Assembly (NCBI GenBank): GCA_013138975.1
Contig: WTBR01000027.1
Coordinates: 201 to 64,200, forward strand
DNA: 64,000 nucleotides
Direction: 5' to 3'
From: Bacteroidales bacterium
GTDB lineage: Bacteria > Bacteroidota > Bacteroidia > Bacteroidales > UBA12077
How positions within the stretch are numbered: position 1 is the stretch's first letter; the number at the start of each line of letters is the position of its first letter. The position numbers were made by a program, and so were the translations under genes. The notes beneath the pieces are model-generated. The model saw only the letters and a list, made by a program, of their open reading frames with translations. It was not told where the DNA came from and did not search any database. Of this stretch, positions 1 through 64,000 are shown one piece after another.

Positions 1-206
1 TATCGTAATATTTAGATCACTTTTCTCTCAATCTTCAATATCATTTAAAATCTACACGATTTAAATTATAAATACTCCTAACATTAATAATATAACAATA
101 CACATTTGTTCGTTACAAAACTTTTAAAATTTAACTAATTTATTAACTTATGAAGTTATATTAATAATCATTAATATTTTCACCAGTATAAATACAATCC
201 TATTAA

Positions 207-250
207 TTTATTCCCCTCCTCTAATTTATTTGTAAAAAAAGGGGAATAAA
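207..250 (-). terminator. Putative stem-loop after the permease gene (possible operon end)
   Basis: Perfect 11-bp inverted repeat tttattcccct (207-217) / aggggaataaa (240-250) with a 22-nt loop, about 20 nt downstream of the TAA stop at 271-273. The loop is large and no clear U-tract follows on the minus strand, so support is weak. Confidence 0.3.
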
Positions 251-270
251 ATAAATTATACAGCAGAAGT

Positions 271-2643
271 TTACTCATATTTTAATGCTTCAACTGGATT
301 TATGTATGCAGCTTTTAAAGAATGATAAATTACTGATATGAATCCAAATAAAAATGTTATTATACTTGATAATATATAAATGCCAATTCCTATGTTGGTT
401 TTGAATACAAAGCTATTCAACCATTGTTTTACAAACCAATGAGATAATGGGATTGCAATAATGACTGCTATTAATATTAAAATAGCAATATCTTTATAAA
501 GCAAAAAGATTATTTGAGAAATAGATGACCCTAATTGTTTTCTTATTGCTATTTCTTTGTTTCTACTTCCAATCATATAAGATGATAAACCTATTAAACC
601 TAGACATGATAAGATAAAACATATAATTGAAAACATTTTTACCGTTTTAAACTGGTTTACTTCTCCATTATAAGCTTGTGATATATGCTCATCAATAAAA
701 GAATATTGAAACTCTACTTCCGGTACTATTTCTTCCCAAATAGACCGTATATCCTGAATTGCATTATCAACTTTATTTTCATTCATCCTTACATGTAAAT
801 GTCCTCCTGGATATAAAATCATCACAATTGGTTCTACCTCGTTATGTAATGAATTTATATTAAAATCTTTTAGGACGCCTATTATTTCACCAATCGGCCA
901 TGCAGAGAAAGCTCCTCCAATTGCTTTAATCTTTTTTCCTACACCATTTTCCCAGCTCATATGCTTAACAAAAGCTTCATTAACTACATATGCTGAATAT
1001 GTATCAGAATTAATATTCTTGTCAAATCCTCTCCCCTCAACAACATTCATTTCCATCGTTTCAATATAATCAGGATCTACGATTAACCAATAAAACATTT
1101 GAGCTTCAAATCCAGATTCAGATTCGATATTAAAGTTAGCAATTCCAATTTGTGAATTTGGCAATGTATAAGCAGTTGCTGCATTTTTAATATTTGGACT
1201 TTTAAAAAGGTTTTCTTTTAAAACAGATATTCTTGAATGATCAATTCCTCTTAAAGGAATTGAAATTAAGTTTTCCTTATTAAATCCAAGATCCCTGTTG
1301 TTAATATAATTAATTTGTTTGTTCATTACTAAAACACCAATCAATACACTTATTGAAAGAACAAATTGAACAATTATTAATGATTTTCTAAAAATGGAAT
1401 CCTTTTTTTTATGTTTATATCCTGAACTAACAGCACCTAATGAAGAAATCATTGATAAACGAAAAGCAGGATATAATCCTGAAAGAAACCCAACTATTAA
1501 AGATAATCCCAAAGCCATTAACAGTAATTTAATATTTTCATTAAACTTAAATTGAAGTCTTGAATCCAATATCATATATAAATAATTTGAATCTATAATT
1601 ATCCTAACTATTACTATCCCAATTATAAATGCAATAAAAGTTAATAACATTGACTCGAAAATAAAATAAATACGAAGTGTATTAAGGTTTGCTCCAAATA
1701 TCTTTTTTAATCCAATTTCTTTTGTTCTGTTTATTGAAAATGCTGTTGACATGTTAATATAGTTTGTAGCTGATATCAATACTATAAAAAGACCAACAAT
1801 TCCAAATATGTATATATAAATTTTATTACCTTGAGACAGATCTCTTGGTAACCCTGAATTAAAATGAATATCGGCTAATGGCTCCAAAATAATTTTCGCA
1901 TCAACTTTTATCCTTTGAGCTGCCTCTGACATATATTTGTCAAATAATTGTGGATACTTTTCATAAATATTTTCAACTTTAGCTTTTTTATTTAATAATA
2001 CATATGTAAAACAACTTGTATTAAACCAGCCTTCTCCAATTGCTTCATAACTAACTAATGCATCAAATTTTAAATGAATATTTTCAGGCAAGTTCTTTAT
2101 AACACCTGTAACCTCATAATTTAAAGTGTCAATCATTAAAGTTTGACCAATTGGATTTTTATTTCCAAAGTATTTTTTAGCCAAATTACTCACAATAACA
2201 ATTGAATTTTTCTTTTCTAAAAAGTCTTCAACATTTCCTTCTAAAAACTCATACGAAAAGATATCAAACACACTTGTATCCGCAAAGAAAATGCCATTCT
2301 CTTCGTACGTTATATCATTATATTTTACAATAGCATCATAAATTTTTCTATACCTAACAAATGAGATTACTTCTGGGCATTCATTTTTAATCATAGGTCC
2401 CATTCTCTCCGATGACAATGCTTTCTTCATTGATTGACCAGATTCAGTAGTAAATTCTGATCCAATTCTATAGATCTGTGAATGTTTTTTATGATACTTA
2501 TCGTAGTTTAATGAACTCTCTAAATAAAATAAAATTATTACACCACAAACAATGCCTAATGTGAGATTAATGATATTGAACAAAAAGTATTTTTTATTCT
2601 TCATCATAATCCTGAATGCTAACTTTAGATTTTTTTTAATCAT
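271..2643 (-). CDS. FtsX/MacB-family ABC transporter permease (long two-repeat form, 790 aa)
   Basis: Intact ORF. The N-terminus MIKKNLKLAFRIMMKNKKYFLFNIINLTLGI is followed by a TM helix, a large extracytoplasmic region, a central block of TM helices, a second extracytoplasmic region and a C-terminal FtsX-like TM block. This long form is the family expanded in Bacteroidota. No ATPase partner is present in the window. Confidence 0.85.
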   Translation of the reverse strand: MIKKNLKLAFRIMMKNKKYFLFNIINLTLGIVCGVIILFYLESSLNYDKYHKKHSQIYRIGSEFTTESGQSMKKALSSERMGPMIKNECPEVISFVRYRKIYDAIVKYNDITYEENGIFFADTSVFDIFSYEFLEGNVEDFLEKKNSIVIVSNLAKKYFGNKNPIGQTLMIDTLNYEVTGVIKNLPENIHLKFDALVSYEAIGEGWFNTSCFTYVLLNKKAKVENIYEKYPQLFDKYMSEAAQRIKVDAKIILEPLADIHFNSGLPRDLSQGNKIYIYIFGIVGLFIVLISATNYINMSTAFSINRTKEIGLKKIFGANLNTLRIYFIFESMLLTFIAFIIGIVIVRIIIDSNYLYMILDSRLQFKFNENIKLLLMALGLSLIVGFLSGLYPAFRLSMISSLGAVSSGYKHKKKDSIFRKSLIIVQFVLSISVLIGVLVMNKQINYINNRDLGFNKENLISIPLRGIDHSRISVLKENLFKSPNIKNAATAYTLPNSQIGIANFNIESESGFEAQMFYWLIVDPDYIETMEMNVVEGRGFDKNINSDTYSAYVVNEAFVKHMSWENGVGKKIKAIGGAFSAWPIGEIIGVLKDFNINSLHNEVEPIVMILYPGGHLHVRMNENKVDNAIQDIRSIWEEIVPEVEFQYSFIDEHISQAYNGEVNQFKTVKMFSIICFILSCLGLIGLSSYMIGSRNKEIAIRKQLGSSISQIIFLLYKDIAILILIAVIIAIPLSHWFVKQWLNSFVFKTNIGIGIYILSSIITFLFGFISVIYHSLKAAYINPVEALKYE

Positions 2644-2794
2644 TTTTAAACACGGTTTAATTATTAATTATTAATTACTTTATGAAAAACACCACTTATG
2701 CATATTACCTTATAATCAGAGTTTTAATTGCAAAAAACGAATCTTAGATTTTAAATATCGTCATCAATTAACTGATTTTAAATACAATTTAGAA

Positions 2795-5700
2795 TTATAA
2801 ATTAATTTCATTTAACAAAATATCCTCATTCGAAATGATCTTGTTAAATATACTTTTAAAATGATTTCCTAACTGATTTATAAAATCAATAGAATATGCA
2901 TTTTTATTATATTGGAAAGAAATCTCCAATTTATCGGCATTAAAAACACTTATATCTATGTTATAATAGATTGAATCAATAAGTTTAATTTGATCCAAGC
3001 TAATTCTGTTAGTATCAGAAGGACTATTGAAAATATTTTCAACCTCACTAAAATAATTATAACGTTGCATTCCAACGATACTTTTTGTAAATTTTAATTT
3101 TTCTGCTTTTAATTTTTTAATTGTATTAATTTGAATATAGCCATGCTTTTTGCATTTTTCAAGATTGGATTCGACAGTTTTGAGCAAATCAATAAATCGA
3201 AAAGTTGGGTCAAATTGAATTTTAATTGGGATAATATTACTGAATGAGCCTACTGCACTGCATAGTCCTCGAATTTCATCTTGTCTTCCACTTAAAATCG
3301 CTCCAAAAACAACTTCATTCTTATTATATAATTTTGAAAGTATTATTCCCCATACTGAATAAAATATAGTCATAAATAATACATTTGAATTTAAATAAAA
3401 TTTATTAAGTAAATGTGTTTGTTGTTCGTTTAAAAAATCTTTATAAATTCCTTCCTCAAAAATTGAAGTTTCAGAATTAAGTTTTTTAAATTCTGATAAA
3501 TCAGTAAAACAATTAACATCTCTCAAATAGTTAACCCAAAACTTCTCGCTTTCAGCATAATCCTGATTTTTGACCCATTCGCAGTATCTTTGATATTGCA
3601 CAGGTCTCTTCAAAGATATTTCCTTTCCACATAAAATCAGTTGGTATATTTCTAATAATTGCTTCATTAAAATATTGATAGACATCGCATCCATTATTGC
3701 TTGATGCGAACTTATAATCATTCTATATTCTTTATTTTTGATCTTAAGAATGGTAACCCTAATTAAAGTATCGTTACTGAGATCAAATCCTTTTTCTTTA
3801 TCTTTTTGTTCATAATTCATTAATATTGATTCTAAATCATTAATATTATCCTTTTCAGATACATTATGATATAAAAAATCTATTTTACGTTCCTTTAAAA
3901 CCACTTTTAATGGCTGATTTGAATTACTAATATAAAAAACGGATCTTAATGTTTCATGACGTTTTAATAATTCATTAAAACTTTTCTCAAGAATCAAAAT
4001 ATTAATATCACCAGAAATTCTACAACTAAATTGAATTAAATTTGAATTTCCATAAACGTCCGCAGGTAAAACACTTAACTGCATAGGTGTTAATTTATCA
4101 ATATCTTCAATTTCAAATTTTGAACTTAAAAAATCAATTTCATTTAATGATATATTTTTATATGTGAAATCTGAAGAAACAGGAATTATTTTAGAATTTC
4201 TGGTGGAATAATCAACAATATTGATTAAAGAAACTTTATAATGATTAATTAAATCTGAAATCTGCCTTTCACTATAGTACTTTTTCTTATAATTTAGGGA
4301 TACTGTTAGTGCCCCTTTAGCTATCATGCAATTAAACGCTAAGTCTATATTGGTTTTTCTATTAGAACTTATAGAATCACCACCATATTCTTTAGCAATA
4401 CTAAACTGTTTCATTTGTTCAACTTCTGTGTCAAATTGTCCTAAATAGTTAAATATAATTTTTGGCTCATTTTCAAAACAGAGACCTTCTATTAATTCAG
4501 TCTTACTCAAGTGTTTTAAAACTCCATATCCAATTCCTTTATCTGGTACTCGTTGCAAATTTTCTTTTATACTATTTATTTGCATCGAAAGATTATCAAT
4601 ATATTTCATTTCAAGTAGTATTGGATACTTTGTAGTAAACCATCCTATAGTCCTACTTATATCAATATCTGGAAACAATTCTTCACGCCCATGCCCCTCA
4701 AGATAAACCAGTATATTCTCATTTCCTAAGGCTTCCCTAATTCCACAACCTAATCCGCAAAGAAGAATATCATTTATCTCGGTACTATTTGATCCATTTA
4801 TTTGAGTTAACAGTTTATTTGTTATTGTTGCACTTAGAGTAAATTGTTTATTTCCTATTTCATTATCACCAATGTTTTCATCATCAATATCGTGGTTTAA
4901 TGATAATCGATCTCTGTCAAGAATATTTTTCCAATATGTTCTTTGTTCGAGTAATTTTTTACTTTCTGCGTACTCTGTCAGTTTATCAGACCAATCTTTA
5001 AACGAATTACTTTTCGGAGGTAATTTTGGCTCATCTCCCGTTGATAATTTTTTATATAGAGTTTCAATATCCTCAAATATTATTCTCCATGAAATCCCAT
5101 CTGTTACTAAGTGATGAATTACAATTAAAAGTCTATCACCGTCTGATAAATGGAATAAACCTAACTTCATCAATGGTCCATCTTCTAAATTTATGGATCG
5201 TTGTATCTGATTTGCATAAAATGTTAAATTTTCATCTACATTACTATTGTCTTCTAGATTATAAACCTTAAGTGAAATTGGAGAACCTTCTGAATCCTTA
5301 TTATTTAAAACATATTCCCCGTCTTGGTATTTACATATTATTCTCAAAGCATCATGATGTTCTTGCAACTTCAAGATCACTTTTTCCAATATTTTCTTAT
5401 CCAGCCTTTTAATTGAATGTAGTAAAACTGATTGGTTATGATGATTTAAATCAGTTGTATCTTTAAAGAAATGGTGTTGAGCTGGAGTCTTTTTAATAAG
5501 GCCACTTACCGCAACTTGAGAAACTTCGTTCGCTTTTAGTGTAATTCGTGGTGCTAAATCCGAAATAGTAGGGAATTCAAATATACTTTTAACAGTAGTT
5601 CTATAGCCTGCTTTATTCATTCTAGCCTGAATCTGTATTGCTTTTATTGAATCCCCACCTATTTGAAAGAAGTTTTTATTAATTCCAATATTTTCTATAT

Positions 5701-8700
5701 TAAGCACTGTACTCCAAACTTCTGCTAATTTTCTTTCAATTTCGTTTCTTGGAGCTACAAAGCCATCATTTATTGATATATTAGGTATAAATAAAGATTC
5801 TTTGTCAATTTCTCCCTTTTCATTTCTCGGCATATTTCTAACAACAATAAAATATTCAGGAATAAACAATTCTGAGTATTTTTGCAGGAAAACATTTTTT
5901 AATCTTAATACTAACTGGCTTTCCTTTTTTAAATCAGATTGATCCTTAAACTCCACATAACAGTACAATTCACCTGATTCATCATGTAATATAATTACTA
6001 AATCAAGAACAAATTCTGATTCTTTTAAATATTTTTCTACTTCATCTAAATAAAAGTAATAATTTCTAACTTTCTTTTTAGAAGAATCTGATTTCAAAAA
6101 CTCAATATTTCCATCAGACATTAATCTTCCAATATCTCCACTAATATATATTAAATTATCTCCAAAGGGATTAGAAATAAAATTTCGTTTATTTTCATGT
6201 GAATATTCACTAAATAGTGTATTTATAGCAATTTTACCTGGCATTCCAATACCACATTTGTTCCTATTTTCATCAAGTATGGTCAGGTTTGAAAAAGAAT
6301 TTCCTTTTCCAATAACAGGTATTGATATGTTTGAATTCTCCTGTGTAATCTCATAACCTGAATTAATCATTGAAGTTAACTCAGTACCATATAAATTTAT
6401 AAATTTTGTATTTTTAGAATACTTACCATTCTTTTGTAGAATATCATTTAATGTCAATTGACTATTATAAAAAAATAAATATTGTAAATTGATTATTTGA
6501 TTATTTGATTCCGAATATAATTTATGAAAGAAAGAATTAGAACAAGTTATTAAATGACTTATATTAAACTTATTAATTAAAAAGGGCAGATCATAATTTC
6601 TCAGATTCAAATTTACAGGTTTACCTTCATTCTTATTTATTTTCTGATAATTAAAATCAAAACCTGCACTCCAAAATTTTTCAATTTTTCTGTACAAATA
6701 TGGTAAATCTGAGTCTTTATTATTTTGATGTTTTGTTAAATCATATAGCGAATATTTAGATTTGTCAAAATTTGCATGTTGTTTTACAAGTTGTATCAGA
6801 TTTTGTCCAGGGCCAATCTCTAATAATATTAATTTTTTATCTGTTAATATTTGAGATAATCCGGCGGAAAAATTAACTGTTGATCTTAATTGATTAAACC
6901 AAAAATCGTTGCTAAGATCTTCTTTCGATTTAATAATAGAACCTTTAAAACAAGTAATATAATCAATTTGAGGGTCTTTAATTGTTATTTCTTTTGAAAT
7001 TTCCTTAAAATCATCCTCAATCAAATTCATAAGTGAAGAATGGCTAGCTTTGTCAAAGTTCAATCTAATATATAATATTCCACTCTTATTTAATTCTTCT
7101 TCCAGATCAGTGATTTCATTTGTTAGTCCAGAAATAATACAATTTTCAGGTCCATTTATAGCTGCTATAGAAATTGAACCAAATAATAATTTGTTTATTT
7201 CATCAGCTGAGATGAATACATTTGTCATAGCCCCGTCTGGGGTTTTTAGCATTAATTTACTTCTTGTAACTATTAATTTCAGAATATCCGATAACGCAAC
7301 CACTTCTGCTATAGAAGCTGCAACATATTCACCAAAACTGTGTCCAATCAAAGCGGTTGGTTTTATTCCCCAACTGATAAGTAATTTTGAAAGGGAATAT
7401 TCATAGATAAATTTTATTGGAGCACTATAGGTTATAGATTTGAATTTATTCTGACTCTCTTTAAAATCAATATCTATAGGGTATAATACTGATTTAAGAT
7501 CAACATCCATAATTCTATTTAAAATGTCAAAACAATTATCAATTGTTTCTTTAAAGAAAGGTATATTTTCATATAAATCTCTACCCATATTAACATACTG
7601 TGAACCCAATCCAGAGTACATAAAAACAATATTAGTATCAGCAAATTCGTTAGTTGTACTAACATCAGAATCGATATTATATTTCGTTATACATTTCTGC
7701 AGATCATTAATACTATTTGATATGAAAGCCTTTTTGAATTGTAATGCTTTACTCTGGCATAAAGTATAAGATAAATCATTTATTTTAAGGTTTCTTTTTC
7801 TTTGTATAACTTGTTTTAAATTTTTTATACGATTATCTAAACCTAATTTAGTCGCAGATGATAATGGGATAAAATAATACTTTCCGTTATCATTTTCATA
7901 AGAATCTATTTGTGTAAGGACAGGCTCATCGTCCTCAAAACGTAAATTAAAATCTTGTTTTAAGTTATTTGTGTAATCAAGATTTAGATCTGTAATACAA
8001 ATTACTCCTCCACAAAATATGATTGACATTATTTCTAGTAAATTGAAAGAAACATCAAAATCAGAAGATAAAATGGTTTTTGGTGTAGTTTCAATCTTAT
8101 ATTTTTGAATAAACCAATATAGCAATGATGATAAATTCTCGTTTGTAATAGATGTTTTTATTATTTCATTCTTTTTTGAGTAAGTATTAAATATTGCAAT
8201 TTTGTCACCAGGTAAATAGTCTATTTCTATTTCAGTAAAATTTACATATGCTTGTTCAATAACTTCTTCGTATATAAATGAAAACTTATGATCTGTTATT
8301 GAATTACTAATTACTAAATCAACATCTTCTATTTTGACTGGAATCACATCACTTTTAGGAACATATGCGCATCCCGCCTTAATTACACCAAGTATTGAAA
8401 TGATCATCTCAATTTCATCACCCAGAAAAACACCTACTTTACTTCCTTTCTCAAAGTTCCTTTTAATGTAATTAGATATTATTGAAGCCCTTTTATTTAT
8501 TTCAGAGTAAGTTATCTGAATATCATCTTTTATTATTGCAATTCTGCCAGAATGGATATTAAATATTTCTTTTAATTCCATTTGAACTGGAATATTGTGT
8601 GTGTTTTTATTTTCGAAACTAAGAAATTCTTGAATAAGGTTTTCTTTCTCTATTGAATTTATTAAATCAATATCTACAATTTTTTGATTCTGGTTAATTA

Positions 8701-10138
8701 AAATTGAACTAAATATATTTTTAAAGTATGTTATATATCGGTCAATTGTTACGGATTTAAATAGTTTTGTACAATACTCAAAATTTAGTAATATTTGTTT
8801 ACCATAATCAACTGCTGTCAAGGATAAATCAAATTTTGATAATCTAACCTTATGAACATGTAAGTGGTTGCTAAAATCCGATAAAACCTTATCAGATTTT
8901 TCTTTATTAATCATATTAAACTTTACATCAAACAAGGGATTGCGACCAGCGTCTCGTATTACTAAAATTTTCTCAATTAGATCTTCGAACTGATAATCCT
9001 GATTTTCATAGGACTCAAGCGTCGTTTGCATTAATTTTTCAAAAAAAACCTTTACAGTATCTTCCCCTTTTACTTCGTTTCGAATAGCAAGTGTATTCAC
9101 AAACATCCCAACGATTTGGAACAAATCGGCATAATTACGTCCTACTAATGGGGTTCCCACCACAATATCTTCCTGACCACTTAACTTTGATAATAATATT
9201 TTAAAAACTGACAGAATTGCCATGGAAATAGTTATCCCATTCTCTTCTGTTAGTAACTTAATAGCTTCTGTTTCTTTTTGGTTTAATATAAAACTTACTG
9301 AGGCCCCTTCATGGCTCTGTACAACTGGACGTTTATAATCTGTCGGGAGACTCAATACCGGAACTTTTCTTTCAAATTTACGAATCCAGTAATCTGCTTG
9401 ACCTTTAATCTTTTTTTGCTGTACCTTACTATTTTGCCACTCACTATAATCTTTATATTGTAATTTTAAAGGAGTTAACTTTTGATCAGAATATAGGAGA
9501 AAAAATTCTTTTTCTAAAATACCGTCAGAGAATGCATCATTTATAATATGATGCATATCTAATAATAATACGGATTTCTTTCCTTTTATATTAACTAGTG
9601 CAGCCCTTATAAGTGGCGCTTTGTCTAAGTAAAAAGGTTTTTTAAATATATTCTCAATTTCATTTTCTTTGTTCTTATCAATAAAAAATTCCTCAATATT
9701 AAATTCCACCTTTTCCTTTATGCATTGAATAGGTTCTTCATCAAGCAATTCAAAGCTAGTTCTCATGCTTTCATGACGTTGTATCAAAATTTGAAATGTT
9801 GCTTCTATTTTTTCTTTATCCGGATTCAAGCCTAACGGTATAACATAAGGCATATTGTAAACTACAGACTCCAAATCCATCTGTTGTAATAAAAAGATTC
9901 TCCTTTGTGCAAAGGATAAATGATAATATTCTTTTTTTTCACTATTAATAATTAAAGATGATGATTCGCCTTGAAAATCTTTAAGAATCTTAATTACATC
10001 GCTTTTCTTCTTTTTTAATTCATTTATAAGTTCATCAATTAAGATTCCCTTAGGTATTTTTAGTTTTAGTTTTTCTTCTTCAACACTTAATATAACATGC
10101 TTCTTATTTAATTCCGCCAAAAGTTCTTTAACTTTCAT
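2795..10138 (-). CDS. NRPS subunit, last in the operon: dock-C-[degenerate A with embedded PKS-type AT]-T-E-[C-like, HQxxxDA]
   Basis: 2447-aa ORF. The N-terminus resembles a TubC-type docking region. C motif MHHIINDAFSDG (HH at 9548-9553). A-domain remnants are a2 LGVIKAGCAYVP, a P-loop replaced by FNTYSKKNEIIKT (~8163-8215), a4 SSDFDVSF (~8043-8070), a5 NLYGTELTS (~6369-6399) and a10 NEKGEIDK. AT motif ALIGHSFGEY at 7325-7354. T motif FFQIGGDSIKA (Ser 5648-5650). E motif HHLVTDGISWRI (HH 5111-5116). The terminal C-like domain carries HQAIMDA (3686-3706). Confidence 0.9.
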   Translation of the reverse strand: MKVKELLAELNKKHVILSVEEEKLKLKIPKGILIDELINELKKKKSDVIKILKDFQGESSSLIINSEKKEYYHLSFAQRRIFLLQQMDLESVVYNMPYVIPLGLNPDKEKIEATFQILIQRHESMRTSFELLDEEPIQCIKEKVEFNIEEFFIDKNKENEIENIFKKPFYLDKAPLIRAALVNIKGKKSVLLLDMHHIINDAFSDGILEKEFFLLYSDQKLTPLKLQYKDYSEWQNSKVQQKKIKGQADYWIRKFERKVPVLSLPTDYKRPVVQSHEGASVSFILNQKETEAIKLLTEENGITISMAILSVFKILLSKLSGQEDIVVGTPLVGRNYADLFQIVGMFVNTLAIRNEVKGEDTVKVFFEKLMQTTLESYENQDYQFEDLIEKILVIRDAGRNPLFDVKFNMINKEKSDKVLSDFSNHLHVHKVRLSKFDLSLTAVDYGKQILLNFEYCTKLFKSVTIDRYITYFKNIFSSILINQNQKIVDIDLINSIEKENLIQEFLSFENKNTHNIPVQMELKEIFNIHSGRIAIIKDDIQITYSEINKRASIISNYIKRNFEKGSKVGVFLGDEIEMIISILGVIKAGCAYVPKSDVIPVKIEDVDLVISNSITDHKFSFIYEEVIEQAYVNFTEIEIDYLPGDKIAIFNTYSKKNEIIKTSITNENLSSLLYWFIQKYKIETTPKTILSSDFDVSFNLLEIMSIIFCGGVICITDLNLDYTNNLKQDFNLRFEDDEPVLTQIDSYENDNGKYYFIPLSSATKLGLDNRIKNLKQVIQRKRNLKINDLSYTLCQSKALQFKKAFISNSINDLQKCITKYNIDSDVSTTNEFADTNIVFMYSGLGSQYVNMGRDLYENIPFFKETIDNCFDILNRIMDVDLKSVLYPIDIDFKESQNKFKSITYSAPIKFIYEYSLSKLLISWGIKPTALIGHSFGEYVAASIAEVVALSDILKLIVTRSKLMLKTPDGAMTNVFISADEINKLLFGSISIAAINGPENCIISGLTNEITDLEEELNKSGILYIRLNFDKASHSSLMNLIEDDFKEISKEITIKDPQIDYITCFKGSIIKSKEDLSNDFWFNQLRSTVNFSAGLSQILTDKKLILLEIGPGQNLIQLVKQHANFDKSKYSLYDLTKHQNNKDSDLPYLYRKIEKFWSAGFDFNYQKINKNEGKPVNLNLRNYDLPFLINKFNISHLITCSNSFFHKLYSESNNQIINLQYLFFYNSQLTLNDILQKNGKYSKNTKFINLYGTELTSMINSGYEITQENSNISIPVIGKGNSFSNLTILDENRNKCGIGMPGKIAINTLFSEYSHENKRNFISNPFGDNLIYISGDIGRLMSDGNIEFLKSDSSKKKVRNYYFYLDEVEKYLKESEFVLDLVIILHDESGELYCYVEFKDQSDLKKESQLVLRLKNVFLQKYSELFIPEYFIVVRNMPRNEKGEIDKESLFIPNISINDGFVAPRNEIERKLAEVWSTVLNIENIGINKNFFQIGGDSIKAIQIQARMNKAGYRTTVKSIFEFPTISDLAPRITLKANEVSQVAVSGLIKKTPAQHHFFKDTTDLNHHNQSVLLHSIKRLDKKILEKVILKLQEHHDALRIICKYQDGEYVLNNKDSEGSPISLKVYNLEDNSNVDENLTFYANQIQRSINLEDGPLMKLGLFHLSDGDRLLIVIHHLVTDGISWRIIFEDIETLYKKLSTGDEPKLPPKSNSFKDWSDKLTEYAESKKLLEQRTYWKNILDRDRLSLNHDIDDENIGDNEIGNKQFTLSATITNKLLTQINGSNSTEINDILLCGLGCGIREALGNENILVYLEGHGREELFPDIDISRTIGWFTTKYPILLEMKYIDNLSMQINSIKENLQRVPDKGIGYGVLKHLSKTELIEGLCFENEPKIIFNYLGQFDTEVEQMKQFSIAKEYGGDSISSNRKTNIDLAFNCMIAKGALTVSLNYKKKYYSERQISDLINHYKVSLINIVDYSTRNSKIIPVSSDFTYKNISLNEIDFLSSKFEIEDIDKLTPMQLSVLPADVYGNSNLIQFSCRISGDINILILEKSFNELLKRHETLRSVFYISNSNQPLKVVLKERKIDFLYHNVSEKDNINDLESILMNYEQKDKEKGFDLSNDTLIRVTILKIKNKEYRMIISSHQAIMDAMSINILMKQLLEIYQLILCGKEISLKRPVQYQRYCEWVKNQDYAESEKFWVNYLRDVNCFTDLSEFKKLNSETSIFEEGIYKDFLNEQQTHLLNKFYLNSNVLFMTIFYSVWGIILSKLYNKNEVVFGAILSGRQDEIRGLCSAVGSFSNIIPIKIQFDPTFRFIDLLKTVESNLEKCKKHGYIQINTIKKLKAEKLKFTKSIVGMQRYNYFSEVENIFNSPSDTNRISLDQIKLIDSIYYNIDISVFNADKLEISFQYNKNAYSIDFINQLGNHFKSIFNKIISNEDILLNEINL
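2798..4155 (-). other. Terminal condensation-like domain with altered active-site motif (HQAIMDA instead of HHxxxDG)
   Basis: Residues ~1995-2447 align with the DCL-type C domains elsewhere in the window (LTPMQ..., RHETLRSVF). Aligned on the conserved MD, SFHHILMDGWC in the other domains corresponds to SSHQAIMDAMS here, so the second (catalytic) His is Gln and the Gly is Ala. Confidence 0.7.
5760..8596 (-). other. Degenerate (probably non-adenylating) A-domain scaffold interrupted between a4 and a5
   Basis: The a4-to-a5 spacing is ~555 aa, against ~92 aa in the intact A domain of the 855-aa subunit in this window. The glycine-rich P-loop TSGSTGxPKG is absent (TYSKKNEIIKT). a5 lacks Pro (YGTELTS). 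a6 (GKIAINTLFSEY) and a8 (FLKSDSSKKKVRNYYFYLDEVE) are decayed. a7 YISGDIG and the a10 Lys are retained. Confidence 0.7.
6555..7880 (-). other. PKS/FAS-type KS-AT linker + acyltransferase + post-AT linker unit embedded in the A-domain scaffold
   Basis: KS-AT-linker-like YYFIPLSSATKLGLDNRIKNLKQ...LSYTLCQSKALQFKKAFISNSINDLQKCI. AT motifs are FMYSGLGSQYVNMG (~7600-7632), GHSFGE (Ser at 7337-7339), Arg at +25 from the Ser (LIVTRSKLM, as for FabD S92/R117), and KASH with His at +99. Post-AT linker-like LLEIGPGQNL...KFWSAGFDFNYQ...NYDLPFLINKF (~6555-6835). Confidence 0.8.
9971..10138 (-). other. TubC-type N-terminal docking region
   Basis: MKVKELLAELNKKHVILSVEEEKLKLKIPKGILIDELINELKKKKSDVIKILKDF has the pattern of TubC-like docking domains (helix; 'X-L-x-v-eg-d-kL-k-l-k-a-p-kg-l-l-t-d-eL' strand pair; helix). 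The upstream subunit ends with the acidic/hydrophobic tail ...IEYDEIEI. Confidence 0.6.
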
Positions 10139-10201
10139 TTCAGTATCAATTTTACTTTACAATAATCTGTTAATATCTCAATAATTATCAATTAAAAATA
10201 T

Positions 10202-12769
10202 CTAAATTTCGATTTCATCGTATTCGATTTTTCCTTGACTTACTGTATTCGTATATATTATTAAAGCAAGCATCCTAATTGTTGGATTTTTATAAACTTG
10301 TATATATGGTATTTTTATATTTAACTCCTTTTGAATCTGGTTGATCATAATTATAGCTTTAATTGAATGCCCTCCAATTTTAAAGAAATTCGATGTTATA
10401 CTTATATCTTCTTTTTTTATATTTAATAGTTCTGACCAAATTTCTACAAGTTTTTCTTCTGTATCATTTGAGGGGGCAATATAATCGTCACCTGCTTTTA
10501 CCTCTGGTAATGGCAGAGCTTTGCGATTTACCTTTCCATTGGGAGTTAGTGGTAAACTCTCCAATTCTACAAAATATGAAGGAATCATATTATAGGGAAG
10601 TTGCGATGATATATAAGCTCTTAACTCTTCTTGATTAAGTTCTTCTTTACAAACTACATATGCGCATAGGTACTTTTCATTGCTTTCTTCAATAGCAAGG
10701 ACTACACTCTCTTGTATATTTTCATGTTTTAATAAAGTACTCTCTATCTCTCCAAGCTCTATCCTAAAACCACGAATCTTTACTTGATGATCAATTCTGC
10801 CTAAAAATTCTATATTACCTTCTTTTGTCCACTTGCCTAAATCACCTGTGCGATACAATTTCTCTCCTTCTTTATAAGGATGATCTATGAATTTCTCTTG
10901 GGTTAAAATTTGATTTCCTAAATAACCTCGAGCTAAGCCAGCTCCACCAACACAAAGCTCTCCTGCTATACATACAGGTAAAGTCATATTGCATTTATCT
11001 AAAATATAAATTTGAACATTATCTACTGGTCTTCCTATTGATACTGTTAGGTTATTATCTTTTTCAAAATTATACTTATATATCATACATCCAACTACTG
11101 TTTCTGTTGGACCATATTCATTATATATCTCAATATTACCTTTATATTTATTATGAATTTCTTTAGCTAAATCAGTATTTAACTCTTCTCCACCCACAAT
11201 TAATCTTTTTATTCTTGAAACATTATTATTTTCTTTTAATAATTTCAAATGTGCAGGGGTTAGTTTTACAACATCAACTTTATTATCATTAAATACGTTC
11301 TCAATTACTAATTCATTTTCTTTTTCTTTATATATTATTACTTTATTTCCTGTAATTAAAGGAAGAAAGAGAGAAGTTACAGTTAAATCAAAAGATAATG
11401 ATGAATATAAAGGAAAATCAACCTTTTCACCTTTTATATATATTTTTGATGCCCAACACAAATAATTCACAACACCACTGTGAGTTATAAGAGTTCCTTT
11501 CGGTTTCCCTGTACTTCCAGAAGTATAAATTACATAGATTAAATCACTAATAGAATTTGTTATTTCTATATTTGACTTATTACCTTGGTATAGATTTTTA
11601 TCATTTAAATTTATTAGAAAAATATTTTTACAATCTTCTGCAATTTTTAAAAATGATTCCTGTGTTAATAAAATTTCAGCTTTACTATCTTTAAGTATAT
11701 ATCTTATGCGATCTTCTGGATAAGCCAGATCAATAGGCAAATAAGCTCCGCCTGCTTTTAAAATACCCATTATTCCAATAATCATTTCAAATGAACGATC
11801 AACCATGATACCAACAATTGTATCAGGCTTTACTCCTTTTGCTCTTAATAAGAGAGCTAATTGATTGGACCTTACATTCAATTCTTGAAAACTCATCCCT
11901 TCTTTTTCAAATACCAATGCAATATTATTTGGAGTTTTTTCTACTTGTTCTTCAAATAACTTATGAAGCATCTTATCTTTTGGATAATTAGAAGCAGTAT
12001 CATTAAATCCATACAGTAATTGATATTTTTCAGTCTCAGACAGAATATCTATTTTATCAATGTTTTTATTTGGATCTTTCAAAGAAAGGTTTAAAAGCCT
12101 CTCAAAATGTTTAAAGATCTGCTGAATATCTTCTTCAGTCTGAATATTTCTATTGTATTTAATATTACATTCTATATAATTTTCATGTCTTTCAAAGAAA
12201 AAGGTAAAATTATTATTAATATTTGTCAAAAAAATTTCATTCTGAATATTTTTAAGGAAAACGACAACATCGAATAAAGGGAAATTGCTATCATTATTAT
12301 CTATTTTCAACTCCCTTAATAAATTAACAATAGGATAATTAGAATGCTCGATTGCATTCTTAAGAAGAAATTGATTCTTAATTAGTAACTCTTTTAAAGT
12401 ATTTTTTCCATTCAATTCATTTTTTATTGGCAAAATCGTATTTATAAATTCACCTTCCTTTTCTTGATTTAAAATAGTAGTTCCAATTGTAATATCATTT
12501 AATTGAGAATACTTTCTCAATAGAACTACAACTTCAGTCATTAAAAATACTAACAACCTATTATCAGACCCCGAAGTAACTATCATAATTTTATTATAGA
12601 TATCTTCAGTGATTTTAAAATTCATTTCCTTAAGATTATTGTCTTTATTCTTATGTGATTCTAAATGTGAAAAATTACAAAATCCTGTTTTTTCTGAGAA
12701 TATATTCATCCAATATCTCTTTTCTTTACCATATTGAGTGGAGATTATATTTAATGCTTTATCATCCAT
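10202..12769 (-). CDS. NRPS subunit: half-C (C-terminal lobe only)-A(Asn-like code)-T
   Basis: 855-aa ORF. The N-terminal ~230 aa align with the post-HHxxxDG half of C domains (RYWMNIF..., DITIGTTIL, FINTILPIKN, PLFDVVV) but have no HHxxxDG. A motifs are LKAGGAYLPID, YVIYTSGSTGKPKGT (~11492-11540), NEYGPTE and GRIDHQVKIRGFRIELGEIE. The hand-read Stachelhaus code DLTKIGEVGK resembles Asn. T motif FFKIGGHSIKA (Ser 10364-10366). Confidence 0.9.
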   Translation of the reverse strand: MDDKALNIISTQYGKEKRYWMNIFSEKTGFCNFSHLESHKNKDNNLKEMNFKITEDIYNKIMIVTSGSDNRLLVFLMTEVVVLLRKYSQLNDITIGTTILNQEKEGEFINTILPIKNELNGKNTLKELLIKNQFLLKNAIEHSNYPIVNLLRELKIDNNDSNFPLFDVVVFLKNIQNEIFLTNINNNFTFFFERHENYIECNIKYNRNIQTEEDIQQIFKHFERLLNLSLKDPNKNIDKIDILSETEKYQLLYGFNDTASNYPKDKMLHKLFEEQVEKTPNNIALVFEKEGMSFQELNVRSNQLALLLRAKGVKPDTIVGIMVDRSFEMIIGIMGILKAGGAYLPIDLAYPEDRIRYILKDSKAEILLTQESFLKIAEDCKNIFLINLNDKNLYQGNKSNIEITNSISDLIYVIYTSGSTGKPKGTLITHSGVVNYLCWASKIYIKGEKVDFPLYSSLSFDLTVTSLFLPLITGNKVIIYKEKENELVIENVFNDNKVDVVKLTPAHLKLLKENNNVSRIKRLIVGGEELNTDLAKEIHNKYKGNIEIYNEYGPTETVVGCMIYKYNFEKDNNLTVSIGRPVDNVQIYILDKCNMTLPVCIAGELCVGGAGLARGYLGNQILTQEKFIDHPYKEGEKLYRTGDLGKWTKEGNIEFLGRIDHQVKIRGFRIELGEIESTLLKHENIQESVVLAIEESNEKYLCAYVVCKEELNQEELRAYISSQLPYNMIPSYFVELESLPLTPNGKVNRKALPLPEVKAGDDYIAPSNDTEEKLVEIWSELLNIKKEDISITSNFFKIGGHSIKAIIMINQIQKELNIKIPYIQVYKNPTIRMLALIIYTNTVSQGKIEYDEIEI
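12074..12769 (-). other. N-terminal truncated condensation domain (C-terminal lobe only, no active-site His motif)
   Basis: See the CDS entry above. Only 24 nt separate this start from the upstream stop, so the missing ~180-aa N-lobe cannot be hidden by a frameshift. Confidence 0.7.
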
Positions 12770-12793
12770 AACAAACCTTATCCTTTAATATTA

Positions 12794-14482
12794 TTAAACT
12801 AAATTAAAATCCCAATCTGTATCAAATAAATTGCTTGCTTTATTTATTATTTGCTTATTTCGACATTCCTTTACAACTGAATTTTCTTTTTCAAAATCAA
12901 TATAGCTTGGTACAGCATTTATATGAAGTTCTTTCCATCTCTTATCAGCATCAATTATTTCGTTCAATGAATAAGGATTAGGAATATTTAATTTCTTACA
13001 ATGTTCTATAAACCTGTTTACCCGACTATAAATTTCTTCTCTATTTGGTTCTGTATCAAGAAAATACGACTGCCCCAATAACATCTCTTTTTCATAATTA
13101 TCATATACTTCACCTATTTTGCCATTTTTTATAAAACTATCAGAACCAGACTGTCCAGTATACGAATAAATAAAGGGACAGCAATCTGCTTCATAAATAT
13201 CTTCACTTAATCTCTCTAACAGGTCCAGTGTCATTTGAAAATCTTCTTCAGTTTCACCAGGATAACCACAAATCCAATATGTTGTTGTTTTAACTCCTGC
13301 TTCAGCAAGGGATGAAATCGCAGATATTATTTCATCTATTTTTATTTTTTTATTCATTAAATCAAGTACTTTTTGAGAACCACTTTCAACTCCTATGCGT
13401 GCTCTGTAAAAACCACCCTTCCTCCATAAAAAAGAATTTTCAAGATAAGAACCATTCTTATCAACCCTAAGATACCCATCAAAATAAACAGGAGTATTTT
13501 CTTTAGCTATTTCTACTGACAGTTCCGTAATTATAGGATTTAAAAGTGAATCACACATAAGAAAAAGTTGATTCTTATGTGTTTTATACATTTCTTTTAA
13601 ATCATCTAGTACATGCTTTATATTCTTCGTTCTATATTTACCCTTATAAACTGTTTCAGAACAAAATTCACATTGCATATAACAGCTTCTTGAACCCTCA
13701 TAAGAATCTAACATGTAGAAAGATAAATCAAGATCAGAAAAATCAGGACTTTTCACATCAGAAATTGGAAATACCTCACCATCAAGATCTTTTATAGTAA
13801 AAACCCTTTTAGATTCAAGAAATTCATTTCTAAAATATTTCAATAACAATAATTCTGATTCACCTATAAAAATTTTATCAAAAATATCTTCTGTTTTTTT
13901 AAGAAAAAATTTAAAATTTGGAGAATTTAATGTCAAGTCTGAAAAAATTGAGCCTCCAATTAACGTCGTAATATAAGAAAATCTCTTTTTAATAATTCGA
14001 GCAGCAAAAAGAGAAGAAGGAAATGTATCATTGTAAACAGAAAATCCAATCGTTGTTGGTTTTTCTGTTTCAATTAAATCAATAATATATTTTTCAAAAT
14101 ATTCAAAATATTCTTTTATATAGTCATCGATTTCGTTAATTTGAAGATCATTCAATTTTGTAAAATAAGTCCTCCAAATTAACTTTCTTATTAAGTTTTT
14201 ATACCTTGCTTCATCTTTTCTATTAATAAAAGCCATCATATGATTTTTTAAAACATCATAGCCTATATTGAGAAAATTTCCTCTTTTTTGTTTTGGTATG
14301 ATTTTTTTTAAAAGCTCAAAATATAAGGAGATATACTCTTTTAGCTTTACATCAATATTTGCATCAACAATTCTAATATCATATCCATATTGTTTTAAAA
14401 AGCTTTTTAAAACTGAAATACCAGTCGGCGGTATCAATGTATCCCAAAAAGGTAACATTAAAAATATATTTTTTTCTTTCAA
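12794..14482 (-). CDS. B12-binding-domain-type (class B-like) radical SAM enzyme, stand-alone
   Basis: 562-aa ORF. N-terminal Rossmann/B12-binding-like region (FLMLPFWDTLIPPTGISVLKSFLKQYGYDIRIVDANI...TTIGFSVYND...TLIGGSIF...IFIGESELLL). CxxxCxxC motif SCYMQCEFC at 13661-13684. GFYRARIGVESGSQKVLDLMNK motif. About 45% identical by eye to the 563-aa paralogue at 23166-24857. The start in the ORF track is a TTG (14480-14482) preceded by AAAGGAG. Confidence 0.85.
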   Translation of the reverse strand: MKEKNIFLMLPFWDTLIPPTGISVLKSFLKQYGYDIRIVDANIDVKLKEYISLYFELLKKIIPKQKRGNFLNIGYDVLKNHMMAFINRKDEARYKNLIRKLIWRTYFTKLNDLQINEIDDYIKEYFEYFEKYIIDLIETEKPTTIGFSVYNDTFPSSLFAARIIKKRFSYITTLIGGSIFSDLTLNSPNFKFFLKKTEDIFDKIFIGESELLLLKYFRNEFLESKRVFTIKDLDGEVFPISDVKSPDFSDLDLSFYMLDSYEGSRSCYMQCEFCSETVYKGKYRTKNIKHVLDDLKEMYKTHKNQLFLMCDSLLNPIITELSVEIAKENTPVYFDGYLRVDKNGSYLENSFLWRKGGFYRARIGVESGSQKVLDLMNKKIKIDEIISAISSLAEAGVKTTTYWICGYPGETEEDFQMTLDLLERLSEDIYEADCCPFIYSYTGQSGSDSFIKNGKIGEVYDNYEKEMLLGQSYFLDTEPNREEIYSRVNRFIEHCKKLNIPNPYSLNEIIDADKRWKELHINAVPSYIDFEKENSVVKECRNKQIINKASNLFDTDWDFNLV

Positions 14483-14509
14483 AATACATCTCCTTTAAAA
14501 TTGATTATT

Positions 14510-17500
14510 CTATATATTAAAACCATCATCTAAATTTATATTGGTATTTACTTCTGTATACTTATGAGTAAATTTAATTTCTTCAAGCTTTCTATTTGGC
14601 GACTCAATAATTTTAGAAATTATTTCTTTTAAATAATAAGCATACTTTTCTATTGTTTGTTGCTTGAATAATTTAGAACAATAATCTATACTTATAAAAA
14701 GATTTTTCTCAAATTCCACACATGTAAATGTTATGTCAAAATGAACTTTAATTAGCTTTCCATAAATAAGTTCATCTGTATAATCATTTAATTGAGCTTG
14801 ATTTTGATTTAGAAAATTTATAATTACATCAAAAATGGGATTGTGACTTATATCTCGCTTTATCCCTAGTATATTTACTAAATCATCAAATTGATAATCC
14901 TGATTTTCAAAGGCTGAAATAGCTTTATTTCTAACATCCTTTAAGAATGAATCAAAACTTTTTTGCCCTTCAGGAAAATTTCGTAGAGGCAACATATTTA
15001 CAAACATTCCAATAACATTCTGCAAATCATTATGCCTCCTTCCACTAACACTCGTTCCTATAGTGATATCTTCTTGTCCACTCAGTTTAGATAAAAAAAT
15101 ATTAAATACTGCTAAAAGGACTATAAATAAAGTCGAATCACTTTCCCTTGCTATTTTGATAAGTTCTTTAGTTTCGTTTTCATTTAGGTAAAAACTTATA
15201 CTTGATCCTTCAAAATTTTGTACAACAGGTCGGACATAATCTGTAGGTAAGTTTAAACCTGAAAATTCTTTAACAAATTCATTTAACCAATACTCCTCCT
15301 GCTCCCTTATCTCAAATTGCTGTTTTTCTGTATTTTGCCATTCAGAATAGTCCTTATATTGTAGGTTTAAGGAGGGCAATTCTTCTCCTGAATACAATGA
15401 TTCAAATTCTTCCTTTAAGATTTTCTGCGAAGTTCCATCACTTATGATATGATGCATATCAATCATTAACAAGCTGTCTTCTCCTTTTATATCTACTATA
15501 GCTGCTCGTAAAAAAGGTGCTTTTGATAAATCAAAGGGCTTTATAAAATTATTTCGTGTGGTTTCAATTTCTGTGCTTTCTATACTTAGTTCTTCAAACT
15601 CAAACTCAACATCCCTACTTATAAGCTGAACAGCCTCACCATCAACTATAATTATGCTTGTACGGAAACTCTCATGACGATTTATTAGTTGTTTGAATAC
15701 TTCTTCTATTTTTAGCTTATCTGCCTCTTTTCCCAATGAAATTATAATGGGCATATTGTAGGCGGTTGAGGTCAAATCAATCTGCTGTAATAAGTATATC
15801 CGCTTTTGAGCAGAAGACATACTATAATTTGTCTTTTTTTCTGTCTTTAAAACTGATATAAAGAGCTTTTCATCACTTGATTTTATGTAATTAGCCTGCT
15901 GTTTGATTGTTCCATTTAGAAAAATATCTTTAAGCGAAAATTCTACTCCAATTTCTTTATGAATTGAACCCACTAATAAAATAGCTTTTAAAGAATGACC
16001 ACCTAAATTAAAAAAATTAGATGTCACACTAATTTCTTCTTGTGCTATATTTAATACTTTTGACCAAATTTCTGCGAGTTTCTCTTCTATTTCATTTGAT
16101 GGTTTTATATAATCTTCTCCAGCTTTTATTTCAGGAGTGGGTAATTTTTGTCGATCGACTTTTCCGTGATTAGTTAAAGGTAAGCCATCCATCTCAACAA
16201 AATATGAAGGGATCATATAATACGGTAAAGATTCTAGTAAATACTCACGAAGTTTTTCTTGATTAAAATTTTCTGCACATACTAAATATGCACAAAGAAA
16301 CTTATCATCATTTTCTTCCATGGCTAATACAATGCATTCTTTTACATTATTGAAACTGAGTAAGACATTTTCAATTTCTCCCAGTTCTATCCTGAAACCA
16401 CGAATTTTCACTTGCTCATCCACTCTTCCAATATATTCAATATTACCATCTGGTAACCATCTTGCCAAATCTCCTGTTCTATAAATTCTCTCGTTGTTCT
16501 TAAATGGATTTAAAATGAATTTTTCATTATCTAGTTCTGACTTGTTCATATATCCTCGTGCCAAACCAATGCCTCCTATACATAATTCACCGATAACTCC
16601 AATAGCAGATAACTTTAGATTTTTTGATAATATGTATATGGCTGTATTGTCTATTGGTTTACCTATAGGAATAGTCCTGCTTTTATCAACATCTTTACAA
16701 TCATAATATGTAACATCTATGGTTGCTTCGGTTGGACCATATAAATTTGAAATATTAATTTGTTTATTAAATTTGAATAATTCATTGAACTTCAACACAT
16801 CTTCTTTTCTTAATGCTTCTCCACTGCATATTACATGTCTAAGAAATAATAATTCCTCTGTATTATTTCCAAAATCTGATTCCAATACAATCAAAAACGT
16901 TTTTAACATAGATGGAACAAAATGAATTATTGAAACTTTACTATCAGCAATTGCTTTTATAATTTTTCTAGGTTCTTTTTCAGCTTCTGGTTCCAGTAAT
17001 ATTAATTTCGATCCACATATTGCCCATAATAACAATTCCCATACTGAAACATCAAATGTATATGGAGTTTTTTGGATAAAAATATCATCAGAAGAAACAT
17101 TATAGTAGTTCTTCATCCAACTTAACCTGTTAACCAATGACCGGCTCTCAATCATGGCTCCCTTGGGTCTGCCTGTGGTTCCAGATGTGTATATTATATA
17201 TTCTAATCTATTCCTTGTTGTTTGTTTACTATCTTTCTTAATATTAATATTTTCTTTATGCTCTATTTCATTTTCCAAGTATAAAGTATCAACTTTTATA
17301 ATAATACCTTTTGAATCCTTTTGGGTTGTAAGTAAAATTTCAGACTTACAGTCATTTAGAATATAATTAATTCTGTCTTTTGGATCTTTTGGTGAAATTG
17401 GTAAATAGACCCCTCCAGCTTTTAAAATTCCGAAAATCCCTACTAGCATTTCAATAGATCTATTTACCATTATTGGAACTACTTTATTTTCCTTTACACC

Positions 17501-19024
17501 CTTATTTATTAATACTGATGCTAGTAAATCTGTTTTCAATGCAAATTCGTGGTAAGTTAATTTAATACCATTAAACTCTAGAGCTTCATAATATGGATTT
17601 ACATTTACCTGATCGTCAAATAAATCAATTATATTTTTTACTTTTGAAATATCCTTTTCTGTATTATTGAATTCATATAACAATCGTTGTTTCTCGCTCT
17701 CTGTAATAAAATCAATATTTTGAATTTTGCAATTTACATCGTTGACAATCTTTTTAATTACAGCCTTTAATTGAGAAGCAAGGCTTTCTATAAACTCAGT
17801 ATTATAGTATTTTAAATCGTAATTAAATCTAATCTTATAATTTTTACCTGGAACTATTGCTATCCAAAAATTATAATTAGTTTGCTCATAAGTCTTAATC
17901 TTATTAGCTCTTAAATCAAAATCGGCTTTGTTTTCTTGCAGATATTCATTATTAATAATTGGATAATTTTCATATACCATAATATGATTAATGAATTCTC
18001 CTTTAACATTAGAATATGTCTTTATTTCTGATAAAAGAAGATATTCATATGCTTTTGCATCATTACTTTTTGCTTGATTCTCTAATAATACCTCTAAAAA
18101 TGTTTGATCATTGTTTGACTTTACTCTACATGGAATAGTATTAATACATAAACCAACCATCCTTTCTATTCCTTTTATTTCTGATGGCCTACCAGACACA
18201 ACAACTCCAAAAACCACGTCATTAGTATTATTATAGTTTTGTAAAACTATACCCCAAAGACTTTGGAAAAAAGTATTTGTCGTAACACTATTCTCTTTTG
18301 CAATCTTTTCTATTTCTAGTGAATATTGTTCATCTAATTCAAGAGTTATTTCTTTAGGGTTTAAAGGTTCGTTAGTATCATTATTCTTTAAAAGGGGCAA
18401 ATTCCCAACACCCTCATATCCATTCAGATAATCTTTCCAAAAATTTAATCCATTTTGCTTATTTTGTTTTCCAATCCAATCAATAAAATTAGAATATGGA
18501 ACAACATTGGATAAATTTAATTTAATAGATTTTTTTAAAGAATAGTATATTTGAAATAACTCCTGAAGTATTAATCCTAAGCACCATCCATCCATTATAA
18601 TATGATGAAATTCTAATATAATCCAATAAGATTCATTTTCTTTTTGAATTACTGTTAACTGAAACAATATATCCTTAGATAAATCAAATCCTATATTTCT
18701 GTTTTCACAACTATATTTATGCAGTTCTTGCTTCTTTTTTTCTATATGCAATTTTGAAAAATCTACAAACTTAACATCAAGACTGCGTTCTTTAACTACA
18801 ACCTGTATTGGTTTCTCTACATCCTGATATATAAAAACAGTCCTAAAAATATCATATCGTTCAATTAATTTATTATAACTTATATTTATTAAATTGATAT
18901 CTAATTCACCATTTAGCTCATAAACTGTTTGTTCAAAATATGCCTGGCTATTAGGATCCTCAATATGATGAAATAGCATCCCTAATTGCAGTGGGGACAA
19001 AGGATATATTTTTTTTATTTCCAT
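14510..19024 (-). CDS. NRPS subunit: C(DCL-type)-A(Ser-like code)-T-C(LCL-type)
   Basis: 1504-aa ORF. The N-terminus MEIKKIYPLSPLQLGMLFHH resembles a COM acceptor. C1 EFHHIIMDGWC (HH 18602-18607). A motifs YIIYTSGTTGRPKGA (~17160-17200), FDVSVWE, IIHFVPSML, VICSGEAL and NLYGPTEATIDV give the code DVWHISLIDK (Ser-like). T FFNLGGHSLKA (Ser 15992-15994). C2 MHHIISDGTS (HH 15449-15454). The protein ends ...NLDDGFNI. Confidence 0.92.
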   Translation of the reverse strand: MEIKKIYPLSPLQLGMLFHHIEDPNSQAYFEQTVYELNGELDINLINISYNKLIERYDIFRTVFIYQDVEKPIQVVVKERSLDVKFVDFSKLHIEKKKQELHKYSCENRNIGFDLSKDILFQLTVIQKENESYWIILEFHHIIMDGWCLGLILQELFQIYYSLKKSIKLNLSNVVPYSNFIDWIGKQNKQNGLNFWKDYLNGYEGVGNLPLLKNNDTNEPLNPKEITLELDEQYSLEIEKIAKENSVTTNTFFQSLWGIVLQNYNNTNDVVFGVVVSGRPSEIKGIERMVGLCINTIPCRVKSNNDQTFLEVLLENQAKSNDAKAYEYLLLSEIKTYSNVKGEFINHIMVYENYPIINNEYLQENKADFDLRANKIKTYEQTNYNFWIAIVPGKNYKIRFNYDLKYYNTEFIESLASQLKAVIKKIVNDVNCKIQNIDFITESEKQRLLYEFNNTEKDISKVKNIIDLFDDQVNVNPYYEALEFNGIKLTYHEFALKTDLLASVLINKGVKENKVVPIMVNRSIEMLVGIFGILKAGGVYLPISPKDPKDRINYILNDCKSEILLTTQKDSKGIIIKVDTLYLENEIEHKENINIKKDSKQTTRNRLEYIIYTSGTTGRPKGAMIESRSLVNRLSWMKNYYNVSSDDIFIQKTPYTFDVSVWELLLWAICGSKLILLEPEAEKEPRKIIKAIADSKVSIIHFVPSMLKTFLIVLESDFGNNTEELLFLRHVICSGEALRKEDVLKFNELFKFNKQINISNLYGPTEATIDVTYYDCKDVDKSRTIPIGKPIDNTAIYILSKNLKLSAIGVIGELCIGGIGLARGYMNKSELDNEKFILNPFKNNERIYRTGDLARWLPDGNIEYIGRVDEQVKIRGFRIELGEIENVLLSFNNVKECIVLAMEENDDKFLCAYLVCAENFNQEKLREYLLESLPYYMIPSYFVEMDGLPLTNHGKVDRQKLPTPEIKAGEDYIKPSNEIEEKLAEIWSKVLNIAQEEISVTSNFFNLGGHSLKAILLVGSIHKEIGVEFSLKDIFLNGTIKQQANYIKSSDEKLFISVLKTEKKTNYSMSSAQKRIYLLQQIDLTSTAYNMPIIISLGKEADKLKIEEVFKQLINRHESFRTSIIIVDGEAVQLISRDVEFEFEELSIESTEIETTRNNFIKPFDLSKAPFLRAAIVDIKGEDSLLMIDMHHIISDGTSQKILKEEFESLYSGEELPSLNLQYKDYSEWQNTEKQQFEIREQEEYWLNEFVKEFSGLNLPTDYVRPVVQNFEGSSISFYLNENETKELIKIARESDSTLFIVLLAVFNIFLSKLSGQEDITIGTSVSGRRHNDLQNVIGMFVNMLPLRNFPEGQKSFDSFLKDVRNKAISAFENQDYQFDDLVNILGIKRDISHNPIFDVIINFLNQNQAQLNDYTDELIYGKLIKVHFDITFTCVEFEKNLFISIDYCSKLFKQQTIEKYAYYLKEIISKIIESPNRKLEEIKFTHKYTEVNTNINLDDGFNI

Positions 19025-19043
19025 GGTAGAATTATTTATATAT

Positions 19044-22000
19044 TTAAATTTTATTTATAAGATTTTCAATCTGACCTAATTCTTCAATTGATAAATCATT
19101 ATATCCAACATCATTTGGTGTTATTTCTATTTTATCTTTATTACAACAATGATCAATAATTTCGATTAATGATTTTTCAAATTCTTTAGAAAGTCTTTTA
19201 ATCGTTTCTTTTTTGAACTCCAAGCCATTGAACTCCATTGAAAATGTAAAAACACCATTCATTAAAATACTGTTAATTTCCAATAAACCATTTCTTTCAC
19301 ATTCATCAGATATCTTTTTCCCAGAATCAATTTTCGAAATAGTAATGTCCTCCTTTGTTAATTCTTTAGAAAACTCCCCTAAATAATTGAAATTAATTTG
19401 AGGTTGATTATTAAAACTAACTTCCCGGTCCTTTGATGTTAAATATTGAAGTATTCCATAACCTATACCCTTATTAGGAATTTTTCTTAATGTTTCCTTA
19501 ATAAATTTAATATTATATGATAAATCAGAATTTTCAACATCCAATACAACAGGATATTGAGAAGTAAACCAACCAACTGTGCGTGAGACATTTACTTCTT
19601 TTAAAATATCTTCTCGACCATGACCTTCCAGGCTAATCAGAACCTTATTTATTTTTTGCCATTTTTTAATAGCTAACGCTAATGCTGTAAGCAATATATC
19701 GTTTATTTCTGTATTATATGCCTTGTTTACTTTGTACAATAACTTATCTGTATATTCTTTATTAATTTTAAGATATTCTACAGAAGTATTTTTTCTTTTA
19801 TTATCTATTTTTTCAATCTTGAAATCTGACACTAATTCCCTTGTATTTGTTTCGTCAATTTTTTTCCAGTAGTCCAGTTCTTCCAAAAGTTCATTACTAT
19901 TAGCGTAATCATTAAGTCTTTCTGACCAATATTTAAACGAATCAGTTTTATGTTTAAGTTTAATTTCTTTGTTTTGCAAAGCTAATTCATAAGCAGTAGT
20001 AAAATCTTCTATTATAATCCTCCATGAAACACTATCTATTACGCTATGATGAATTGTAATTAACACATGATCACCTTCCTTTACATTGAAAAGTCCTACT
20101 TTAACTAGAGGGCCGTTTTCTAAATCAATTGATTTCTGAATCATGTCACATTCTTTTTCAATCAATTCAACATGATCTTTCTTATCAGTAAAATCAAATG
20201 TATATAGATCGTAAAATGGTTCTAAAACAGGTCTATTATATTGTATAGTTTTATTGTTTTGTTTTGGGAAAATCATTCTTAAAGCATCATGGTGTTTAAC
20301 AATTGTGTCAAATGTTTTTTTCAAAGCTGGAATATTAATTTTATCCTTAGTAAAAAACATCACAGACTGATTAAAGTGATTAATATCAGTTAAAAAATTA
20401 TTGAAATACCAATACGTTACAGGGGTAAATAATACTTCTCCTTCTATAGTATCTTGAGGAATTATCCTATCAATTTTTGTTACAATGTCTTTTAATTCTG
20501 ATATTCTAGGATGGACAAACATATCTTTAATTTCTAACTTTAAACCCAGTTCCTGAGCATTACTAGAAATTTGTATTGCCTTTATTGAATCACCACCAAT
20601 CATGAAAAAATTATCATTAATTCCTATTCTTTCAACGTTCAATACTTTTTGATATATATCTACTAATATTCTCTCAGTCTCATCTCTTGGAGCTATATAA
20701 TCCTCAGAAGCTAATATTTCCGGTTCTGGTAACGCTCTCCTGTTCACTTTACCACTTTCTGTAAAAGGGATACTATCAATTTTGACAAAATAAATTGGTA
20801 TCATATAATCTGGCAAACTCTTTGAAAGATGTTCTTTTATTTCATGAAAAGATAACTCCTCTAATGAAACATAGTATGTACATAGGTATTTATCTTCGTT
20901 TAAATGTGTGCGTTCAATAACTATTGCATCATCAATTTTAGGATGATTTATTAAACACAATTCTACTTCTCTTAATTCAATCCTAAATCCCCTTATTTTT
21001 ACTTGTTGATCTTTTCTGTTAACAAACTCAATATTTCCATCAGGCAACCATTTTGCAATATCCCCTGTTTTATATAATCTTTCGTTTATTTCAAAATTAT
21101 TTGGAATAAATCTTTGATTAGTAAGTTCAATATCATTTAAATATTTCCTTGCTAATCCCACACCAGAGATGCATAATTCACCTTCTATTCCAATGGGTTG
21201 TAATCTTCCATTATTATTTAAAATATAAACTTTTTTATTTTCAATTGGTTTCCCAATTACTGGAGTTTTGGATGGATGTGAAGTAGGTAGTAATTCAGCA
21301 AATGTTGTCCAAACAGTATCTTCAGTTGGACCATACAGATTATATATTTTAAATGGATATTCTCTTAATGGATTTCTTCTAAAACAATCTCCTGCTGCCC
21401 TTATAGCTTTCAATGAAGATCTTTTCCCACTCCATTCATCCTCGAGTAATTTTTCGACCATATAAGTAGGTTGATATGAGATATTTACATGATTTTTAAT
21501 TAGCCACTTTTTCATTTTAAAAGGATCTTTCTGAATTTCATCATTTGCGATACACAAATTTCCCCCAGAAGTCAAACAAGGCCATATTTCAAATGACATA
21601 GCATCAAAACTGCAACTGGAAACCTGACTCATCCTTGAATTATGATCATTTTTAAAAATCCTTTTGTGGGATTGCACCATATTTACACATCCTTTATTTT
21701 CAATCAGAACTCCTTTAGGTTTTCCTGTTGAACCTGATGTGTAAATTATATATAACAAAGATTCAGGTTTATTATCATTATTGCCATTTTCTTTAAATTT
21801 GTTTTGAAATTCTAAGTCTTCAAATAAAAGAGTATCTTTATTAACAGAACCAGTTAAGTATTGATTTTCTGTAATTAAGATCTTTGCATCACTGTCATTT
21901 AAAATAAATTCTATTCTTTTTTCCGGATAATTTTTATCAATTGTTAAATAAGCTCCGCCAGCTTTTATGGTTCCAAGAATACTAACCAGCATATCTATAG

Positions 22001-22997
22001 ATCTATCTAATAAAATAGCTACAATAGATTCAGATTTTATTCCCTTTTCGCTTAAAATATTAGCTAATTGATTTGTTCTTTTATTTAATTCAGAAAATGT
22101 AATCTTCAAATCTCCATATTCGCAAGCAATTCTTTCTGGGTTTTTGGAAACCTGTTCATTAAATAATTCAATAATTGTTTTATCTGGAATATTGCAGTTT
22201 AATGTACCACTAAAATCATTTAAAACCTTGCTTTTTTCATTATCAGATAATAAATCTACTTCCGAAATTTTAACATCCAAATTAAATATAACTTGCTCCA
22301 ATAATCTATTAAAATGGCCTATTATTCTTTTAATTGTGCTTCTCTCATATAAAGATGAATTATATGAAAATTCTCCATATAACTCATTCCCTCTATTACT
22401 GAATATCAATTTAGTATTTAGTATTATATCTTTAAGATATTTCTCCTCATGAATATTTGAAAGTAATAATGCATTTGAAAATAATGGAAACTCTTTCTCA
22501 TTTGTAGAAAGATCTAATTTATATAATAATGAATCTATAGAGTAATTTTGATTTTCTATGTCCTTTATAAAATCTTCTCGCACCTTCAATAGAAACTCCT
22601 TAAACGTTAATTCTAAATTTATTTTATTTCGAAGTGCCAAAATAGTATTAACAAAATCACCATCAATATCTTGTTTCAAAACAGTTGTACCTATAATAAT
22701 ATCATTATTCGATGTATATTTCTCGATTAAAATATTCATTCCTGCCAATAATATCATATAAAGTCTAAAATCAGAATTATTGCTCAACTTAACTAACCTT
22801 TCATAAACTTCTCCTCCAATAACTAATGTTTCAATTTCTATTTGAGGATCAGTCTTCTTTTCTATCTTAAAATCATACGGGAAATATGATTTTGTTAGTT
22901 CTCCTGAAAACTTATTTAACCAATATTTTTCTTCTTTTGATCGATTATAAGTGTTGTTATTCTTATCTTCTAAATTATCTTTTTTCGCCATTTTCAA
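19044..22997 (-). CDS. NRPS subunit: half-C-A(unassigned code)-T-E
   Basis: 1317-aa ORF (the ATG two codons downstream of the TTG is an equally plausible start). N-terminal C-lobe only (EKYWLNKFSGEL..., DIIIGTTVL, FVNTILALRN, ENQNYS, PLFSNALL). A motifs IKAGGAYLTID and YIIYTSGSTGKPKGV (~21715-21760). T FFMIGGDSIKAIQ (Ser 20586-20588). E ITIHHSVIDSVSWRI (HH 20046-20051). The C-terminal tail ...LSIEELGQIENLINKI resembles a COM donor. Confidence 0.92.
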   Translation of the reverse strand: MKMAKKDNLEDKNNNTYNRSKEEKYWLNKFSGELTKSYFPYDFKIEKKTDPQIEIETLVIGGEVYERLVKLSNNSDFRLYMILLAGMNILIEKYTSNNDIIIGTTVLKQDIDGDFVNTILALRNKINLELTFKEFLLKVREDFIKDIENQNYSIDSLLYKLDLSTNEKEFPLFSNALLLSNIHEEKYLKDIILNTKLIFSNRGNELYGEFSYNSSLYERSTIKRIIGHFNRLLEQVIFNLDVKISEVDLLSDNEKSKVLNDFSGTLNCNIPDKTIIELFNEQVSKNPERIACEYGDLKITFSELNKRTNQLANILSEKGIKSESIVAILLDRSIDMLVSILGTIKAGGAYLTIDKNYPEKRIEFILNDSDAKILITENQYLTGSVNKDTLLFEDLEFQNKFKENGNNDNKPESLLYIIYTSGSTGKPKGVLIENKGCVNMVQSHKRIFKNDHNSRMSQVSSCSFDAMSFEIWPCLTSGGNLCIANDEIQKDPFKMKKWLIKNHVNISYQPTYMVEKLLEDEWSGKRSSLKAIRAAGDCFRRNPLREYPFKIYNLYGPTEDTVWTTFAELLPTSHPSKTPVIGKPIENKKVYILNNNGRLQPIGIEGELCISGVGLARKYLNDIELTNQRFIPNNFEINERLYKTGDIAKWLPDGNIEFVNRKDQQVKIRGFRIELREVELCLINHPKIDDAIVIERTHLNEDKYLCTYYVSLEELSFHEIKEHLSKSLPDYMIPIYFVKIDSIPFTESGKVNRRALPEPEILASEDYIAPRDETERILVDIYQKVLNVERIGINDNFFMIGGDSIKAIQISSNAQELGLKLEIKDMFVHPRISELKDIVTKIDRIIPQDTIEGEVLFTPVTYWYFNNFLTDINHFNQSVMFFTKDKINIPALKKTFDTIVKHHDALRMIFPKQNNKTIQYNRPVLEPFYDLYTFDFTDKKDHVELIEKECDMIQKSIDLENGPLVKVGLFNVKEGDHVLITIHHSVIDSVSWRIIIEDFTTAYELALQNKEIKLKHKTDSFKYWSERLNDYANSNELLEELDYWKKIDETNTRELVSDFKIEKIDNKRKNTSVEYLKINKEYTDKLLYKVNKAYNTEINDILLTALALAIKKWQKINKVLISLEGHGREDILKEVNVSRTVGWFTSQYPVVLDVENSDLSYNIKFIKETLRKIPNKGIGYGILQYLTSKDREVSFNNQPQINFNYLGEFSKELTKEDITISKIDSGKKISDECERNGLLEINSILMNGVFTFSMEFNGLEFKKETIKRLSKEFEKSLIEIIDHCCNKDKIEITPNDVGYNDLSIEELGQIENLINKI
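22278..22997 (-). other. N-terminal truncated condensation domain (C-terminal lobe only)
   Basis: Aligns with the region from the (E)YWL motif onward of full C domains in this window (for example C2 of the 1504-aa subunit: EEYWLNEF...DITIGTSVSGR...FVNMLPLRN...ENQDYQFDDL...PIFDV). No HHxxxDG. The upstream intergenic gap is only 168 nt. Confidence 0.7.
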
Positions 22998-23165
22998 TAC
23001 TTTTTTATGTGCAGTTTCTTTAAAAAAATGTTTTCGAGTTATAATTGTTTAGCTCTTTTACAATCTTTTATTTAATAGAATATTATAGTTATAATATCAA
23101 TTAAAACAACCTGCTTGTTGATATATTTGTGCTAACTCAATTTTGATGAAATTTCAGAATTATTA

Positions 23166-24857
23166 TTAGAAACTAAAATCACCTTCATCCAATAAAGTTG
23201 ATTTTAAACTACAAATTTCTTTAAACTCTTTATTTTCAGAAATTATGTCATTTCTATTTTGGAAATCGATTAATGAAGGAACAGCATTTTTATGTAATTT
23301 CATCCATCTTTCATCTGCAAATTGAATCTCATACAATGAATAAGGGTTAGGTATTCCAATATTTTTACAGTGTTCAACAAACCTTGAAACTCTATCATAT
23401 GTTTCCTTTCGAGACGGTTCACAATTTATAGTCCAAGATTCCATCATTAACATATCCTTTGCTTCTGCCGGATAAAGCAATTTTCTTTGTTTAACCCATT
23501 TTACTGAATCTGCTTGTCCCGTATATGCAAATATAAATGGGTTGCACTCTGTTTCCCAGATATAATTTCTCATTTCCGAAACAAAATCTAAGGTTTGTTG
23601 AAAATCTTTCTCTGTTTCTCCGGGGTGTCCTATGACTATATATGCAGTAGTTTTAATTCCAGCTTTTGCGAGAGCAGATAGGGTTCTTTTTGATTGTTCA
23701 ACTGTAATATTCTTCCCCATAAGATCAAGAACATTTTGAGAGCCACTTTCAATTCCAATTCTAGCGCGATAAAAACCCCCTTTTCTCCACTTAAGTGTAT
23801 TTTCAATTTTGCCACTCTCATCATCAACCCTTAAATAACCATCATAATATAACGATACATTCCTTGATATAAATTCTTTTGCCAAATCATCAATAATTGG
23901 ATTTAACAATGCATCATTCATGAAAAACATTTGATGCCCATACTTTTCATATAATTCAACCATTTCATCTACAGTTTGATCGACTGGTTTCTTTGTATAC
24001 TTTCCGTAAAATGTTGCTACATTACAAAAACTACATTGAAAAGGACAACTAGATGATCCTTGCGCTGCTAAATACGTATAATTTTGTCTGACATTGAAAT
24101 TACTCATATCCGGAAAATTCTCAAGAGACTCGTTTAGTTCTTTTTCACATATATCATTTAATGTAAAAACTTTCCGATCGTTAGGCAACTCTCCATTTAA
24201 TAATTTTAAGAATAAACCTTCACCTTTTCCAATTAAGATATTATCTATAAAAGGAGTTTTATCTATAAAATTCTTAAAATTGGGGGTGTCTTTGATTAGA
24301 TGATCCGAAAAGATACTTCCGCCCATTACGGTCATTATATTTGGATTTTTTTCCTTTATTAGTTTAAATATATATAATGATGGTGCAATTGTATCACGCA
24401 ATACAGAGATTCCCAATACATCAGGATTAAATTCATAAAATATTTTTAAAAAATAACTTTCTAATTGTTCAAAAAACTCATCTAGAATATTTTTTAATTC
24501 ATATAGAAATGATTCATCATTTTTGTAATAAAAGGTGTTAAATATTATAAGATCCAATAATTTGATATATTCGGTTTCATCAACATAATTAATATGAGCC
24601 ATCATATGATCTCTCATTACATTATGACCTAAATTATATAAATTACTAAGATTGTACTCAGGTATTGCATTTTTTAAGGTATTAAAATACCTGTCGTATA
24701 TTGATTTAAATTGACTCTCAATATTTGCATCTATTGTATAGACTGAGTGTCCATTTTTTTCGAGAGCACTTTTTAAATATGTAATTCCCTGTGGTGGAAT
24801 TAATGGTGTCCAGTATGGCAGTAAACCAAGCAGTACCTTCTTTTTATTATGTAACAT
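23166..24857 (-). CDS. B12-binding-domain-type (class B-like) radical SAM enzyme, stand-alone
   Basis: 563-aa ORF. N-terminal B12-binding-like region (VLLGLLPYWTPLIPPQGITYLKSALEKNGHSVYTIDANI...PDVLGISVLRD...TVMGGSIF...ILIGKGEGLFLKLL). CxxxCxxC motif SCPFQCSFC at 24024-24047. GFYRARIGIESGSQNVLDLMGK motif. Paralogue of 12794-14482. Confidence 0.85.
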   Translation of the reverse strand: MLHNKKKVLLGLLPYWTPLIPPQGITYLKSALEKNGHSVYTIDANIESQFKSIYDRYFNTLKNAIPEYNLSNLYNLGHNVMRDHMMAHINYVDETEYIKLLDLIIFNTFYYKNDESFLYELKNILDEFFEQLESYFLKIFYEFNPDVLGISVLRDTIAPSLYIFKLIKEKNPNIMTVMGGSIFSDHLIKDTPNFKNFIDKTPFIDNILIGKGEGLFLKLLNGELPNDRKVFTLNDICEKELNESLENFPDMSNFNVRQNYTYLAAQGSSSCPFQCSFCNVATFYGKYTKKPVDQTVDEMVELYEKYGHQMFFMNDALLNPIIDDLAKEFISRNVSLYYDGYLRVDDESGKIENTLKWRKGGFYRARIGIESGSQNVLDLMGKNITVEQSKRTLSALAKAGIKTTAYIVIGHPGETEKDFQQTLDFVSEMRNYIWETECNPFIFAYTGQADSVKWVKQRKLLYPAEAKDMLMMESWTINCEPSRKETYDRVSRFVEHCKNIGIPNPYSLYEIQFADERWMKLHKNAVPSLIDFQNRNDIISENKEFKEICSLKSTLLDEGDFSF

Positions 24858-24958
24858 AAATGCGGAATATTTTTAATAATTCATTAATATTTTATTGATA
24901 AGTAATTATTGTTTTAGTAAACTAAGATAGAAGTTAATAGCTTTGTCAATTAAAATAC

Positions 24959-27900
24959 TTAAAATTGAAATTCACCAAATAATTCTGTAGAGTTTTTTAC
25001 AATTATATCTTTCCGATGTTGACCTATTTTTAAATCTCCGATTGTATCTGATTTTTCTTCAATAATTTGCCTTGATATTTCAATAAAATATTTTAACAAA
25101 TTTTCTGCTGTTTCTATTTTATAAAGACTTGTAAAATACAATAGATTTAATAATATTTCATCCTTAAACTCTTGAACCCTAAACAATAAACTAAAATCAG
25201 CTTTTTTAATTTCCTTTCTAAGATCCATATTGTTTGATGAAAATTGAAGATCACGTGTTTTCGTACTTATATTATTAAATTCTAATACAATACCAAATAA
25301 CGAATCTTTATACATCTTTCCCTGCTTTCGTAATTTCACAATTAGTTCATCTAACGGATATTCCTGATTATCGTATAATTCAACAAGCTTATTATTTACT
25401 TCATTTAAGTAATTTATTATCTTTTTATCATATTTTGGATTAGTCCTTACGGGTAATATATTAACAAAATATCCAACTATATTTAGTAACTCCACAGATC
25501 TTCTTCCATTAACTACAGAACCAATAATTATATCCTCTTCTTGAGTTAATACATGAAACATCAGCTTGCACACTCCCAGAAAAAAGGAACTCAAACTAAT
25601 ATTTCTTAGTCTTACAAAAGACCTAATTTTTGATGTCAAATCTTTATCTATAAAATTTTCAACTAACTCATTTTTTAAAAAATGATTCTTTTTATCAAGA
25701 ATATCAGGTTTCAGATTTAAGACATTACTATTTTCTTTCAATTCACTCAACCAATATTTTTCCTGCTCTAAAATCCTATTCTTAAACAATATACTATGTT
25801 GCATTTCCGAATAATCTTTATATTGGTATTTTAATAAGTTTAATTTTTCTTTTTGTAATAGTTTATATAAGTCGTTAATAAGAATTGTAATTGAAACGGC
25901 ATCTGTTATAATATGATGAATATCAATCAATAATTGCATCTTGTTATTTTCATCTTTTAGAACACCTAATCTAACTAGAGGAGCCTTATCTAATTCAAAT
26001 GGTCGTATAAATTTTACTAAAATTTCATCAAGCGAATTATTCTTATCCTTTTTATATTTTTCAATATTTATATCTATATTTTCTGATATTTTCTGATATA
26101 TTTTCCCATTTAAATTAATAAAACTAGTTCTTAATATTTCATGTCTTAATATTAATTTATTAAATACACCTTTTAAAATATTTAAGTCAATGTCAGAATC
26201 AATTACAATTCTATCAAATATGTTATATTTTAAGCTAGCTTTATCAAACTGCTGAACAACGTACAATCTCTTTTGTGCAGATGACAAGGAATAATACTCT
26301 TTTTTCTCTGTAAAATAATATTGTGATTTTATTTTTCTTTTTTGTTTTACAATAAATAAAGACATTTTTTCAATTGTTTGCATGTTAAAAACATCTTTAT
26401 ATGAAATTTCCACTTGTAACTTTTTATATATTGCGGAAATTAAAATTGTAGCATTTAAAGAATTACCCCCTACATCAAAAAAATTATCTGTAGTTCCTAT
26501 TTTTTCTATAGAAATCTCTAATACTTCTGACCAAATTGATGTCAACTGTTTTTCGATATATGTTGAAGGTTCTTTATAATCAGAATCCAAATTGACCAAT
26601 GGATATGGAAGAGCCTTTTTATCAATCTTTCCATTTGATGTTAAAGGTAATTTTTCTAATTCAATAAATTTAGACGGAATCATATAATTTGGCAGCTTTG
26701 TTCCCAAATATAATTTAAACTCTGAGATCCCTATTTCGTCAAACTTATTTCTAACGTAGTATGCACATAAATATTTATTTCCGAATTGATCTTCATTTAC
26801 TGTAACAACTGATTCATTAACTCCTACATATTTTTCTATAAAGCTTTCAATTTCACTTAATTCAATTCTATTCCCTCGAATTTTCACCTGATCATCTACC
26901 CTTCCTACATATTCAATATTTCCATCGGGTAACCATCTTGCTAAATCACCTGTTCTATAAATTCTTTCTTCATTCTTATGCGGATTTAAAATAAATTTTT
27001 CATTGTCCAGCTCTGATTTATTCATGTATCCTCTTGCTAAGCCAATTCCTCCTATATATAATTCCCCAATAACTCCGACAGCACATAACTTCAGGTTATT
27101 TGATAATATATATATTTCTGTATTATCTATCGGTTTACCTATAGGAACTGTCCTATTTTTATCAACATTGTTACAATTGAAATAAGTAACATCGATAGTT
27201 GCTTCAGTTGGACCATATAAATTAGAAATGTTTAATTGCTGATTACTTTTGAATAAGTCATTGAATTTCAGTACATCTTCTTTCTTTAATGCTTCCCCAC
27301 TGCATATTACATGTTTTAAAGTTAATAGTTTGTCTATATTCTTTTCCAGATCCGATTCAATAACATTTAAAAATATCTTGAGCATTGATGGTACAAAATG
27401 AATAATTGAAACCCTGTTGTTGGCAATTGCTTTAATTATTTTACTTGGTTCTTTTTCTGCATCCGGCTCCAAAATTCCTAATTTCGCTCCGCATATTGCC
27501 CATAAATACAGTTCCCACACCGACACATCAAAAGTATAAGGAGTTTTTTGAATAAATATATCCTCGGAAGAAACATTGTAATAATTTTTCATCCAATTTA
27601 ACCTGTTGGATAATGACCGACTATCAATCATCACTCCTTTAGGTCTACCAGTTGTTCCTGAAGTATAAATTATGTATTCTAATCTATTATTTTGTGTATT
27701 ATTATTATCTATTTTAAAATTTCTAATTACTTTACTTTCAATTTCATTTTCCAAGTATATCAGATCAATATTTGAGTTAAAGTCATTCGAATCTTCTTTT
27801 GTTGTAAGTAAAACATCAGCCCCACTATCTTGTAGAATATATTTAATCCTTTCTTCGGGATCTTTTGGTGAAATTGGTAAATATGCCCCCCCTGCTTTTA

Positions 27901-30900
27901 AAATACCGAAAACACCAACTAACATTTCTATAGATCTATTTACCATTATAGGAACTACTGTATTTGGCTTTACTCCCTTTGTTAATAAAATTGATGCCAA
28001 TAATTCTATTTTTATAGAAAATTCATGATAATTTAAAGTATTACCATTAATCTCAATAGCTTCATGATCCGGATTTACATAAACCTGATCATTAAATAAA
28101 TCAATAACATTTTTCAGATCAGAAATATCCTTCCCGGTATTATTGAATTCATATAATAATTTTTCCTTTTCATCTGATTTCAGAAAATCAATTTCGGATA
28201 AATCTCTTAACGGATTATCTAAAATCTCATTTAGAATATTTTCAAAATATTTGACATATGCTAAAATTGTTTCACTTTTAAAGATTTTACGATAAAATTG
28301 AAATCCAATATAAAGACCATTTTTATACTCGGAAATATTTAGCGTAAGATCAAATCTTTTCATATAATCATTGTCGATTATATAGTTTTCACCTTGCTGC
28401 TCTATTATTTCATTATTAGAGTAAGAACCTAAATTATTCAGCATAACATTAAACAATGGATTTTGTCCTGATACTCTGTTTATTTTCAGTTCATCCACTA
28501 ATTCATCAAATTGATATTCCTGATTATCAATTGCACCAACATATTTACTTTTAACTTCTTTTAAAAAATCGACAAACGACTCATTTTCATTTACTTGAAC
28601 TTTTAGAACCACAGTATTAACCAACATTCCAACTGTATTTTCTATTTCCTCCTGCAATCGTCCATCTACTGACATTCCCATTGAAACTTCATTTTGCCCA
28701 CTTAACCTAGACAATAAAATACTAAATATCGATGCCATCATCATGTTATTTGTTACTTTATTTTCTCTAGATATTCTTGATAAAGAACTCATTATACTTT
28801 CATTCAAAGTAACATGAATTATCCCTCCATCATTACTCTCAAGTAGTGGGCGAGAATAGTCATATGGAAGTTCTAACATTGTTATGTCAGAGTTAAATTC
28901 CTGCAACCAATATTCCTTTTGTTTTAATATTTGTTGCCTATACTCTTCTGTATCTCTCCAGGTGGCAATGTCTTTGTATTGCACAAATTGAGGCTTTAAT
29001 ATGCTATTATTTAACAATTTATCAAAATCTGAAATTAGTATTTCGTTTGATCTGCCATCTGTTATAATGTGATGCATGTCAATTAATACTACTTTATTAT
29101 CTTTACCATTTATGTGAATAATAGCCACTCTAAATAAACCTTTTGAATCAAGCTTAAATGGCTTAACAAAATCCCTAATAGTTATATTTAATTGACTTTC
29201 ATCTATAATGAATTCATCTATATGCAGATTAATAGAATCAGCTATTTTTTGCACAAAATGATCATTTATTATTTCGAAAGATGTTCTAAAGCTTTCATGA
29301 CGTTTAATTAGTTGATTAAAAATTCCAGTAATTCTTTCTTTATTAATATCGTTTTTTATATCAATCTTACGCAACCTGTTGTAAGCAATTGAATTTTCAT
29401 CTGCTTGTTGAACTATGTACATTCTTTTTTGTGCAGAAGACATTGGATAATATTCTTTTTTTTCAGTCAACCTAACATTTGATTCTGAATCATGTTCATT
29501 ACCTTTTTCAATTAAAACGGCAAGTTCTCTAATTGTTGGATTTTCAAAGACATCAGTTAAAGCAAGTTTAACTTTAAGCTCTTTATTTATTTTACTTAAT
29601 AATTTCATTGCACGGATAGAATGTCCACCCATATCAAAAAAACTATCATTTACACCAATTTTTTCAATTAATAAAGTTTCAATGTATATTTCATGTAACT
29701 TTTTCTCGGTCATACCCTTTGGAACATCAAATACATCTGATTTAGTAAATGTAACTAACGGTAATTGCTTAATATCAGCTTTTCCATTCTTTGTTAATGG
29801 TATTTTATCAATTTCAATAAAATATAATGGAATCATATATTCTGGCAAATATTCTGATAATCCTAATTTTAGGTTTTCAATACTTATTTTTTGCGAAGTA
29901 ACTAAATAAGCTACAATAAACTTGTTATCATTTTTTTCGACAATATTAACCAAGGCTTCATTAATATGATCAAATTTTAATAAACAAAGTTTTATTTCGT
30001 TTAAATCAATCCTGTATCCTCTAATTTTAACTTCTTGATCTTTTCTTCCTAAGAATTCAATTTTTTCGTTATATAACCAACGTCCAATATCGCCAGTACG
30101 ATATAAATTCCCTGTGAAATTTGAATTTTCTATAAATTTCTCCATTGTCAACTCAGGATTATTTAAATATCCTTGAGCTAAATTTTCTCCAGCAACACAA
30201 ATTTCGCCAATTGCACTAAAGGGTTGTAAATTTGCGTCTTCATCACATATTATAACTTGATTATTATTAATCGGTTTACCAATTGTAGTATTAATTTTAT
30301 ACGATTCAAGCTCATTCAAATCAACATCTTGAGCAATAACTCCTATAGTACATTCTGTTGGTCCAAAATGGTTAATAACTTTTATATCCTTATATACTCC
30401 TTTTAGTTTTTCTAAATCATCGACATTTATTTTTTCTCCGCCAAAAACGATTAACCTCAACGTTTTAATATTTTCATATTCAAAAACTGGTGAAGTTATA
30501 ATAGGGTTGAATAGAGATGGTGTTAATTTCAAATATGTTATCTCATTTAACCGAATATAATTAATTAAATCTTCGGAATTCAAATATATTTTTGACTCAA
30601 TAACATGAAGTTCAGCACCATTTGTTATTGAAGAAAAAATTGAGGTATATCCTAAATCAAATGCATATGATGAAGTAAGCAAAGCTTTATCGTTAAATTT
30701 AATATCAAAATCTGATGAAACCCAACTTATATAATTAAATAAACTGCGTTCTTTTACCAGAACTCCTTTAGGTAAACCTGTTGATCCTGACGTATATATT
30801 ACGTATGCAAATTCTCCCTTCTCATTTTCATCTATTCTAACTTGCTTATCTGTATGGATATGAGAATAATTTAACAAATCCAAATTCACAGCATTATACG

Positions 30901-32632
30901 AATAATTAACCTTTTTCAGTTCATTAGTTCTGGTGATTATTATTTCTGCATAACTATCCTTTAACATGTAGTTGATTCTATTCTTGGGGAAAGTTTTATC
31001 GCAAGGTAAAAATGCAGCTCCTATTTTTAATATCCCAAGGATTGATATGATAATGTCAATATTTTGATCTAATAAAATCCCAATTATCATATTCCTTTTT
31101 GCACCCAATCTTATTAATTCATTCGCACAATAAATTGCTAAGTTATTAAGGTTACTGTAACTTAATTTTTTATCATTAAAAACAATGGCGATCTTGTCTG
31201 GATGACAATTAACCTGATCTTCAAATAACTCAATTATAGATTTATCTATATTATATTCACATTTTGTATCATTAAGCTTATTTAATAGATAATCACGTTC
31301 ATTATATGATAAAAAACTAATATCCTTTACATTAGACTCTACCTTTACTATTATAGAATCAATAATTTCTTCAAGCAATTTTGATATATGATTAACAGTT
31401 CTCTGATCATATACATTACTATTAAATTTATAAATAATATTGAGTTCTGAAGAAGGTACTATCAATACTTCTAAATCATAACTATTTCTTGAAATATTAC
31501 TTAGGTCTGAATTATCACTAGTAATTGTATCGGATTGATTTGTAGGTTTACTTGTTTTTAGAATCTGATGGTTCTCAAATACTATAATATGGTTAAAAAG
31601 ATTATTTTTTAACGAAGTTCCAGTTTGAATTTCTGCCAGAGAACATTGTTGATGATTCAGGCTTTTTACTGCATTGGCTTGTACTCCTTTAACTTGTTCA
31701 AGAAACTTAATATCTTTATTAAATTTAATTCTAACTGGTAAAGTATTTATAAATAGACCAATTATTGAATCAACATCTTCCAGTTCTGTGGATCTTCCAG
31801 AAACGACAGCACCAAAAACAACATCCGAACTACCACAATATTTAGATAACATAAATCCCCAAATAGTGGTAAAAAGGTTATTCAAAGTTATTCCATATTT
31901 CTTTGAAATATTTATTAATTCCTGATAATTAATGTTAGAAATAGTTTGTATGTGTTTTTTATAAGAAGCTTTTCCAGACCAACTCTTTTGTAAAAATCCT
32001 GTTTGAGTATTAAATGAATCAAGGTAATTTCCCCAGTATTCAATTGATTTTTTTTGATCTTGTTTAGTAAGCCATTTGATAAAATTGCTGTACTGAATTG
32101 CTTTTGGTAAATTTAATTTTCTTTCTTCTTTTTTAGAGTTATATATTTTCATAAACTCACTGAATACTAACTGCATGCACCATCCATCCATAAGAATATG
32201 ATGAAAACTCCATATTAATTTATATTCATTTTCATCCAATTTAAAGATGGCCATTTTGGTAAGTAAGTCTTTACTTAAATCAAATGAATTCGTCTTATTT
32301 TGCTTTTTAAATGCATTAATATATTTAGTCTTTGAATCTAAATCAGCTATATTGCTAATATCTTCATAGAATAATTCGTGTTTTCTATTTTTTAATACTA
32401 TTTGTAAAGGTCGCTCAAGGTTCTCATACTTAAATATAGTTCTAAAAATATCATACCTATCTATTAATTGTTGGAAACTTTCTTTCAAATAATCAAGATT
32501 CAAATCGTCATTGATTTGATATGTAAACTGCATAAAATAAATAGAATCGGATTCATAAATACTTTGAAATAACATTCCTTCCTGCATTGGACTCAAAGTA
32601 TAGATATCCTGTATATTTTTTTTATCAAGCAT
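24959..32632 (-). CDS. NRPS subunit: C(DCL)-A(Asp-like)-T-C(LCL)-A(Ser-like)-T-C
   Basis: 2557-aa ORF. COM-acceptor-like N-terminus MLDKKNIQDIYTLSPMQEGML. C1 SFHHILMDGWC (HH 32198-32203). A1 YVIYTSGSTGLPKGV (~30765-30810), code DLTKVGHIGK (Asp). T1 FFDMGGHSIRA (Ser 29618-29620). C2 MHHIITDGRS (HH 29069-29074). A2 YIIYTSGTTGRPKGV (~27636-27685), code DVWHISLIDK (Ser-like). T2 FFDVGGNSLNA (Ser 26459-26461). C3 IHHIITDAVS (HH 25913-25918). The protein ends ...LFGEFQF. Confidence 0.92.
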   Translation of the reverse strand: MLDKKNIQDIYTLSPMQEGMLFQSIYESDSIYFMQFTYQINDDLNLDYLKESFQQLIDRYDIFRTIFKYENLERPLQIVLKNRKHELFYEDISNIADLDSKTKYINAFKKQNKTNSFDLSKDLLTKMAIFKLDENEYKLIWSFHHILMDGWCMQLVFSEFMKIYNSKKEERKLNLPKAIQYSNFIKWLTKQDQKKSIEYWGNYLDSFNTQTGFLQKSWSGKASYKKHIQTISNINYQELINISKKYGITLNNLFTTIWGFMLSKYCGSSDVVFGAVVSGRSTELEDVDSIIGLFINTLPVRIKFNKDIKFLEQVKGVQANAVKSLNHQQCSLAEIQTGTSLKNNLFNHIIVFENHQILKTSKPTNQSDTITSDNSDLSNISRNSYDLEVLIVPSSELNIIYKFNSNVYDQRTVNHISKLLEEIIDSIIVKVESNVKDISFLSYNERDYLLNKLNDTKCEYNIDKSIIELFEDQVNCHPDKIAIVFNDKKLSYSNLNNLAIYCANELIRLGAKRNMIIGILLDQNIDIIISILGILKIGAAFLPCDKTFPKNRINYMLKDSYAEIIITRTNELKKVNYSYNAVNLDLLNYSHIHTDKQVRIDENEKGEFAYVIYTSGSTGLPKGVLVKERSLFNYISWVSSDFDIKFNDKALLTSSYAFDLGYTSIFSSITNGAELHVIESKIYLNSEDLINYIRLNEITYLKLTPSLFNPIITSPVFEYENIKTLRLIVFGGEKINVDDLEKLKGVYKDIKVINHFGPTECTIGVIAQDVDLNELESYKINTTIGKPINNNQVIICDEDANLQPFSAIGEICVAGENLAQGYLNNPELTMEKFIENSNFTGNLYRTGDIGRWLYNEKIEFLGRKDQEVKIRGYRIDLNEIKLCLLKFDHINEALVNIVEKNDNKFIVAYLVTSQKISIENLKLGLSEYLPEYMIPLYFIEIDKIPLTKNGKADIKQLPLVTFTKSDVFDVPKGMTEKKLHEIYIETLLIEKIGVNDSFFDMGGHSIRAMKLLSKINKELKVKLALTDVFENPTIRELAVLIEKGNEHDSESNVRLTEKKEYYPMSSAQKRMYIVQQADENSIAYNRLRKIDIKNDINKERITGIFNQLIKRHESFRTSFEIINDHFVQKIADSINLHIDEFIIDESQLNITIRDFVKPFKLDSKGLFRVAIIHINGKDNKVVLIDMHHIITDGRSNEILISDFDKLLNNSILKPQFVQYKDIATWRDTEEYRQQILKQKEYWLQEFNSDITMLELPYDYSRPLLESNDGGIIHVTLNESIMSSLSRISRENKVTNNMMMASIFSILLSRLSGQNEVSMGMSVDGRLQEEIENTVGMLVNTVVLKVQVNENESFVDFLKEVKSKYVGAIDNQEYQFDELVDELKINRVSGQNPLFNVMLNNLGSYSNNEIIEQQGENYIIDNDYMKRFDLTLNISEYKNGLYIGFQFYRKIFKSETILAYVKYFENILNEILDNPLRDLSEIDFLKSDEKEKLLYEFNNTGKDISDLKNVIDLFNDQVYVNPDHEAIEINGNTLNYHEFSIKIELLASILLTKGVKPNTVVPIMVNRSIEMLVGVFGILKAGGAYLPISPKDPEERIKYILQDSGADVLLTTKEDSNDFNSNIDLIYLENEIESKVIRNFKIDNNNTQNNRLEYIIYTSGTTGRPKGVMIDSRSLSNRLNWMKNYYNVSSEDIFIQKTPYTFDVSVWELYLWAICGAKLGILEPDAEKEPSKIIKAIANNRVSIIHFVPSMLKIFLNVIESDLEKNIDKLLTLKHVICSGEALKKEDVLKFNDLFKSNQQLNISNLYGPTEATIDVTYFNCNNVDKNRTVPIGKPIDNTEIYILSNNLKLCAVGVIGELYIGGIGLARGYMNKSELDNEKFILNPHKNEERIYRTGDLARWLPDGNIEYVGRVDDQVKIRGNRIELSEIESFIEKYVGVNESVVTVNEDQFGNKYLCAYYVRNKFDEIGISEFKLYLGTKLPNYMIPSKFIELEKLPLTSNGKIDKKALPYPLVNLDSDYKEPSTYIEKQLTSIWSEVLEISIEKIGTTDNFFDVGGNSLNATILISAIYKKLQVEISYKDVFNMQTIEKMSLFIVKQKRKIKSQYYFTEKKEYYSLSSAQKRLYVVQQFDKASLKYNIFDRIVIDSDIDLNILKGVFNKLILRHEILRTSFINLNGKIYQKISENIDINIEKYKKDKNNSLDEILVKFIRPFELDKAPLVRLGVLKDENNKMQLLIDIHHIITDAVSITILINDLYKLLQKEKLNLLKYQYKDYSEMQHSILFKNRILEQEKYWLSELKENSNVLNLKPDILDKKNHFLKNELVENFIDKDLTSKIRSFVRLRNISLSSFFLGVCKLMFHVLTQEEDIIIGSVVNGRRSVELLNIVGYFVNILPVRTNPKYDKKIINYLNEVNNKLVELYDNQEYPLDELIVKLRKQGKMYKDSLFGIVLEFNNISTKTRDLQFSSNNMDLRKEIKKADFSLLFRVQEFKDEILLNLLYFTSLYKIETAENLLKYFIEISRQIIEEKSDTIGDLKIGQHRKDIIVKNSTELFGEFQF

Positions 32633-32661
32633 ATTTAAAATAATTTAAGTGCTAAAATCTG

Positions 32662-35600
32662 TTAAGCATCAAATAAAGAATCTAATTCGTTTTGAGATAT
32701 CTCTTTGTAAGTAAAGTCACTTGGCGAATATTCTCGGTCATCTTTATTTAAACAAAAATTTATAATGTTATTTAGGCTTACATTAAAGTTTTGTATTAAG
32801 TTATTAATTACTGAATCAGAGAACTCTTTTTTACTGAATGTAGCACTAATTTCTAATCTATCTTTTATAATTATTCCTGTAAATCCAAGTTTAAATTGTC
32901 TTTTTTCATTATAATTTAGTAAATCCCCCATGTTTTCATACGATACTTTAAATGGCAAATTGCTTATATCTTCACCAAACTGCCCTAAGTAATTGAAAAA
33001 GATTTCTGGCAAAACAGTAGTACTATTATTATCTTTTTTCTCTGGAGTTGTTAAAAAGTTTAATATACCATAACCAATACCTTTATTAGGAATTTTATGT
33101 AAGTTTTCCTTAACGTTTTTTATGTGATCCGATAAATCATTAGATTCTTCAACATCAATAAAAATTGGAAATAATGATGTAAACCAACCCGTAGTTCTAC
33201 TTAAGTTTAATTCCTTAAAAATATCTTCTCTGCCATGCCCTTCCATTGCAATTGCTATTTTTTGCATTTTGAAAGTTTTGTTTAATCCTAAGCATAAACC
33301 CGTGATAAGTATATCATTTATATTTGTTCCAAAAGCATTATTTACTTTTGTTTTTAAATGGTGAGTAGTTTCTTTTGAAAGTGAAAAAGATATAGATCTT
33401 GAATCCAAAACACCGCTCTGTTCACTATTATTAATGTCTAATTTAATGGGATGAATTAAAGGTTTACTATTCCAATAATCAATTTGTTTAGAAAATTCTT
33501 CAGAATTAGCATAATCCTTTAATTTCTTTGCCCACAATCCGTATGAGGTTTCTTCTGAAATTATCTCTAGTTTTTCTTTGTTCATATACTGTTCATACAA
33601 CATTCCCATATCTTCCATAAGAATTCTCCACGATACTGTATCAATTGCCAGATGGTGAATAACGATAAGTATTCGGGTTTCTTTATGCAAATGAAATAAT
33701 CCAATTTTCATCATCGGACCTTTCCCCAAATCTATTCCTTGCTGGATAATGTTGGATTTTTCTTTTATATATTCCTCTGTATTTTCACATCCAACACAGT
33801 CAAATTTCAACAAAGATAAAGGAAGATCTCCTGAGAGAATTTCCGGTTGTATTATCCCATTAACATTTTTATATACCGTTTTTAAGCTATCATGTGTATT
33901 TTGAATTTTAAAAAACATTTCCGTTACCATTTTTTCGTCTAAAAAACCTTCTTTCGAAATAACAATTGATTGATTGAAATGATTTTTATGAATAATATGA
34001 TTACTGAAAAAATATTCTTGTATAGGAGTTAATGGTATTTTACCAACCATTTTAGAATTTGTGGTCTTTTTTATATTATGTAATATCTTAGATAAGTCTC
34101 TAATTGTTGGATATTCAAAAATATCTTTTATTTTTATTTGGTATCCCTCTCTATTTATTTTTGAAATCAACTGAATTGATTTTATTGAATCTCCGCCCAA
34201 TCTAAAAAAACTATCATCAATTCCCACTCCTTCTATTCCGAGTGTAGATTCATAAATATTAATGAGCATCTGATCACGATCGTTTCTTGGGGGCACATAT
34301 GTATCTTTTTTCAATAAATTTGGTAATGGCAAAGCCTTTTTATCCACTTTCCCATTAGAAGTTAAAGGAAAAACATCAAGTTTTGTAAAAAAAGCAGGAA
34401 TCATATATGTCGGAAGTTCATTTAATAGTTGGCTTTTTAAAACTTCCTCGTCAATTTGTAAATTTGAGAGATAATAAGCACTTATATATTTATCACCATG
34501 TGCATTGTATTTAATTGATACGGCGACATCTTTTATATCAACAAATTCCCTAATACGTTTTTCTATTTCGCTGAGCTCTATTCTATAACCTCTAATTTTA
34601 ACTTGCTCATCTTTTCTTCCTAAAAATTCAATATTACCATCATCTAACCAACTAACGATATCTCCAGTTTTATAGATAATATCATTATTCAAATAAGGGT
34701 TTTCTATAAAATTAGTTGATGTTAATTCCGGATTATTTAGATATCCTTTTGCAATTCCTATTCCTCCCAAACACATTTCCGCTGCAACACCTTTAGGTAC
34801 CAATTTTTCATTTCGAGGATCTAGAATATAAACTTTTGCGTTTGATATCGGTTTTCCAATTGGTATATTTTTAGAGTTTTTTTCTACTTTAAAACTTGTA
34901 CTTACAACTGTTCCTTCTGTTGGTCCATAATTATTAAATAATTCGTATGTAGAATTGATAGTTTGTAGTTTATCTCCTCCTGTAAGCAAACACCTTAAGT
35001 AATTTCCTTCTGAATTTTGAATAAACTGCTCACATATTGGAGTTGGTAAAAAGCTTATAGTTATTCCTCTTTTTTTAAATGTTTTATGAAGTAGATCAAC
35101 TTCCAATTTTATAGATTTATCTATTAATAAGATAGAAGATCCTTTTATTAAGTAAGGAAAAATCTCCCATACAGAAGCGTCAAATCCCAAACCTGCATAT
35201 TGAGTTGTTTTATCAAGGCTAGAAACTTCATAATAATCATTATGCCAGTGACATAAATTTGCTAATGACTCATGGCCAATTATCACACCTTTTGGAGTTC
35301 CAGTTGTTCCAGATGTATACGTTATGTAAGCCACGCTATTTTTATCATAATTTACAATTACATCATGATTTTTGTGTTTATTCAGTACTGATAAATCGTG
35401 TCTATTTTTATTCCTTTTAACATTTTTCTGAGTAATATTATTTTTATCAATCTTTAAAATTACATCATAACGATATTTTGTAAGTTCATTTTCTATACAA
35501 AATATCTTATCTGAGAACTGAATATTATTAATTTCGGAAAAATCAATAAATAAATCATTAAAAAACTGACGAGATAAAAATAATTCTTCTGAAAAACTTA

Positions 35601-37398
35601 ATTTTGTTCTATAGTCTTTATCTTCATTATTCTTTTTAAAATTTATTAAATCCTGTATCATTCTATCTTTCTGTTCCAGATCCATTATATCTCCCAGAAA
35701 TATCAATCCTTTGTTGCCTGTTAGTTTTATACAGCTTTTTATTACATTCCTTAAATAATTATGACCATGAAAAGCTTGAATAACACTATTTATAATAATT
35801 ATATCAAAATCATTTTCCAGTATTTTCTCAATATCATGAGCGGGCAAGCATTCTAATTTGATATTAACAATTTTATTTTTTACAATATATTCCCTATTCC
35901 AATCTAGAATACTTTCAGATAAATCTGTTCCATAATATGATTTCACTTTAGGAGAAATTCTGTACATACTGATACCAGAAGCACAACCAATTTCTAAAAC
36001 TTTAATGTTTTCATTTAAATATGGATCTATTTTTTTTAATACGTTATCACCATACTCATCCATTTCATCTCTGGAAAAAGGTTTACCTGTAAAACTATTT
36101 AACCAACCTCCTCCTGTTATATCATCTATTGCATTTTCACCTACATGTTCCCAAAGTTCCTTATTCATTAAATTACTTTTATCACTTTCTTCAACAGCAT
36201 CTATATCATAGGTATCTGTACATAAAAATGTTTCTAAACAATTGCATTGCCATTGCAACCTGTTTAAAAGCCTTATATGCATTTTTTGAGAAATGACAAT
36301 ACGAATATTAGCATCATCTATCATGAATTTCAACCTGTTCTCTGGCAAATCAGTAGGAAGAGGGACAAACGCACCTCCTGACTTTAAAATACCAATAAGT
36401 GCAACCATTCGGTCATATTCACTATCCATTAAAACTCCAACAGGTTGATTTTTTGATAATTTATGTTCATCAATTAGATAATTGGCCAATTTATTAGAAT
36501 CTGAATTTAACTGAGTATAGGTCCAAAAATTATTATTCTTTATGATTGCAATATTATCTGGAGTTTTTAACAATTGATCATAAAACAACTTTACCCAATT
36601 TTCATTATCTGAATGTTTAATCTTGTTTTCATTTAGCACAGTCACTAACTCATTCTTTTCAAATTCATTTAGAAAATCAATTTCATTAATAGTTAATTCA
36701 TCAGGATTAGCTAATCCTATTTCGAGAATATTAATGTAATGATTTACAATTTTATCAATTCTTCTTTCATTATATAATTGTGGATCATATTCGATATTTA
36801 ATTCCAGATTCTCTGATTCACGAAAAAAAGAAAAAATAAAATTTGACTTTATGGAATTTAAAGATTTTCTATCATGTATATTTTCTAATAAAATACTAAC
36901 AGAAACTAACTCTTTAGTAAAATTCTTATTTTGTTTTAAAAAAGCTATTACCGGAAAATTCTGATTCTTAGTAGCTTCAATGATTAATTGTTTTGTTTTT
37001 ATTAACAAACTTTTAAATGTTTCATCCTCATCAATTCGGTTTCTCACAATTAAGATTGAATTTAGAGCTTCTTTTAATTCTTTACGTTCAAGTACAGGAC
37101 AAGTAATACTTATATCATTTTTTCCTGAGTATCTATACAGTAAGATATTTAATATATTAGTAAGAATAGTAAATAACAAATGATCAGAATTATTACTTAA
37201 TTTAAAAATCTTCTCAGTAATTGTTTCATTAAATATGAACTGTTTCAGTTGCAAAGAATCTGAACTTTTATAAGAATTTCTGAGAAAACTACTAAATAAA
37301 AAATCCCCTGAAAGTACATTTTTCCAAAATTCCTTTTCTTGTTTTTTTTCACTAATCACCAATAAATCATTACCCATGTTATTTTCACTTTTCATCAT
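32662..37398 (-). CDS. NRPS subunit: half-C-A(Leu-like code, interrupted by a class I SAM methyltransferase between a2 and a3)-T-E
   Basis: 1578-aa ORF. N-terminal C-lobe only (EKEFWKNVLSGDF..., NDISITCPVL, KNQNFPV). a2 ILKSGGAFVP (~36361-36395). MT motif VLEIGCASG at 35974-36000, preceded by ELWEHVGENAIDDITGGGWLNSFTGKPFSRDEMDEYGD. a3 AYITYTSGTTGTPKGV (~35286-35331). Code DAW(S/F)LGNVVK. T FFRLGGDSIKS (Ser 34186-34188). E IVIHHLAIDTVSWRI (HH 33652-33657). COM-donor-like tail ...ISQNELDSLFDA. Confidence 0.92.
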   Translation of the reverse strand: MMKSENNMGNDLLVISEKKQEKEFWKNVLSGDFLFSSFLRNSYKSSDSLQLKQFIFNETITEKIFKLSNNSDHLLFTILTNILNILLYRYSGKNDISITCPVLERKELKEALNSILIVRNRIDEDETFKSLLIKTKQLIIEATKNQNFPVIAFLKQNKNFTKELVSVSILLENIHDRKSLNSIKSNFIFSFFRESENLELNIEYDPQLYNERRIDKIVNHYINILEIGLANPDELTINEIDFLNEFEKNELVTVLNENKIKHSDNENWVKLFYDQLLKTPDNIAIIKNNNFWTYTQLNSDSNKLANYLIDEHKLSKNQPVGVLMDSEYDRMVALIGILKSGGAFVPLPTDLPENRLKFMIDDANIRIVISQKMHIRLLNRLQWQCNCLETFLCTDTYDIDAVEESDKSNLMNKELWEHVGENAIDDITGGGWLNSFTGKPFSRDEMDEYGDNVLKKIDPYLNENIKVLEIGCASGISMYRISPKVKSYYGTDLSESILDWNREYIVKNKIVNIKLECLPAHDIEKILENDFDIIIINSVIQAFHGHNYLRNVIKSCIKLTGNKGLIFLGDIMDLEQKDRMIQDLINFKKNNEDKDYRTKLSFSEELFLSRQFFNDLFIDFSEINNIQFSDKIFCIENELTKYRYDVILKIDKNNITQKNVKRNKNRHDLSVLNKHKNHDVIVNYDKNSVAYITYTSGTTGTPKGVIIGHESLANLCHWHNDYYEVSSLDKTTQYAGLGFDASVWEIFPYLIKGSSILLIDKSIKLEVDLLHKTFKKRGITISFLPTPICEQFIQNSEGNYLRCLLTGGDKLQTINSTYELFNNYGPTEGTVVSTSFKVEKNSKNIPIGKPISNAKVYILDPRNEKLVPKGVAAEMCLGGIGIAKGYLNNPELTSTNFIENPYLNNDIIYKTGDIVSWLDDGNIEFLGRKDEQVKIRGYRIELSEIEKRIREFVDIKDVAVSIKYNAHGDKYISAYYLSNLQIDEEVLKSQLLNELPTYMIPAFFTKLDVFPLTSNGKVDKKALPLPNLLKKDTYVPPRNDRDQMLINIYESTLGIEGVGIDDSFFRLGGDSIKSIQLISKINREGYQIKIKDIFEYPTIRDLSKILHNIKKTTNSKMVGKIPLTPIQEYFFSNHIIHKNHFNQSIVISKEGFLDEKMVTEMFFKIQNTHDSLKTVYKNVNGIIQPEILSGDLPLSLLKFDCVGCENTEEYIKEKSNIIQQGIDLGKGPMMKIGLFHLHKETRILIVIHHLAIDTVSWRILMEDMGMLYEQYMNKEKLEIISEETSYGLWAKKLKDYANSEEFSKQIDYWNSKPLIHPIKLDINNSEQSGVLDSRSISFSLSKETTHHLKTKVNNAFGTNINDILITGLCLGLNKTFKMQKIAIAMEGHGREDIFKELNLSRTTGWFTSLFPIFIDVEESNDLSDHIKNVKENLHKIPNKGIGYGILNFLTTPEKKDNNSTTVLPEIFFNYLGQFGEDISNLPFKVSYENMGDLLNYNEKRQFKLGFTGIIIKDRLEISATFSKKEFSDSVINNLIQNFNVSLNNIINFCLNKDDREYSPSDFTYKEISQNELDSLFDA
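35420..36180 (-). other. Embedded class I SAM-dependent methyltransferase (NRPS M-domain type) in the a2-a3 loop
   Basis: The a2-to-a3 spacing is ~345 aa, against ~68 aa in uninterrupted A domains of this window. SAM-binding motif VLEIGCASG. The W..S..G.P....EM.E motif is typical of NRPS M domains. Confidence 0.8.
36703..37398 (-). other. N-terminal truncated condensation domain (C-terminal lobe only)
   Basis: Residues ~15-232 are homologous to the other two half-C regions and to the C-terminal halves of full C domains. There is no HHxxxDG. The upstream gap is 80 nt. Confidence 0.7.
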
Positions 37399-37478
37399 TC
37401 ACAAAAATTATTTATCAAGACATTTATACTATAGATATCTCACAGTAAAAATTAATTTTTAGTATTAAGTGTATTAAT

Positions 37479-40400
37479 CTAAAAAGAGAAGTTCGAATCT
37501 GAAAAAGATGAATCACTTACTATCATTTCTGTTGATAGCTTTATATCCTTCAGTAAAATATTTTTATCCTCAATAACCTGATTAAAAATCTTTTCTAAAT
37601 AATTTCCAATCTGCTCTATAAACAATTGCGAATAAGCATTTTTATTATATTTAAAAGATACTACCATTTCATCTTCATCAAATATTCTAATATCCATATC
37701 ATAATTTGTTGGATCAGAAATTTCAATTTTGTCAACTTTAATTTCGTTATTGGCTGAATTGTATAAATTAGTATCAGAAATATCTAATTTCTGATAATTT
37801 TGAAATCCCAAAATATGATCAAAAAGTTTTTCTTCAGAGGATTTCATCTTATTAATTTTATCTAATGGGAAATGGTGATGAATTTCACTTTCTAAAGCTT
37901 TTGACTGAATCTTTTTAATCAATTCAATAAAACTAGATTCTAGTTCTAATTGAATTCTTACTGGAATTGTATTAATAAATAATCCTAAAATTGATTCTAC
38001 TCCACTAATTTCAGAGGATCTACCTGAAACAACTATTCCAAATATAACATCTAATTTATCATTAAGCTTTGAAAGCAATAATCCCCACACTGCATGAAAT
38101 AATGTATTTAGTGTTACTTGAGCATTATTAGAAATCTGTTTTAAAATCGTTGTATTTTGATTTCCAAGAGAAATCTTATAATTCCCTTCATCATAAGCGA
38201 TCAATTCAGGTTCTGTTTTCTTATAATGTGATAGACTAGAGTTTTGTTTAAAGCCATCTAAATATTTACTCCAAAATTGTTCACTTTCGTTACTTTCAAG
38301 TTTATTAATCCATTTAATATAGTTTTTGTATTGTGTTGGATGTTCTAGACTAATTTTTCTACCAAGAGTTAATTGCCCATAAATCTCAGTTAATTCTTTT
38401 ACAATAATTCCAATACACCATCCGTCCATTAAAATATGATGAAAACTCCATACTAACTTATAATTTTGTTCAGCAGTTTTAAAAACATATACTCTCATTA
38501 GAACGTCCTTGCTTAAATCAAATGATTTTTCCTTATCATTCTTCATCAATTTATCGATCAATAATTCTTTCTCATTTTTATCATATATTTCAGTCAAATC
38601 TTGATAATTAAATTCAATTTTTCGTTCTTTTAAAACAACTTGCAAAGGAAGATCAACGTTTTCGTGAACAAATACAGTTCTTAATATATCATGTCTTTCA
38701 ATAATTTTATTAAAACTATTTCTTAGAACTTCGATTTTTAGATCCCCAGAAAGTGGTATCACAGATTGAATATTATATGAAGGAGATGTTTCGTATAATG
38801 AATGAAATAAAATACCTTCTTGTAATGGTGCTAACCTATAAATATCTTCAATATCAAATTTTGCACTTAAGTGATCCAGATCGTGAATGGGTAATCCCTT
38901 ATAAGTTAAATCTGATGGTGTTAATATTTTATCAGGAACATTAATGCAATGACTTATAATATCTTCCAAAGACTTCTGGTAATTATTAAGTAAGCTAAGA
39001 ACAAATTCCTCAGTGTAATATTTCTTCTTATAATTAAGAGAAATTGATAATTTACCACCTGCAAGTATACAAATGACTGAAAAATCCGAATTTGTAGTTC
39101 TATTTAAACTAACTGAATCACCGCTACTTTCATCTGCCATTCTAAACTTAGTCATTTGTGCAACATCTGAGTCAAATTGACCTAAGTAGTTGAACTCAAC
39201 ACCCATTTTATCATCAAACTGCATATCTTCCTTTAATTCTTCTGGCGTTAAGTATTTTAGAATACCATAACCAATCCCTTTTTGAGGCACTTGACGCAAG
39301 CTCTCTTTAACTTGTCTTAATTGTAATGATAGGTTATCTATTTGTCTCACATCAAGCAATACAGGATAAGCAGATGTAAACCAACCAATTGTTCTACTTA
39401 CATCAATATCTGGAAAAATATCTTCGCGACCGTGTCCTTCAAGATAAACAAGTACTTTTTCATTACCAAAAGTTTTTCGAATACTAGAACCTAATCCACA
39501 AAGAAGAATATCATTTATTTCTGTTCCATACGCTTGGTTTGTTTGAGTTATTAACTGAGTAGTTGTTTTCTCATCAAGAGAAAACTGCATGCTCGCTCTT
39601 TCGTTAATTTTTATATTTTCATGATTAAGATCTCGTTTTAACGGTAAAACCTCTTGATTAACAATTTCATTCCAAAATTCTTTTTGTTTTAGAATCTGAT
39701 CACTTTCTGCATATTTTGTTAATTTTTCAGACCAATCTTTAAATGAGTTGTTTTTTAATGGTAATGAAAGTGCTTGTCCTTTTTTTGCTTGTTCGTAAAG
39801 CATTTCTATATCTTCAAATATAATTCTCCATGAAACTCCATCAGTTACAAGATGGTGAATTACAATTAATAATCTATCTCCATCATCTAAGTGAAATAAT
39901 CCTAACTTCATTAGCGGTTCATTTTCTAAATCTATTGATCTTTGAATTTGATTAGCATAAGCTGTTAATTTCTCTTTAGCTTCACTCTCACCTTCAAGAT
40001 TGTATATGTTAAGTGAGATTGGAAAATCTTCTATTCCTTTATTATATAAACTAAAGCTTCCCTTATTTCTTTTACTTACAATTCTTAAAGCATCATGATG
40101 ATCCTGTAGTTTTCTAAATACCTCTTTTAAAATATTCTCATCAATTCTTTCTTCTGAAAACAACATTACGGACTGATTAAAATGGTGCATATCAATTTGA
40201 TTTTCAAAGAAAAAATGCTGTATAGGAGTTGGCTTAATATCACCACTTACATTATCTTGTGAAACTTCCTTTGTTTTCAATTTTACCTTAGTTGCCAAAC
40301 ATGAAATAGTTGGATTTTCAAATATTTCATTAACTCTAATAAGATAACCTTTCTCACTCATTTTTGCTTGTAACTGAATCGCTTTTATTGAATCACAACC

Positions 40401-43400
40401 CAAATTAAAAATATTATTATTAATTCCAATTTTATCAATACCAAGCACAAACGACCACGCTTCTGCTAACTTCTTCTCTATTTCATTTCTTGGAGCAACA
40501 AAATCATCTAATGCAACTTCAGGTTCAGGCAATGAATTCTTATCTACCTTTCCATTAATTGTTACAGGAATATTATCCATTTCAACAAAATATGTTGGAA
40601 CCATATAATCAGGCAACATGCTGCTCAAATGTTTCCTTAAGCTAGCTGCGCTTATTTCTGTAGTACTTTTTACTTCGGTAGCACCTTCTAATTCATGATA
40701 TAATCCTTTATAAAACTCATTACTTTTATGTGATTTAATAAAATGAGACATGTCGCAATTAAAATTAATATTCTCATCATTTTCCCTATGTAATGTTCCT
40801 TTAATTTTATAATCTGAATTTAATTCATTCTCATTAATATTACGAATTATGCTAGCTCTTATATAATCATTTTTAGATACTCTTATACCATCTTGGAAAA
40901 CTGGCACATAAACAGGTAACCAACAATATTCATTCTCAATAATATTTATTATTTCTTCATTTGTAATATGTAAATTTAACCACAATAAAAATCCATTAAT
41001 GTTAGAATCATTTTCAATAACTAAATGAATTTCATGTGATTGATTTACATCAATAATTTTCGTGTAATCAAGATCCTCAAACACATCAACACTTGAAATT
41101 ATTCTTTCTTTAGGGAAATTACGAACACATAATCTGATATCACTTTTATATTCTAAGTAATTGAAAACTTTATTGAAATATTCTTTCGTTTGAGAAGTTA
41201 ATAAATGATCTTCATTCCAATTTACCGGAAATGTGACAGCAGCAATTTTTGTTACACTTCTTTGCGGAATGATTTGTGCATTTTCTTTTATCAGATGACG
41301 TGTTTTATTTAAAATTATAGATGCACCCTCCGATCCTCCAATTGATCCAACGATTTCGGATAAGTGTACATCTGCTTTTTCAGGTAATTCAACCTTTGTT
41401 GCATCACCATGTATAATTATTATTTTATCTTGTAGTCCTAATTTTTCAATTTGTCTTTTTGCTTCTTTATAACTCTTCTCAAGTAATTCTATTGCATATA
41501 CTTTCTTTGCACCAGCCTCAATACAAAATCTAGCGAGAATAGCATCTCTACCTGTTCCAACATCTACGACAATTTTATCTTTAACACATTTCTGAATACC
41601 AATCTGATAACTCTTATTTCTTAACTCATCATTTGTCATTGCATGATAAAGTAATTCATCGTAAATATAATATTCACTAATAGATGGCCATATTTCAATA
41701 TCATTTGTAACATACTTTGTAAAATAAGCGCTTAAATAACTTTGTTTTTGATTGTCTTCCTTAGCTACCACAACAGCTTCTTTAATATATGGAAGTTTCA
41801 ACATTTGATTCTCAATTTCTCCTGTTTCAATTCTAAAGCCTCGTATTTTTACCTGTTGATCAATTCTACCTACCAATTGAATATTTCCATCAGATGACCA
41901 TTTGGCTTGATCTCCCGTTTTATAGAGTATTCCTTTGCCAAATGGATTTTTTATGAATTTTTCTTCTGTTAACTCAACATTATTCAGATATCCTTTGGCC
42001 AATCCTACGCCTCCAATACATAGTTCTCCTGATACACCAATAGGTTGTATATTTCCACTCTTATCAAGTATAAATAGAGATGTATTTGAAATTGGCTTCC
42101 CAATTTTAATAACACTATTGAGTTCCTGATTTCGATACATTGCAGATAGTACAGAACTCTCAGATACTCCGTATTCATTTACTATTTCAATATCTATGTT
42201 CTTTTCTTTAGTTTTTTCTATTGTACCATAATTTAACATATCCCCAGCCAGTGTGACAACCTGCAAGGAACTATTCGTTCCATCAGACATATTTTCAATT
42301 ATTGTATTATAGAGCTGAGGTATGCTAATAAAGTGTGTGACTTGATGTTGCTTTAGTATTGAATTTATATATTCTGGTTCAATAATTTTATTTTTTTCAA
42401 TAAATATTGTTTTCGAACCAGAAATCATAGGTGTAAAGAAGCTTGTAATAAATCCATCGAAGCCAAACGAAAACAATTGAAGAGAAACAGATTTTTCATC
42501 CATTTTATACTCATTTTTTCGGTGTAATAAAGTATTAACTATACTGTTATGATCTACAATCGTTCCTTTTGGGAATCCTGAAGTTCCAGATGTATATATA
42601 CTATAAGCTGTATTTGTAGGTTCTGAATCAATACCAATTTTATTAAAATCTAAAATATCGTCATTCTCAAAATCGAACAAATCATAATATATAGGTTTCA
42701 CATTTTGGTCTCTAATTTTCTTTATATCTTTCCTAAATATTAATCCATTTATTTTTTCTAATTCATCTACATTCGGCAATTGTTTGTTATTTTCAATTAT
42801 TTTCCCAATTAATTCTGAAAAAGTTATTTCCCCTTCACCGTATACAACTACATCAACATTAGAATCTTCAAGTAAAGTATTATAATCACTTGAAGCATAT
42901 GGCCCTCCAGTAATAATTGGTACATTATAACCGAGATTTCGTATAATAGATATTGTTTTATGAAAAAACTCTTTAAAATATGTTAAAGTTCTTATTCCGA
43001 TCACGTCAGGTTTAAACTCATCTAATAATTCTCTGAATTCCTGATAACTATCAAAATCTATCCTAGATTTTAATATTTTACCATTTACTTTTCTTCCAAA
43101 TTCTTTATTTATTTGAGTTAATAAATACACTAAACCTAATGGAGGATCCACAACATCATCAATATTCTTTGAATTGCTAGTAAAAAATTGAGATAAGTCT
43201 AAGAGTAAGACTCTTAAAGCATCCTTATCTTTATCTTTATCTTTATGAATAAATAACTTCGTTTTAATTAACTCATCCAAATTTGGTACTAGATAAGTAT
43301 CATCAGGCAATGGTTGTAGTCCATTCAATTCACTTTCTTCAATATTAAATATATCTAACAAATCACTGAACTTCTTAATTTTGTTCGGTAAATAACTACT

Positions 43401-46223
43401 ATAAACTTGGATAAGTTCTTTTTCAGTAAACGCGGCTAATTGATGAGGGAGAACAGCCAAAAGTCTATCTTTTGACAAAAAATAATTGTTTAAAAAATCT
43501 CCTTGATATTTCTTAGTAAAAACCTTATCGAAAGGTAATGTGTCGGGTAACTCATTATATGCGAATTTTACTGAATTTTCAATATCAATTTTTCTAACGC
43601 CATTTTCTAGTGCTAGTTTTTCCATTTCAGTATTAGGAAAAATCTTTAAGATAAAGATAAATGGAAAATGTAATGTTTTAATACTTTTAATGAAATTAAG
43701 TGTTTTGGTTGCTTCTTCTTCCGTTTCAGAAGGGAATCCATGCATAGTATACAACCTCAAAATTACTTGAGGGTATTTTGATGTAAAATATTTAATATTT
43801 TTATATAACTTATCAATATTAAGATTCTTTTTTATTAATTTCTGGAGTCTTGGAGAAGCTGTTTCAAGTGCAAGAGCAAGACCAACTAAACCAGCTTTGA
43901 CCATTAAATCAATGTAGTCCTCAGTTAAAATATCGCCCCTCAAACCATTCGGAAAGAAAAGTTGAATCTTTAATCCATTTTCTATTATTAAATTAAAAAA
44001 CCTAGTACTATTTTTTATATTTAAATTAAAAATATCATCAATAAAAGAAAATCTTCGAACTCCAATATTGTAATACATTAAGACTTCTTCAAATATATTT
44101 TCTGCTGAACGAATAATATTTTTCTTTGGCCAAATTTTATGACAATAAGTACATTTGTAAGGACATCCTCTTGTTGCAAGAATATTAATTCCGTTATTAA
44201 TCATTCCTAGACCTATGTATTTACTGTATTCATTATTATTAATGAATGATCTATCCGGAAACGGTAAGGAATCTAAGTCAGTTATTTGCTCTCTGTTATT
44301 TGTAATTATTATATCCTCATTCAAACTTTTTTCTTGATATAAACTTGAAGGTATTAAATCGCTTTCAGACAACAAAAAATTCACATTTGCGTCTTTTAAC
44401 ATATATTTTATCCTTTCCTCTGGATAATCAGAATCAATTGGCAAGAAAGCATTTCCTGATTTTAAAACAGCAAATAATGAAATTCCTATTTGTAAGGGAT
44501 TTTCAAGTATTATTGCAATAATTTCATTTTTAATATTTTTTTTACTAATAAGACTAGCTAATCGATCAGATTTAACATTTAATTCTCTATATGTTAGTTT
44601 TTCATTTTTATATAAAAGAGCTTCTCCATCTGGATTTTTCTCTACCTGCTCTTCAAATAATTGATGAATTGTACTTTTTCTAGAATAGTCATTATTAGTA
44701 TTGTTAAAATCAAATAACAACTGTTGTTTTTCTTCATTAGAAATTATTACAATCTCAGAGATTGGTATATCTATTCCACTATTTATTTGATTTATGATAT
44801 TTTTAAAAAATATGATAAAGCGATCAATGGTTTCCTTTTTAAATAATTGAGTGTAATATTCAAAATTTAAGACTAAATAATCATCAAACTCTGATACCGA
44901 CAGAACTAAATCAGCTTTTGACACACTTTCTACATGCGAACCTATATTTTTTAATGTAAATAAATTATCAGGCTGATTATCATTATTATGAAAATTAAAC
45001 CCTATTCCAGAAATGGCATTATTGCTTTCATTTCTTTTTATTGCTACTTTAGTTACTAAATCATCAAGGGGGTATTCTTGATTTGCAAAAGTTTCCAGAG
45101 TATCGTTTTTTATTATTTCAATAAACTCCTTAATAGTTATTTCTGGAGACAAGTTATTTCTAAAGAATATAGTATTAACAAACATTCCTGATATTGAACT
45201 TAGCTGTGCATGTGTTCTACCATTCGTTACTGAACCAATTATAATATCTCTCTTTCCACTAATCTTTGACAAAAAGATGTTGTAAATTGCTAACAAACTC
45301 ATATAAATAGTAGTACCGCATTCTGTAGAAATTTGTCTTATAGAATCGGTTTCTTCCTTATTTAATAAGAAATTAACATTAGCTCCATTATAATTTACTG
45401 TTTTCTTGGTTTCAAAATTATCAGATAAATTAAGAGTGGTCCATTCTTTCGAAAATTTGTTCGTCCAGAATTTTTCTTGTAATTTAATTCGATCCTTTTG
45501 TTCTTTGCAATTTAACCATTCCGAATAATCAATATATCCCAATGGTAACTGTTTCAATTCTTTATTATCAAATAATCTGGTAAATTCACGTTTAACAATA
45601 TTAAGCGAAAAGCTATCACTTATTATATGGTGCATATCAACAAACAATATTTTCTCATTCGAATTACATGTAATTAGTTTAGCTCGAAATAAAGGTGCTT
45701 TGTTTAAATCGAAAGGTTTAATAAATTCAAGTTTTGCCTTCTCAACATCTTCCTTTTGCAAAAAGCTCTCAATAATCTCCAATTTAACGTTCTTGTTAAT
45801 TTTTTGAACAATTTCACCATCAATTATATCAAAACTTGTTTTAAAACTATCGTGTCTCGAAATCAGCTTTTCAAATACTTTTATTACCAATTTAAGATCT
45901 GTATTAAATGGAAGATTTATCGCCTTTGATATATTGTAAGCAATACTTTGTAGATCTTGTTCCTGTGTTAAATACAATCGTTGTTGTGCCGGGGTTATTC
46001 TATAATATTCTTTTTTTTCAGCTTTTTTAATTGTTTTAGACAATGCTTTGTTTTGTCTTTGTTTATTAAGATAACTTATCAATGAATCCCTATTTTCAGA
46101 GATCTCTTTTTTAAGTGCATTATTAAGAACTCCGCTAGGAGCAGTTACATCTATTTTATCATTTTTTATATTCAACTGAATATTCAATTTATTCAATTTA
46201 ATTAAAAGGTTTGAAGTACTCAT
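37479..46223 (-). CDS. NRPS subunit: dock-C-A(Tyr-like code; doubly interrupted by radical SAM/B12-like unit and PRMT-like methyltransferase)-T-E-C(DCL)
   Basis: 2914-aa ORF whose ATG overlaps the upstream TGA (ATGA at 46220-46223). C1 MHHIISDSFS (HH 45627-45632). a2 AVLKSGNAFLPID (44433-44471). Radical SAM motif CPYKCTYC (44142-44165). a3 TAYSIYTSGTSGFPKGT (42561-42611). a5 NEYGVSE. a8 GRIDQQVKIRGFRIETGEIE (~41811-41870). MT motif VVDVGTGRDAILA (41533-41570). a9/a10 LPDYMVP...INGKVDK (~40540-40616). T FNLGCDSIKA (Ser 40389-40391). E IVIHHLVTDGVSWRI (HH 39852-39857). C2 SFHHILMDGWC (HH 38436-38441). The protein ends ...SDSNFSF. Confidence 0.92.
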   Translation of the reverse strand: MSTSNLLIKLNKLNIQLNIKNDKIDVTAPSGVLNNALKKEISENRDSLISYLNKQRQNKALSKTIKKAEKKEYYRITPAQQRLYLTQEQDLQSIAYNISKAINLPFNTDLKLVIKVFEKLISRHDSFKTSFDIIDGEIVQKINKNVKLEIIESFLQKEDVEKAKLEFIKPFDLNKAPLFRAKLITCNSNEKILFVDMHHIISDSFSLNIVKREFTRLFDNKELKQLPLGYIDYSEWLNCKEQKDRIKLQEKFWTNKFSKEWTTLNLSDNFETKKTVNYNGANVNFLLNKEETDSIRQISTECGTTIYMSLLAIYNIFLSKISGKRDIIIGSVTNGRTHAQLSSISGMFVNTIFFRNNLSPEITIKEFIEIIKNDTLETFANQEYPLDDLVTKVAIKRNESNNAISGIGFNFHNNDNQPDNLFTLKNIGSHVESVSKADLVLSVSEFDDYLVLNFEYYTQLFKKETIDRFIIFFKNIINQINSGIDIPISEIVIISNEEKQQLLFDFNNTNNDYSRKSTIHQLFEEQVEKNPDGEALLYKNEKLTYRELNVKSDRLASLISKKNIKNEIIAIILENPLQIGISLFAVLKSGNAFLPIDSDYPEERIKYMLKDANVNFLLSESDLIPSSLYQEKSLNEDIIITNNREQITDLDSLPFPDRSFINNNEYSKYIGLGMINNGINILATRGCPYKCTYCHKIWPKKNIIRSAENIFEEVLMYYNIGVRRFSFIDDIFNLNIKNSTRFFNLIIENGLKIQLFFPNGLRGDILTEDYIDLMVKAGLVGLALALETASPRLQKLIKKNLNIDKLYKNIKYFTSKYPQVILRLYTMHGFPSETEEEATKTLNFIKSIKTLHFPFIFILKIFPNTEMEKLALENGVRKIDIENSVKFAYNELPDTLPFDKVFTKKYQGDFLNNYFLSKDRLLAVLPHQLAAFTEKELIQVYSSYLPNKIKKFSDLLDIFNIEESELNGLQPLPDDTYLVPNLDELIKTKLFIHKDKDKDKDALRVLLLDLSQFFTSNSKNIDDVVDPPLGLVYLLTQINKEFGRKVNGKILKSRIDFDSYQEFRELLDEFKPDVIGIRTLTYFKEFFHKTISIIRNLGYNVPIITGGPYASSDYNTLLEDSNVDVVVYGEGEITFSELIGKIIENNKQLPNVDELEKINGLIFRKDIKKIRDQNVKPIYYDLFDFENDDILDFNKIGIDSEPTNTAYSIYTSGTSGFPKGTIVDHNSIVNTLLHRKNEYKMDEKSVSLQLFSFGFDGFITSFFTPMISGSKTIFIEKNKIIEPEYINSILKQHQVTHFISIPQLYNTIIENMSDGTNSSLQVVTLAGDMLNYGTIEKTKEKNIDIEIVNEYGVSESSVLSAMYRNQELNSVIKIGKPISNTSLFILDKSGNIQPIGVSGELCIGGVGLAKGYLNNVELTEEKFIKNPFGKGILYKTGDQAKWSSDGNIQLVGRIDQQVKIRGFRIETGEIENQMLKLPYIKEAVVVAKEDNQKQSYLSAYFTKYVTNDIEIWPSISEYYIYDELLYHAMTNDELRNKSYQIGIQKCVKDKIVVDVGTGRDAILARFCIEAGAKKVYAIELLEKSYKEAKRQIEKLGLQDKIIIIHGDATKVELPEKADVHLSEIVGSIGGSEGASIILNKTRHLIKENAQIIPQRSVTKIAAVTFPVNWNEDHLLTSQTKEYFNKVFNYLEYKSDIRLCVRNFPKERIISSVDVFEDLDYTKIIDVNQSHEIHLVIENDSNINGFLLWLNLHITNEEIINIIENEYCWLPVYVPVFQDGIRVSKNDYIRASIIRNINENELNSDYKIKGTLHRENDENINFNCDMSHFIKSHKSNEFYKGLYHELEGATEVKSTTEISAASLRKHLSSMLPDYMVPTYFVEMDNIPVTINGKVDKNSLPEPEVALDDFVAPRNEIEKKLAEAWSFVLGIDKIGINNNIFNLGCDSIKAIQLQAKMSEKGYLIRVNEIFENPTISCLATKVKLKTKEVSQDNVSGDIKPTPIQHFFFENQIDMHHFNQSVMLFSEERIDENILKEVFRKLQDHHDALRIVSKRNKGSFSLYNKGIEDFPISLNIYNLEGESEAKEKLTAYANQIQRSIDLENEPLMKLGLFHLDDGDRLLIVIHHLVTDGVSWRIIFEDIEMLYEQAKKGQALSLPLKNNSFKDWSEKLTKYAESDQILKQKEFWNEIVNQEVLPLKRDLNHENIKINERASMQFSLDEKTTTQLITQTNQAYGTEINDILLCGLGSSIRKTFGNEKVLVYLEGHGREDIFPDIDVSRTIGWFTSAYPVLLDVRQIDNLSLQLRQVKESLRQVPQKGIGYGILKYLTPEELKEDMQFDDKMGVEFNYLGQFDSDVAQMTKFRMADESSGDSVSLNRTTNSDFSVICILAGGKLSISLNYKKKYYTEEFVLSLLNNYQKSLEDIISHCINVPDKILTPSDLTYKGLPIHDLDHLSAKFDIEDIYRLAPLQEGILFHSLYETSPSYNIQSVIPLSGDLKIEVLRNSFNKIIERHDILRTVFVHENVDLPLQVVLKERKIEFNYQDLTEIYDKNEKELLIDKLMKNDKEKSFDLSKDVLMRVYVFKTAEQNYKLVWSFHHILMDGWCIGIIVKELTEIYGQLTLGRKISLEHPTQYKNYIKWINKLESNESEQFWSKYLDGFKQNSSLSHYKKTEPELIAYDEGNYKISLGNQNTTILKQISNNAQVTLNTLFHAVWGLLLSKLNDKLDVIFGIVVSGRSSEISGVESILGLFINTIPVRIQLELESSFIELIKKIQSKALESEIHHHFPLDKINKMKSSEEKLFDHILGFQNYQKLDISDTNLYNSANNEIKVDKIEISDPTNYDMDIRIFDEDEMVVSFKYNKNAYSQLFIEQIGNYLEKIFNQVIEDKNILLKDIKLSTEMIVSDSSFSDSNFSF
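40674..41714 (-). other. Embedded PRMT-like (protein arginine methyltransferase fold) SAM methyltransferase in the a8-a9 loop
   Basis: EYYIYDELLYHAMTNDELRNKSYQIGIQKCVKDKIVVDVGTGRDAILARFCIEAGAKKVYAIE...IIIIHGDATKVELPEKADVHLSEIVGSIGGSEG parallels PRMT1 (YF.SY...IHEEMLKD.VRT..Y...I......KVVLDVGSGTGIL..FAAKAGA.KV.GIE...V..I.GK.EEVELP..KVDIIISEWMGY.L.YESM). A beta-barrel-like C-terminal part follows. The a8-to-a9 spacing is ~418 aa, against ~72 aa in an uninterrupted domain of this window. Confidence 0.7.
42774..43220 (-). other. B12-binding-like Rossmann domain embedded in the A domain (C-terminal to the radical SAM core)
   Basis: ALRVLLLDLSQ...VDPPLGLVYLLTQINKEFG...FKPDVIGIRTLTYF...NVPIITGGPYASSDY...VDVVVYGEGEITFSELIGK follows the pattern of the N-terminal domains of the two stand-alone radical SAM proteins (PP.G...L; PDV.GI; .GG; .GEGE..F..L). 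Confidence 0.6.
43524..44246 (-). other. Radical SAM core embedded in the A domain (a2-a3 loop)
   Basis: ILATRGCPYKCTYCHKIW, with Cys687/691/694 at 44142-44165. Downstream elements match a radical SAM TIM barrel: FIDDIFNLN, GLVGLALALETASPRLQKLIKKN (the GxxxxxxGxES element) and LYTMHGFPSETEEE. Confidence 0.8.
46056..46223 (-). other. TubC-type N-terminal docking region
   Basis: MSTSNLLIKLNKLNIQLNIKNDKIDVTAPSGVLNNALKKEISENRDSLISYLNK. The upstream subunit ends ...DTNIENFEL. Confidence 0.6.
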
Positions 46224-49200
46224 AATTCAAAATTTTCTATATTAGTATCTTTAATAATATTTTTTTGTGTAATAGATCCTATTAATGCTGAAATCTCACT
46301 AATAGTTGGATGAGCAAAAATATCAGCCAATAAAAGAAACACTTTATATTTATAATTAATTTTAGAAATTACAATGTTAGCTTTGAGAGAGTGACCTCCC
46401 AAATCAAAGAAATTAGCATTAATACTAATTTTTTCTTTAGGTATATTTAAGACTTCGGACCATATTGCTATAAGAGCTGATTCAATTTCATTTGTAGGTG
46501 CAATATAATCATCTCCAACTTTAACCTCTGGTTTAGGTAAAGCAGTTTTATCTATTTTACCATTTGGAGTTAATGGTAATTCTTGAATTTCCACATAATA
46601 AGAAGGAATCATGTAGGTAGGAAGGTTTTCCTTAAGATAATCATGTAATAATTGTTTTAAGCCAGGAATAGAATCTTTTGGAATATAATATGCACATATT
46701 AATTTATCTTCATCTTTCTCTCCAACAACTGTTACAACTACATTATCTAGTTTTCCATGAGTAAGCATTACCGAACGAATATCTTCTAGTTCTATTCGAA
46801 TGCCCCTTATTTTAATTTGATTATCAATCCTTCCTAATAATTCTATTTGTCCATTCTCAAGCTCTCTACCTAAGTCCCCTGTTTTATACAAAAAATCAGT
46901 TTCATCTAGGTTAAATGGATTTTTTATAAAATATTGTATATTTAATTCTTTTGCATTGTAATATCCTTTGGTTCTATAAGGAGTACGAATATGCACCTCT
47001 CCCTTTACTCCTATTGGGCAAATATTTAAATATTTATCCAGGATTATAAATTTTGATCCTTTGATAGGATTCACGGGTATTAACGAACGATTAACATCTT
47101 TTGGCTTTATTCTGTAAGCAGACTTTGCAAGTGTGGTTTCAGTTGGCCCATAAACATTTAACAGTTGAATTCGATCATTATAAATCTCATACCAATCTTT
47201 TAATTCCAATGGATTTATTTTTTCACCTGCCAGTAAAATATATTTTAAAGATTTAAAATTATCTTTATTTAAGTTTGCTTGATTTATTAATTTAAAGAGA
47301 CTTGGAACACAATGTATTAAGTTGATTTCGTTATCATCAATCCATTGTACTAATTTTACAGAATCTTTCATTGATTCTTCTTCAATAATACAAATAGTAC
47401 CACCTGAACACAAAGGAACAAAGATGTCTCTTAAAAAGACATCAAACCCAATGCTAGTAAACTGACTAATATTATATTTTTGGGTTATATCTAGTTCATT
47501 TATTTCCCAATCAATAAAATGTAATAAACTTTTATTTTCTCCTATTATCGCTTTTGGAGTACCAGTTGTACCAGAAGTAAAATAAATATATATCGAATCA
47601 TCAGGTAAATATTTTATGTCTTCCAATATATTTTTCCCACTAATCGATTCGATAAAGGTATTGTTTTCAATATCTATTATTTGAATTGATAAATCATTAA
47701 TATATTCTTGTTGCAGTGTTTGATAATTTTTTTTATCAGCAAAAATGCAGTTAATCGCTGTTAATTTAATCATCCTTTTTATCCTGTTTAAAGGATATGT
47801 ATTATCAAGAGGCACAAAAACACACCCTGATTTAATAATTCCTAATATTAAAGATATTACTTCTACCCTGTCGGTTACGTATATTCCAATAAATGTTTCT
47901 TTTTTAATTCCAAATTTCTGAATTAATGTAGCAATACCAATGGCTTTACTATATAATTCGCTATATTTTACATCTCCATTTTTAGCTCGTATCGCAACAT
48001 TTTCTGAATAAGTAGTAAAACTTTTATCTAAATGATTCTGAATACAACACGATTCTATTTCTTTTTGTTTCAAATTAGAATTAAAGTCCCTTATTTTATT
48101 TTCTTTTTCTTTTTCTTCAATTACATCTATTTTTGATAATAAAACTTGTGGGTTTTGGAGTATTTGTTCAATAATCCTCTTAAAACATCCAATTATTCTG
48201 TTTATTGTTTTATCCTTAAATAGTTTTGTTCTATACTCTATGTTAAGTGAAATTATATCAACACCTTCAATTACACGAAAATATAAATCAAATTTAGTAC
48301 TTCGCATACTATGCACATATTTCTCTTCTTCCGTATCACTATTAGAAATTATATTGTATTTTTCACTTTTTATTAAATTAAATAGCACATCGAAAACCGG
48401 ATTTCGACCTATATCACGAGGTGCATTAAGCTGATCAACAATATCTTCAAATTGATATTCCTGATTCTCATAAGCCTGTAACGTGTTATTTTTTACTTCT
48501 GATAAAAACTCATTATAACTTTTTTCGCCTATCGGGAAATTACGCATTATCAAAGTATTTAGAAAAACTCCAATAATCTTTTCTAAATCCACATGATTAC
48601 GTCCGGCAACTGGTGTCCCAATAATGATATCTTCTTGATCGCAAATCTTAGACAACAGTATATTGAACACAGATAATAAAAAAATATACAATGTTGTTTT
48701 GGTTTCTTGTACTAATGCCTTTATCAAATCAGTTTGTTCTCTATCTACTATAACATGTACATATGCTCCCTCAAATTCCTTAACCAAGGGTCTTGTATAA
48801 TCAAATGGTAAATCCAAAACCTGAAGCTCCCCTGATAACATATTAAGCCAATACTTCTTCTGCTTATTTATTCGTTCTTGTTGTTCCTTACTATTTTGCC
48901 ATTCACTAAAATCCTTATATTGTAAACGTAATAGATCCAACTTTTCCCCTAATAATAATTGATTGAACTCTTCTTCAAGTACAGTATGAGAATGCCCATC
49001 ACAAATAATGTGATGCATATCTACAATTAGTACTGATTTTCTCCCTTTTATTTGTAATAACTCAACCCTAAGTAAGGGAGTTTGTGATAAATCAAATGGG
49101 CGAATAAATTCTATCCGTTTATTTTCTAAGAAATTTTCTTCTATAGTTTCTTCAATTATTTTAAAGTCCACCTTCGAATGAATTCGCTGAACAAGAGATT

Positions 49201-52200
49201 CATCTTTCATCTCAAAACTGGTTCTGAAATTTTCATGCCTACTGATAATTTTGCTAAAAATTAATTCTAACCTTTCTTTACTTATTATTTCTGGCAAGTG
49301 AATTTGCATTGGCATATTATAAGCCGTATTTTTCGGCTCCATTTGTTGTAAAATAAACAAACGTTTTTGGGCTGAGGATACATCATAATACTCTCGATGT
49401 TCTGCTTTTGATATGACAATAAAATCTTTCATATTGCTTGCCCCTATATTGCAATACAGGTCTCTAATAGTTGAATGTAAAAACACTTCTTTTAAGGTGA
49501 ATTTAACACCCATTTCTTTATGGATTTTTCCCATTAACATTGAAGCTTTAAGTGAATGTCCACCTAAAGCAAAAAAATTATCCTTAACGCCTATTTCTTC
49601 TCTTGGAACATTTAATACTTCTGACCAAATTTCTACTAATTTTTCTTCTACTTTATTTGATGGGGCAACATATTTGTCGCTCGCTTTTACTTCAGGAAAA
49701 GGTAATACCTTACGATTTAGTTTCCCATTAGTAGTTAAGGGTAATTCATCTAATTCTACAAAATAAGATGGAATCATATAATCTGGCAAAAAATCTTTTA
49801 TATAACTTCTACACTCTTCCTTATCAAAACTATTTTCACATATTATATAAGCACACAAATACTTTTCGTCATTATCTTCCCGAGCTAAAACAACACATTC
49901 TTTTATATTTTCATATTTCAGCAAAGTGCTTTCTATCTCGCCTAACTCGATCCTATAACCCCGAATTTTTACTTGTTGGTCAATCCTGCCTAAAAATTCA
50001 ATATTACCATCCGGCATCCAACGAGCTAAATCACCTGAGCGATATAATCGTTCCCCTTTTTTAAAGGGATGTAATATAAACTTCTCTGCTGTTAGATTAT
50101 CATTATTTGCATAACCACGACTTAAGCCAGTACCTCCTATGCATATTTCACCAGCGACTCCTACTGGTAATAATTCTAAAGAATTTCCTAAAACATAAAC
50201 AGAAGAATTCAATATAGGACTCCCAATAGGAATATTGTCAACATAATCCTTTTCACATTCATAGTACAATGCACATACGGTTGTTTCTGTTGGACCATAA
50301 GTGTTGTAAACCCTAGAAAATGCTATTATATTATTAATATAGGAATAGCGCAATTGATCTCCCCCACTTATAAAGAGCCTTACATTAAGTAATACATGAG
50401 AAGGAAATAAATTTATCTCATTTAGCAATAAAGGAGAACAACTTATAACCGTTATATTGTAATTCAATATTAATTCACCAATCTTTTCTACATCTAATAT
50501 CTCATCCTTTCCCATAACTGCAAGCATTCCTCCTTGTGTTAGAATTGGATATACTTCCTCTACAAATGTATCAAATGAAATAGATGCTTGTTGCATCATA
50601 ACATCTCTAGAATTAAGGCAAAACTCTTCCTGAAAAGCGCTGATGTATGAAACTACATTTCTATGTTCAACTATTACACCTTTAGGTTTACCTGTCGAGC
50701 CTGACGTGTAAATTATATATGAAAGATCAGATGGTTTGTTAATGTTCTCCAAATTACTTTTAGACCCTTGATATATTCTTTTATCATCTAAATCAATACC
50801 AATTCCTATATTTCTAAAATTGCTTAAATTAACTTGTGAAAAAAATAAAATATCAATTTCAGAATCTTCAACAGTATAATGAATTCTCTCTTCAGGATAA
50901 CTACTATCTATCGGAACATAACACCCTCCTGATTTCATAATCCCTAACATCCCTATTAGCATAAGTAATGAATGATCTGCTAGTAATCCTATTTTGCTTC
51001 CGTTAACAACTCCCTTATTTCTGCAATATCTAGATAATTGATTTGCCCTACTATTTAATTCTCGATATGTTAAACATCCTTCTCCTTTTAATACCGCAAT
51101 ATTATCTGGCGTTCTTTTTACTTGCTCTTCAAATAATTGATGAATAACTTTATCTTTAGGATAATCTCTTGCTGTATCATTAAATTCATAAAGCAACTGC
51201 CGTTTCTCAGATTCAGTAAGGATATTCAATTCACTGATAGTTTGGACAGAGTTGTCAGAGAAACTCTTAACTAATTCTTTGAAGTATCCTATAAAGCGTT
51301 CTATCGTTTCAGGCTTAAATAACTTCGTGCTATATTCAAATATCAATTCTATGCCCGATCCACAATCTAATGCCGTTAAACTTAAATCAAACTTCGAAAT
51401 ATTTTTTATATGATGTAATTCTTCATCTATCAAATTTATTGTTTCATGTTGTGTTACTTCACTATAATTGAACATTACATCAAACAAAGGATTACGGCTT
51501 GTGTCACGATCTTTGACAATTTTTTCTACTAAATCCTCAAACGGGTACTCTTGGTTCTCATATGCTTCAAGAGTATTCTCCTTTAATAAATGGAAATAAT
51601 CTCGTATACTACTTTCTCTATTTACCTCATTGTGTAAAGCTAATGTATTAACAAACATTCCTGTAACACAATCCAATTCAGCATTGCGACGAGCAGCAAT
51701 TGGAAGGCCAACAATAATATCTTCTTGACCACTTAACTTTGATAAAAGAATATTATATATAAACAATAGTGACATAAAAGGAGTTAAACCATGCTCCTTA
51801 CAAAGATCTCTTATGATACTTGTTTCTTCTGAACTTAGCATAAAACGCACACTCGAACCAGTAAAATCCTGCATTTTAGGGCGACTAAAATCAGTTGGCA
51901 GTTGCAAAACAGGAATTTCACCACTAAACCTCTCTAACCAATACTGTTTTTGTTCATTTATCTGATCCTGTTGTTCTTTGCTATTTTGCCATTCACAGTA
52001 ATCTTTGTATTGTAAACGTACAGGTTTTATTTCTTCTCCATTTAATAATTTTGTAAATTCTTCTGCTAGAATTGCATGAGAACGACCATCACTGATGATA
52101 TGATGCATATCTAGCATTAACATATCAGAACCATCGGAGACTTCCAAATAAGCTATCCGAAATAAGGGAGCAATACTTAGGTCAAATGATTGAATAAACG

Positions 52201-52690
52201 ATTCACGAACGCTCGATATTTCTTCTTTACTTATTTGGTATTCTGATAAACTAAAAGAAACTTCTGGATGGATTCGCTGAATAAGTAAATCTTCAACAGC
52301 TTCAAAACTTGTACGGAAAATTTCATGACGAGAAATTAATATCTTGAAAACTCTTTCGATATCAGACTTACTTAATCTATCAGGTACAGAAAAAATATTT
52401 GGAATATTATAAGCTATACTATATAAATCCATTTGCTGTAACAAATACAAACGACGCTGAGAAGATGATAATTTATAAAAAGATTTTAATTCACAATTCC
52501 TAATAACTTCAAAAGAATCACTTTTATATCTCTTAAGATAGCTTATTATATCATCCTTTTTCATTTTTAAGGATGATAGTAAATCATTAGTTAAAGCGGT
52601 TTTATTACCTTTAACTTTAAGTTGATCATTAAGAAGTTCAATGCGTATACCTTTATCCTTAAGATCTATAATTAAATCAATAATACTCAT
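46220..52690 (-). CDS. NRPS subunit: dock-C-A(Lys-like code)-T-C-A(atypical subtype)-T
   Basis: 2156-aa ORF whose ATG overlaps the upstream TGA (ATGA at 52687-52690). C1 MHHIISDGRS (HH 52100-52105). A1 YIIYTSGSTGKPKGV (~50688-50735), code DTESIGTVCK (compare Lys, DAESIGSVCK). T1 FFALGGHSLKA (Ser 49553-49555). C2 MHHIICDGHS (HH 49010-49015). A2 IYIYFTSGTTGTPKAI (~47549-47600), with a4 FDVFLRD and an atypical a6 GEVHIRTPYRTKGYY. T2 FFDLGGHSLKA (Ser 46388-46390). Confidence 0.92.
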   Translation of the reverse strand: MSIIDLIIDLKDKGIRIELLNDQLKVKGNKTALTNDLLSSLKMKKDDIISYLKRYKSDSFEVIRNCELKSFYKLSSSQRRLYLLQQMDLYSIAYNIPNIFSVPDRLSKSDIERVFKILISRHEIFRTSFEAVEDLLIQRIHPEVSFSLSEYQISKEEISSVRESFIQSFDLSIAPLFRIAYLEVSDGSDMLMLDMHHIISDGRSHAILAEEFTKLLNGEEIKPVRLQYKDYCEWQNSKEQQDQINEQKQYWLERFSGEIPVLQLPTDFSRPKMQDFTGSSVRFMLSSEETSIIRDLCKEHGLTPFMSLLFIYNILLSKLSGQEDIIVGLPIAARRNAELDCVTGMFVNTLALHNEVNRESSIRDYFHLLKENTLEAYENQEYPFEDLVEKIVKDRDTSRNPLFDVMFNYSEVTQHETINLIDEELHHIKNISKFDLSLTALDCGSGIELIFEYSTKLFKPETIERFIGYFKELVKSFSDNSVQTISELNILTESEKRQLLYEFNDTARDYPKDKVIHQLFEEQVKRTPDNIAVLKGEGCLTYRELNSRANQLSRYCRNKGVVNGSKIGLLADHSLLMLIGMLGIMKSGGCYVPIDSSYPEERIHYTVEDSEIDILFFSQVNLSNFRNIGIGIDLDDKRIYQGSKSNLENINKPSDLSYIIYTSGSTGKPKGVIVEHRNVVSYISAFQEEFCLNSRDVMMQQASISFDTFVEEVYPILTQGGMLAVMGKDEILDVEKIGELILNYNITVISCSPLLLNEINLFPSHVLLNVRLFISGGDQLRYSYINNIIAFSRVYNTYGPTETTVCALYYECEKDYVDNIPIGSPILNSSVYVLGNSLELLPVGVAGEICIGGTGLSRGYANNDNLTAEKFILHPFKKGERLYRSGDLARWMPDGNIEFLGRIDQQVKIRGYRIELGEIESTLLKYENIKECVVLAREDNDEKYLCAYIICENSFDKEECRSYIKDFLPDYMIPSYFVELDELPLTTNGKLNRKVLPFPEVKASDKYVAPSNKVEEKLVEIWSEVLNVPREEIGVKDNFFALGGHSLKASMLMGKIHKEMGVKFTLKEVFLHSTIRDLYCNIGASNMKDFIVISKAEHREYYDVSSAQKRLFILQQMEPKNTAYNMPMQIHLPEIISKERLELIFSKIISRHENFRTSFEMKDESLVQRIHSKVDFKIIEETIEENFLENKRIEFIRPFDLSQTPLLRVELLQIKGRKSVLIVDMHHIICDGHSHTVLEEEFNQLLLGEKLDLLRLQYKDFSEWQNSKEQQERINKQKKYWLNMLSGELQVLDLPFDYTRPLVKEFEGAYVHVIVDREQTDLIKALVQETKTTLYIFLLSVFNILLSKICDQEDIIIGTPVAGRNHVDLEKIIGVFLNTLIMRNFPIGEKSYNEFLSEVKNNTLQAYENQEYQFEDIVDQLNAPRDIGRNPVFDVLFNLIKSEKYNIISNSDTEEEKYVHSMRSTKFDLYFRVIEGVDIISLNIEYRTKLFKDKTINRIIGCFKRIIEQILQNPQVLLSKIDVIEEKEKENKIRDFNSNLKQKEIESCCIQNHLDKSFTTYSENVAIRAKNGDVKYSELYSKAIGIATLIQKFGIKKETFIGIYVTDRVEVISLILGIIKSGCVFVPLDNTYPLNRIKRMIKLTAINCIFADKKNYQTLQQEYINDLSIQIIDIENNTFIESISGKNILEDIKYLPDDSIYIYFTSGTTGTPKAIIGENKSLLHFIDWEINELDITQKYNISQFTSIGFDVFLRDIFVPLCSGGTICIIEEESMKDSVKLVQWIDDNEINLIHCVPSLFKLINQANLNKDNFKSLKYILLAGEKINPLELKDWYEIYNDRIQLLNVYGPTETTLAKSAYRIKPKDVNRSLIPVNPIKGSKFIILDKYLNICPIGVKGEVHIRTPYRTKGYYNAKELNIQYFIKNPFNLDETDFLYKTGDLGRELENGQIELLGRIDNQIKIRGIRIELEDIRSVMLTHGKLDNVVVTVVGEKDEDKLICAYYIPKDSIPGLKQLLHDYLKENLPTYMIPSYYVEIQELPLTPNGKIDKTALPKPEVKVGDDYIAPTNEIESALIAIWSEVLNIPKEKISINANFFDLGGHSLKANIVISKINYKYKVFLLLADIFAHPTISEISALIGSITQKNIIKDTNIENFEL
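51190..52500 (-). repeat. C-domain segment related to the three T-C repeats (in the next gene)
   Basis: C1 of the 2156-aa subunit ends with the same linker, KPETIERFIGYFKELVKSFSDNSVQTISELNILTESEKRQLLYEFNDT, with long nucleotide runs shared with 57640-57770 and 54500-54630. Confidence 0.6.
52523..52690 (-). other. TubC-type N-terminal docking region
   Basis: MSIIDLIIDLKDKGIRIELLNDQLKVKGNKTALTNDLLSSLKMKKDDIISYLKRY. The upstream subunit ends ...SDSEDIEVLL. Confidence 0.6.
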
Positions 52691-55600
52691 AATAATACTT
52701 CTATGTCTTCTGAATCAGAATTGATTTCTTCAACATTAATAGAAATCAGTGAAACAATTTTAGCTAATTTAATAATTGATGGATTTGAAAAAACTTCTTG
52801 AAAAGGTATCTTTATATTAAACTCCTTATGAATTTGATATACTAAGGAAGTTACCTTTAATGAGCTTCCTCCCAATTCAAAAAAGTTAGCATCTGTACTA
52901 ATTTTCTCTTTTGAAATATTTAATATATTTGACCAAATATTAGAAAGTTTTTCCTCTATTTCATTAGAGGGAGTAATAAATTCTTTATTATACTTTAAAT
53001 CAGGATCCGGTAGAATTTTCTTATTAATCTTTCCATTTAATAATAAAGAAAAAGTATCCATCATTATAAAATAAGAAGGAAGCATATAATCCGGAAGGAA
53101 CTTTAATATATGTGATCGTAGTATTTCCTCTAAGTTAACTCCTTTCTTTTTAGGAATAACATAAGCACAAATATACTTTTCGCCTGTATTATCTTCACGT
53201 GAAATTACAATCGTATCTTTTAATGCAGAATGTTTTAGTAAACAATTCTCAATCTCGCCTAACTCAATCCTAAATCCGCGAATTTTTACTTGATTATCCA
53301 GACGATCTAAAAATTCAATATTACCATCCGGTAGCCATCTTGCTAAATCACCTGTTTTATATAACAGTTCTTCTTTTTCAAAAGGATTTAAGATAAGTTT
53401 TTTATTTGTTAGTTCTTGGTTATTTAAATACCCTATCATCAATCCATCTCCACTTAGACCTATTTCTCCAGCTACACCTATGGGTTGTATATTATTCCAC
53501 TTATCCAATATATATGTTCTTGTATTTTCTACATTTTTACCAATTGGAATATTCTTGTATTTTTTTTCAACTTTGAAACGCGTTGCTAATACTGTATTCT
53601 CTGTAGGTCCATAATTATTGTATAACTCATATGATGTATTTATGAATGTTCTTAATTTATCTCCTCCAGTTAAAAGTATACGTAAAGAAGTATTATTGTA
53701 TTTTATAAACTGCTCACATATTTGTGTTGGAAGAAAACTAATTGTAATATCTCTTTCTTCAAAAAATTCATTCATTTTAGCAATATCAAGTTTACAATCA
53801 TCAGGAATTATATATAATGATGCTCCTATTATCAATCCTGGAAAAATTTCCCAAATTGAAGCATCAAAACTCATATCAGCATATTTACTTATATGATCTT
53901 TTTTATTTATTTCAAATTTATTAATATGCCCCCAGCATAAATTAACAAGTGATTGTGTATTTACTAAAACACCCTTTGGAATCCCAGTTGATCCAGATGT
54001 ATAAATAATATAACTATATTTATTTTCTCCTTGTTTCGATTTTGTTTTTATCTGAGTTGAAAAATTTTTATTTTTTATTAAATCATCAATTATCAACACA
54101 GTACACAAATCATGATTTTGTTTTATTTTTTCATTTGATAATAATACTTTCATATTACTATCCTTAATTGTATAATTTAGTCTAGCTTCAGGTGTTTTTA
54201 ATGATAAAGGAATAAAACATCCTCCCAGCTTAGAAATTGAGATTATTCCAATTATAAAATTAATAGATTGTTTATAACATATACCTACTATATCATCATT
54301 TCTAACACCATTTTCTTGAAGTATATTAGCTATAATATTAACTTTCTTACTAAATTCTAAATAAGTTATAACTTGATCATTATGAACCAAGGCTACAATA
54401 TCTGGTGTACTTTCTACTTGTTCCTCAAATAAATGATAAATAGTCTTGTCTTTTGGATAATCTGTCCTTGTATCGTTAAAATCATATAATAATTGCTGTT
54501 TCTCAGATTCAGTAAGAATATTTAATTCACTGATAGTTTGAACTGAGTTGCCAGAGAAACTCTTAACTAATTCTTTGAAATGTCCTATAAAGCGTTCTAT
54601 CGTTTCAGGTCTAAATAGTTTCGTACTATATTCAAAACTTAACTGTAATTCAGAACCTAGCTTCAAAGCTGTTAAACTTAAATCAAATTTAGAAACCCCT
54701 TTTTTATGATTTAAATTTCTCTCTGTTGAATCTTGTCCTTCTTGCAATCCTCCTTCCAACAAATTAAACATTACATCGAATAACGGATTGTGACTAGTAT
54801 CTCTATTTTTTACAACAAGATCTACTAAATCCTCAAACTGATATTCTTGGTTTTCGTATGCTTCTAAAGTATTCTCTTTTAAATCTTGCAGATAATCAAT
54901 TAAACATTTATCTCCTGAAACATCATTACGTATTGTCAGGGTATTTACAAACATCCCTACTATAACATCCAAATCTGCATGGCGTCGTGCTGCTATCGGA
55001 CTTCCTACAATGATATCTTCCTGACCACTTAATTTAGATAGCAAGATTGTGAAAACTGATAACAATGACATATATAGTGTGAGACCTTGTTCCCTGCAAA
55101 TGTCTTGAATTATTACTGTTTCTTCTGCTGACAATATAAAACCTACTCTCGCTCCTTCGAAACTCTGTATTACCGGACGAGAATAATCCGTGGGAAGTTC
55201 TAGTACAGGAAGTTCGTCTGTAAACTTATCTAACCAGTATGCTTCCTGTCCTTTTATTCTTTCTTGTTGCTCCAGGCTATTTTGCCACTGTGAATAATCT
55301 TTATATTGTAAGCGTAAAGGCTCTAATTCTTTTCCTTCTATTAATTGATTAAACTCTTCTTCCAAAATGGCATGAGACTTTCCATCACTTATGATATGAT
55401 GCATATCGATAAGCAACATATCATCGCCATCACTAATTTCTACATATGCCACGCGCAATAAAGGTGCTAAGCTTAGGTCAAAGGCTTGTACAAAATTTTT
55501 GCGAACATTAGATAGTTCAGCATTTGTTATCTTGTATTTATCAATCCAAAATGAAACCTCTGAATGGATGCGTTGCACCGGTAACCCATCTTCTACTTCG

Positions 55601-58600
55601 AAACTCGTCCTGAAGTTTTCGTGTTGTGAGATCAATTGATTAAAAGCATCTTCAATTTGGTACTTTTCGTGACCTTCGGGTACAGCTATTAATCCCGGCA
55701 TATTATATGCCGTACTCCCTAAATCCATCTGTTGCAATAAATACAAACGGCGTTGAGATGAGGATAAGGGATAATATTCTTCTATTCTTGCCTTTGGAAT
55801 TGAAAAGTACGATATACTCTCTGATGAATTTATCAACTCTGCTTGCCCTTGGACGGTCGGATATTGAAAAACTTCACGCAACTCTAAACGTACATCTAAT
55901 TCTTTATGGATTCGGGATACTAAAACCGTTGCTTTTAGGGAATGACCTCCCAGCTCGAAGAAACTCACAGTGGTACTGATCTCTTTCGATGCTATAGCTA
56001 ATACTTCTGACCAAATCTTTATTAATTTCGTCTCTATTAAGGTTTTTGGAGCCTCATATGATGATCCTGCTTTTATTTCCGGTGTCGGCAAAGATTTGCG
56101 GTCTATTTTACCATTACTGGTTAATGGTATCTTGGCTAATTCCACAAAATATGTTGGAATCATATAATCTGGCAATAAGCCAGATAAATAAATCCGTAAG
56201 GCTTGCTCTACTTTATTTTCCTGACTCTTGATAACTACATAAGCACATAAATATTTCTCCCCTCTCTGGTCTTCCCTACACAATACAACACACTCCTTTA
56301 CACCTGAGTATTTCAATATGCTGCTTTCAATCTCTCCTAACTCGATCCTAAAACCTCTAATTTTTACCTGAGAATCAATCCTTCCAAAAAATTCTATGTT
56401 GCCATCGGGAAGCCAACGAGTTAAGTCTCCTGTACGATATAATCGTCCACCTTTTATAAATGGATGTTCTATGAATTTTTCTGATGTTAATTTCTCCTGT
56501 TTCAAATACCCTCGTGATAACCCTACTCCAGAGATCATCAACTCCCCTACAACCCCTATAGCCTTAGCATTTAGCGTGTTTTTATCTAGTATATACAATT
56601 GTATATTATCTATTGGTTTCCCAATTGGAATGTTTTGAAAATCAATACCCCTTTTACATTCGAAATATGAAACATCAACAGTAGCTTCTGTGGGTCCATA
56701 AAGGTTAACTAACTTTGTATTAATATTCTCTTTGAATAGGTCATAAAATCCTTTCACTTGATTAGCCTTTAATACTTCACCACTTGAAAATACATATTTC
56801 ATACTTCCAAGATTAAATTCAGGAGAATCTTCACTTATTACATTAAAAAAAGCTTCTAACATCGATGGCACAAAATGCATCACATTTATCTTGTGTTCGT
56901 CAATTGTATTTGCTATTATGACTGGATCTTTTTCTCCTTCCGGTTCTAACATAAAAACACTAGCTCCTATAAACGACCACCAAAACAACTCCCAAACTGA
57001 AACATCAAAAGTATATGGCGTCTTTTGCATTACTACATCATTTAGTTCAATTGGATATTCCTTTTGCATCCACATTATTCGGTTGACAACAGAATGATTT
57101 TCAATCGGCACTCCTTTTGGCTGTCCTGTGGTTCCTGATGTATAAATTATATATGCCAAATCATTAGGCTGCCTTGTTACATCCTTTTGTTGTTGGAAAC
57201 AAGGAATTGATTCTAAGACATCCAGATTTATAATTTCAATATGTGTTGTTAACTTCTCCTGATATTTTGTTTGAGTTAACACCAAATTACATTCACTTTC
57301 AGCCATAATATATTCAAAACGGGATATAGGCATATCTGGCATCAACGGTAAATAACAACAACCTGACTTAAGAACTCCCATTAATCCAACAATCATCTCA
57401 ATAGACCTATCAAGCATCAGTCCTATTACTCTTCCTGAATGAATTCCTTTCGATCTAATAATTTTAGCTAATTTATCAGATCTATTCCATAAATCAGTAT
57501 AAGTTATTGATTGGTTTTTTGTTGAAACAGCAATATTTTTTGGAAACCTTCTCGCCGACTCTTCAAACAGCTGATATACAGATTTATCTGATGGATAATC
57601 TGTCCGTGTATCATTAAACTCATATAACAACTGCTGTTTCTCAGCTTCAGTAAGAATATTTAATTCACTAATAGTTTGAACTGAGTTACCAGAGAAACTC
57701 TTAACTAATTCTTTGAAGTATCCTATAAAGCGTTCTATCGTTTCAGGTCTAAATAGTTTCGTGCTATATTCAATATTTAACTGTAATTCAGATTCTAGGT
57801 TTAGTGCTGTTAAACTTAAATCAAATTTTGAAATCCCTTGAATATGTTTTAACTCTTCTTTTGATGAATCTTTTACTTCTTGGAATTCGCCTTCCAATAA
57901 ATTAAACATTACATCAAATAACGGATTACGGCTAGTGTCTCTATTTACAACAAGCTTTTCTACTAAATCTTCAAACTGATATTCCTGATTTTCGTATGCT
58001 TCTAAGGTATTTTCCTTTAATTCCTGCAAATAATCAATCAGTTGCTTATCTCCTGAAACATCAGATCGTATTGCAAGAGTATTTACAAACATTCCTACTA
58101 TATCTTCCAAATCCGAATGACGACGGGCAGCTATTGGGCTACCTACAATAATATCTTCCTGACCGCTTAATTTGGATAACAAAATTGTGAAAACTGATAA
58201 CAAGGACATGTATAATGTAAGACCTTGTTCCCTGCAAATGTCATGAATCATTGCTGTTTCTTCCGGGGGCAGTACAAAACGCACGCTGGCTCCTTCAAAA
58301 CTTTGCATAACAGGACGTGGATAATCAACAGGAAGTTCCAATACAGGAAGTTCGTCTGTAAACTTATCGAGCCAGTAAGACTCCTGCTCTTTTATCCTTT
58401 CTTGCTGACCTGAACTGTTTTGCCACTCACTATAATCTTTATATTGTAACCGTAATGGTTCTAATTCTTTTCCAACTAGTAATTGATAAAACTCTTCTTC
58501 TAAAATGGAATGTGACTTTCCGTCACTTATGATATGATGCATATCTACGAACAACATATCATCACCATCACTGATCTCTAAATACGCTACTCGTAACAGG

Positions 58601-61600
58601 GGTGCATGACTTAAGTCAAAGGCGTGTACAAAGTTTTCGCGAACATTGGAGAGTTCTGTGTTTGTTATCTGGTAGCTTTTTATCGAAAAGGATACTTCTG
58701 AATGGATACGTTGAACAGGGAATTCATTCTCTACTTCAAAACTAGTCCTGAAGTTTTCGTGTCGTGCAATCAACTTATTAAAAACCGCTGTAATTTGGTG
58801 CTTATTTTGTCCCTTTGGAACAGCTAGTAATCCCGGCATATTATAAGCCGTACTTCCCAAATCCATCTGTTGCAACAAGTACAAACGTCGTTGAGAGGAA
58901 GATAAAGAATAATATTCCTGAGTTTTTGCCTTAGGTATGGAGAAATACGAAATATTTTCTGAAGAATTTATGAGTTTTGATTGTGCTAGAATAGTCTGGA
59001 ATTGAAAAACTTCTCGTAATTCTATTCGTACATCTAATTCTTTATGGATACGCGATACCAAAACCGTAGCTTTCAATGAATGACCACCTAGCTCAAAGAA
59101 ATTTGCATTTGTACTTATTTCTTTGGAAGCTACATTTAATACTTCGGACCAAATCTTTACAAGTTTGGTTTCTATTAAGGTTTGTGGAGCCACATAACCT
59201 GAACCTGCTTTTATTTCGGGTACAGGTAATGATTTGCGATCAACCTTTCCGTTACTTGTTAGAGGGATTTTATCCAACTCTACAAAATATGACGGTATCA
59301 TATAATCGGGAAGGCTTTCCGATAAATAAGTACGTAATTCTTCTTCCTTGAGATCTTCCTCTGTGACTAAATAAGCACAAAGGTATTTATCTCTGTTTTC
59401 TTCTCTGGCTAATACTTCACATTCTTCAATGTTTTCATGTGCCTTTAATACATTCGAAATTTCTTCCAATTCAATGCGATATCCACGAATCTTTACCTGA
59501 TTATCAATTCTACCTAAAAATTCAACATTACCTTCTGGCAACCAACGTGCTAAATCTCCCGTTCGATACAACTTCTCACCATTTTTAAATGGGTGAGATA
59601 TAAATTTCTCATCTGTTAGAGATAAGTTATTTAAGTATCCTTGTGCTAATCCTTCACCACTAATACATAATTCACCTGCTACTCCTATTGGTAATAAATT
59701 AACAGATTCATCAACAATATAAGCATTAGTATTATGAATAGGATTCCCTATAACTGGTCTATCTAAAAATGAATTAAGATTCTCTTTACTAATAGGATAA
59801 GTAATACAACCTATCGTTGCTTCTGTTGGTCCATAATGGTTTATAATTTGAATATCTTCATTTAAAGATATAGTTTTTTCAACTACATAGGTATTAATTG
59901 ACTCTCCTCCTAACAATAAAAGTTTCAGATTTTTAATCGCCATTGCAAATAAATCACAATCAACCATCGATGAATATAACGAGGGAGTTGTTTTTAAATA
60001 ACTGATTTTATTGTCAATTATATAACGATTAAAATCTCTTGTCGATAAATATAATTCTTTGGGTAAAAGATGCAACTCATAACCATTTACAAGAGATGAG
60101 TATATAGATGTATAACCTAAATCAAATGAATAAGAAGTTGTTAATACTGTTTTTTCTTCATGACCTAATTGTTTAAAATTGTTAAACCAACTAGTATAAT
60201 TAATCAGATTTTCATGTTTTAAAATAACACCTTTTGGTTTTCCTGTTGTTCCTGATGTATAAATTACATAAATTGGATCTGCAACGGTATTTATGCATTC
60301 TGGATTACCACTCTCTTTATTGAAGAAATTATCATTTATATGAATTAAGTTAATGTTAAATGGGTTTTCATTATACGAAGAATTGTTTGTCAGAATTAAC
60401 GAACTTTCTGAGTCACTTAATATATAAGAAATTCTATCATTAGGTAATTCCAGATTAATTGGTAGATAACAAGCACCTGATTTTAACACACCAAGAAGAC
60501 ATATTATCATTTCATGACTGGGTTCAAAGATTAAAGCTACAACAGAATTTCGAGTTACTCCATTGTTCCTTAAATAATGTGCAATTTGATTGCTTTTCTG
60601 ATTTAAGTCATAATAGCTAAGACCTTCTTGTTCAAAAATAAGAGCATTCTTTAATAGAGTTCTTTCTACTTGCTCTTCGAATAACTGATGAATCGTTTTA
60701 TCTCTTGGATAATCTCTTTTTGTATCATTAAAGTCATATAATAATTGTTGCTTTTCTGCTTCAGTTATAATTTCAAGCTCTGATAGCTTTTCATTTAATT
60801 TTTCTGGTAGTTGATTTATAATTTGTTTAAAATAACTGATAAATCTATCAATCGTTTCTGATTTGAAGAGTTTTGTGCTATATTGAAAACTTAACTGTAC
60901 ACTTGAACCCGAATCTAAAGCTGATAAACTTAAATCAAACTTCGATACCCAGTCTTCATGTATTGATTCACCCTCTTTAATCTCTTGAAAATCCTCTGAA
61001 TCTATTTCCAATAAATTAAACATCACATCAAATATCGGATTACGGCTAGTGTCTCTATTTACAACCAGCATTTCTACTAAATCTTCAAACTGGTATTCCT
61101 GATTTTCGTATGCTTCTAGAGTATTCTCTTTTAATTCCTGCAGATAATCAATCAGGCATTTGTCTCCTGATACTTCATTACGCAAAGCAAGAGTATTGAC
61201 AAACATTCCTACTATATCTTCCAAATCCGAATGGCGACGTGCAGCTATTGGACTTCCTACAATAATATCTTCCTGACCGCTTAATTTGGATAACAAAATT
61301 GTGAAAACTGATAACAAGGACATATACAATGTTAAGCCCTGTCCCTTGCAGAGATCATGAATAATCTTTGTTTCTTCTGCTGATAATACAAAACTCACAC
61401 TAGCTCCTTCGAAACTTTGCATTACAGGACGAGAATTATCTGTTGGTAGTTCCAATATAGGTAGTTCTCCAGTAAACTTATCCAACCAGTAAGACTCTTG
61501 TACTTTGATCCGCTCTTGTTGTTCTTTACTGTTTTGCCACTGTGAATAATCTTTATATTGTAAGTGTAAAGCTTCTAATTCTTTTCCTGCTAGTAATTGA

Positions 61601-64000
61601 GAAAAATTTTCTTCTAATATAGCATAAGACCTTCCATCACTTATGATATGATGCATATCTATCAGCAACATATCATCGCCATCACTGATTTCTAAATATC
61701 CTACTCGTAATAAGGGAGCTAGGTTTAGGTCAAAAGCTTTAACAAAGTCTTCCTTGATATTGGATAACTCAGATTTTTTTATTTGATATTCTTTGATAGA
61801 AAAAGCTACTTCTGAATGAATGCGTTGCACTGGAATCTCGTCCTCAAATTCAAAACTCGTCCTGAAATTTTCGTGACGGGCTATCAACTTATTAAAAACT
61901 TCTTTTATTTGATTCTTATCTTGTCCTTTGGGAACAGCTAATAGTCCCGGCATATTATAAGCCGTACTTCCTAAATCCATTTGTTGCAACAGATACAAAC
62001 GTCGTTGAGAAGAAGATAAGGGATAATAGTCCTGTTTTTTTGCTTTTGGTATAGAGAAATATGAACTACTTTCTGATGAATTTATTAATTCTGATTGTAC
62101 TTGGATAGTCTGGTATTGAAAGATATCCCGCAATTCTAATCGCACATCTAATTCTTTATGAATACGAGATACCAAGACGGTAGCTTTCAAGGAATGACCA
62201 CCCAACTCAAAGAAACTTACATTCGTACTTATTTCTTTTGTAGCTATATTTAATACCTCTGACCAAATTTTTACTAACTTGGTTTCTATTAAGTTATTGG
62301 GAGCCACATAATCTGATCCTGCTTTTATTTCTGGTGCGAGTAATGACTTCTTGTCAATCTTTCCATTACGGGTTAAAGGTATCTTTTCTAATGCCACAAA
62401 ATAAGTTGGAATCATGTAGTTAGGAAGATGCTCTGATAAATAATTGCGTATTTCTTCTTTATTAAATACCTCTTCAACAACTACATAAGCACACAAGTAC
62501 TTGTCCTCCCCTTGTCCCCAGACTAATACTACACTCTCTTTTATATTTTTATACCTTAATAAGGTGTTTTCTATCTCGCCTAACTCGATCCTAAAGCCCC
62601 TGATTTTAACCTGATCGTCTATACGACCTAAAAATTCGATATTACCGTCATCTAACCATCGAGCTAAATCACCTGTTCGATATAGCTTTTCTCCTTTTTT
62701 ATAGGGATGATCGATAAATTTTTCTGATGTTAATTCTTCCATCCCTAAATATCCTCTAGATAAACCTACACCTGAAAGACAAAGTTCACCAACAACTCCT
62801 ATTGCCTGAAGTTGTCGATTCTCTCTATTTAAGATATAAACTTGAGTATTAGCGATAGGTTTTCCTATTGGAATACTATTATATTGATCTTGATTACAAT
62901 TAAAATAAGTAACATCAACTGTTGCTTCTGTTGGTCCATATAAATTAACTAATAAACAACGAGAATCTGTCCCAAATATTTCATAAAACTTTTCTACATG
63001 TCTAACTTTCAACTCCTCTCCACTAGCAAACACAAAACGTAAACTGTCTAACCAAGCCACATTTTTATGCTCTATTAAGTAATCTAAGAAAACATCTAAC
63101 ATTGATGGTACAAAATGAATAATACTCACTTTATTCTCTGAAATACTTGAAGCTATCTTTAAAGGATCTTTTTCTCCACCTTTTTCTAATAAAAATAATG
63201 AACTGCCCTCAAAAGACCACCAGAATAATTCCCATACTGATACATCAAATGTATAAGGAGTCTTTTGTATTAAAATGTCATTCGATCCTATCGGATAACT
63301 ATTTTGCATCCATTTCAATCTGTTAATTACAGAATGATGTTCAATCATAACACCTTTAGGCTCACCCGTTGAACCTGATGTATAAATAACATAAGATAAT
63401 TTCTGAGCATTCGTTGTTTTTCCCAGATTTAATAATTCTTTTTTTGCCGTTTGATCAAGATCAATTGCAAGTACCGGTAAATTATAATTATTCCCTTTCT
63501 TCTTATCTTTGTGCAATAATAGAACCTTAGAATTACTATCATTTAAAATATAATTAACTCGTTTTTCCGGAGCTTCAGAGTCGATCGGTAAATAAGTCCC
63601 TCCTGCTTTTAATATCCCCATTATTCCTACCATCATTTCAACTGAACGATCTATTTGCAGACTTACAATACTCTCAGAATAAACACCCAATTCAACTAAC
63701 ACAAGTGCTAACCTGTTACACATTGTATTAAATTCACGATAGCTTATGTGTCTTCCTCCAATAATTAAAGCATCACTATTTGGAGTACGTTCCACTTGTT
63801 CTTCAAATAATTCGTGAATACATTTATTCTTAAGGTAATCTGTTTCTGTATCATTAAAATCATACAATATTTGTTTCTTTTCTTCTTCAGGTATAATATT
63901 TATATCTTTTATGTAGCGTCCAAAATTATCGGGCAAATCTTTCAACAAGTGCTTAAAGTAACTAATAAACCTGTTTATGCTTTCTGTACGAAACAGCTTA
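52687..64000 (-). CDS. NRPS subunit, 5'-truncated by the window edge: ...C(end)-A(Ser)-T-C-A(Asp-like)-T-C-A(Ser)-T-C-A(Leu-like)-T
   Basis: The frame stays open to nt 64000. The translation upstream of the ORF-track start reads KLFRTESINRFISYFKHLLKDLP, which matches the C-A linkers of the other modules, so the TTG at 63948 is not the real start. A-domain a3 motifs lie at ~63355-63400, ~60232-60280, ~57112-57160 and ~53972-54020. T-domain serines are at 62191-62193, 59077-59079, 55939-55941 and 52861-52863. C-domain HH motifs are at 61648-61653, 58534-58539 and 55396-55401. Hand-read codes are DVWHFSLVDK (Ser), DLTKLGHIGK (Asp-like), DVWHFSLVDK (Ser) and DAW(S/F)LGNVLK (Leu-like). Confidence 0.92.
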   Translation of the reverse strand, partial: KLFRTESINRFISYFKHLLKDLPDNFGRYIKDINIIPEEEKKQILYDFNDTETDYLKNKCIHELFEEQVERTPNSDALIIGGRHISYREFNTMCNRLALVLVELGVYSESIVSLQIDRSVEMMVGIMGILKAGGTYLPIDSEAPEKRVNYILNDSNSKVLLLHKDKKKGNNYNLPVLAIDLDQTAKKELLNLGKTTNAQKLSYVIYTSGSTGEPKGVMIEHHSVINRLKWMQNSYPIGSNDILIQKTPYTFDVSVWELFWWSFEGSSLFLLEKGGEKDPLKIASSISENKVSIIHFVPSMLDVFLDYLIEHKNVAWLDSLRFVFASGEELKVRHVEKFYEIFGTDSRCLLVNLYGPTEATVDVTYFNCNQDQYNSIPIGKPIANTQVYILNRENRQLQAIGVVGELCLSGVGLSRGYLGMEELTSEKFIDHPYKKGEKLYRTGDLARWLDDGNIEFLGRIDDQVKIRGFRIELGEIENTLLRYKNIKESVVLVWGQGEDKYLCAYVVVEEVFNKEEIRNYLSEHLPNYMIPTYFVALEKIPLTRNGKIDKKSLLAPEIKAGSDYVAPNNLIETKLVKIWSEVLNIATKEISTNVSFFELGGHSLKATVLVSRIHKELDVRLELRDIFQYQTIQVQSELINSSESSSYFSIPKAKKQDYYPLSSSQRRLYLLQQMDLGSTAYNMPGLLAVPKGQDKNQIKEVFNKLIARHENFRTSFEFEDEIPVQRIHSEVAFSIKEYQIKKSELSNIKEDFVKAFDLNLAPLLRVGYLEISDGDDMLLIDMHHIISDGRSYAILEENFSQLLAGKELEALHLQYKDYSQWQNSKEQQERIKVQESYWLDKFTGELPILELPTDNSRPVMQSFEGASVSFVLSAEETKIIHDLCKGQGLTLYMSLLSVFTILLSKLSGQEDIIVGSPIAARRHSDLEDIVGMFVNTLALRNEVSGDKCLIDYLQELKENTLEAYENQEYQFEDLVEMLVVNRDTSRNPIFDVMFNLLEIDSEDFQEIKEGESIHEDWVSKFDLSLSALDSGSSVQLSFQYSTKLFKSETIDRFISYFKQIINQLPEKLNEKLSELEIITEAEKQQLLYDFNDTKRDYPRDKTIHQLFEEQVERTLLKNALIFEQEGLSYYDLNQKSNQIAHYLRNNGVTRNSVVALIFEPSHEMIICLLGVLKSGACYLPINLELPNDRISYILSDSESSLILTNNSSYNENPFNINLIHINDNFFNKESGNPECINTVADPIYVIYTSGTTGKPKGVILKHENLINYTSWFNNFKQLGHEEKTVLTTSYSFDLGYTSIYSSLVNGYELHLLPKELYLSTRDFNRYIIDNKISYLKTTPSLYSSMVDCDLFAMAIKNLKLLLLGGESINTYVVEKTISLNEDIQIINHYGPTEATIGCITYPISKENLNSFLDRPVIGNPIHNTNAYIVDESVNLLPIGVAGELCISGEGLAQGYLNNLSLTDEKFISHPFKNGEKLYRTGDLARWLPEGNVEFLGRIDNQVKIRGYRIELEEISNVLKAHENIEECEVLAREENRDKYLCAYLVTEEDLKEEELRTYLSESLPDYMIPSYFVELDKIPLTSNGKVDRKSLPVPEIKAGSGYVAPQTLIETKLVKIWSEVLNVASKEISTNANFFELGGHSLKATVLVSRIHKELDVRIELREVFQFQTILAQSKLINSSENISYFSIPKAKTQEYYSLSSSQRRLYLLQQMDLGSTAYNMPGLLAVPKGQNKHQITAVFNKLIARHENFRTSFEVENEFPVQRIHSEVSFSIKSYQITNTELSNVRENFVHAFDLSHAPLLRVAYLEISDGDDMLFVDMHHIISDGKSHSILEEEFYQLLVGKELEPLRLQYKDYSEWQNSSGQQERIKEQESYWLDKFTDELPVLELPVDYPRPVMQSFEGASVRFVLPPEETAMIHDICREQGLTLYMSLLSVFTILLSKLSGQEDIIVGSPIAARRHSDLEDIVGMFVNTLAIRSDVSGDKQLIDYLQELKENTLEAYENQEYQFEDLVEKLVVNRDTSRNPLFDVMFNLLEGEFQEVKDSSKEELKHIQGISKFDLSLTALNLESELQLNIEYSTKLFRPETIERFIGYFKELVKSFSGNSVQTISELNILTEAEKQQLLYEFNDTRTDYPSDKSVYQLFEESARRFPKNIAVSTKNQSITYTDLWNRSDKLAKIIRSKGIHSGRVIGLMLDRSIEMIVGLMGVLKSGCCYLPLMPDMPISRFEYIMAESECNLVLTQTKYQEKLTTHIEIINLDVLESIPCFQQQKDVTRQPNDLAYIIYTSGTTGQPKGVPIENHSVVNRIMWMQKEYPIELNDVVMQKTPYTFDVSVWELFWWSFIGASVFMLEPEGEKDPVIIANTIDEHKINVMHFVPSMLEAFFNVISEDSPEFNLGSMKYVFSSGEVLKANQVKGFYDLFKENINTKLVNLYGPTEATVDVSYFECKRGIDFQNIPIGKPIDNIQLYILDKNTLNAKAIGVVGELMISGVGLSRGYLKQEKLTSEKFIEHPFIKGGRLYRTGDLTRWLPDGNIEFFGRIDSQVKIRGFRIELGEIESSILKYSGVKECVVLCREDQRGEKYLCAYVVIKSQENKVEQALRIYLSGLLPDYMIPTYFVELAKIPLTSNGKIDRKSLPTPEIKAGSSYEAPKTLIETKLIKIWSEVLAIASKEISTTVSFFELGGHSLKATVLVSRIHKELDVRLELREVFQYPTVQGQAELINSSESISYFSIPKARIEEYYPLSSSQRRLYLLQQMDLGSTAYNMPGLIAVPEGHEKYQIEDAFNQLISQHENFRTSFEVEDGLPVQRIHSEVSFWIDKYKITNAELSNVRKNFVQAFDLSLAPLLRVAYVEISDGDDMLLIDMHHIISDGKSHAILEEEFNQLIEGKELEPLRLQYKDYSQWQNSLEQQERIKGQEAYWLDKFTDELPVLELPTDYSRPVIQSFEGARVGFILSAEETVIIQDICREQGLTLYMSLLSVFTILLSKLSGQEDIIVGSPIAARRHADLDVIVGMFVNTLTIRNDVSGDKCLIDYLQDLKENTLEAYENQEYQFEDLVDLVVKNRDTSHNPLFDVMFNLLEGGLQEGQDSTERNLNHKKGVSKFDLSLTALKLGSELQLSFEYSTKLFRPETIERFIGHFKELVKSFSGNSVQTISELNILTESEKQQLLYDFNDTRTDYPKDKTIYHLFEEQVESTPDIVALVHNDQVITYLEFSKKVNIIANILQENGVRNDDIVGICYKQSINFIIGIISISKLGGCFIPLSLKTPEARLNYTIKDSNMKVLLSNEKIKQNHDLCTVLIIDDLIKNKNFSTQIKTKSKQGENKYSYIIYTSGSTGIPKGVLVNTQSLVNLCWGHINKFEINKKDHISKYADMSFDASIWEIFPGLIIGASLYIIPDDCKLDIAKMNEFFEERDITISFLPTQICEQFIKYNNTSLRILLTGGDKLRTFINTSYELYNNYGPTENTVLATRFKVEKKYKNIPIGKNVENTRTYILDKWNNIQPIGVAGEIGLSGDGLMIGYLNNQELTNKKLILNPFEKEELLYKTGDLARWLPDGNIEFLDRLDNQVKIRGFRIELGEIENCLLKHSALKDTIVISREDNTGEKYICAYVIPKKKGVNLEEILRSHILKFLPDYMLPSYFIMMDTFSLLLNGKINKKILPDPDLKYNKEFITPSNEIEEKLSNIWSNILNISKEKISTDANFFELGGSSLKVTSLVYQIHKEFNIKIPFQEVFSNPSIIKLAKIVSLISINVEEINSDSEDIEVLL
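54490..56010 (-). repeat. T-C segment, copy 3
   Basis: Same block. Encodes the linker ...RPETIERFIGHFKELVKSFSGNSVQTISELNILTESEKQQLLYDFNDT. Confidence 0.65.
57620..59150 (-). repeat. T-C segment, copy 2
   Basis: Same protein block as copies 1 and 3. Its C-A linker (~57620-57800) is about 90% identical by eye to 54490-54670 and is also close to 51190-51360. Confidence 0.65.
60740..62260 (-). repeat. T-C segment, copy 1 of a diverged ~1.5-kb intragenic repeat
   Basis: Encodes FFELGGHSLKATVLVSRIHKELDVRLELR...SSSQRRLYLLQQMDLGSTAYNMPGLLAVP...MHHIISDG...SGQEDIIVGSPIAARRH. Shares a 68-nt identical run (61256-61323 = 58142-58209) with copy 2. Confidence 0.65.

What the first reader, a model, noticed from the sequence alone, without database searches (positions are those of the whole stretch)
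5760..8596. Terminal module: decayed A domain used as a scaffold for an embedded PKS-type acyltransferase (C-[A*::AT]-T-E-C*)
**Seen in sequence.**
- The A domain keeps a1/a2, a4, a7 and the a10 Lys. It has lost the P-loop (TYSKKNEIIKT in place of TSGSTGxPKG) and has eroded a5, a6 and a8.
- Between a4 and a5 there is a ~460-aa insert comprising a KS-AT-linker-like segment, an AT and a post-AT linker. This looks like a unit lifted from a type I PKS without its KS.
- The AT has GLGSQ, GHSFGE, Arg at +25 and KASH with His at +99, so all catalytic residues expected of a malonyl-type AT are present.

**Established knowledge.** The a4-a5 loop is a known insertion site (monooxygenase domains in MtaG/MelG). 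I know of no characterised AT insertion there.

**Inference.** The T domain of this module is probably loaded by the AT from an acyl-CoA (a malonyl-type or other carboxy-acyl unit) rather than by adenylation. Alternatively the AT-fold domain acts as an acyl hydrolase or transferase in chain release. With no KS present, it is not obvious how the upstream C domain would use such a unit.
Basis: partly seen in the sequence, partly recalled or inferred. Interest (0 to 1): 0.82.

Follow-up and report, generated by a model that had tools for sequence, protein, structure and literature searches.

The report
Acyltransferase embedded in dead adenylation domain
The last module of a large peptide-making assembly line carries a worn-out amino-acid-activating domain with a complete, apparently working polyketide-type acyltransferase spliced into it, an arrangement I found nowhere else, which suggests the final building block is loaded without ATP.

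Summary
ORF9 (window 2795-10138, minus strand, 2447 aa) reads dock-C-A*N-[KS/AT-linker-AT-post-AT-linker]-A*C-T-E-C*.

- **A domain.** A profile of the 11 other A domains in the window matches ORF9 in two pieces, aa 522-718 and aa 1188-1455. Together they make one full-length A domain split by a 469-aa insert. It keeps only 35 of 92 conserved columns.
- **AT.** The insert is an Acyl_transf_1 domain (Pfam E 1e-36). It keeps 29 of 32 conserved columns, including S934, R959 and H1033.
- **Rarity.** No other protein showed this arrangement among the 150 best hits from 1.84 billion representatives, nor in 80 metagenome loci.
- **Relative.** An Aminicenantes MAG cluster, related through its radical-SAM-interrupted NRPS, ends in KS-AT-PCP-C. 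Its AT carries the same rare motif signature.

Most likely the AT loads the module's T domain with a malonyl-type unit, probably one bearing an alpha substituent, in place of adenylation. Which unit it is, and how the C domain uses it, remain inferred. It is a new variant of interrupted A domains and NRPS/PKS hybrids. Interest is high.

The parts
2795..10138 (-). ORF9, the terminal NRPS protein (2447 aa): dock-C-A*N-[AT unit]-A*C-T-E-C*
   Evidence: It is an intact ORF in DNA of 27% GC.
9980..10132 (-). TubC_N-type N-terminal docking domain (aa 3-53)
   Evidence: Pfam PF18563, E 5e-9. The upstream ORF8 ends in T plus a short acidic tail.
8636..9931 (-). C1, a canonical condensation domain (aa 70-501) with motif HHIINDA
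   Evidence: It is 45-50% identical overall to in-cluster LCL-type C domains, and up to 62% locally.
7985..8575 (-). A*N, the N-terminal piece of the degenerate A domain (aa 522-718; a1 and a2 kept, P-loop lost, FD present)
   Evidence: In-cluster A-domain HMM nodes 8-216, 59.6 bits. Motif comparison.
6578..7984 (-). 469-aa insert (aa 719-1187): KS-AT-linker-like segment, AT and post-AT linker
   Evidence: It is the gap between HMM nodes 216 and 229. It aligns to ZmaA-AT 4QBU residues 8-436, E 5.9e-79. NCBIfam PKS match at aa 753-1176. GC 27.2% and GC3 18.3%, the same as the host gene.
6764..7633 (-). AT core (aa 836-1125) with GLGSQ, GHS934FGE, R959 and KASH1033
   Evidence: Pfam PF00698, E 1.3e-36. 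Residues confirmed. 29 of 32 conserved columns kept.
5774..6577 (-). A*C, the C-terminal piece of the degenerate A domain (aa 1188-1455; a5 NLYG-TE, a7 YISGD, a6 and a8 eroded, a10 Lys replaced by Glu)
   Evidence: HMM nodes 229-498, 96.9 bits.
5534..5743 (-). T (PCP) domain, aa 1466-1535, GGDS1497I core of the type that precedes E domains
   Evidence: Pfam PP-binding, E 4e-12. About 61% identical locally to ORF3's T.
4124..5503 (-). E domain (aa 1546-2005) with HHLVTDG and EGHGRE intact
   Evidence: TIGR01720 at aa 1850-2002. It is a paralogue of ORF3's E.
2804..3991 (-). C*, a terminal DCL-like condensation-type domain (aa 2050-2445) whose active-site motif reads SHQAIMDA (catalytic His replaced by Gln)
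   Evidence: It is 40% identical to ORF3's terminal C domain. No TE or R domain occurs in the window.

Best explanation
ORF9 is the last module of a 14-module NRPS. Its A domain no longer adenylates and survives as a full-length structural scaffold. It holds the C domain, the swinging A-subdomain and the T domain in the usual module geometry.

A self-contained PKS unit (KS-AT linker, AT, post-AT linker) is spliced into the surface region between motifs a4 and a5. This unit has taken over substrate loading.

Proposed steps:
1. Ser934 is acylated by a malonyl-type thioester. Arg959 binds its free carboxylate. The donor is CoA or a discrete ACP.
2. The AT passes the unit to the phosphopantetheine on Ser1497 of the T domain in the same module. 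No ATP is used.
3. C1 looks like an ordinary peptide-bond-forming C domain and there is no KS. The unit is therefore most economically an alpha-hetero-substituted malonate (hydroxy- or aminomalonyl type). Its OH or NH2 attacks the peptidyl thioester delivered by ORF8.
4. The T-E-C* block, a paralogue of ORF3's, then handles the product.

**Shown:** anatomy, loss of adenylation residues, integrity of the AT, rarity, and relatedness to a KS-AT-PCP-C terminal module.

**Inferred:** that the AT loads the cis T domain, the identity and carrier of the acyl unit, and the release step.
For: **A is dead but full length.**
- It matches the in-cluster A-domain HMM in two pieces covering nodes 8-498.
- It keeps only 35 of 92 columns conserved in the other A domains. 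The other A domains keep 77-92 of 92-104 such columns in the same leave-one-out test.
- a3 keeps 1 of 11 columns and a8 keeps 4 of 14; the a10 Lys is Glu.
- Neighbouring domains are far better conserved than A*. C1 is 45-62% identical to in-cluster paralogues and T-E-C* is 47.6% identical to ORF3, while A* is only 24-39% identical locally.

**AT is intact.**
- Pfam E 1.3e-36.
- S934, R959 and H1033 are present.
- 29 of 32 conserved columns are kept.
- The insert covers the same KS-AT-linker/AT/post-AT-linker unit that was crystallised alone for ZmaA (PMC4207774).
- Free-standing proteins made of this unit exist in cyanobacteria.

**The insert is not recent.** Its composition equals that of the host gene and there are no flanking repeats.

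**The AT is not serving a PKS in this window.** No KS is present.

**A related cluster pairs this AT type with a PCP.**
- L002 (Aminicenantes MAG) has a radical-SAM-interrupted NRPS 42-44% identical to ORF3, followed by a terminal KS-AT-PCP-C protein.
- Its AT shares the target's rare signature: YSGP / GHSFGE / NFPRASHS against YSAP / GHSFGE / NFDKASHS.
- Its carrier is PCP-like (GGDSL, 36% identical to ORF9's T).

**The motifs fit an alpha-substituted unit.**
- The xASH motif has a small third residue.
- Phe follows the catalytic Ser.
Against:
- The window, which is almost the whole 64,360-bp contig, holds no hydroxymalonyl- or aminomalonyl-ACP pathway genes and no discrete ACP.
- The AT sits on a long, unresolved branch. 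Its best sister has 43% bootstrap support and is a HAFH malonyl-type AT.
- The RXR signature is noisy among homologues.
- The FabD Gln11 and Gln63 equivalents are Leu and Ala.
- In the related L002 cluster the same AT type feeds an intact KS, so the unit could be a plain decarboxylative extender that a C domain cannot use.
- A Lys or Arg at the first YASH position would sit poorly beside a protonated amine, which argues against aminomalonyl.
- C* lacks the catalytic His and there is no TE, so release is unexplained.
- I found only this one example, so no covariation or conservation test is possible.
Confidence: 0.5

Rival explanations
1. The AT-fold domain off-loads rather than loads. The finished chain on the T domain is passed to Ser934 and then hydrolysed or transferred to CoA, an ACP or another acceptor. 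This would make up for the missing TE and the crippled C*.
For: - There is no TE or R domain in the window, and C* has Gln in place of the catalytic His.
- AT-fold terminal off-loaders are known, for example PfaB (PMC12895367). The fungal FAS malonyl/palmitoyl transferase is another, cited from my own knowledge.
Against: - The T domain would still need loading while A* is dead.
- The AT keeps Arg959 and the cis-AT KS-AT-linker context typical of extender-loading ATs.
- Its nearest signature-mate sits in an ordinary KS-AT-PCP loading position.
Confidence: 0.12
2. The AT acts on carriers other than the adjacent T domain, for example as a fused trans-AT for a PKS encoded elsewhere or as a tailoring malonyltransferase. 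The T domain would be loaded in trans by another A domain, such as ORF8's.
For: - The contig ends within about 360 bp of the window, so the rest of the genome is unseen.
- Free-standing linker-AT proteins exist.
- A domains that load carriers of other modules are known, for example in yersiniabactin synthetase (my own knowledge).
Against: - There is no KS in the 64 kb.
- In 80 metagenome loci every related AT not cut off by a contig end sits in cis after a KS, so the AT belongs with cis-ATs rather than trans-AT clades.
- Embedding the AT inside the very domain whose function was lost is most simply read as replacement.
Confidence: 0.13
3. The module is a decaying relic that is skipped or non-functional, and the AT insert has no present role.
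For: - A* and C* have both lost catalytic residues.
- The protein is a singleton with no orthologue.
Against: - The ORF runs 2447 codons without a stop in 27% GC DNA. Stop codons should occur at about 8% of random codons (my own calculation from the base composition).
- Erosion is confined to A* and C*. The AT (29 of 32 columns), T (GGDS), E (HHxxxDG, EGHGRE) and C1 (HHxxxDA) are intact.
- A* has kept its full length.
Confidence: 0.1
4. The AT loads plain malonyl (or alkylmalonyl), and C1 catalyses a KS-independent decarboxylative C-C bond formation with the upstream peptidyl thioester.
For: - The same AT signature feeds an intact KS in the related L002 cluster, so the unit is probably a decarboxylative extender.
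- C-domain homologues can form C-C bonds in Pictet-Spengler domains such as SfmC (my own knowledge).
Against: C1 is 45-62% identical to ordinary amide-forming C domains of the same cluster and has a normal HHxxxD motif. No such C-domain chemistry has been described.
Confidence: 0.05

Closest known systems
Interrupted adenylation domains (A-M-A such as TioN, TioS and KtzH; also KR, Ox and MOx inserts)
   Same: A foreign catalytic domain is spliced in frame into an A domain, and the two A halves still add up to one full-length A fold. The window holds other examples: ORF4 with an M insert, and ORF3 with radical-SAM plus M inserts.
   Different: - Known interrupted A domains are bifunctional and still adenylate (PMC11355689, PMC8341866). 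Here the host A domain has lost the P-loop, a8 and the a10 Lys.
- The reviews read here list M, Ox, KR and MOx inserts at a2-a3, a6-a7 and a8-a9. An AT insert is not among them.
- The a4-a5 site is reported for MOx in MtaG/MelG. This rests on my memory of Labby et al. 2015 and was not verified here.
ZmaA acyltransferase domain (zwittermicin PKS; PDB 4QBU), specific for hydroxymalonyl-ACP
   Same: - It is the best solved-structure match (E 5.9e-79, 34% identity) and covers the whole linker-AT-post-AT unit.
- Both have Phe after the catalytic Ser, a hydrophobic 'RXR' motif (MCM against LYI), a non-Gln residue at FabD position 11, and a small residue at the third xAxH position (PMC4207774).
   Different: - ZmaA has GYSFG and GAAH. 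The target has GHSFG and KASH.
- ZmaA follows a KS and feeds a KS.
- The NJ tree did not join the two, and bootstrap support was low throughout.
- No hydroxymalonyl-ACP genes occur in the window.
Terminal KS-AT-PCP-C protein P0002 of an Aminicenantes MAG cluster (locus L002, GCA_011771225.1)
   Same: - It has the same rare AT signature (Y-S-[GA]-P-[IV]-K, GHSFGEY, N-F-[PD]-[RK]-A-S-H-S).
- Its carrier is PCP-type.
- It ends in a C-like domain whose best match in the window is C*.
- It lies next to a radical-SAM-interrupted NRPS 42-44% identical to ORF3, and an ABC transporter follows.
   Different: - There the AT sits behind an intact KS (Cys-His-His), and there is no A domain or E domain.
- Here C-A* occupies the place of the KS.
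- The ATs are only 35% identical.
Carrier-to-carrier AT-fold shuttles for amino-bearing units (ZmaF and ClbG for aminomalonyl; VinK for dipeptidyl)
   Same: They are AT-fold enzymes that deliver a unit carrying a nucleophilic amine to an assembly-line carrier without adenylation by that module. ZmaF is described in PMC4207774. ClbG and VinK are cited from my own knowledge.
   Different: They are discrete trans-acting proteins that feed PKS modules. None is embedded in an A domain or known to feed a C domain directly. ZmaF has GYSLG and GPFH (PMC4207774), which differs from the target.
Proposed C-AT-PCP cassette in RenK (renieramycin cluster)
   Same: It is a bioinformatic proposal that an NRPS module uses an 'AT' instead of an A domain to bring a hydroxy-acid (glycolate) unit to a C domain (PMC13249901).
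   Different: It is annotation only. The kind of AT is not defined, it is not embedded in an A domain, and it has not been tested. I did not compare sequences.

Membership tests
Acyl_transf_1 / malonyl-CoA:ACP transacylase-type AT domain | Profile match above the curated threshold | tested here: met
   PF00698 scores 127.1 bits against a cut-off of 32.7, E 1.3e-36, aa 838-1123. TIGR00128 fabD E 1.8e-35, below its equivalog cut-off as expected for a PKS AT.
Acyl_transf_1 / malonyl-CoA:ACP transacylase-type AT domain | GHSxG nucleophile Ser, catalytic His in xAxH about 100 residues later, and Arg at +25 for the malonyl carboxylate | tested here: met
   GHS934FGE, R959 (+25) and KASH1033 (+99). 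All three align with homologues.
Acyl_transf_1 / malonyl-CoA:ACP transacylase-type AT domain | Gln of the GQGSQ motif (FabD Gln11) and Gln of TQP (FabD Gln63) | tested here: not met
   The target has GLGSQ and YSAP. Gln11 also varies in the active ZmaA (Asn) and in several homologues. The TQP Gln is at least 90% conserved and is lost here and in P0002.
cis-AT of type I PKS (KS-AT didomain unit) | KS-AT linker and post-AT linker flanking the AT | tested here: met
   The insert aligns to 4QBU residues 8-436, which include both linkers (PMC4207774). There is a weak CurL-like_PKS_C hit at aa 756-815 and an NCBIfam PKS match at aa 753-1176.
cis-AT of type I PKS (KS-AT didomain unit) | A KS immediately upstream in the same protein | tested here: not met
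   No KS is found in ORF9 or anywhere in the window. In 80 related metagenome loci every AT not cut off by a contig end follows a KS.
Interrupted adenylation domain | Two A-domain pieces that together make one complete A domain around an inserted catalytic domain | tested here: met
   HMM nodes 8-216 match aa 522-718 and nodes 229-498 match aa 1188-1455.
Interrupted adenylation domain | The host A domain keeps its adenylation motifs (bifunctional enzyme) | tested here: not met
   a3 keeps 1 of 11 conserved columns, a6 keeps 1 of 6, a8 keeps 4 of 14, and the a10 Lys is Glu. Overall 35 of 92 columns are kept.
Interrupted adenylation domain | The insert is one of the described types (M, KR, Ox, MOx) at a described site | tested here: not met
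   The insert is an AT. The reviews read list M, Ox, KR and MOx at a2-a3, a6-a7 and a8-a9 (PMC11355689, PMC8341866). The a4-a5 site is known for MOx only from my memory.
ATs specific for ACP-tethered extender units (ZmaA, ZmaF, methoxymalonyl-ACP ATs) | Hydrophobic residues in place of RXR five residues before the YASH motif | tested here: inconclusive
   The target has LYI and ZmaA has MCM (PMC4207774). Many HAFH-type homologues also lack two basic residues there, so the signature is weak.
ATs specific for ACP-tethered extender units (ZmaA, ZmaF, methoxymalonyl-ACP ATs) | Genes for the extender pathway (FkbH-like enzyme, discrete ACP, dehydrogenases) in the cluster | tested here: not met
   The twelve large ORFs (at least 562 aa), which tile 271-63948, were scanned with Pfam; none encodes such a gene. 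The four 102-118 aa plus-strand ORFs lying inside them were not scanned. The contig ends within about 360 bp of the window, so genes elsewhere cannot be excluded.
trans-AT PKS system | AT-less KS modules that need a free or fused AT | tested here: not met
   There is no KS in the window.
Functional AT-to-T loading in this module | Self-acylation of Ser934 and transfer to holo-T Ser1497 | not testable with these tools
   This needs intact-protein MS or radio-assay.

The most novel reading that the evidence does not exclude
This is an NRPS elongation module in which a PKS acyltransferase has functionally replaced adenylation. A condensation domain would then consume an AT-loaded, ATP-independent malonyl-type unit directly, with no ketosynthase. 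It would do so either by acylating an alpha-OH or alpha-NH2 of the extender, or, more radically, by a decarboxylative C-C condensation. That would be a new way of joining PKS and NRPS logic, and a natural template for swapping A domains for ATs.
Probability: 0.45. Interest if true: 0.88.

Novelty: new variant of a known kind. Interest (0 to 1): 0.76.

Why it matters
- NRPS modules are defined by ATP-dependent adenylation. PKS extender units normally reach the chain only through a KS.
- A module in which an AT loads the carrier and a C domain does the coupling would add a third kind of NRPS/PKS junction.
- It would widen the set of building blocks a peptide line can take, to malonate-derived units at the C-terminus.
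- It would show that a dead A domain can be kept purely as a scaffold.
- It would give engineers a natural splice site (a4-a5) and natural boundaries (KS-AT linker to the post-AT 'YDLPF') for grafting ATs into NRPS modules.
- The paired clusters, KS-AT-PCP-C in the Aminicenantes MAG and C-A*[AT]-T-E-C* here, offer a natural experiment on what a KS and a C domain each make from the same AT type.

Tried and rejected
- **Source and flanks.** The genome-contig scan gave only one spurious 19% hit. Megablast against plasmids found nothing. Exact look-ups of the permease and of ORF9 found no record. The cluster look-up showed ORF9 is a singleton on a 64,360-bp contig, so flanks cannot be seen.
- **A second example of the architecture.** I searched 5.8 billion clustered proteins three times and 1.84 billion representatives once, then re-scanned all 221 proteins fetched up to that point locally. 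I also examined 80 metagenome loci. None has an AT between A-domain halves. P0034, which looked like C+AT without a KS, is simply truncated at its N-terminus.
- **AT specificity by phylogeny.** The NJ tree with 200 bootstraps was unresolved, so I do not call the AT 'ZmaA-clade' (an earlier Biopython version timed out).
- **Structure prediction.** Four MAFFT alignments (A1, A2, A4, A5) all misplaced the A-domain rows across the 469-aa insert (checked). I therefore did not submit a misleading alignment to AlphaFold. No structure job was run.
- **Traces of a recent insertion.** Only AT-rich chance repeats flank the insert, and its composition matches the host.
- **Literature.** I found no AT-interrupted A domain. 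The 'C-AT-PCP' phrase in PMC13249901 is an untested annotation.
- **Trans-AT PKS helper.** Rejected as the main reading because the window holds no KS.
Full report
**Context.** The window has about 27% GC and all its large genes lie on the minus strand. Pfam scans and local phmmer mapping give nine NRPS proteins, two free-standing B12/radical-SAM proteins and a MacB/FtsX-type permease. The NRPS proteins read as follows:
- ORF1: A-T-C-A-T-C-A-T-C-A-T
- ORF2: dock-C-A-T-C-A-T
- ORF3: dock-C-A[rSAM/B12][MT]-T-E-C
- ORF4: halfC-A[MT]-T-E
- ORF5: C-A-T-C-A-T-C
- ORF6: halfC-A-T-E
- ORF7: C-A-T-C
- ORF8: halfC-A-T
- ORF9: the target

There is no KS, TE or R domain anywhere in the window. Three proteins start with TubC_N docking domains (ORF2, ORF3, ORF9). 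Three proteins end in a T domain plus a short acidic tail (ORF1, ORF2, ORF8). Gene order and assembly order therefore agree, and ORF9 is the last module. ORF9 is recorded in NCBI nr as a singleton on a single 64,360-bp contig, so the window is nearly the whole contig. The best NRPS relatives come from Bacteroidales, Halanaerobiales, Aminicenantes and Clostridia MAGs. The source organism is not identified.

**Check of the observation.** Coordinates 5760-8596 are aa 515-1460 of ORF9 (2795-10138, 2447 aa).
- Pfam finds TubC_N at 3-53, Condensation at 70-501, AMP-binding only at 529-595, and Acyl_transf_1 at 838-1123 (E 1.3e-36). It also finds PP-binding at 1470-1529 and two further C-type domains.
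- NCBIfam finds the A-domain C-terminal part at 1189-1378, the E-domain hallmark TIGR01720 at 1850-2002, and PKS KS-AT-type matches over 753-1176.
- An HMM built from the 11 uninterrupted A domains of the window matches ORF9 in two pieces. Nodes 8-216 match aa 522-718 and nodes 229-498 match aa 1188-1455.
- This is one complete A domain with 469 residues (719-1187) inserted between a4 and a5.
- The insert aligns to residues 8-436 of the 444-residue ZmaA-AT crystal construct (E 5.9e-79). According to its paper that construct consists of KS-AT linker, AT large and small subdomains, and post-AT linker (PMC4207774).

**How dead is A*, and how alive is the AT?** I took the columns conserved in at least 10 of the 11 other A domains. 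A* keeps 35 of 92 of them. Each of the other A domains keeps 77-92 of 92-104 in the same leave-one-out test.

| Motif | Conserved columns kept | Note |
|---|---|---|
| a3 (P-loop) | 1 of 11 | reads AIFNTYSKKNEIIK |
| a6 | 1 of 6 | |
| a8 | 4 of 14 | |
| a5 | 3 of 6 | NLYG-TE, Pro missing |
| a7 | 3 of 4 | YISGD |
| a2 | 3 of 3 | |

The a10 Lys is not conserved: both the MAFFT and the HMM alignment place Glu there (PRNEKGEIDK against PLTxNGKxDR). Yet A* has lost no length.

The AT, by contrast, keeps 29 of 32 columns that are at least 90% conserved among 56 homologues. The losses are F to Y, Q906 to A (TQP becomes SAP) and Y to F. The flanking domains are also well kept:
- C1 is 45-62% identical to in-cluster C domains.
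- aa 1387-2447 (end of A, then T, E and C*) is a 47.6% paralogue of ORF3 1833-2896.
- A* reaches only 24-39% identity locally, and the AT has no paralogue in the window.

The erosion is therefore specific to A* and to the C* active site. This is what one expects if adenylation was lost long ago while the rest stayed under selection. The insert has the same GC and GC3 as the host gene and no flanking repeats, so it is neither recent nor an assembly chimera. It is in frame at both joints, and its ends coincide with the natural ends of the AT unit.

**Is it unique?**
- Three word-indexed searches of 5.8 billion clustered proteins found no second protein with an AT between A-domain halves.
- A full HMMER scan of 1.84 billion representatives found none either. 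The only single-stretch full-length hit is ORF9 itself. Re-scanning all 221 proteins fetched up to that point locally found the AN-AT-AC order only in ORF9.
- In 80 metagenome loci with related ATs, all 95 AT-bearing ORFs have the AT after a KS or cut off by the contig end.
- The reviews of interrupted A domains that I read list M, Ox, KR and MOx inserts only (PMC11355689, PMC8341866).
- One limit applies. An independent, non-homologous AT-in-A protein scoring under about 390 bits would not have appeared in the top 150.

**A related cluster.** The AT carries an unusual signature: Y-S-A-P-I-K-F instead of the TQP motif, GHSFGEY, and N-F-D-K-A-S-H-S. Among about 190 ATs examined, only P0002 shares all of it (YSGPVKL, GHSFGEY, NFPRASHS). 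A small group shares parts of it: P0005, P0006, L003, L025, L034 and L081.

P0002's contig (L002, Aminicenantes MAG) encodes the following:
- an NRPS with a B12/radical-SAM-interrupted A domain, 42-44% identical to ORF3;
- P0002 itself, which reads KS (Cys, His, His intact)-AT-carrier-C-like;
- a TolB-like protein and a beta-lactamase/ABC fusion.

P0002's carrier is PCP-like (GGDSL, an APRxE lead-in, 36% identity to ORF9's T). The best match of its terminal C-like domain in the window is C*. The two clusters are therefore relatives that end differently. One has KS-AT-PCP-C. The other has C-A*[AT]-T-E-C*. It also shows that this AT type naturally serves a PCP-type carrier.

**Which acyl unit?** This could not be settled.
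- Arg959 argues for a free carboxylate, so a malonyl-type unit.
- Ser at the third xAxH position and Phe after the nucleophile are compatible with an alpha-substituted extender other than methylmalonyl.
- The RXR motif is hydrophobic (LYI), as in the ACP-dependent ZmaA (PMC4207774). That signature is noisy among homologues.
- The NJ tree is unresolved, so '34% identical to ZmaA' is no more than the best solved-structure match.
- C1 looks like an ordinary peptide-forming C domain, and the T-E pair is of the standard kind (GGDSI, HHxxxDG, EGHGRE). A unit carrying an alpha-OH or alpha-NH2 would therefore let the module work without new chemistry.
- Against this, no hydroxymalonyl- or aminomalonyl-ACP genes or discrete ACP lie in the window, and the same AT type feeds a KS in L002.

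**Release.** C* is a DCL-type paralogue of ORF3's terminal C domain (40% identity). Its motif reads S-H-Q-A-I-M-D-A, and by alignment the catalytic second His is Gln. No TE is present. How the chain leaves is unknown. This keeps the off-loading reading of the AT alive, although that reading leaves the T domain unloaded.

**Verdict.** The feature is a new variant of interrupted A domains and of NRPS/PKS hybridisation, and it was the only example I could find. My confidence that the AT loads the cis T domain with a malonyl-type unit is about 0.5. No structure prediction was run, because every alignment the tool produced misplaced the A-domain rows across the insert.

Noticed in passing
window 37479-46223 (minus), ORF3 aa ~620-1187 and ~1503-1858: ORF3's single A domain is interrupted twice. 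A ~565-aa B12-binding/radical-SAM insert sits in the a2-a3 region, and a ~355-aa SAM methyltransferase insert sits near a8-a10. Homologous radical-SAM-interrupted A domains occur in L002 (42-44% identity) and in P0282. The reviews I read do not list radical-SAM inserts.
   Followed up: partly
window 23166-24857 and 12794-14482 (minus); the ORF3/4, ORF5/6 and ORF7/8 junctions: At three protein breaks the upstream NRPS ends in a complete C domain, and the downstream NRPS starts with only the C-terminal lobe of a C domain followed by A-T. At two of these breaks a free-standing B12/radical-SAM gene lies in between.
   Followed up: no
C-termini of ORF3 (about 37479), ORF5 (about 24959), ORF7 (about 14510) and the two radical-SAM proteins (about 23166 and 12794): These five proteins end in similar acidic-aromatic tails (..SNFSF..GEFQF..DGFNI..GDFSF..WDFNLV). 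They may share a docking peptide for the half-C N-termini of ORF4, ORF6 and ORF8.
   Followed up: no
window 2804-3991 (minus), ORF9 aa 2050-2445: The assembly line has no TE or R domain. It ends in a DCL-like C domain whose active-site motif reads SHQAIMDA, with Gln at the catalytic His position.
   Followed up: partly
L002 10001-14761 (P0002) and L002 1062-10004: An Aminicenantes MAG contig carries a relative of this cluster. It ends in KS-AT-PCP-C followed by a TolB-like protein and a beta-lactamase/ABC fusion. The carrier after the AT is PCP-like rather than ACP-like.
   Followed up: yes
P0344, P0347, P0349, P0351-P0353 (proteins of about 440-475 aa): Free-standing 'KS-AT linker + AT + post-AT linker' proteins with no KS exist. 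Those that carry a source name are cyanobacterial, and several have GYSIGE in place of GHSxGE.
   Followed up: no
window 271-2643 (minus): The gene downstream of ORF9 encodes a 790-aa MacB_PCD/FtsX-type permease with no ATPase domain. The window and contig end about 270-630 bp further on.
   Followed up: no
window 52687-63948 (minus), ORF1: The database holds this protein as 3823 aa (P0243), whereas the mechanical ORF call gives 3753 aa from a TTG start. The true start is therefore probably further upstream, near the end of the window.
   Followed up: no

Follow-up and report, generated by a model that had tools for sequence, protein, structure and literature searches.

Tailoring in trans of amino acids bound to the carrier proteins of nonribosomal peptide synthetases (NRPSs) is well studied for O2-dependent enzymes recruited by X and I domains. 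The X and I domains, of glycopeptide and siderophore NRPSs respectively, are inactive C-type domains; they are full-length, C-like and lie within one polypeptide, and the oxygenases that they recruit in trans are P450s and Fe/2OG hydroxylases. To our knowledge, little is understood of how anaerobes make comparable modifications.

For the interface (I) domain, such recruitment is described by Reitz 2019, as cited in PMC12230676. Among B12-radical SAM enzymes (B12-rSAMs), the methylases CysS and TokK act on pantetheine-linked substrates (PMC12846815), and the combination of a B12-rSAM with an NRPS has been called unusual (PMC12858407). Here we describe a 64,000-nt stretch of a Bacteroidales contig (WTBR01000027.1; the window) in which stand-alone radical SAM genes lie between NRPS subunits. 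The arrangement points to an undescribed way of bringing O2-independent tailoring enzymes to a carrier-bound amino acid; a literature search found no paper describing such a system of rSAM, half-C domain and C-terminal tail.

Results

Radical SAM genes at split-module junctions

The window has 12 ORFs of 150 aa or more, all on the minus strand. Read in that direction, the gene order is [..T-C]-rSAM(563)-[halfC-A-T-E]-[C-A-T-C]-rSAM(562)-[halfC-A-T] (Table 1). ORF and domain calls thus bear out the preliminary description, which had placed each rSAM gene at a split-module junction. N3 ends in E-C and is followed by N4, forming a third C/half-C junction, and no rSAM gene is found there; instead, N4 carries a methyltransferase inside its A domain, also as first described. 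T/C junctions of the same cluster have TubC_N domains. In the window alone, the chance that both rSAM genes fall in the three C/half-C junctions among eight NRPS-NRPS junctions is ~0.1, so the significance of the arrangement comes from a cross-genome survey.

Table 1. Features of the assembly line in the window. Domain content is from Pfam and from profiles built from window sequences.
Feature	Position (nt)	Strand	Details
N3-embedded B12-rSAM domain, within A domain	42759-44282	-	A2-A3 insertion site
N3 terminal C domain	37482-38849	-	HHILMDG; tail ..SDSNFSF
N4	32662-37398	-	half-C, A with methyltransferase insert, T-E
N4 half-C	36652-37398	-	C-terminal lobe, without HHxxxDG
N4 methyltransferase insert, aa 381-641	35476-36258	-	between A-domain motifs A2 and A3
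N5	24959-32632	-	C-A-T-C-A-T-C
N5 terminal complete C domain, aa 2112-2536	24962-26299	-	HHIITDA; 21-aa C-terminal tail ..STELFGEFQF
R1, stand-alone class-B-type radical SAM protein, 563 aa	23166-24857	-	B12-binding + Radical_SAM
N6	19044-22997	-	half-C, then A-T-E
N6 half-C, aa 1-256	22230-22997	-	C-profile 183-440; C-terminal lobe only, without HHxxxDG
N6 A, T and E domains	19104-22163	-	A code DAFYRALVW, unassigned
N7	14510-19024	-	C-A-T-C
N7 terminal complete C domain	14513-15835	-	HHIISDG; tail ..NINLDDGFNI
R2, R1 paralogue, 562 aa	12794-14482	-	Radical_SAM; B12-binding slightly under Pfam cut-off
N8	10202-12769	-	half-C, then A-T
N8 half-C, aa 1-252	12014-12769	-	C-profile 184-440
N8 A and T domains	10265-11956	-	A code DLTKIGEVG, Asn-like

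For this survey we collected 78 loci, chosen via their rSAM genes; the half-C figures given below apply to such loci rather than to half-C modules elsewhere. Downstream DNA was sufficient for 79 distinct stand-alone rSAM homologues; for 71 of these (90%) an ORF with an N-terminal half-C comes after the rSAM gene, as the next gene in 62 cases and beyond one or two other genes in nine. Upstream, where 77 homologues had enough DNA, 62 lie directly behind an NRPS ORF whose last domain is a full C. The hosts belong to at least eight phyla (Acidobacteriota/Aminicenantes, Clostridia, Bacteroidota, Omnitrophota, KSB1, Desulfobacterota, SAR324 and Pseudomonadota), and one homologous locus is present in a cultured strain, Ruminiclostridium cellobioparum DSM 1351. 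The pairing of rSAM and half-C first noticed in the window is therefore conserved in related clusters.

The half-C is a domain family of its own

All three half-C domains of the window start just past the point where HHxxxDG would lie and do not contain it, while the terminal C domains of N3, N5 and N7 carry HHILMDG, HHIITDA and HHIISDG, respectively; the earlier view of empty half-Cs preceded by complete C domains holds. We rejected the half-C as a full condensation domain: it covers only profile positions ~183-448, and the N-terminal catalytic lobe is missing. Its C-terminal lobe retains the core residues, and half-Cs have signature residues of their own. In 85 of 93 cases a half-C scores higher against its fellow half-Cs (median) than against even the best-scoring full-C lobe. 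Half-Cs form a distinct, constrained domain family. HHxxxD is kept in 67 of 74 terminal C domains, as compared to 125 of 133 other C/E domains.

Split modules also occur on their own. About one fifth of half-C ORFs in the surveyed loci have no rSAM gene in front, so the split occurs without an adjacent tailoring gene. In related loci, 21 half-C ORFs come straight after a C-ending subunit, without an rSAM gene; in about half of these the A-to-T span is of normal length (~500 aa) and therefore holds no embedded domain. Other junctions have U32-family or PP-loop enzymes, which are not methylases. The proposal that every half-C module is associated with a methylation-type catalyst thus describes the window but does not extend to half-C modules in general.

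A shared C-terminal tail and natural fusions

An acidic-aromatic tail, ..DDGDFxF-COOH, is common to C-ending NRPS subunits, rSAMs and the extra junction enzymes (U32-family, PP-loop). Defined as [DEGNS][FWY]x[FLIV] at the C terminus, the motif is present in 60 of 65 C-ending subunits that precede an rSAM, in 17 of 21 that precede a half-C, and in 64 of 65 rSAMs that precede a half-C. Among control subunits that precede a full C domain, it was found in none of seven ending in E and in one of 19 ending in T. A stricter form occurs in 158 of 261 NRPS/rSAM ORFs and in 8 of 207 other plus-strand ORFs, all eight of which are junction enzymes; none of 334 background minus-strand ORFs has it. The tail is shared and specific.

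In three proteins (P0250, P0253 and L073) the rSAM is fused directly to half-C-A-T, with a linker in place of the tail, and the subunit upstream of the L073 fusion retains its tail. Such fusions are rare and all come from metagenome-derived predictions; none was found among the best 120 matches of a search of 5.8 billion proteins. In an AF2 model of a fusion protein the half-C portion was not usable. Tail and fusions add to the synteny in showing that the pairing of rSAM and split module is real, and all three are consistent with a split that opens the T-bound unit to enzymes acting in trans.

These data bear on two other readings. The half-C could be a remnant that stabilizes the A domain and the tail an ordinary docking tag for C/half-C pairs, with rSAM genes inserted at permissive sites and the tail copied by chance or recombination. 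The 21 half-C ORFs placed immediately behind a C-ending subunit, which has the tail in 17 cases, agree with this, as does the cooperation of C and A domains for efficient activity reported for microcystin NRPS modules (preprint 10.1101/2023.11.13.566838). Yet three unrelated enzyme families (B12-rSAM, U32-family and PP-loop) carry the tail at the junction, nearly every rSAM keeps it, and the half-C has a conserved signature, which makes this reading very unlikely. Alternatively, the rSAMs might tailor the finished, released peptide, and their position would reflect only operon packing or inheritance of cassettes. The B12-rSAM DscE, from an NRPS cluster, can methylate free discodermin in vitro (PMC12858407), and RiPP C-methylases (TIGR03975) are among the best family matches. 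Tailoring after release is nonetheless quite unlikely given the fixed C/half-C position in 90% of cases across phyla, the match between the rSAM tail and that of the NRPS subunit that must dock there, the natural fusions to half-C-A-T, and the two paralogues adjoining two different modules in one cluster.

R1 and R2 are predicted cobalamin-dependent enzymes

R1 and R2 are paralogues with 43% identity. Both belong to the radical SAM superfamily (PF04055: 77.6 and 61.4 bits, respectively; cut-off 29.5), with the cluster motifs CPFQCSFC (aa 271-278) in R1 and CYMQCEFC (aa 267-274) in R2; C271, C275 and C278 are invariant across 38 homologues. The B12-binding profile PF02310 scores 44.2 bits for R1 and 31.5 for R2 (cut-off 32.1). 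In the AF2 model of R1 (pLDDT 89.8), a Rossmann B12-binding domain with a ~100-aa helical insert precedes the rSAM core, and tail residues 550-563 are disordered. The tails read ..LLDEGDFSF in R1 and ..DTDWDFNLV in R2. The best PDB folds for the R1 model are the B12-rSAMs MgmA, OxsB, TsrM, CysS and TokK (E 1e-10 to 4e-14), at 11-17% identity to solved enzymes. As judged from profiles and fold, R1 and R2 are class B (predicted cobalamin-dependent) radical SAM enzymes, and we propose that they belong to a large uncharacterized class-B family dedicated to NRPS lines of anaerobes.

Assignment to a curated class-B methyltransferase subfamily was rejected. The highest-scoring NCBIfam families reach 89-110 bits, short of their cut-offs (282-600), with PhpK, RiPP rSAM_ocin_1, KedN5, HpnR and the MCR Gln methylase among the subfamilies compared. 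Because no curated cut-off is reached and identity is only 11-17%, methylation is a prior and not a result. The rSAMs could be recruited to half-C-A-T yet perform other radical chemistry, such as rearrangement, C-C or C-X bond formation, epimerization or dehydrogenation, acting either on the residue while it is carrier-bound or, once condensation is complete, on the peptidyl chain. The missed thresholds would fit this, as would the non-methylases OxsB and AprD4 among the best structural matches, BchE as the top NCBIfam match of R1, the diversity of partner amino acids, and a sister clade fused to C-like domains. We nevertheless regard other chemistry as unlikely: most characterized class-B radical SAM enzymes are methylases (PMC12846815), N6 already has its own E domain, and the window holds a methyltransferase and an rSAM at equivalent sites, as follows.

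Partner modules and cis counterparts

The A domain of N3 contains a B12-rSAM of a different, permuted family with ~21% identity to R1/R2, at the same A2-A3 insertion site as the methyltransferase of N4. This shared site suggests equivalent roles, and the N3-embedded domain is, by sequence, a putative cis counterpart of the trans-acting R1 and R2. No report of an A-domain-embedded B12-rSAM was found in the literature searched.

Codes of the partner A domains are diverse (Asn-, Gln-, Glu-, Asp-, Phe-, Tyr-, Ile-like and others); Gly, Ser and Thr codes are absent from the rSAM-partnered set, which is consistent with a reaction at a CH2/CH of the side chain close to the backbone. Nearest-neighbour rSAMs share the partner A-code in 25 of 54 cases, as compared to 8% of random pairs, a link that may reflect only the inheritance of whole cassettes.

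Discussion

Synteny, the half-C family, the intact C-domain motif, the tail, the fusions, the B12-rSAM fold, the cis counterpart and the partner codes lead us to lean, with modest confidence, towards a model in which half-C-A-T serves as a docking platform where C domain and rSAMs reach the T-bound residue in turn, most likely for C-methylation. Some modules of these lines are split: the upstream subunit closes with the catalytic C domain, and half-C-A-T forms the acceptor subunit. The acidic-aromatic tail (..D/E-G-D-F-x-F-COOH) would bind the half-C-A-T subunit, with the half-C as its most probable docking site, and rSAM and C domain would act in succession on the same T-bound residue. The rSAM would first modify the aminoacyl-S-T (the Asn-like unit on N8 and the unassigned unit on N6), most likely by methylation of an unactivated carbon, e.g. 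C-beta; the upstream C domain would then condense the modified residue. Here we infer the docking of tail to half-C, the carrier-bound substrate, the methylation chemistry and the order of events.

Tentatively, and with the chances slightly against so broad a statement, anaerobes across phyla may use an as yet undescribed NRPS docking code in which half-C-A-T is the platform and the ..D-F-x-F-COOH tail the ticket, so that the C domain and changeable O2-independent enzymes (B12-radical SAM, U32-family oxidase-like, PP-loop ATPase-like) alternate on one carrier-bound amino acid. If so, a half-C at a subunit start together with a ..DFxF tail would mark the tailored module and its enzyme, a signature readable in at least several dozen orphan clusters of uncultivated phyla. 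Tail and half-C would predict the modified residue of an unknown peptide and could be transplanted as a portable docking pair for engineering. The code would also explain the C/A split boundary, which is that of engineered exchange units, and would open >1000 uncharacterized B12-rSAM enzymes and their U32-type and PP-loop partners to functional study.

Comparison with known systems

Like R1 and R2, CysS (cystobactamid) and TokK combine a B12-binding Rossmann domain with an rSAM core (structural match at TM 0.47-0.52), and their genes belong to NRPS or related clusters; they act on substrates with a pantetheinyl arm (PMC12846815), such as a T-bound residue would also have. R1 and R2 differ from them in sequence (11-16% identity), in the ~100-aa helical insert of the Rossmann domain and in the docking-type tail, and no half-C partner, fixed junction position or common tail is described for CysS or TokK. 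DscE (discodermin) is likewise a B12-rSAM encoded with an NRPS; in contrast to the role proposed for R1/R2, it methylates the released peptide in vitro, and no split module, half-C or tail is reported (PMC12858407).

As with X and I domains, the half-C is a catalytically dead member of the C family beside a module that is, as proposed here, modified in trans: it has no catalytic lobe and precedes the A-T of an rSAM-adjacent module. Unlike them, it consists of the C-terminal lobe only and is the first domain of a separate subunit; moreover, C-domain subunit and enzymes share a tail, and the enzymes are O2-independent. Interrupted A domains with embedded methyltransferases (A2-A3 and A8-A9 sites), to which N4 (methyltransferase) and N3 (B12-rSAM plus methyltransferase) correspond, tailor in cis on their own T domain, whereas R1 and R2 are separate proteins. 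Finally, the tail resembles the C-terminal docking peptides of NRPSs (TubC-type partners) as a flexible C-terminal peptide that pairs subunits, with docking proposed in its case, but it has a different motif, follows a C rather than a T domain, has partner subunits with a half-C but without TubC_N, and is also carried by the tailoring enzymes.

Radical SAM genes lie at split-module junctions

All 12 ORFs of at least 150 aa in the window lie on the minus strand and together make up one long NRPS operon in a low-GC stretch (~27%). Annotation with Pfam and with profiles made from domains of the window itself agrees in every checkable point with the preliminary description of this DNA, which had placed the genes for two stand-alone B12-type radical SAM (rSAM) proteins, R1 and R2, at split modules. 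At these junctions, an NRPS subunit (N1–N9) ending in a complete C domain is followed by one that starts with only the C-terminal lobe of a C domain (half-C). The three half-Cs match positions ~183–448 of the 448-position C profile and start just past where the HHxxxDG motif, absent from all three, would lie; the terminal C domains carry HHILMDG (N3), HHIITDA (N5), and HHIISDG (N7). The specificity code of N8 is DLTKIGEVG (Asn-like) and that of N6, DAFYRALVW, is unassigned.

A second junction type, in which a T-ending subunit meets TubC_N plus a full C, coexists in the cluster with the C/half-C type and its DFxF tail; it involves the N termini of N2 (52690), N3 (46223), and N9 (10138) and the C termini of N1, N2, and N8. 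The degenerate A domain of N9 (aa 527–1307) lacks a YTSGSTG-type A3 motif and contains a PF00698 acyltransferase at aa 838–1123, and the terminal C domain of N9 (aa 2011–2447) has HQxxxDA in place of HHxxxDG. No thioesterase was found in the window.

Features of the window and tail-bearing extra genes of related loci (MT, methyltransferase; A, T, E, and C, NRPS domains)
Feature	Location	Strand	Content	C-terminal end
N1	52687-63948	minus	A-T-C-A-T-C-A-T-C-A-T	
N2	46220-52690	minus	TubC-type dock, C-A-T-C-A-T	
N3	37479-46223	minus	dock, C, A interrupted by B12-rSAM and MT, T-E-C	..SDSNFSF
B12-rSAM within N3	42759-44282	minus	aa 648-1155	
N4	32662-37398	minus	halfC, A interrupted by MT, T-E	
N5	24959-32632	minus	C-A-T-C-A-T-C	..FGEFQF
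R1	23166-24857	minus	radical SAM, 563 aa	..DEGDFSF
N6	19044-22997	minus	halfC-A-T-E	
N7	14510-19024	minus	C-A-T-C	..DDGFNI
R2	12794-14482	minus	radical SAM, 562 aa	..DTDWDFNLV
N8	10202-12769	minus	halfC-A-T	
N9	2795-10138	minus	dock, C, degenerate A with embedded acyltransferase, T-E-C	
X	271-2643	minus	MacB/FtsX-type permease	
U32-family proteins, between rSAM gene and half-C ORF	L012:11703-12905; L029:11798-12979; L058:11763-12953; L075:11650-12855; L076:11678-12865			..DFxF
PP-loop ATPase-like proteins	L047:8725-9987; L052:3850-4998; L055:11725-12813		SGGVDSS, N-terminal CxxC pairs	tail present

The junction is conserved across phyla

Within the window, the chance that two rSAM genes fall in three C/half-C junctions out of eight NRPS–NRPS junctions is ~0.1. 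As this proves little, we sought evidence in relatives. Over 1300 homologues of R1 pass E ≤ 1e-10; the top 120 are ~560 aa in length and 50–58% identical. An exhaustive profile search at E ≤ 1e-30 yielded 1236 representatives of clusters at 50% identity. Three contexts inspected directly have the same neighbours as in the window. Scanning one genome per species yielded 78 loci, picked via their rSAM and mostly MAG contigs, from Acidobacteriota/Aminicenantes, Clostridia and other Bacillota, Bacteroidota, Omnitrophota, KSB1, Desulfobacterota, SAR324, and Pseudomonadota. ORFs were defined stop to stop, plus-strand ORFs were annotated with domain profiles derived from this window, and stand-alone homologues were kept if their contig continued for at least 1.2 kb beyond them on the downstream side. 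The next ORF starts with a half-C for 62 of 79 distinct homologues, and for nine more a half-C follows after one or two interposed genes; 62 of the 77 with enough upstream DNA are directly preceded by an NRPS ORF ending in a complete C. The survey that the preliminary description had proposed thus reveals strong conservation of the synteny. The same arrangement (T-C, rSAM, halfC-A-T...) occurs in a cultured strain, Ruminiclostridium cellobioparum DSM 1351 (locus L043, NZ_JHYD01000045.1), whose upstream subunit ends in ..VIDEGDFNF; this locus is a possible entry point for experiments.

In 85 of 93 cases, a half-C has a higher median score against other half-Cs than its best score against any C-terminal lobe of a full C from the same loci, and half-Cs retain the structural core of the lobe together with signature residues of their own. 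Because they form such a coherent family, we ruled out a random truncation or pseudogene. The N8 half-C alone as query in a word-indexed homologue search gave only two matches. An inactive upstream terminal C was likewise ruled out, as HHxxxD is kept in 67/74 tail-bearing terminal C domains versus 125/133 other C/E domains; judged by this motif, the former presumably catalyse condensation in the split modules.

NRPS subunits and enzymes share a C-terminal tail

C-ending subunits extend 17–22 residues past the domain to an acidic-aromatic end (typically ..DDGDFGF-COOH) that is also seen in the rSAM proteins. This shared tail is a new observation. Counted as [DEGNS][FWY]x[FLIV] among the final six residues, it is present in 60/65 C-ending subunits before an rSAM, 17/21 C-ending subunits before a half-C, and 64/65 rSAM proteins before a half-C, whereas the controls, E-ending and T-ending subunits before a full C, have it in 0/7 and 1/19 cases. 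A stricter motif occurs in 158/261 NRPS/rSAM ORFs, 8/207 other plus-strand ORFs, and 0/334 minus-strand ORFs. In an AF2 model of R1 (pLDDT 89.8, pTM 0.89) the last ~14 residues are disordered, as would be expected of a docking peptide.

All eight tail carriers that are neither NRPS nor rSAM are extra genes at C/half-C junctions. Five encode Cys-rich Peptidase_U32-family proteins (~395–400 aa) and three PP-loop proteins (~365–420 aa). The U32 family includes the oxygen-independent hydroxylases UbiU/V, TrhP, and RlhA (PMC11574389); the junction proteins have other Cys clusters and lack the U32-oxidase motif CX6CX15CX3C. They may be oxygen-independent oxidases recruited like the rSAM. In P0248 (915 aa), a PP-loop domain is fused N-terminally to an R1-family rSAM.

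The half-C could be purely structural, and the tail no more than a standard tag for pairing subunits that the enzymes happen to share. The occurrence of the tail on three unrelated enzyme families weakens this explanation. The association of half-C modules with methylation-type catalysts, suggested in the preliminary description, holds for all three such modules of the window (through R1, R2, and the MT of N4). It does not extend to related loci, where 21 half-C ORFs directly follow a C-ending subunit, about half of them without an A-domain insert, and other junctions carry non-methylase enzymes.

Radical SAM domains are also found in cis

R1-family rSAMs are fused directly to half-C-A-(A)-T in two representatives from the exhaustive search, P0250 (2077 aa) and P0253 (1377 aa), and likewise in an ORF of locus L073. 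A short linker takes the place of the tail in each of the three and leads into K-E-R-x-Y/F-W, the motif with which the half-C starts; in L073, the subunit preceding the fusion retains its tail. None of the 120 matches listed for an L073 junction query against a set of 5.8 billion proteins covers both halves (maximum coverage 59%). In an AF2 model of P0253 aa 1–794, the rSAM part is confident and the half-C has pLDDT <50, with half-C rows misplaced onto the rSAM by MAFFT. Since the fusions are rare and come from metagenomic predictions, we treat them as supporting evidence only. Read-through from R2 into N8 meets three in-frame stops, leaving no possible pseudo-fusion.

In a sister clade (P0279–P0319, ~1100–1230 aa), the rSAM is fused to a C-like region of ~650 aa, with a variant H-R-x-x-x-D motif followed by a half-C-like lobe, and the proteins end in ..F-x-F; P0303, judged by eye, appears to have an extra TauD-like C-terminal domain.

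The pairing of rSAM and split module noted in the preliminary description is supported by conserved synteny, tail, and fusions. Fixed gene position, tail, and fusions also weaken the possibility that the enzymes tailor the released peptide after assembly, as DscE does in methylating free discodermin (PMC12858407).

Two insertions interrupt the A domain of N3. One, a B12-rSAM, lies between motifs A2 and A3, the site where N4 has an ordinary MT; the other, an MT (aa ~1504–1853), lies inside AMP-binding_C. The embedded rSAM is circularly permuted, with the rSAM core (CPYKCTYC) first and the B12-binding domain second, and is ~21% identical to R1/R2; it is their cis counterpart. A halfC-A(rSAM)-T-C architecture occurs in at least 10 related loci (e.g., L038, L048, L049, L054, L066, and L068). 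An A-domain-embedded B12-rSAM is undescribed in the literature searched, which omits most subscription journals.

The R1 model has a cobalamin-dependent radical SAM fold

R1 and R2 are 43% identical, and each combines CxxxCxxC with a B12-binding domain at the N terminus. They reach no curated B12-rSAM subfamily (best NCBIfam scores 89–110 bits versus cut-offs of 282–600), and a PDB sequence search gave only weak matches, to TokK and MgmA. The modelled R1 matches MgmA, OxsB, TsrM, CysS, and TokK best (TM 0.47–0.58, 11–17% identity), which points to a cobalamin-dependent radical SAM fold. The substrates of CysS and TokK are pantetheine-linked (PMC12846815), so the fold can take a substrate bound to a carrier arm.

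The codes of the partner modules are diverse (Asn-, Gln-, Glu-, Asp-, Phe-, Tyr-, and Ile-like, and several unassigned); Gly, Ser, or Thr codes are absent among rSAM-partnered modules. These predicted codes fit chemistry on a side-chain carbon near the backbone, without proving it. rSAM relatedness and partner A-code correlate weakly overall, with a Spearman coefficient of 0.08, and nearest neighbours share a code in 25/54 cases versus 8% of random pairs; we set this link aside as evidence of substrate specificity, judging it confounded by cassette inheritance.

A proposed landing platform and its closest relatives

Starting from the anatomy, synteny, tail, fusions, and fold of the junction system, we infer the tail's receptor, the state of the substrate, the chemistry, and the order of events. 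The half-C-A-T subunit would serve as a landing platform on which both the C-ending subunit from upstream and the tailoring enzymes dock through one common tail. The half-C is most probably the docking site, being the sole feature that distinguishes these subunits. The residue on the T domain would be offered first to the rSAM, likely for C-methylation, with other radical chemistry on the tethered substrate as the rival reading, and next to the C domain for condensation.

In the full texts searched, with most subscription journals outside them, a family of B12-rSAMs associated with split NRPS modules, this use of a half-C at the start of a subunit, and a ..DFxF-type tail are all undescribed. 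The nearest known parallels include CysS and TokK, with their pantetheine-linked substrates, DscE, whose substrate is a free peptide, and interrupted A domains. The X and I domains of NRPSs recruit oxygenases. In these systems, for which PMC12230676 cites Reitz 2019, a dead C-family domain likewise recruits trans-acting tailoring enzymes; the R1/R2 system would do so with new parts and oxygen-independent enzymes.

Follow-up and report, generated by a model that had tools for sequence, protein, structure and literature searches.

Matching separate NRPS subunits and trans-acting enzymes to the right module is central for understanding and engineering nonribosomal assembly lines. The known NRPS docking codes serve T/C and E/C junctions, and to our knowledge no docking code is established for splits of the C/A type. 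In COM (communication-mediating) domain pairs, reportedly going back to Hahn and Stachelhaus, donors come after E domains and are received by a complete C domain at its N-terminus. SLiM/beta-hairpin (TubC_N-type) docking, as in TubC, rhabdopeptide/PAX and enacyloxin, relies on a C-terminal linear motif recognised by an element at the N-terminus of the following protein; in enacyloxin the motif recruits a trans-acting enzyme. The X domain of glycopeptide NRPSs recruits Oxy P450s, and interface (I) domains serve beta-hydroxylases. XUC exchange units are known as well as truncated C-lobe remnants before A domains, e.g. the Lys2-type N-terminus. CysS (cystobactamid) is a cobalamin-dependent radical SAM methylase linked to an NRPS product. 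DscE (discodermin) works on the peptide after release, in what the authors term an 'unusual enzyme combination' (PMC12858407).

Five proteins encoded in the window (the whole 64,000-nt stretch of DNA that was analysed) share a short C-terminal tail. The first-pass annotation had described it as an acidic residue or Gly, followed by Phe, one of S/Q/N and a hydrophobic residue, and translation returns exactly the tails it gave:

37482..37502, minus strand: tail SDSNFSF of the 2914-aa NRPS, after a complete terminal C domain (translation)
24962..24979, minus strand: tail FGEFQF of the 2557-aa NRPS (translation; terminal C domain by Pfam Condensation)
23169..23186, minus strand: tail EGDFSF of the 563-aa B12-radical SAM (rSAM) enzyme, the canonical form of the motif (translation and homologues)
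14513..14530, minus strand: tail DDGFNI of the 1504-aa NRPS (translation; the ending FNI is also found in loci L166 and L167)
12797..12817, minus strand: tail DWDFNLV of the 562-aa B12-rSAM enzyme (translation)

Among the 12 window proteins compared, only these five termini bear the motif; the other seven are unlike it, matching the first description. The motif as first defined has 20 matches among the 20,996 positions of the window proteins, giving a post hoc estimate of P ~2e-11 for at least 5 of 12 termini. The tailed proteins had also been said to precede subunits that start with the C-terminal half of a C domain (half-C). This is directly so for the 2914-aa NRPS, which alone among the three tailed synthetases lies immediately upstream of a half-C subunit (1578 aa), whereas the other two adjoin rSAM genes instead, in the orders 2557-aa NRPS, 563-aa rSAM, 1317-aa half-C NRPS and 1504-aa NRPS, 562-aa rSAM, 855-aa half-C NRPS. 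Partner tails within one junction are alike (FN[IL] with FNL, [DE]FxF with DFSF, W with W).

The domains flanking these junctions are listed below.

37530..38849, minus strand: complete terminal C domain of the 2914-aa NRPS, which carries the tail (Pfam Condensation 2-448 of 456; HHILMD)
25022..26302, minus strand: complete terminal C domain of the 2557-aa NRPS (Pfam Condensation 2-447 of 456; HHIITD)
14564..15835, minus strand: complete terminal C domain of the 1504-aa NRPS (Pfam Condensation; HHIISD)
36643..37398, minus strand: half-C at the N-terminus of the 1578-aa NRPS (Pfam Condensation 191-456 only; no HHxxxDG; YW at residue 23)
22224..22997, minus strand: half-C at the N-terminus of the 1317-aa NRPS (Pfam Condensation 190-455; AlphaFold2; Foldseek)
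12014..12769, minus strand: half-C at the N-terminus of the 855-aa NRPS, with the helix variant QYGKEKRYW (Pfam Condensation 188-456)

In all three tailed upstream synthetases the terminal C domain is complete and not half, as seen from the Pfam Condensation match and the HHxxxD motif ~319 aa upstream of the stop. The half-C subunits cover positions 188-456 of the 456-position profile only, with the match beginning at residue 10-18, and no HHxxxD motif is present in their first 250 residues. The half-C is not a two-lobe condensation domain with an N-lobe HHxxxDG. It has the fold of the C-terminal lobe together with the C-A linker, as predicted by AlphaFold2 for the 1317-aa NRPS (pLDDT 85-98), and Foldseek aligned this model over 255-275 columns to 2JGP, 5U89, 6P3I and 6MG0 (E 1e-16 to 1e-18), the C domains matched being those of TycC6, DhbF, Txo1 and LgrA. 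Half-C subunits retain an LLxxFNxT linker of their own. A search with the half-C placed it at the N-terminus in 92 of the best 150 representatives, with a modal distance of 22 residues between the start Met and the YW motif of half-C-first subunits, and internally fused half-Cs were not found. Judged from these sequences, half-C-first subunits form a large class with a fixed N-terminus.

Two of the tailed proteins are stand-alone enzymes:

23166..24857, minus strand: B12-binding radical SAM enzyme of 563 aa (Pfam B12-binding and Radical_SAM)
12794..14482, minus strand: second B12-binding radical SAM enzyme of 562 aa, sharing 43% identity with the 563-aa enzyme

PF02310 and PF04055 were detected in both, along with the CxxxCxxC motifs CPFQCSFC and CYMQCEFC; domains and motif assign them to class B (cobalamin-dependent) of the radical SAM enzymes. 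Neither enzyme scores above the cut-off of any NCBIfam model. The highest scores, 89-110 bits where 282-600 would be required, belong to BchE, PhpK and RiPP C-methyltransferase, and membership of these or other characterised B12-rSAM subfamilies was rejected on these scores. The closest solved structures cover the rSAM core only. The 563-aa enzyme belongs to an uncharacterised family, for which more than 1300 homologues (clusters) were retrieved.

The half-C junctions share traits with each of the known systems and differ from them in others. Like COM pairs they would use short terminal peptides to order separate synthetase subunits. In contrast, the tail follows a complete C domain or a non-NRPS enzyme, the partner has no N-lobe and the sequences are unrelated. 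A COM pair was rejected, as the tails do not follow E domains and the acceptors lack N-lobe and HHxxxDG. The E/C junctions of the window for their part end COM-like, with ...NELDSLFDA and ...ELGQIENLINKI. TubC_N-type docking likewise employs a C-terminal linear motif on the partner, including the trans-acting enzyme in enacyloxin. TubC_N (PF18563) was detected on the 2156-, 2914- and 2447-aa proteins, i.e. at three other junctions of the window, and on none of the three half-C subunits. Here only ~22 residues precede the C-lobe instead of the ~50-aa TubC_N fold, and the tails facing TubC_N in the window (...EDIEVLL, ...IENFEL and ...YDEIEI) differ from the GDFxF of half-C junctions. A TubC_N/beta-hairpin system was therefore rejected for the half-C junctions, since the ~50-aa docking domain is absent.

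The X and I domains resemble the half-C as degenerate members of the C superfamily that sit in the assembly line as landing platforms for trans-acting tailoring enzymes, a role that is proposed for the half-C. PDB 4TX3, which we take to be an X-domain system, is among the Foldseek matches. X and I domains are, however, full length with both lobes and internal, while the half-C is a single lobe at the N-terminus; the P450 binds the X domain via a folded surface, whereas a C-terminal tag is proposed here. Moreover, the enzymes at half-C junctions are oxygen-independent (B12-rSAM, U32 family), and the tag would also serve docking between subunits. The degeneracy of the half-C is evident, and gene order together with the shared tail suggests that it may bind enzymes as an X-domain-type platform. 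As with CysS and DscE, a B12-rSAM is encoded in an NRPS cluster and C-methylation of unactivated carbons is likely, but neither of those two has been described with a docking tail or a half-C partner. Similar to XUC units and C-lobe remnants (the Lys2-type N-terminus was among our profile matches), the half-C begins at the natural hinge between N- and C-lobe and stays joined to its A domain. It differs by being conserved family-wide and N-terminal, with a leader of fixed length and tailed partners, which is more than A-domain support.

The tail is conserved across homologous clusters, both on rSAM homologues and on the upstream NRPSs, as the first-pass annotation had suggested checking. Among rSAM homologues with 50-58% identity, 114 of 120 end in the tail, and about 90% of the 120 have it as [DE][DE]-G-D-[FW]-x-F-COOH. 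Its positions in the rSAM family are conserved to 85% (G), 82% (D), 100% (F/W) and 90% (F), and it is terminal in about 90%; the upstream NRPSs show D in 76%, F in 90% and F in 78%, with the tail terminal in 85%. Of 29 C-terminated NRPSs located ahead of an rSAM, 25 carry it, as do 56 of 60 rSAMs ahead of a half-C, against at most 1 of 19 subunits preceding a full C/E start. The strict form was not found in any of 484 opposite-strand ORFs. A recurrent order of NRPS with full C domain and tail, tailed rSAM and half-C NRPS is seen in ~60 metagenome loci and an Aminicenantes MAG.

The tail is not confined to the rSAM family of the window. It occurs on a type-2 B12-rSAM with only 24% identity to the window enzyme (L167, L142), on a type-3 B12-rSAM (L170, L153) and on three Peptidase_U32-family proteins at the junction position (L170, L105, L100), the latter probably oxygen-independent hydroxylase-like enzymes. 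At least four enzyme families, unrelated or only distantly related to one another, have acquired it at the same genomic position. Direct NRPS-to-half-C junctions with a tail and no enzyme in between are found in the window (2914 to 1578 aa) and in L172, L085 and L088. In L166 and L172 no rSAM gene lies between the subunits of the tailed junction or in the fetched 6-8 kb flanks, and in L167 PanD is located between the tailed NRPS and the half-C subunit; the upstream tails of L166, L167 and L172 are LEVQFNI, DVSFNI and EQGDFLF. Conversely, the rSAMs of L168 have no tail and its synthetases retain theirs. Hence the tail goes with the half-C junction and not with the rSAM.

The tail draws on every one of the four Gly codons and on both Phe codons, so it is the protein that is under selection and not a DNA signal. 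The core comprises 6-7 residues whose positions are 76-100% conserved, and the preceding 20-40 aa are unlike between protein classes. Tail and preceding linker are predicted to be disordered by AlphaFold2 (pLDDT <50). A short (<10 aa), conserved stretch in a disordered region with non-conserved flanks, found alike on NRPSs, three B12-rSAM families and U32-family proteins at C/half-C junctions, is what a short linear motif looks like. On the level of sequence, conservation, portability and junction association of the tail are thereby established, and we consider it a short linear motif that is under selection, portable and linked to the C/half-C junction. The initial proposal of a short linear docking motif is thus supported as to its sharing by the C-terminated synthetase and the trans-acting enzymes; for the half-C as a putative receptor, a single covarying position gives the one positive hint.

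This position is the residue five before YW, the only one of 262 half-C columns that separates loci in which both tails are of the Trp type (Gly) from loci in which both are of the Phe type (I/T/L). Trp-type tails were found only where the half-C has this Gly (7/7), thus pointing to the N-terminal helix of the half-C. The association arose at least twice independently and rests on two or three independent events; a prediction drawn from it was borne out by L170. Gly also stands beside Phe tails (L130, L134, L146, L172), so that it is required for Trp but not sufficient. Most likely the conserved N-terminal segment of 22 residues and the helix of the half-C (phi-A-A-x-Q-x-x-K-E-R-x-Y-W) take part in the contact.

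Taken together, we favour the reading that the tail (acidic-acidic-G-D-[F/W]-x-[F/L/I]-COOH) is a portable C-terminal linear motif marking proteins that engage a half-C-first NRPS subunit, with a probability of roughly 0.6.

A docking motif with another receptor, be it the A core or carrier domain of the downstream module, the C domain that ends the upstream subunit or a separate hub protein, appears unlikely, yet it fares best among the alternatives. In an AlphaFold2 cis fusion, a weak test based on a 33-row alignment with only three sequences over the tail columns, the half-C folded confidently and the tail did not dock (tail pLDDT <50, as also for the first 13 half-C residues), and in L168 a C-only protein with the tail-like end DNADFL precedes an A-domain-first subunit without half-C. 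Several tails per junction would also fit more easily with more than one site. On the other hand, the half-C-first subunit is the element that almost invariably co-occurs with tails across loci, the sole covarying position sits in its N-terminal helix, and no candidate hub gene recurs.

Tails might instead drive a daisy chain or oligomerisation, each binding the next protein in gene order or plugging its own active site in an autoinhibitory manner. Strictly collinear gene order and consecutive enzymes that are each tailed (L170, L089) would suit this, but it needs a tail receptor on four different folds and is at odds with the tails of direct junctions without enzyme and with the tail-less rSAMs standing in the same position in L168; we regard it as improbable. 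Marginally less probable still, the tail could be an evolutionary stub of the C-A linker ('LLxDFNxT'), left by module splitting and stabilising the terminal C domain without a role in trans. NRPS tails in the clade of the window do end in FNI/FNL, roughly at the DFNxT place of that linker, and half-C subunits have their own linker. However, the tailed B12-rSAMs and U32-family proteins have no C-A linker, a free C-terminus directly behind the second aromatic residue has been kept in 85-90% of cases, and tails covary within a junction. Chance, recent paralogy or a nucleotide signal such as the ribosome-binding site of the next gene is refuted by the comparative data: although the motif is short, which had raised the question of chance, and GGAGAT (Gly-Asp) looks like a Shine-Dalgarno sequence, the window estimate, conservation over hundreds of proteins at 50% identity and over unrelated families, the codon usage and a spacing to the next start codon from ~20 to >160 nt all argue against it.

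For the favoured half-C-docking motif we infer the following receptor and binding order. A catalytically dead C-terminal lobe, fused to its A domain, would start the receiving subunit, and the upstream synthetase would present a complete C domain, a flexible stretch of ~20 residues and then the tail. The tail would anchor the upstream C domain to the downstream half-C-A-T module, allowing the downstream carrier domain to reach the acceptor site of that C domain. Intervening enzymes with the same tail (in the window two B12-rSAMs, in other loci other B12-rSAM families and Peptidase_U32-family proteins) would take turns on the same anchor point and reach the carrier-bound amino acid or peptide at that module prior to condensation. 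As for the chemistry, carrier-bound residues such as Asn, Gln or Val are probably C-methylated. In L170 a single half-C is confronted with up to four tailed partners, which calls for exchange or several sites; given these four partners, time-sharing of the half-C is the simplest reading of this locus. With three junctions in one cluster and tails so similar, their orthogonality is left unaccounted for by this explanation.

We found no prior description of such a tail in the literature searched. The tail has the look of a so far undescribed plug-in tag that draws oxygen-independent tailoring enzymes to the assembly line. From it one would predict the module that an intercalated enzyme modifies, and structure prediction for orphan clusters of uncultivated anaerobes would improve. 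If the receptor reading holds, a 7-residue tag and a receptor of ~250 aa may be an attractive part to recruit enzymes to chosen modules. The tail also hints at oxygen-independent on-line tailoring in nonribosomal synthesis by B12-rSAM and U32-family enzymes, with modifications that would resemble those otherwise known from ribosomal peptides such as polytheonamides. More tentatively, and at somewhat worse than even odds, the dead half-C reading the GDFxF-COOH tag could be a universal plug-in system by which anaerobic, mostly uncultivated bacteria (Aminicenantes and others) tailor nonribosomal peptides on-line. If true, it would be a ready-made, transferable docking pair for NRPS engineering; every tag-bearing protein, whether synthetase, B12-rSAM or U32-family enzyme, would be delivered to the carrier-bound substrate of the module, as an oxygen-free counterpart of X-domain/P450 recruitment.

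In the window (~27% G+C) 12 large ORFs are found, all of them on the minus strand:

52687-63948, minus strand, NRPS of 3753 aa, first in transcription order
46220-52690, minus strand, protein of 2156 aa, TubC_N start
37479-46223, minus strand, NRPS of 2914 aa, TubC_N-C-A(interrupted)-T-E-C
32662-37398, minus strand, NRPS of 1578 aa, half-C-A(MT)-T-E
24959-32632, minus strand, NRPS of 2557 aa, C at its end
23166-24857, minus strand, rSAM of 563 aa, stand-alone enzyme
19044-22997, minus strand, NRPS of 1317 aa, half-C-A-T-E
14510-19024, minus strand, NRPS of 1504 aa, C at its end
12794-14482, minus strand, rSAM of 562 aa, stand-alone enzyme
10202-12769, minus strand, NRPS of 855 aa, half-C-A-T
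2795-10138, minus strand, protein of 2447 aa, TubC_N start
271-2643, minus strand, FtsX/MacB-type permease of 790 aa, last in transcription order

Here, half-C denotes the C-terminal lobe only of a condensation (C) domain and rSAM a B12-binding radical SAM enzyme; the two stand-alone rSAMs are referred to as type 1. From the subunit architecture of the 12 ORFs there are therefore three kinds of subunit junction in the cluster, namely T/TubC_N-C, the COM-like E/C and C/(enzyme)/half-C-A.

In the 2914-aa NRPS, the first A domain (~aa 640-1140) is interrupted by a radical SAM domain with a B12-binding domain behind it, which is a permuted order. Between motifs A8 and A10 of this A domain there is also a SAM methyltransferase insert. 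Identity between the embedded rSAM and the stand-alone rSAMs amounts to only 21%. Two related comparison loci (L167:25176-27313 and L170:1-4218) likewise show the C-A(rSAM)-... architecture. A class I methyltransferase domain (aa 454-583) interrupts the A domain of the 1578-aa NRPS upstream of motif A3. The last synthetase of 2447 aa comprises TubC_N-C, a short N-terminal A-domain fragment, an Acyl_transf_1 domain (PKS-type), a carrier domain and two C-type domains. Seemingly the AT stands in place of most of one A domain.

The first-pass annotation had described a short C-terminal motif (acidic/Gly-Phe-(S/Q/N)-hydrophobic) at the ends of the 2914-, 2557- and 1504-aa NRPSs and of both rSAMs. 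Translation of the window reproduces all five sequences exactly, and none of the remaining seven termini matches the motif, as had been stated. The underlying pattern occurs 20 times in the 20,996 residues of the window proteins; for at least 5 of 12 termini to carry it by chance, a post hoc estimate gives P ~2e-11. The tails had been placed on proteins preceding a half-C subunit, but two of the three upstream synthetases adjoin an rSAM gene and not the half-C. The 2914-to-1578 junction, the sole tailed one of the window lacking an rSAM gene, is direct with no gene between. All three upstream synthetases end in complete C domains, with Pfam Condensation positions 2-448 matched and HHxxxD ~319 aa from the stop. 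The tails paired at window junctions are alike (GFNI with DFNLV; EFQF with DFSF).

The tail is well conserved beyond the window. More than 1300 homologues of the 563-aa rSAM are found at E ≤1e-10, many of them named Candidatus Aminicenantes MAG proteins, and the motif is present at the end of 114 of the 120 best (50-58% identity). Within these 120 Gly is conserved at 83-88%, Asp at 82%, Phe at 91% (else Trp) and the last Phe at 90%, and in ~90% the C-terminus follows directly after the last tail residue. Metagenome contigs were scanned with the family-specific C-terminal region of the rSAM, resulting in 80 loci. Scanning with the full-length rSAM alignment relied on generic radical SAM patterns and yielded only distant rSAMs of ~25% identity (L004-L083), which were left out of the analysis.

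A three-part gene order recurs in the metagenome loci, in L001 (an Aminicenantes MAG) and in L003 (another assembly). It starts with a synthetase having its last HHxxxD 318-333 aa before the stop and the end ...[DE]x(G)DFxF, followed by an rSAM ending in ...GDFxF and a second synthetase starting with M-x(9-11)-phi-A-A-x-Q-x-x-K-E-R-x-Y-W-L-x-K-L-S-G. Counted over the loci, the tail is present on 25/29 C-terminated NRPSs before an rSAM and on 56/60 rSAMs before a half-C, and on at most one of 19 subunits upstream of a full C/E start. None of the 484 ORFs on the opposite strand of these loci bears the strict form. The tail is encoded with all four Gly and both Phe codons, hence selection acts on the peptide. 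A function of the tail region as ribosome-binding site for the next gene is ruled out by this codon variation and by variable spacing.

Informative exceptions were found via half-C-first proteins from a search of database representatives. In L172 a PKS-NRPS ending in ...EQGDFLF is directly followed by the half-C, with no rSAM in the fetched flanks. The same flanking situation is found in L166, where an NRPS (...LEVQFNI) is followed by a tail-less beta-lactamase-fold/TPR protein (L166:4250-5767) and then the half-C. In L167 the order is NRPS (...DVSFNI), a tail-less aspartate decarboxylase (PanD; L167:7577-7930) and half-C, with tailed rSAMs at later junctions. The L166 protein has a signal-peptide-like N-terminus and looks secreted. 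Conversely, both intercalated rSAMs of L168/L169 have no tail, while the synthetases retain ...QVEFDF and ...DEGDFNF. These enzymes (L168:632-2239 and 6256-7938, likewise in L169) are one type 2 and one type 1 rSAM, and the stop of the latter lies right behind the LHKNAVP region.

Tails are moreover found on other enzymes. Type-2 B12-rSAMs (L167, L142) are only 24% identical to the window enzyme in their core and dissimilar to it over the last 130 residues, and they end in ...EANFDF or ...EADFDF. Type-3 B12-rSAMs are also tailed (L170, L153). Three proteins of the Pfam family Peptidase_U32 (L170:16921-18087, L105:573-1784, L100:455-1711) end in ...GDFDF, each with a C-terminated NRPS on one side and a half-C NRPS on the other. 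Among the members of this family are oxygen-independent hydroxylases, e.g. UbiU/UbiV, RlhA and TrhP. The U32-family proteins at junctions suggest anaerobic hydroxylation on NRPS lines. In L170 four consecutive tailed partners (NRPS, rSAM, rSAM, U32) precede a single half-C at one junction. Junctions without rSAM, tail-less rSAMs and other tailed enzymes thus identify the tail as a portable tag of the C/half-C junction and not as a feature of a single enzyme family.

In L089:8555-12081 tandem type-1 rSAM genes lie ahead of one half-C; the first product has an internal DEGEFGF motif plus a 14-residue extension, the second ends in VEDFAF. An extra CDGSH-type iron-sulfur domain (PF09360) is present in some family members (P0050, P0052, P0072, P0100, P0007; L170:13169-14974) and a tRNA-methyltransferase-like domain (PF03054) in P0085 (932 aa). 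Several members with extra domains have a few residues beyond the GDFGF motif.

Of the Condensation profile the half-C matches positions 188-456 only, and it lacks HHxxxDG. Modelled with an alignment (pLDDT 85-98), it adopts the fold of the C-terminal lobe and C-A linker of solved C domains. Searches with the half-C alone gave nothing usable and a chimera alignment gave one match, and the representative search was used instead. With the window half-C as query, HMMER retrieved 35,588 proteins at E ≤1e-3 from 1.84 billion representatives. Among the best 150 of these, 92 start with a half-C, with 22 residues (mode) from the start Met to the YW motif. The best 150 and the loci contain neither an internal half-C nor any tailed protein fused to a half-C. 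This strict separation of tail and half-C, combined with the conserved free C-terminus, suggests that the terminal carboxylate of the tail matters. The spacers 14483-14509 (1504-aa NRPS/562-aa rSAM) and 12770-12793 (562-aa rSAM/855-aa NRPS) keep the reading frame of the genes on either side but are interrupted by two or three stop codons apiece, and nothing points to read-through. Read-through or fusion of rSAM and half-C is dismissed on the grounds of these stop codons and the lack of natural fusions in the loci and the 150 representatives.

Binding of the tail was evaluated in silico using AlphaFold2. The model joined the last 45 residues of the 563-aa rSAM to the N-terminal 262 residues of the 1317-aa protein (33 alignment rows). 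Residues 1-58 stayed below pLDDT 50 and no docking was predicted in this fusion, which is a weak negative. A single-sequence chimera was uninformative (mean pLDDT 37). With unpaired tail rows MAFFT aligned EGDFGF of the tail to ERDYWL of the half-C (e.g. window 22930-22997), and this alignment was discarded. Both motifs follow the pattern acid-x-acid-aromatic-x-hydrophobic, a resemblance to the half-C N-terminus that may be coincidental or may hint at mimicry. The half-C starts just past the expected location of the C4 motif (YxD[FY]xxW). A split C domain, in which the tail would be the donor strand for the missing C4, was set aside as a speculative sub-hypothesis: each C domain upstream is complete, the spacing is different and no structural support emerged.

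A second line of evidence is covariation. Tails are of Phe type or, less often, of Trp type (rSAM ...GDWF, NRPS ...DDWxL), and both tails of one junction tend to the same form (Fisher P = 0.009, without correction for phylogeny). Out of 262 aligned half-C columns one alone separates both-Trp from both-Phe loci, namely the residue five before YW, which is Gly in the former and I/T/L in the latter (QYGKEREYW vs QNIKERDYW). L104 shows the combination of Gly and Trp tail though it is unrelated to the remaining Trp loci. As a test, two further half-Cs with YGKE were inspected: upstream of P0182 both proteins carry Trp tails (...DWILG and ...DDDDWL), and P0241 has a Phe tail. Hence Trp tails go with Gly in 7/7, and Gly does not always go with Trp. 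The relation between tail and half-C helix would fit a size-compensating contact, with few independent events behind it. Regarding the docking interpretation of the first-pass annotation, a linear motif common to synthetase and enzymes is well supported, whereas the half-C is a plausible candidate receptor.

The window rSAMs combine a B12-binding domain with a CxxxCxxC core. They reach no curated family cut-off; the nearest models include RiPP C-methyltransferases, PhpK and BchE. Specificity codes were extracted by motif anchors and compared with published Stachelhaus codes, and their assignment is approximate. The modules after type-1 rSAMs have diverse codes. We take DLTKIGEVGK/DFTKIGEVGK to be Asn-like (including the window 855-aa module), DAQDI..V.K Gln-like, DAFxLGGTFK Val-like and DLTKVGHIGK Asp-like. 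Such residue types are C-methylated by B12-rSAM enzymes in polytheonamide-type ribosomal peptides. Because of this match, C-methylation of a carrier-bound residue would by analogy be the most likely reaction of the junction rSAMs.

Full-text searches of the literature, for the most part outside subscription journals, turned up no account of the tail, of half-C pairing or of intercalated rSAM/U32 enzymes, and an earlier description may exist. A 2025 paper calls NRPS plus rSAM C-methyltransferase an 'unusual enzyme combination', and the substrate of DscE described there is a free peptide (PMC12858407). The tail system would act like COM pairs, SLiM/TubC_N docking and X-domain P450 recruitment, but it lacks the defining features of COM pairs and of TubC_N docking, and its half-C, unlike the full-length X domain, has one lobe only.

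Follow-up and report, generated by a model that had tools for sequence, protein, structure and literature searches.

A conserved half-condensation domain at the N-terminus of NRPS subunits, a candidate A-domain platform at split C/A junctions

Three NRPS subunits encoded in the window (the whole stretch of 64,000 nt of Bacteroidales DNA that was analysed) begin with the C-terminal lobe of a condensation (C) domain alone. As judged from its sequence, this half-C domain (hC) descends from the C-lobe but is not catalytic, and it is a conserved clade of its own, restricted to protein N-termini. The family is widespread and apparently undescribed. The preferred reading, with modest confidence, is that hC is a non-catalytic platform for the A domain that probably also receives a tail shared by its partner proteins at a split C/A junction. 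That hC and the acidic [FW]x[FILVY]-COOH tail together constitute an unrecognised NRPS docking system for split C/A modules, ordering subunits and recruiting a cobalamin radical SAM enzyme, is proposed tentatively and falls a little short of being probable.

Extent and conservation of the half-C domain

Alignment with the Pfam profile PF00668, which the sequence-only reading had suggested as a means of defining the truncation, places it at profile position 191 in g4, 190 in g7 and 188 in g10. The matching segments are aa 18–252 of g4 (37398..32662, minus strand; profile 191–456, E 1.8e-19), aa 18–258 of g7 (22997..19044, minus strand; profile 190–455, E 2.3e-31) and aa 10–252 of g10 (12769..10202, minus strand; profile 188–456, E 7.2e-26). 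All three genes are truncated at one identical point, the boundary between the N-lobe and C-lobe of Condensation, and their N-terminal segments of ~240 aa fall short of the full two-lobe extent of ~450 aa. The claim that these subunits open with the post-active-site half of a C domain is thereby borne out. Likewise, the reported lack of HHxxxDG holds, as a motif scan of the first 275 aa of g4, g7 and g10 found neither HHxxxD nor any HH. The C-lobe motifs listed for all three subunits are present in g7 and g10, but in g4 they are degenerate (FW, DISIT, NQNF) and PLF is missing.

Table 1. Half-C domains, terminal C domains and radical SAM enzymes at the three junctions (positions of the window)
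Feature	Coordinates	Strand	Remarks
hC of g4	36643..37398	-	aa 1-252; PF00668 profile match, hC clade, no HH motif
hC of g7	22224..22997	-	aa 1-258; PF00668 and TIGR03443 (Lys2) matches
hC of g10	12014..12769	-	aa 1-252; PF00668 match, AF2 hC core pLDDT 80-93
g3 terminal full C	37482..38849	-	HHILMDG; PF00668 profile 2-448; tail ...SDSSFSDSNFSF
g5 terminal full C	24962..26302	-	HHIITDA; PF00668 profile 2-447; tail ...NSTELFGEFQF
g8 terminal full C	14513..15835	-	HHIISDG; PF00668 profile 2-448; tail ...NINLDDGFNI
g6 B12-binding radical SAM	23166..24857	-	free-standing, 563 aa, between g5 and g7; PF02310, PF04055; ends ...LLDEGDFSF
g9 B12-binding radical SAM	12794..14482	-	free-standing, 562 aa, between g8 and g10; PF02310, PF04055; ends ...FDTDWDFNLV

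Downstream of hC, g4 continues with the C-A linker and an A domain into which a methyltransferase is inserted, g7 with A-T-E and g10 with A-T. In other mosaic A domains of the cluster in the window, the insert is a radical SAM enzyme, methyltransferase or acyltransferase. Pairwise identity among the three window copies of hC is 31–33 %; they differ among themselves as much as they differ from copies of other phyla, and all three are intact.

The proposed genome survey for the same N-terminal architecture found hC to recur in 154 genomic and metagenomic loci, the 24 genomes being mostly of anaerobic lineages. None of these loci shares the DNA of the window, and an exact-sequence look-up of g10 matched no record. 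The genome loci hold at least 99 further copies, with more on metagenome contigs, and cultured carriers of the junction are Wukongibacter sp. M2B1, Paenibacillus assamensis DSM 18201 and Clostridium frigidicarnis DSM 12271. A word-indexed search with the g7 hC alone as query returned no match at E ≤ 1e-5; homologues were recovered by exhaustive search of representative proteins, and the locus scan used an 8-sequence alignment, a 37-sequence version being too diverse.

A neighbour-joining tree unites 70 of 70 hC copies in one clade. A set of 150 representative proteins yields 77 N-terminal matches to hC with a median of 339 bits, and none of the 671 internal C-lobes of the same proteins reaches 230 bits; overall, hC scores ~330 bits and ordinary C-lobes ~140. 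Residues Y94, K133, P153 and H228 (g7 numbering) are conserved specifically in hC, and mean column identity across phyla is 45 %. When 118 full C-lobes were aligned with the 70 hC copies, 29 columns conserved in the former proved lost in the latter. These include the AGR Arg (0.99 to 0.10), the KFDL Asp and RDxSRN, and hC also has a deletion of 4–8 aa ahead of the FVNT motif. The residues with which the C-lobe of a catalytic C domain lines the tunnel or contacts the N-lobe (AGR Arg, KFDL, RDxSRN) are thus not retained. Linker residues LS..EK..LL..FN.T...YP are common to hC and internal C domains and missing from terminal C domains; residues with this distribution lie in the C-A linker only, and none were found in the body of the lobe.

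Upstream partners and their shared tail

The preceding NRPS subunits g3, g5 and g8 do end in a complete C domain, as had been stated, but the gene immediately upstream of g7 and g10 is in each case a B12-radical-SAM gene (g6, g9) and not an NRPS subunit. The domain map of the window gives one full C domain per module, four weak C-like matches being E domains. Because this count leaves no other candidate, the terminal C domains of g3, g5 and g8 are presumed from sequence to be the condensation catalysts for the modules of g4, g7 and g10, respectively. The upstream terminal C domain would form the peptide bond, and the acceptor would be the T domain in the hC subunit.

Elsewhere, hC directly follows a C-ending ORF in 43 of the 86 assessable hC genes in genome loci, follows a radical SAM gene that is itself preceded by a C-ending ORF in 28, and follows a radical SAM gene that itself has no assessable upstream neighbour in 6; for 84 assessable genes on metagenome contigs the same three contexts number 37, 28 and 6. 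About 80 % of assessable hC genes therefore lie behind a C-ending NRPS gene, directly or via a B12-radical-SAM gene. Co-inheritance of the entire junction cassette could inflate such co-occurrence counts. The junction has the layout of a subunit ending in T-C with an acidic tail, an optional B12-radical-SAM gene with the same tail, and a subunit beginning hC-A-T. Roughly half of all hC junctions are without a radical SAM gene, and for that reason recruitment of this enzyme is not the sole role of hC. Split C/A junctions without hC exist as well, so that hC is not strictly needed for splitting a module.

The enzymes encoded by g6 and g9 are 43 % identical and combine a B12-binding domain with a radical SAM core carrying CxxxCxxC (CPFQCSFC at aa 271 of g6, CYMQCEFC at aa 267 of g9), the architecture of class B (cobalamin-dependent) radical SAM enzymes. 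By family they come closest to C- and P-methyltransferases (TIGR03975, TIGR04479, TokK), and the best NCBIfam matches (BchE, PhpK, RiPP C-methyltransferase) lie far under the family cut-offs, none of which is reached. The probable reaction of the radical SAM enzyme is C-methylation of the aminoacyl (or peptidyl) thioester carried by the T domain in the hC module, before or around condensation. A B12-binding radical SAM enzyme alongside an NRPS is also found in CysS of cystobactamid biosynthesis (PMC7966384, PMC12846815). Unlike CysS, which is a carrier-protein-directed cobalamin radical SAM methylase, g6 and g9 are known by family matches that are all below cut-off. To our knowledge, a conserved C-terminal tail common to CysS and NRPS subunits has not been described.

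The tail was scored as present where an ORF ends exactly in [FW]x[FILVY]-COOH. By this measure 61 of 71 terminal C ORFs carry it (86 %; 55 of 65 in the replicate), as do 33 of 35 radical SAM ORFs (94 %; replicate 34 of 35), compared with 4 % of background ORFs and 18 % of other NRPS ORFs. In the window the motif is exactly terminal in g3, g5, g8 and g6; g9 ends in DFNL plus a final Val, and the tails NFSF, EFQF and GFNI are weaker versions of the consensus. C domains and radical SAM enzymes are unrelated families, yet both keep the terminal motif in several phyla, while the remaining tail is variable. C/A junctions without hC bear another tail, ..DDLENE[FG], and [FW]x[FILVY]-COOH is absent there. 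Additionally, in one MAG (locus L017) the radical SAM enzyme and hC are fused in frame and the tail is missing.

A conserved C-terminal motif upstream thus co-occurs with an N-terminal element downstream, as is general for docking pairs. Going by this co-occurrence, hC is probably the tail receptor, an N-terminal docking domain to which the upstream subunit and the trans-acting radical SAM enzyme would both be recruited. The suggestion that the half-C receives either or both of these partners gains from a tail that tracks hC and from its loss in the fusion, but not from covariation: over 74 cognate pairs, a mutual-information test of the positions of the tail against the columns of hC gave no significant signal (p = 0.155), at low power. 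At radical SAM junctions there are two tails per single hC, which was counted against tail–hC docking. The tail could alternatively bind an A or T domain, or another partner.

Platform role and alternative explanations

The g7 hC matches positions 2–223 of TIGR03443 (Lys2-type reductase; E 8.5e-15), which is its N-terminal ADA region, and the g10 hC matches positions 44–222 (E 2e-9). The ADA region of Lys2/NPS3 is reportedly needed for adenylation activity, and deletion of C* in ACVS abolishes the function of the first module (PMC7884236). By analogy, hC would retain the C-lobe:A-core platform needed by the A domain, as ADA and C* do in Lys2 and ACVS. An AF2 model of the hC-A(core) of g10, made from a 9-sequence, window-only alignment, has pLDDT 70 and pTM 0.53; in Foldseek it matches C-A didomain structures across both domains, but at ~10 Å rmsd. 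The hC fold is confirmed in this model, and the canonical hC:A interface is not. The idea of the half-C as a platform for the A domain is consequently sustained by homology, through the kept C-A linker and the Lys2 ADA match, but not by the predicted interface.

Three other origins for hC have very little in their favour. Nothing was found to suggest that the genes really encode a full C domain obscured by an assembly error, frameshift or mis-called start, and the chance of this is practically nil. The gaps 5′ of g4, g7 and g10 are indeed 80, 168 and 24 nt, too short for an N-lobe as had been argued, and no N-lobe coding was found in any frame upstream. The nearest in-frame stop lies 0 (g4), 17 (g7) and 5 (g10) codons before the start, and stops occur in all frames; the start of g7 may be ATG 22991 and not TTG 22997. 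The same truncation, moreover, is seen in three paralogues and in >170 homologous genes from independent assemblies, including complete genomes. Upstream stops and this recurrence refute a mis-called start and also a frameshifted pseudogene, which the sequence-only reading had already argued against, and no alternative start or sequencing error restores a full C domain. A neutral recombination scar within C domains, as in exchange units, with no function of its own, could account for a cut exactly at the lobe boundary and would sit well with the other mosaic domains of the cluster (A interrupted by radical SAM, methyltransferase or acyltransferase). It is nevertheless highly improbable, being disfavoured by the single clade with its own conserved residues, the identity kept across phyla, the 99 genome-locus copies plus metagenome copies of constant architecture, and window copies that have diverged so far and yet are intact. 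It is just as hard to believe that hC completes or replaces the upstream C-lobe in a composite condensation site spread over two proteins. Although hC and the terminal C domain are always adjacent in the assembly line, the upstream C domains are complete, with all C-lobe motifs kept and the AGR Arg at 1.0, and the positions that hC has lost are precisely those of the tunnel and active site; on these grounds a composite C domain split over two proteins was rejected.

An unlikely explanation, but one with appreciable weight, is that hC serves solely to activate or stabilise the A domain, as a platform of the ADA/C* type, the tail docking elsewhere (A core, T, radical SAM) or having another role, and the link between hC and tail reflecting shared ancestry of the junction cassette. 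The match to the Lys2 ADA region, the retained C-A linker and the known necessity of ADA and C* for A-domain or module function (PMC7884236) are all consistent with this, as is the lack of detected tail/hC covariation in 74 pairs, with its low power. Against it stand the identical terminal motif on two unrelated families in several phyla, at the end of an otherwise variable tail, the different tail of junctions that lack hC, the strictly N-terminal position of hC and the loss of the tail in the covalent radical SAM–hC fusion.

Relation to known systems and significance

Like C* of ACVS module 1 and ADA of Lys2/NPS3 (PMC7884236), hC is a C-lobe alone, without N-lobe or HHxxxDG, N-terminal and directly before an A domain, and by this analogy they probably share a role in A-domain support. 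The modules of C* and ADA initiate or stand alone and lack an upstream C domain, whereas hC belongs to elongation modules: all three window copies follow a C-ending subunit, as do most of those elsewhere. Unlike C* and ADA, hC is nearly always paired with an upstream full C domain that bears a conserved tail, a radical SAM gene often lying between them, and it keeps recognisable C5–C7-like motifs where they keep only C6 or C7. ThdA of thermoactinoamide, a bacterial loading module with a truncated C*, likewise has an N-terminal, presumably inactive C domain before its first A domain; unlike hC, this is described as a remnant, probably inactive, within a starter module, and neither a partner C domain nor a tail or tailoring enzyme is associated with it (PMC7253712).

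Known NRPS docking comprises the COM helix-hand at E/C junctions, the SLiM/beta-hairpin (TubC_N) and the PAX three-helix type, and a 2021 review of docking lists no class like hC and its tail (PMC9113145). As in these systems, a short C-terminal motif upstream is combined with a dedicated N-terminal element downstream. The hC junction differs in being C/A and not T/C or E/C, in that its proposed receptor is a C-lobe of ~240 aa as against a 50-aa beta-hairpin or a helix, and in that the tail is also found on a trans-acting tailoring enzyme. The window uses known types too: TubC_N in g2, g3 and g11, and a COM-like junction both from g4 to g5 and from g7 to g8. PF18563 (TubC_N) matches g3 and g11 and has no match to g4, g7 or g10. 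COM docking joins a TPSD-like donor motif to a full C domain at an E/C junction; the COM-like tails SPSDF and TPNDV end g4 and g7, ahead of g5 and g8 with their full C domains, and none precedes hC. The engineered XU and XUC exchange units and split NRPSs reportedly made by Bozhüyük et al. in 2018 and 2019 offer a further comparison. As in the XU, the subunit boundary of the hC system lies within the C-A linker, and as in the XUC unit, C(Asub)-A-T..., hC begins at the boundary between N-lobe and C-lobe. Unlike the XUC, the natural upstream unit ends in a complete C domain and not an N-lobe, giving a junction of one and a half C domains. Searches of the literature on C domains that are truncated or halved, on docking through C-lobes, on radical SAM-NRPS of anaerobes and on NRPS of Aminicenantes found nothing on the hC junction, within a coverage that excludes most subscription-journal papers.

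If the proposal is right, hC would be a fourth natural way of joining NRPS subunits, cutting between C and A while leaving the A domain joined to the C-lobe that is its native platform. The C-A boundary is the place where engineers try to recombine modules. The pair of tail and hC could be transplanted, either splitting oversized synthetases or recruiting tailoring enzymes to a chosen module, and the tail would be a portable address label that directs such enzymes to the carrier-bound substrate of a module. For annotation, hC accounts for the ‘truncated C’ that antiSMASH-type annotation gives in many NRPS clusters of anaerobes. The signature of hC, tail and B12-radical-SAM gene flags clusters with cobalamin radical SAM chemistry on NRPS intermediates, a chemical space that is largely unexplored in uncultivated Aminicenantes, Omnitrophota and Clostridia.

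Half-condensation domains in the window

The window has a GC content of about 27 % and carries a single long NRPS gene cluster on the minus strand, whose domain architectures were derived from Pfam scans and a local phmmer domain map. As the sequence-only reading had it, g4, g7 and g10 open with only the second half of a condensation (C) domain; their N-termini match the Pfam Condensation profile (PF00668) over positions 191–456 (E 1.8e-19), 190–455 (E 2.3e-31) and 188–456 (E 7.2e-26), respectively. The reported lack of HHxxxDG in these half-C (hC) domains holds, with not even an HH dipeptide in the first 275 aa of any of the three. The upstream gaps of 80, 168 and 24 nt are indeed too short for an N-lobe: in-frame stops lie 0, 17 and 5 codons before g4, g7 and g10, and none of the other upstream frames codes for an N-lobe. 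The complete C domains claimed for the ends of the preceding subunits g3, g5 and g8 span profile positions 2–448 and carry HHILMDG, HHIITDA and HHIISDG. Two points required amendment. The immediate upstream neighbour is an NRPS subunit for g4 only, a radical SAM gene lying directly upstream of g7 and g10, and the C-lobe motifs listed for all three half-Cs are degenerate in g4.

The three hC domains are 31–33 % identical to one another and 19–31 % identical to the C-lobes of full C domains. Assigning the terminal C domains of g3, g5 and g8 to the hC modules leaves every A-T module with exactly one full C; by this count the hC copies are extra, and these terminal C domains are therefore the only candidate catalysts. 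Four weak C-like matches in the window are epimerisation (E) domains, carrying EGHGRE and FNYLG. The g1 frame is open up to the window edge (63949–64000) and the residues upstream of its listed start, KLFRTESINRFISYFK, form the end of a C domain; the TTG at 63948 listed as its start is therefore artefactual, and the assembly line extends past the window.

Genes and selected features of the cluster (hC, half-C; dock, docking domain)
Feature	Position	Strand	Content	Basis
g1		minus	...C-A-T-C-A-T-C-A-T-C-A-T, cut by window edge	
g2		minus	dock-C-A-T-C-A-T	Pfam + phmmer
g3		minus	dock-C-A(radical SAM/B12 and methyltransferase inserts)-T-E-C	Pfam + phmmer
g4	37398..32662	minus	hC-A(methyltransferase insert)-T-E	Pfam + phmmer
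g5		minus	C-A-T-C-A-T-C	Pfam + phmmer
g6	23166..24857	minus	B12-radical SAM enzyme	Pfam + phmmer
g7	22997..19044	minus	hC-A-T-E	Pfam + phmmer
g8		minus	C-A-T-C	Pfam + phmmer
g9	12794..14482	minus	B12-radical SAM enzyme	Pfam + phmmer
g10	12769..10202	minus	hC-A-T	Pfam + phmmer
g11		minus	dock-C-A(acyltransferase insert)-T-E-C*	Pfam + phmmer
g12		minus	MacB-type permease	Pfam + phmmer
TubC_N docking	near 52690, 46223, 10138	minus	N-termini of g2, g3, g11	Pfam
COM-like tails	near 32665, 19047	minus	C-termini of g4 (SPSDF), g7 (TPNDV)	tail sequences
g3 early A-domain insert	42759-44270	minus	aa ~652-1155	
g3 second A-domain insert	40701-41624	minus	aa 1534-1841	
g4 A-domain insert	35467-36201	minus	aa 400-644	
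g11 A-domain insert	6602-7993	minus	aa ~716-1179	PF00698, E 1e-36
g11 last C-like domain	2795-4120	minus	aa ~2010-2447	

Three kinds of junction occur on this one assembly line: TubC_N beta-hairpin docking, COM-like E|C tails and the tail/hC junction. Several A domains are also interrupted. In the early g3 insert a radical SAM core precedes a B12-binding domain, a circular permutation of the arrangement in free-standing g6 and g9, where the B12-binding domain comes first; the second insert is a methyltransferase near the A8–A9 region. A-domain-embedded radical SAM enzymes are also present elsewhere (P0041, P0100, L007, L010, L061). The g4 methyltransferase occupies the site of the early g3 insert, at which many hC-family proteins have inserts of 270–540 aa. 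The g11 A domain is split by a PKS-type acyltransferase, preceded by a KS-AT-linker fragment (CurL-like_PKS_C) and flanked by only the first ~76 and last ~240 A-domain profile positions; to our knowledge, it is very unusual for an A domain to contain an acyltransferase. In the last C-like domain of g11, which comes after an E domain, HHxxxDG is replaced by HQAIMDA, with Gln at the second, catalytic His, and no thioesterase domain follows within g11. This C-like domain may be a non-canonical release domain.

A conserved N-terminal family

A profile built from the three window hC domains was searched against 1.84 billion representative proteins. Among the best 150 matches, 74 are multimodular NRPS proteins opening hC-A-T-C..., with an identical cut point at position 175–180 of a 424-aa C domain; an N-terminal motif, AAxQxxKE[RK][ED]YWLxKLSG, is common to these 74. 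Scored with an hC profile, N-terminal copies reach a median of 339 bits against a median of 138 for 671 internal C-lobes, all of which stay below 230 bits. The 70 hC domains among 190 lobes, the three window copies included, form one clade in a neighbour-joining tree. Compared with 118 full C-lobes, 29 conserved positions are gone from hC, including the Arg of AGR, the Asp of KFDL, RDxSRN and RP...G; in C domains the Arg of AGR pairs with the Asp of HHxxxDG. There is a short deletion ahead of FVNT, and hC conserves a set of residues specific to it. The standard C-A linker (LS..EK..LL..FN.T...YP) is kept in hC and missing from the terminal C domains. Positions 2–223 of the Lys2 model TIGR03443, its N-terminal ADA region, are matched by the g7 hC (E 8.5e-15), and the best relatives of known structure are C-lobes of TycC, LgrA, Txo and others. 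The hC domains form a conserved, monophyletic family rather than a local accident: they are non-catalytic C-lobes, occur strictly at the N-terminus and retain the C-A linker.

Gene context and C-terminal tails of the split junction

The genome survey proposed in the sequence-only reading found the same N-terminal architecture widely, in genomes and in metagenome contigs. With one genome per species, 74 loci were obtained from 24 genomes, mostly MAGs of Aminicenantes and other Acidobacteriota, Omnitrophota, Clostridia, Halanaerobiales, Deferrimicrobium, KSB1 and Bacteroidales; three hosts are isolates (Wukongibacter sp. M2B1, Paenibacillus assamensis DSM 18201 and Clostridium frigidicarnis DSM 12271). 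Among 86 assessable hC genes in the genome loci, 43 directly follow an NRPS ORF with a full C at its C-terminus (C-ending ORF), 28 follow a B12-radical-SAM gene that itself follows a C-ending ORF, 6 follow a radical SAM gene whose own upstream neighbour was not assessable and only 2 follow a T-ending ORF. An independent scan of metagenome contigs gave 37/84, 28/84 and 6/84 for the first three arrangements. Viewed in reverse, 78 of about 90 C-ending ORFs precede hC (immediately, or with a radical SAM gene or another gene in between), and 8 precede an ORF starting directly with A. A different gene lies within the junction in seven to ten further cases (class-III aminotransferase, PP-loop enzyme, other radical SAM enzymes). 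The genes inserted at L026 8579–9964, L028 9684–11081, L047 18763–19860, L004 7956–9916 and L057 4320–7409 code for an aminotransferase of class III, a PP-loop ATPase-like protein and radical SAM enzymes of different kinds. Tailoring genes seem to land preferentially at the C-ending/hC junction.

C-ending ORFs before hC carry an acidic stretch of about 20 aa with the exact end [FW]x[FILVY]-COOH, typically DFGF, DFEF or DFNF. The motif is present on 61/71 C-ending ORFs in the genome loci and 55/65 in the metagenome contigs, and on 33/35 and 34/35 free-standing radical SAM enzymes, respectively; elsewhere in the same loci it occurs on 4 % of background ORFs and 18 % of other NRPS ORFs. In the window, the NRPS tails are NFSF (g3), EFQF (g5) and GFNI (g8), and the radical SAM tails ...EGDFSF (g6) and ...DWDFNLV (g9). 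Junctions with a radical SAM gene have two tails for one hC, a weak point of the view that hC receives the tail. The hC marks a recurrent split C|A junction, at which the upstream NRPS subunit and the radical SAM enzyme have a common C-terminal motif. C-ending ORFs before an A-starting ORF without hC end differently (..DDLENE[FG]). This second type of split C|A junction is seen in L020, L022 and L060, with its own conserved upstream tail, ..(F)NDDLENE[FG].

At one Omnitrophota locus (L017, MAG JBLMYT010000028.1, 8309–14824) a B12-radical SAM enzyme is fused in frame to hC-A...T and lacks the DFxF tail. The fusion, a single case from a MAG, gives a Rosetta-stone hint of an interaction between the radical SAM enzyme and the hC protein. 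Covariation between tail positions and hC columns (mutual information, 74 cognate pairs, low power) was not significant (p = 0.155).

Proposed platform and docking role

N-terminal C-lobe-only domains are known as C* of ACVS and ThdA and ADA of Lys2/NPS3, all in initiation modules; unlike these, hC opens an elongation module and is paired with a terminal full C domain. A 2021 review of NRPS docking gives the classes COM, PAX and SLiM/beta-hairpin (PMC9113145). Searches of the literature, incomplete in coverage, turned up neither an hC that opens an elongation module and pairs with a terminal full C, nor the [FW]x[FL] tail, nor a docking tail common to NRPS subunits and radical SAM enzymes. The domain type of hC is thus already known, and within this coverage its junction context and probable docking role are new.

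Deletion of C* from ACVS abolishes first-module function (PMC7884236). The view that the C:A interface is formed mainly by the C-lobe is consistent with structural literature, in which the donor carrier protein also binds mainly the C-lobe and the N-lobe sheet is extended by strands from a C-lobe latch (PMC10510592). The AF2 model of g10 hC-A(core) is mediocre (pLDDT 70, pTM 0.53), and its match to C-A didomain structures covers both domains at an rmsd of about 10 Å. By analogy with ADA and C*, hC would retain the role of an A-domain platform. It is also a putative receptor of the C-terminal tail, and latch-like strand addition and carrier-type contact are possible modes by which a tail or carrier domain may bind the orphan C-lobe.
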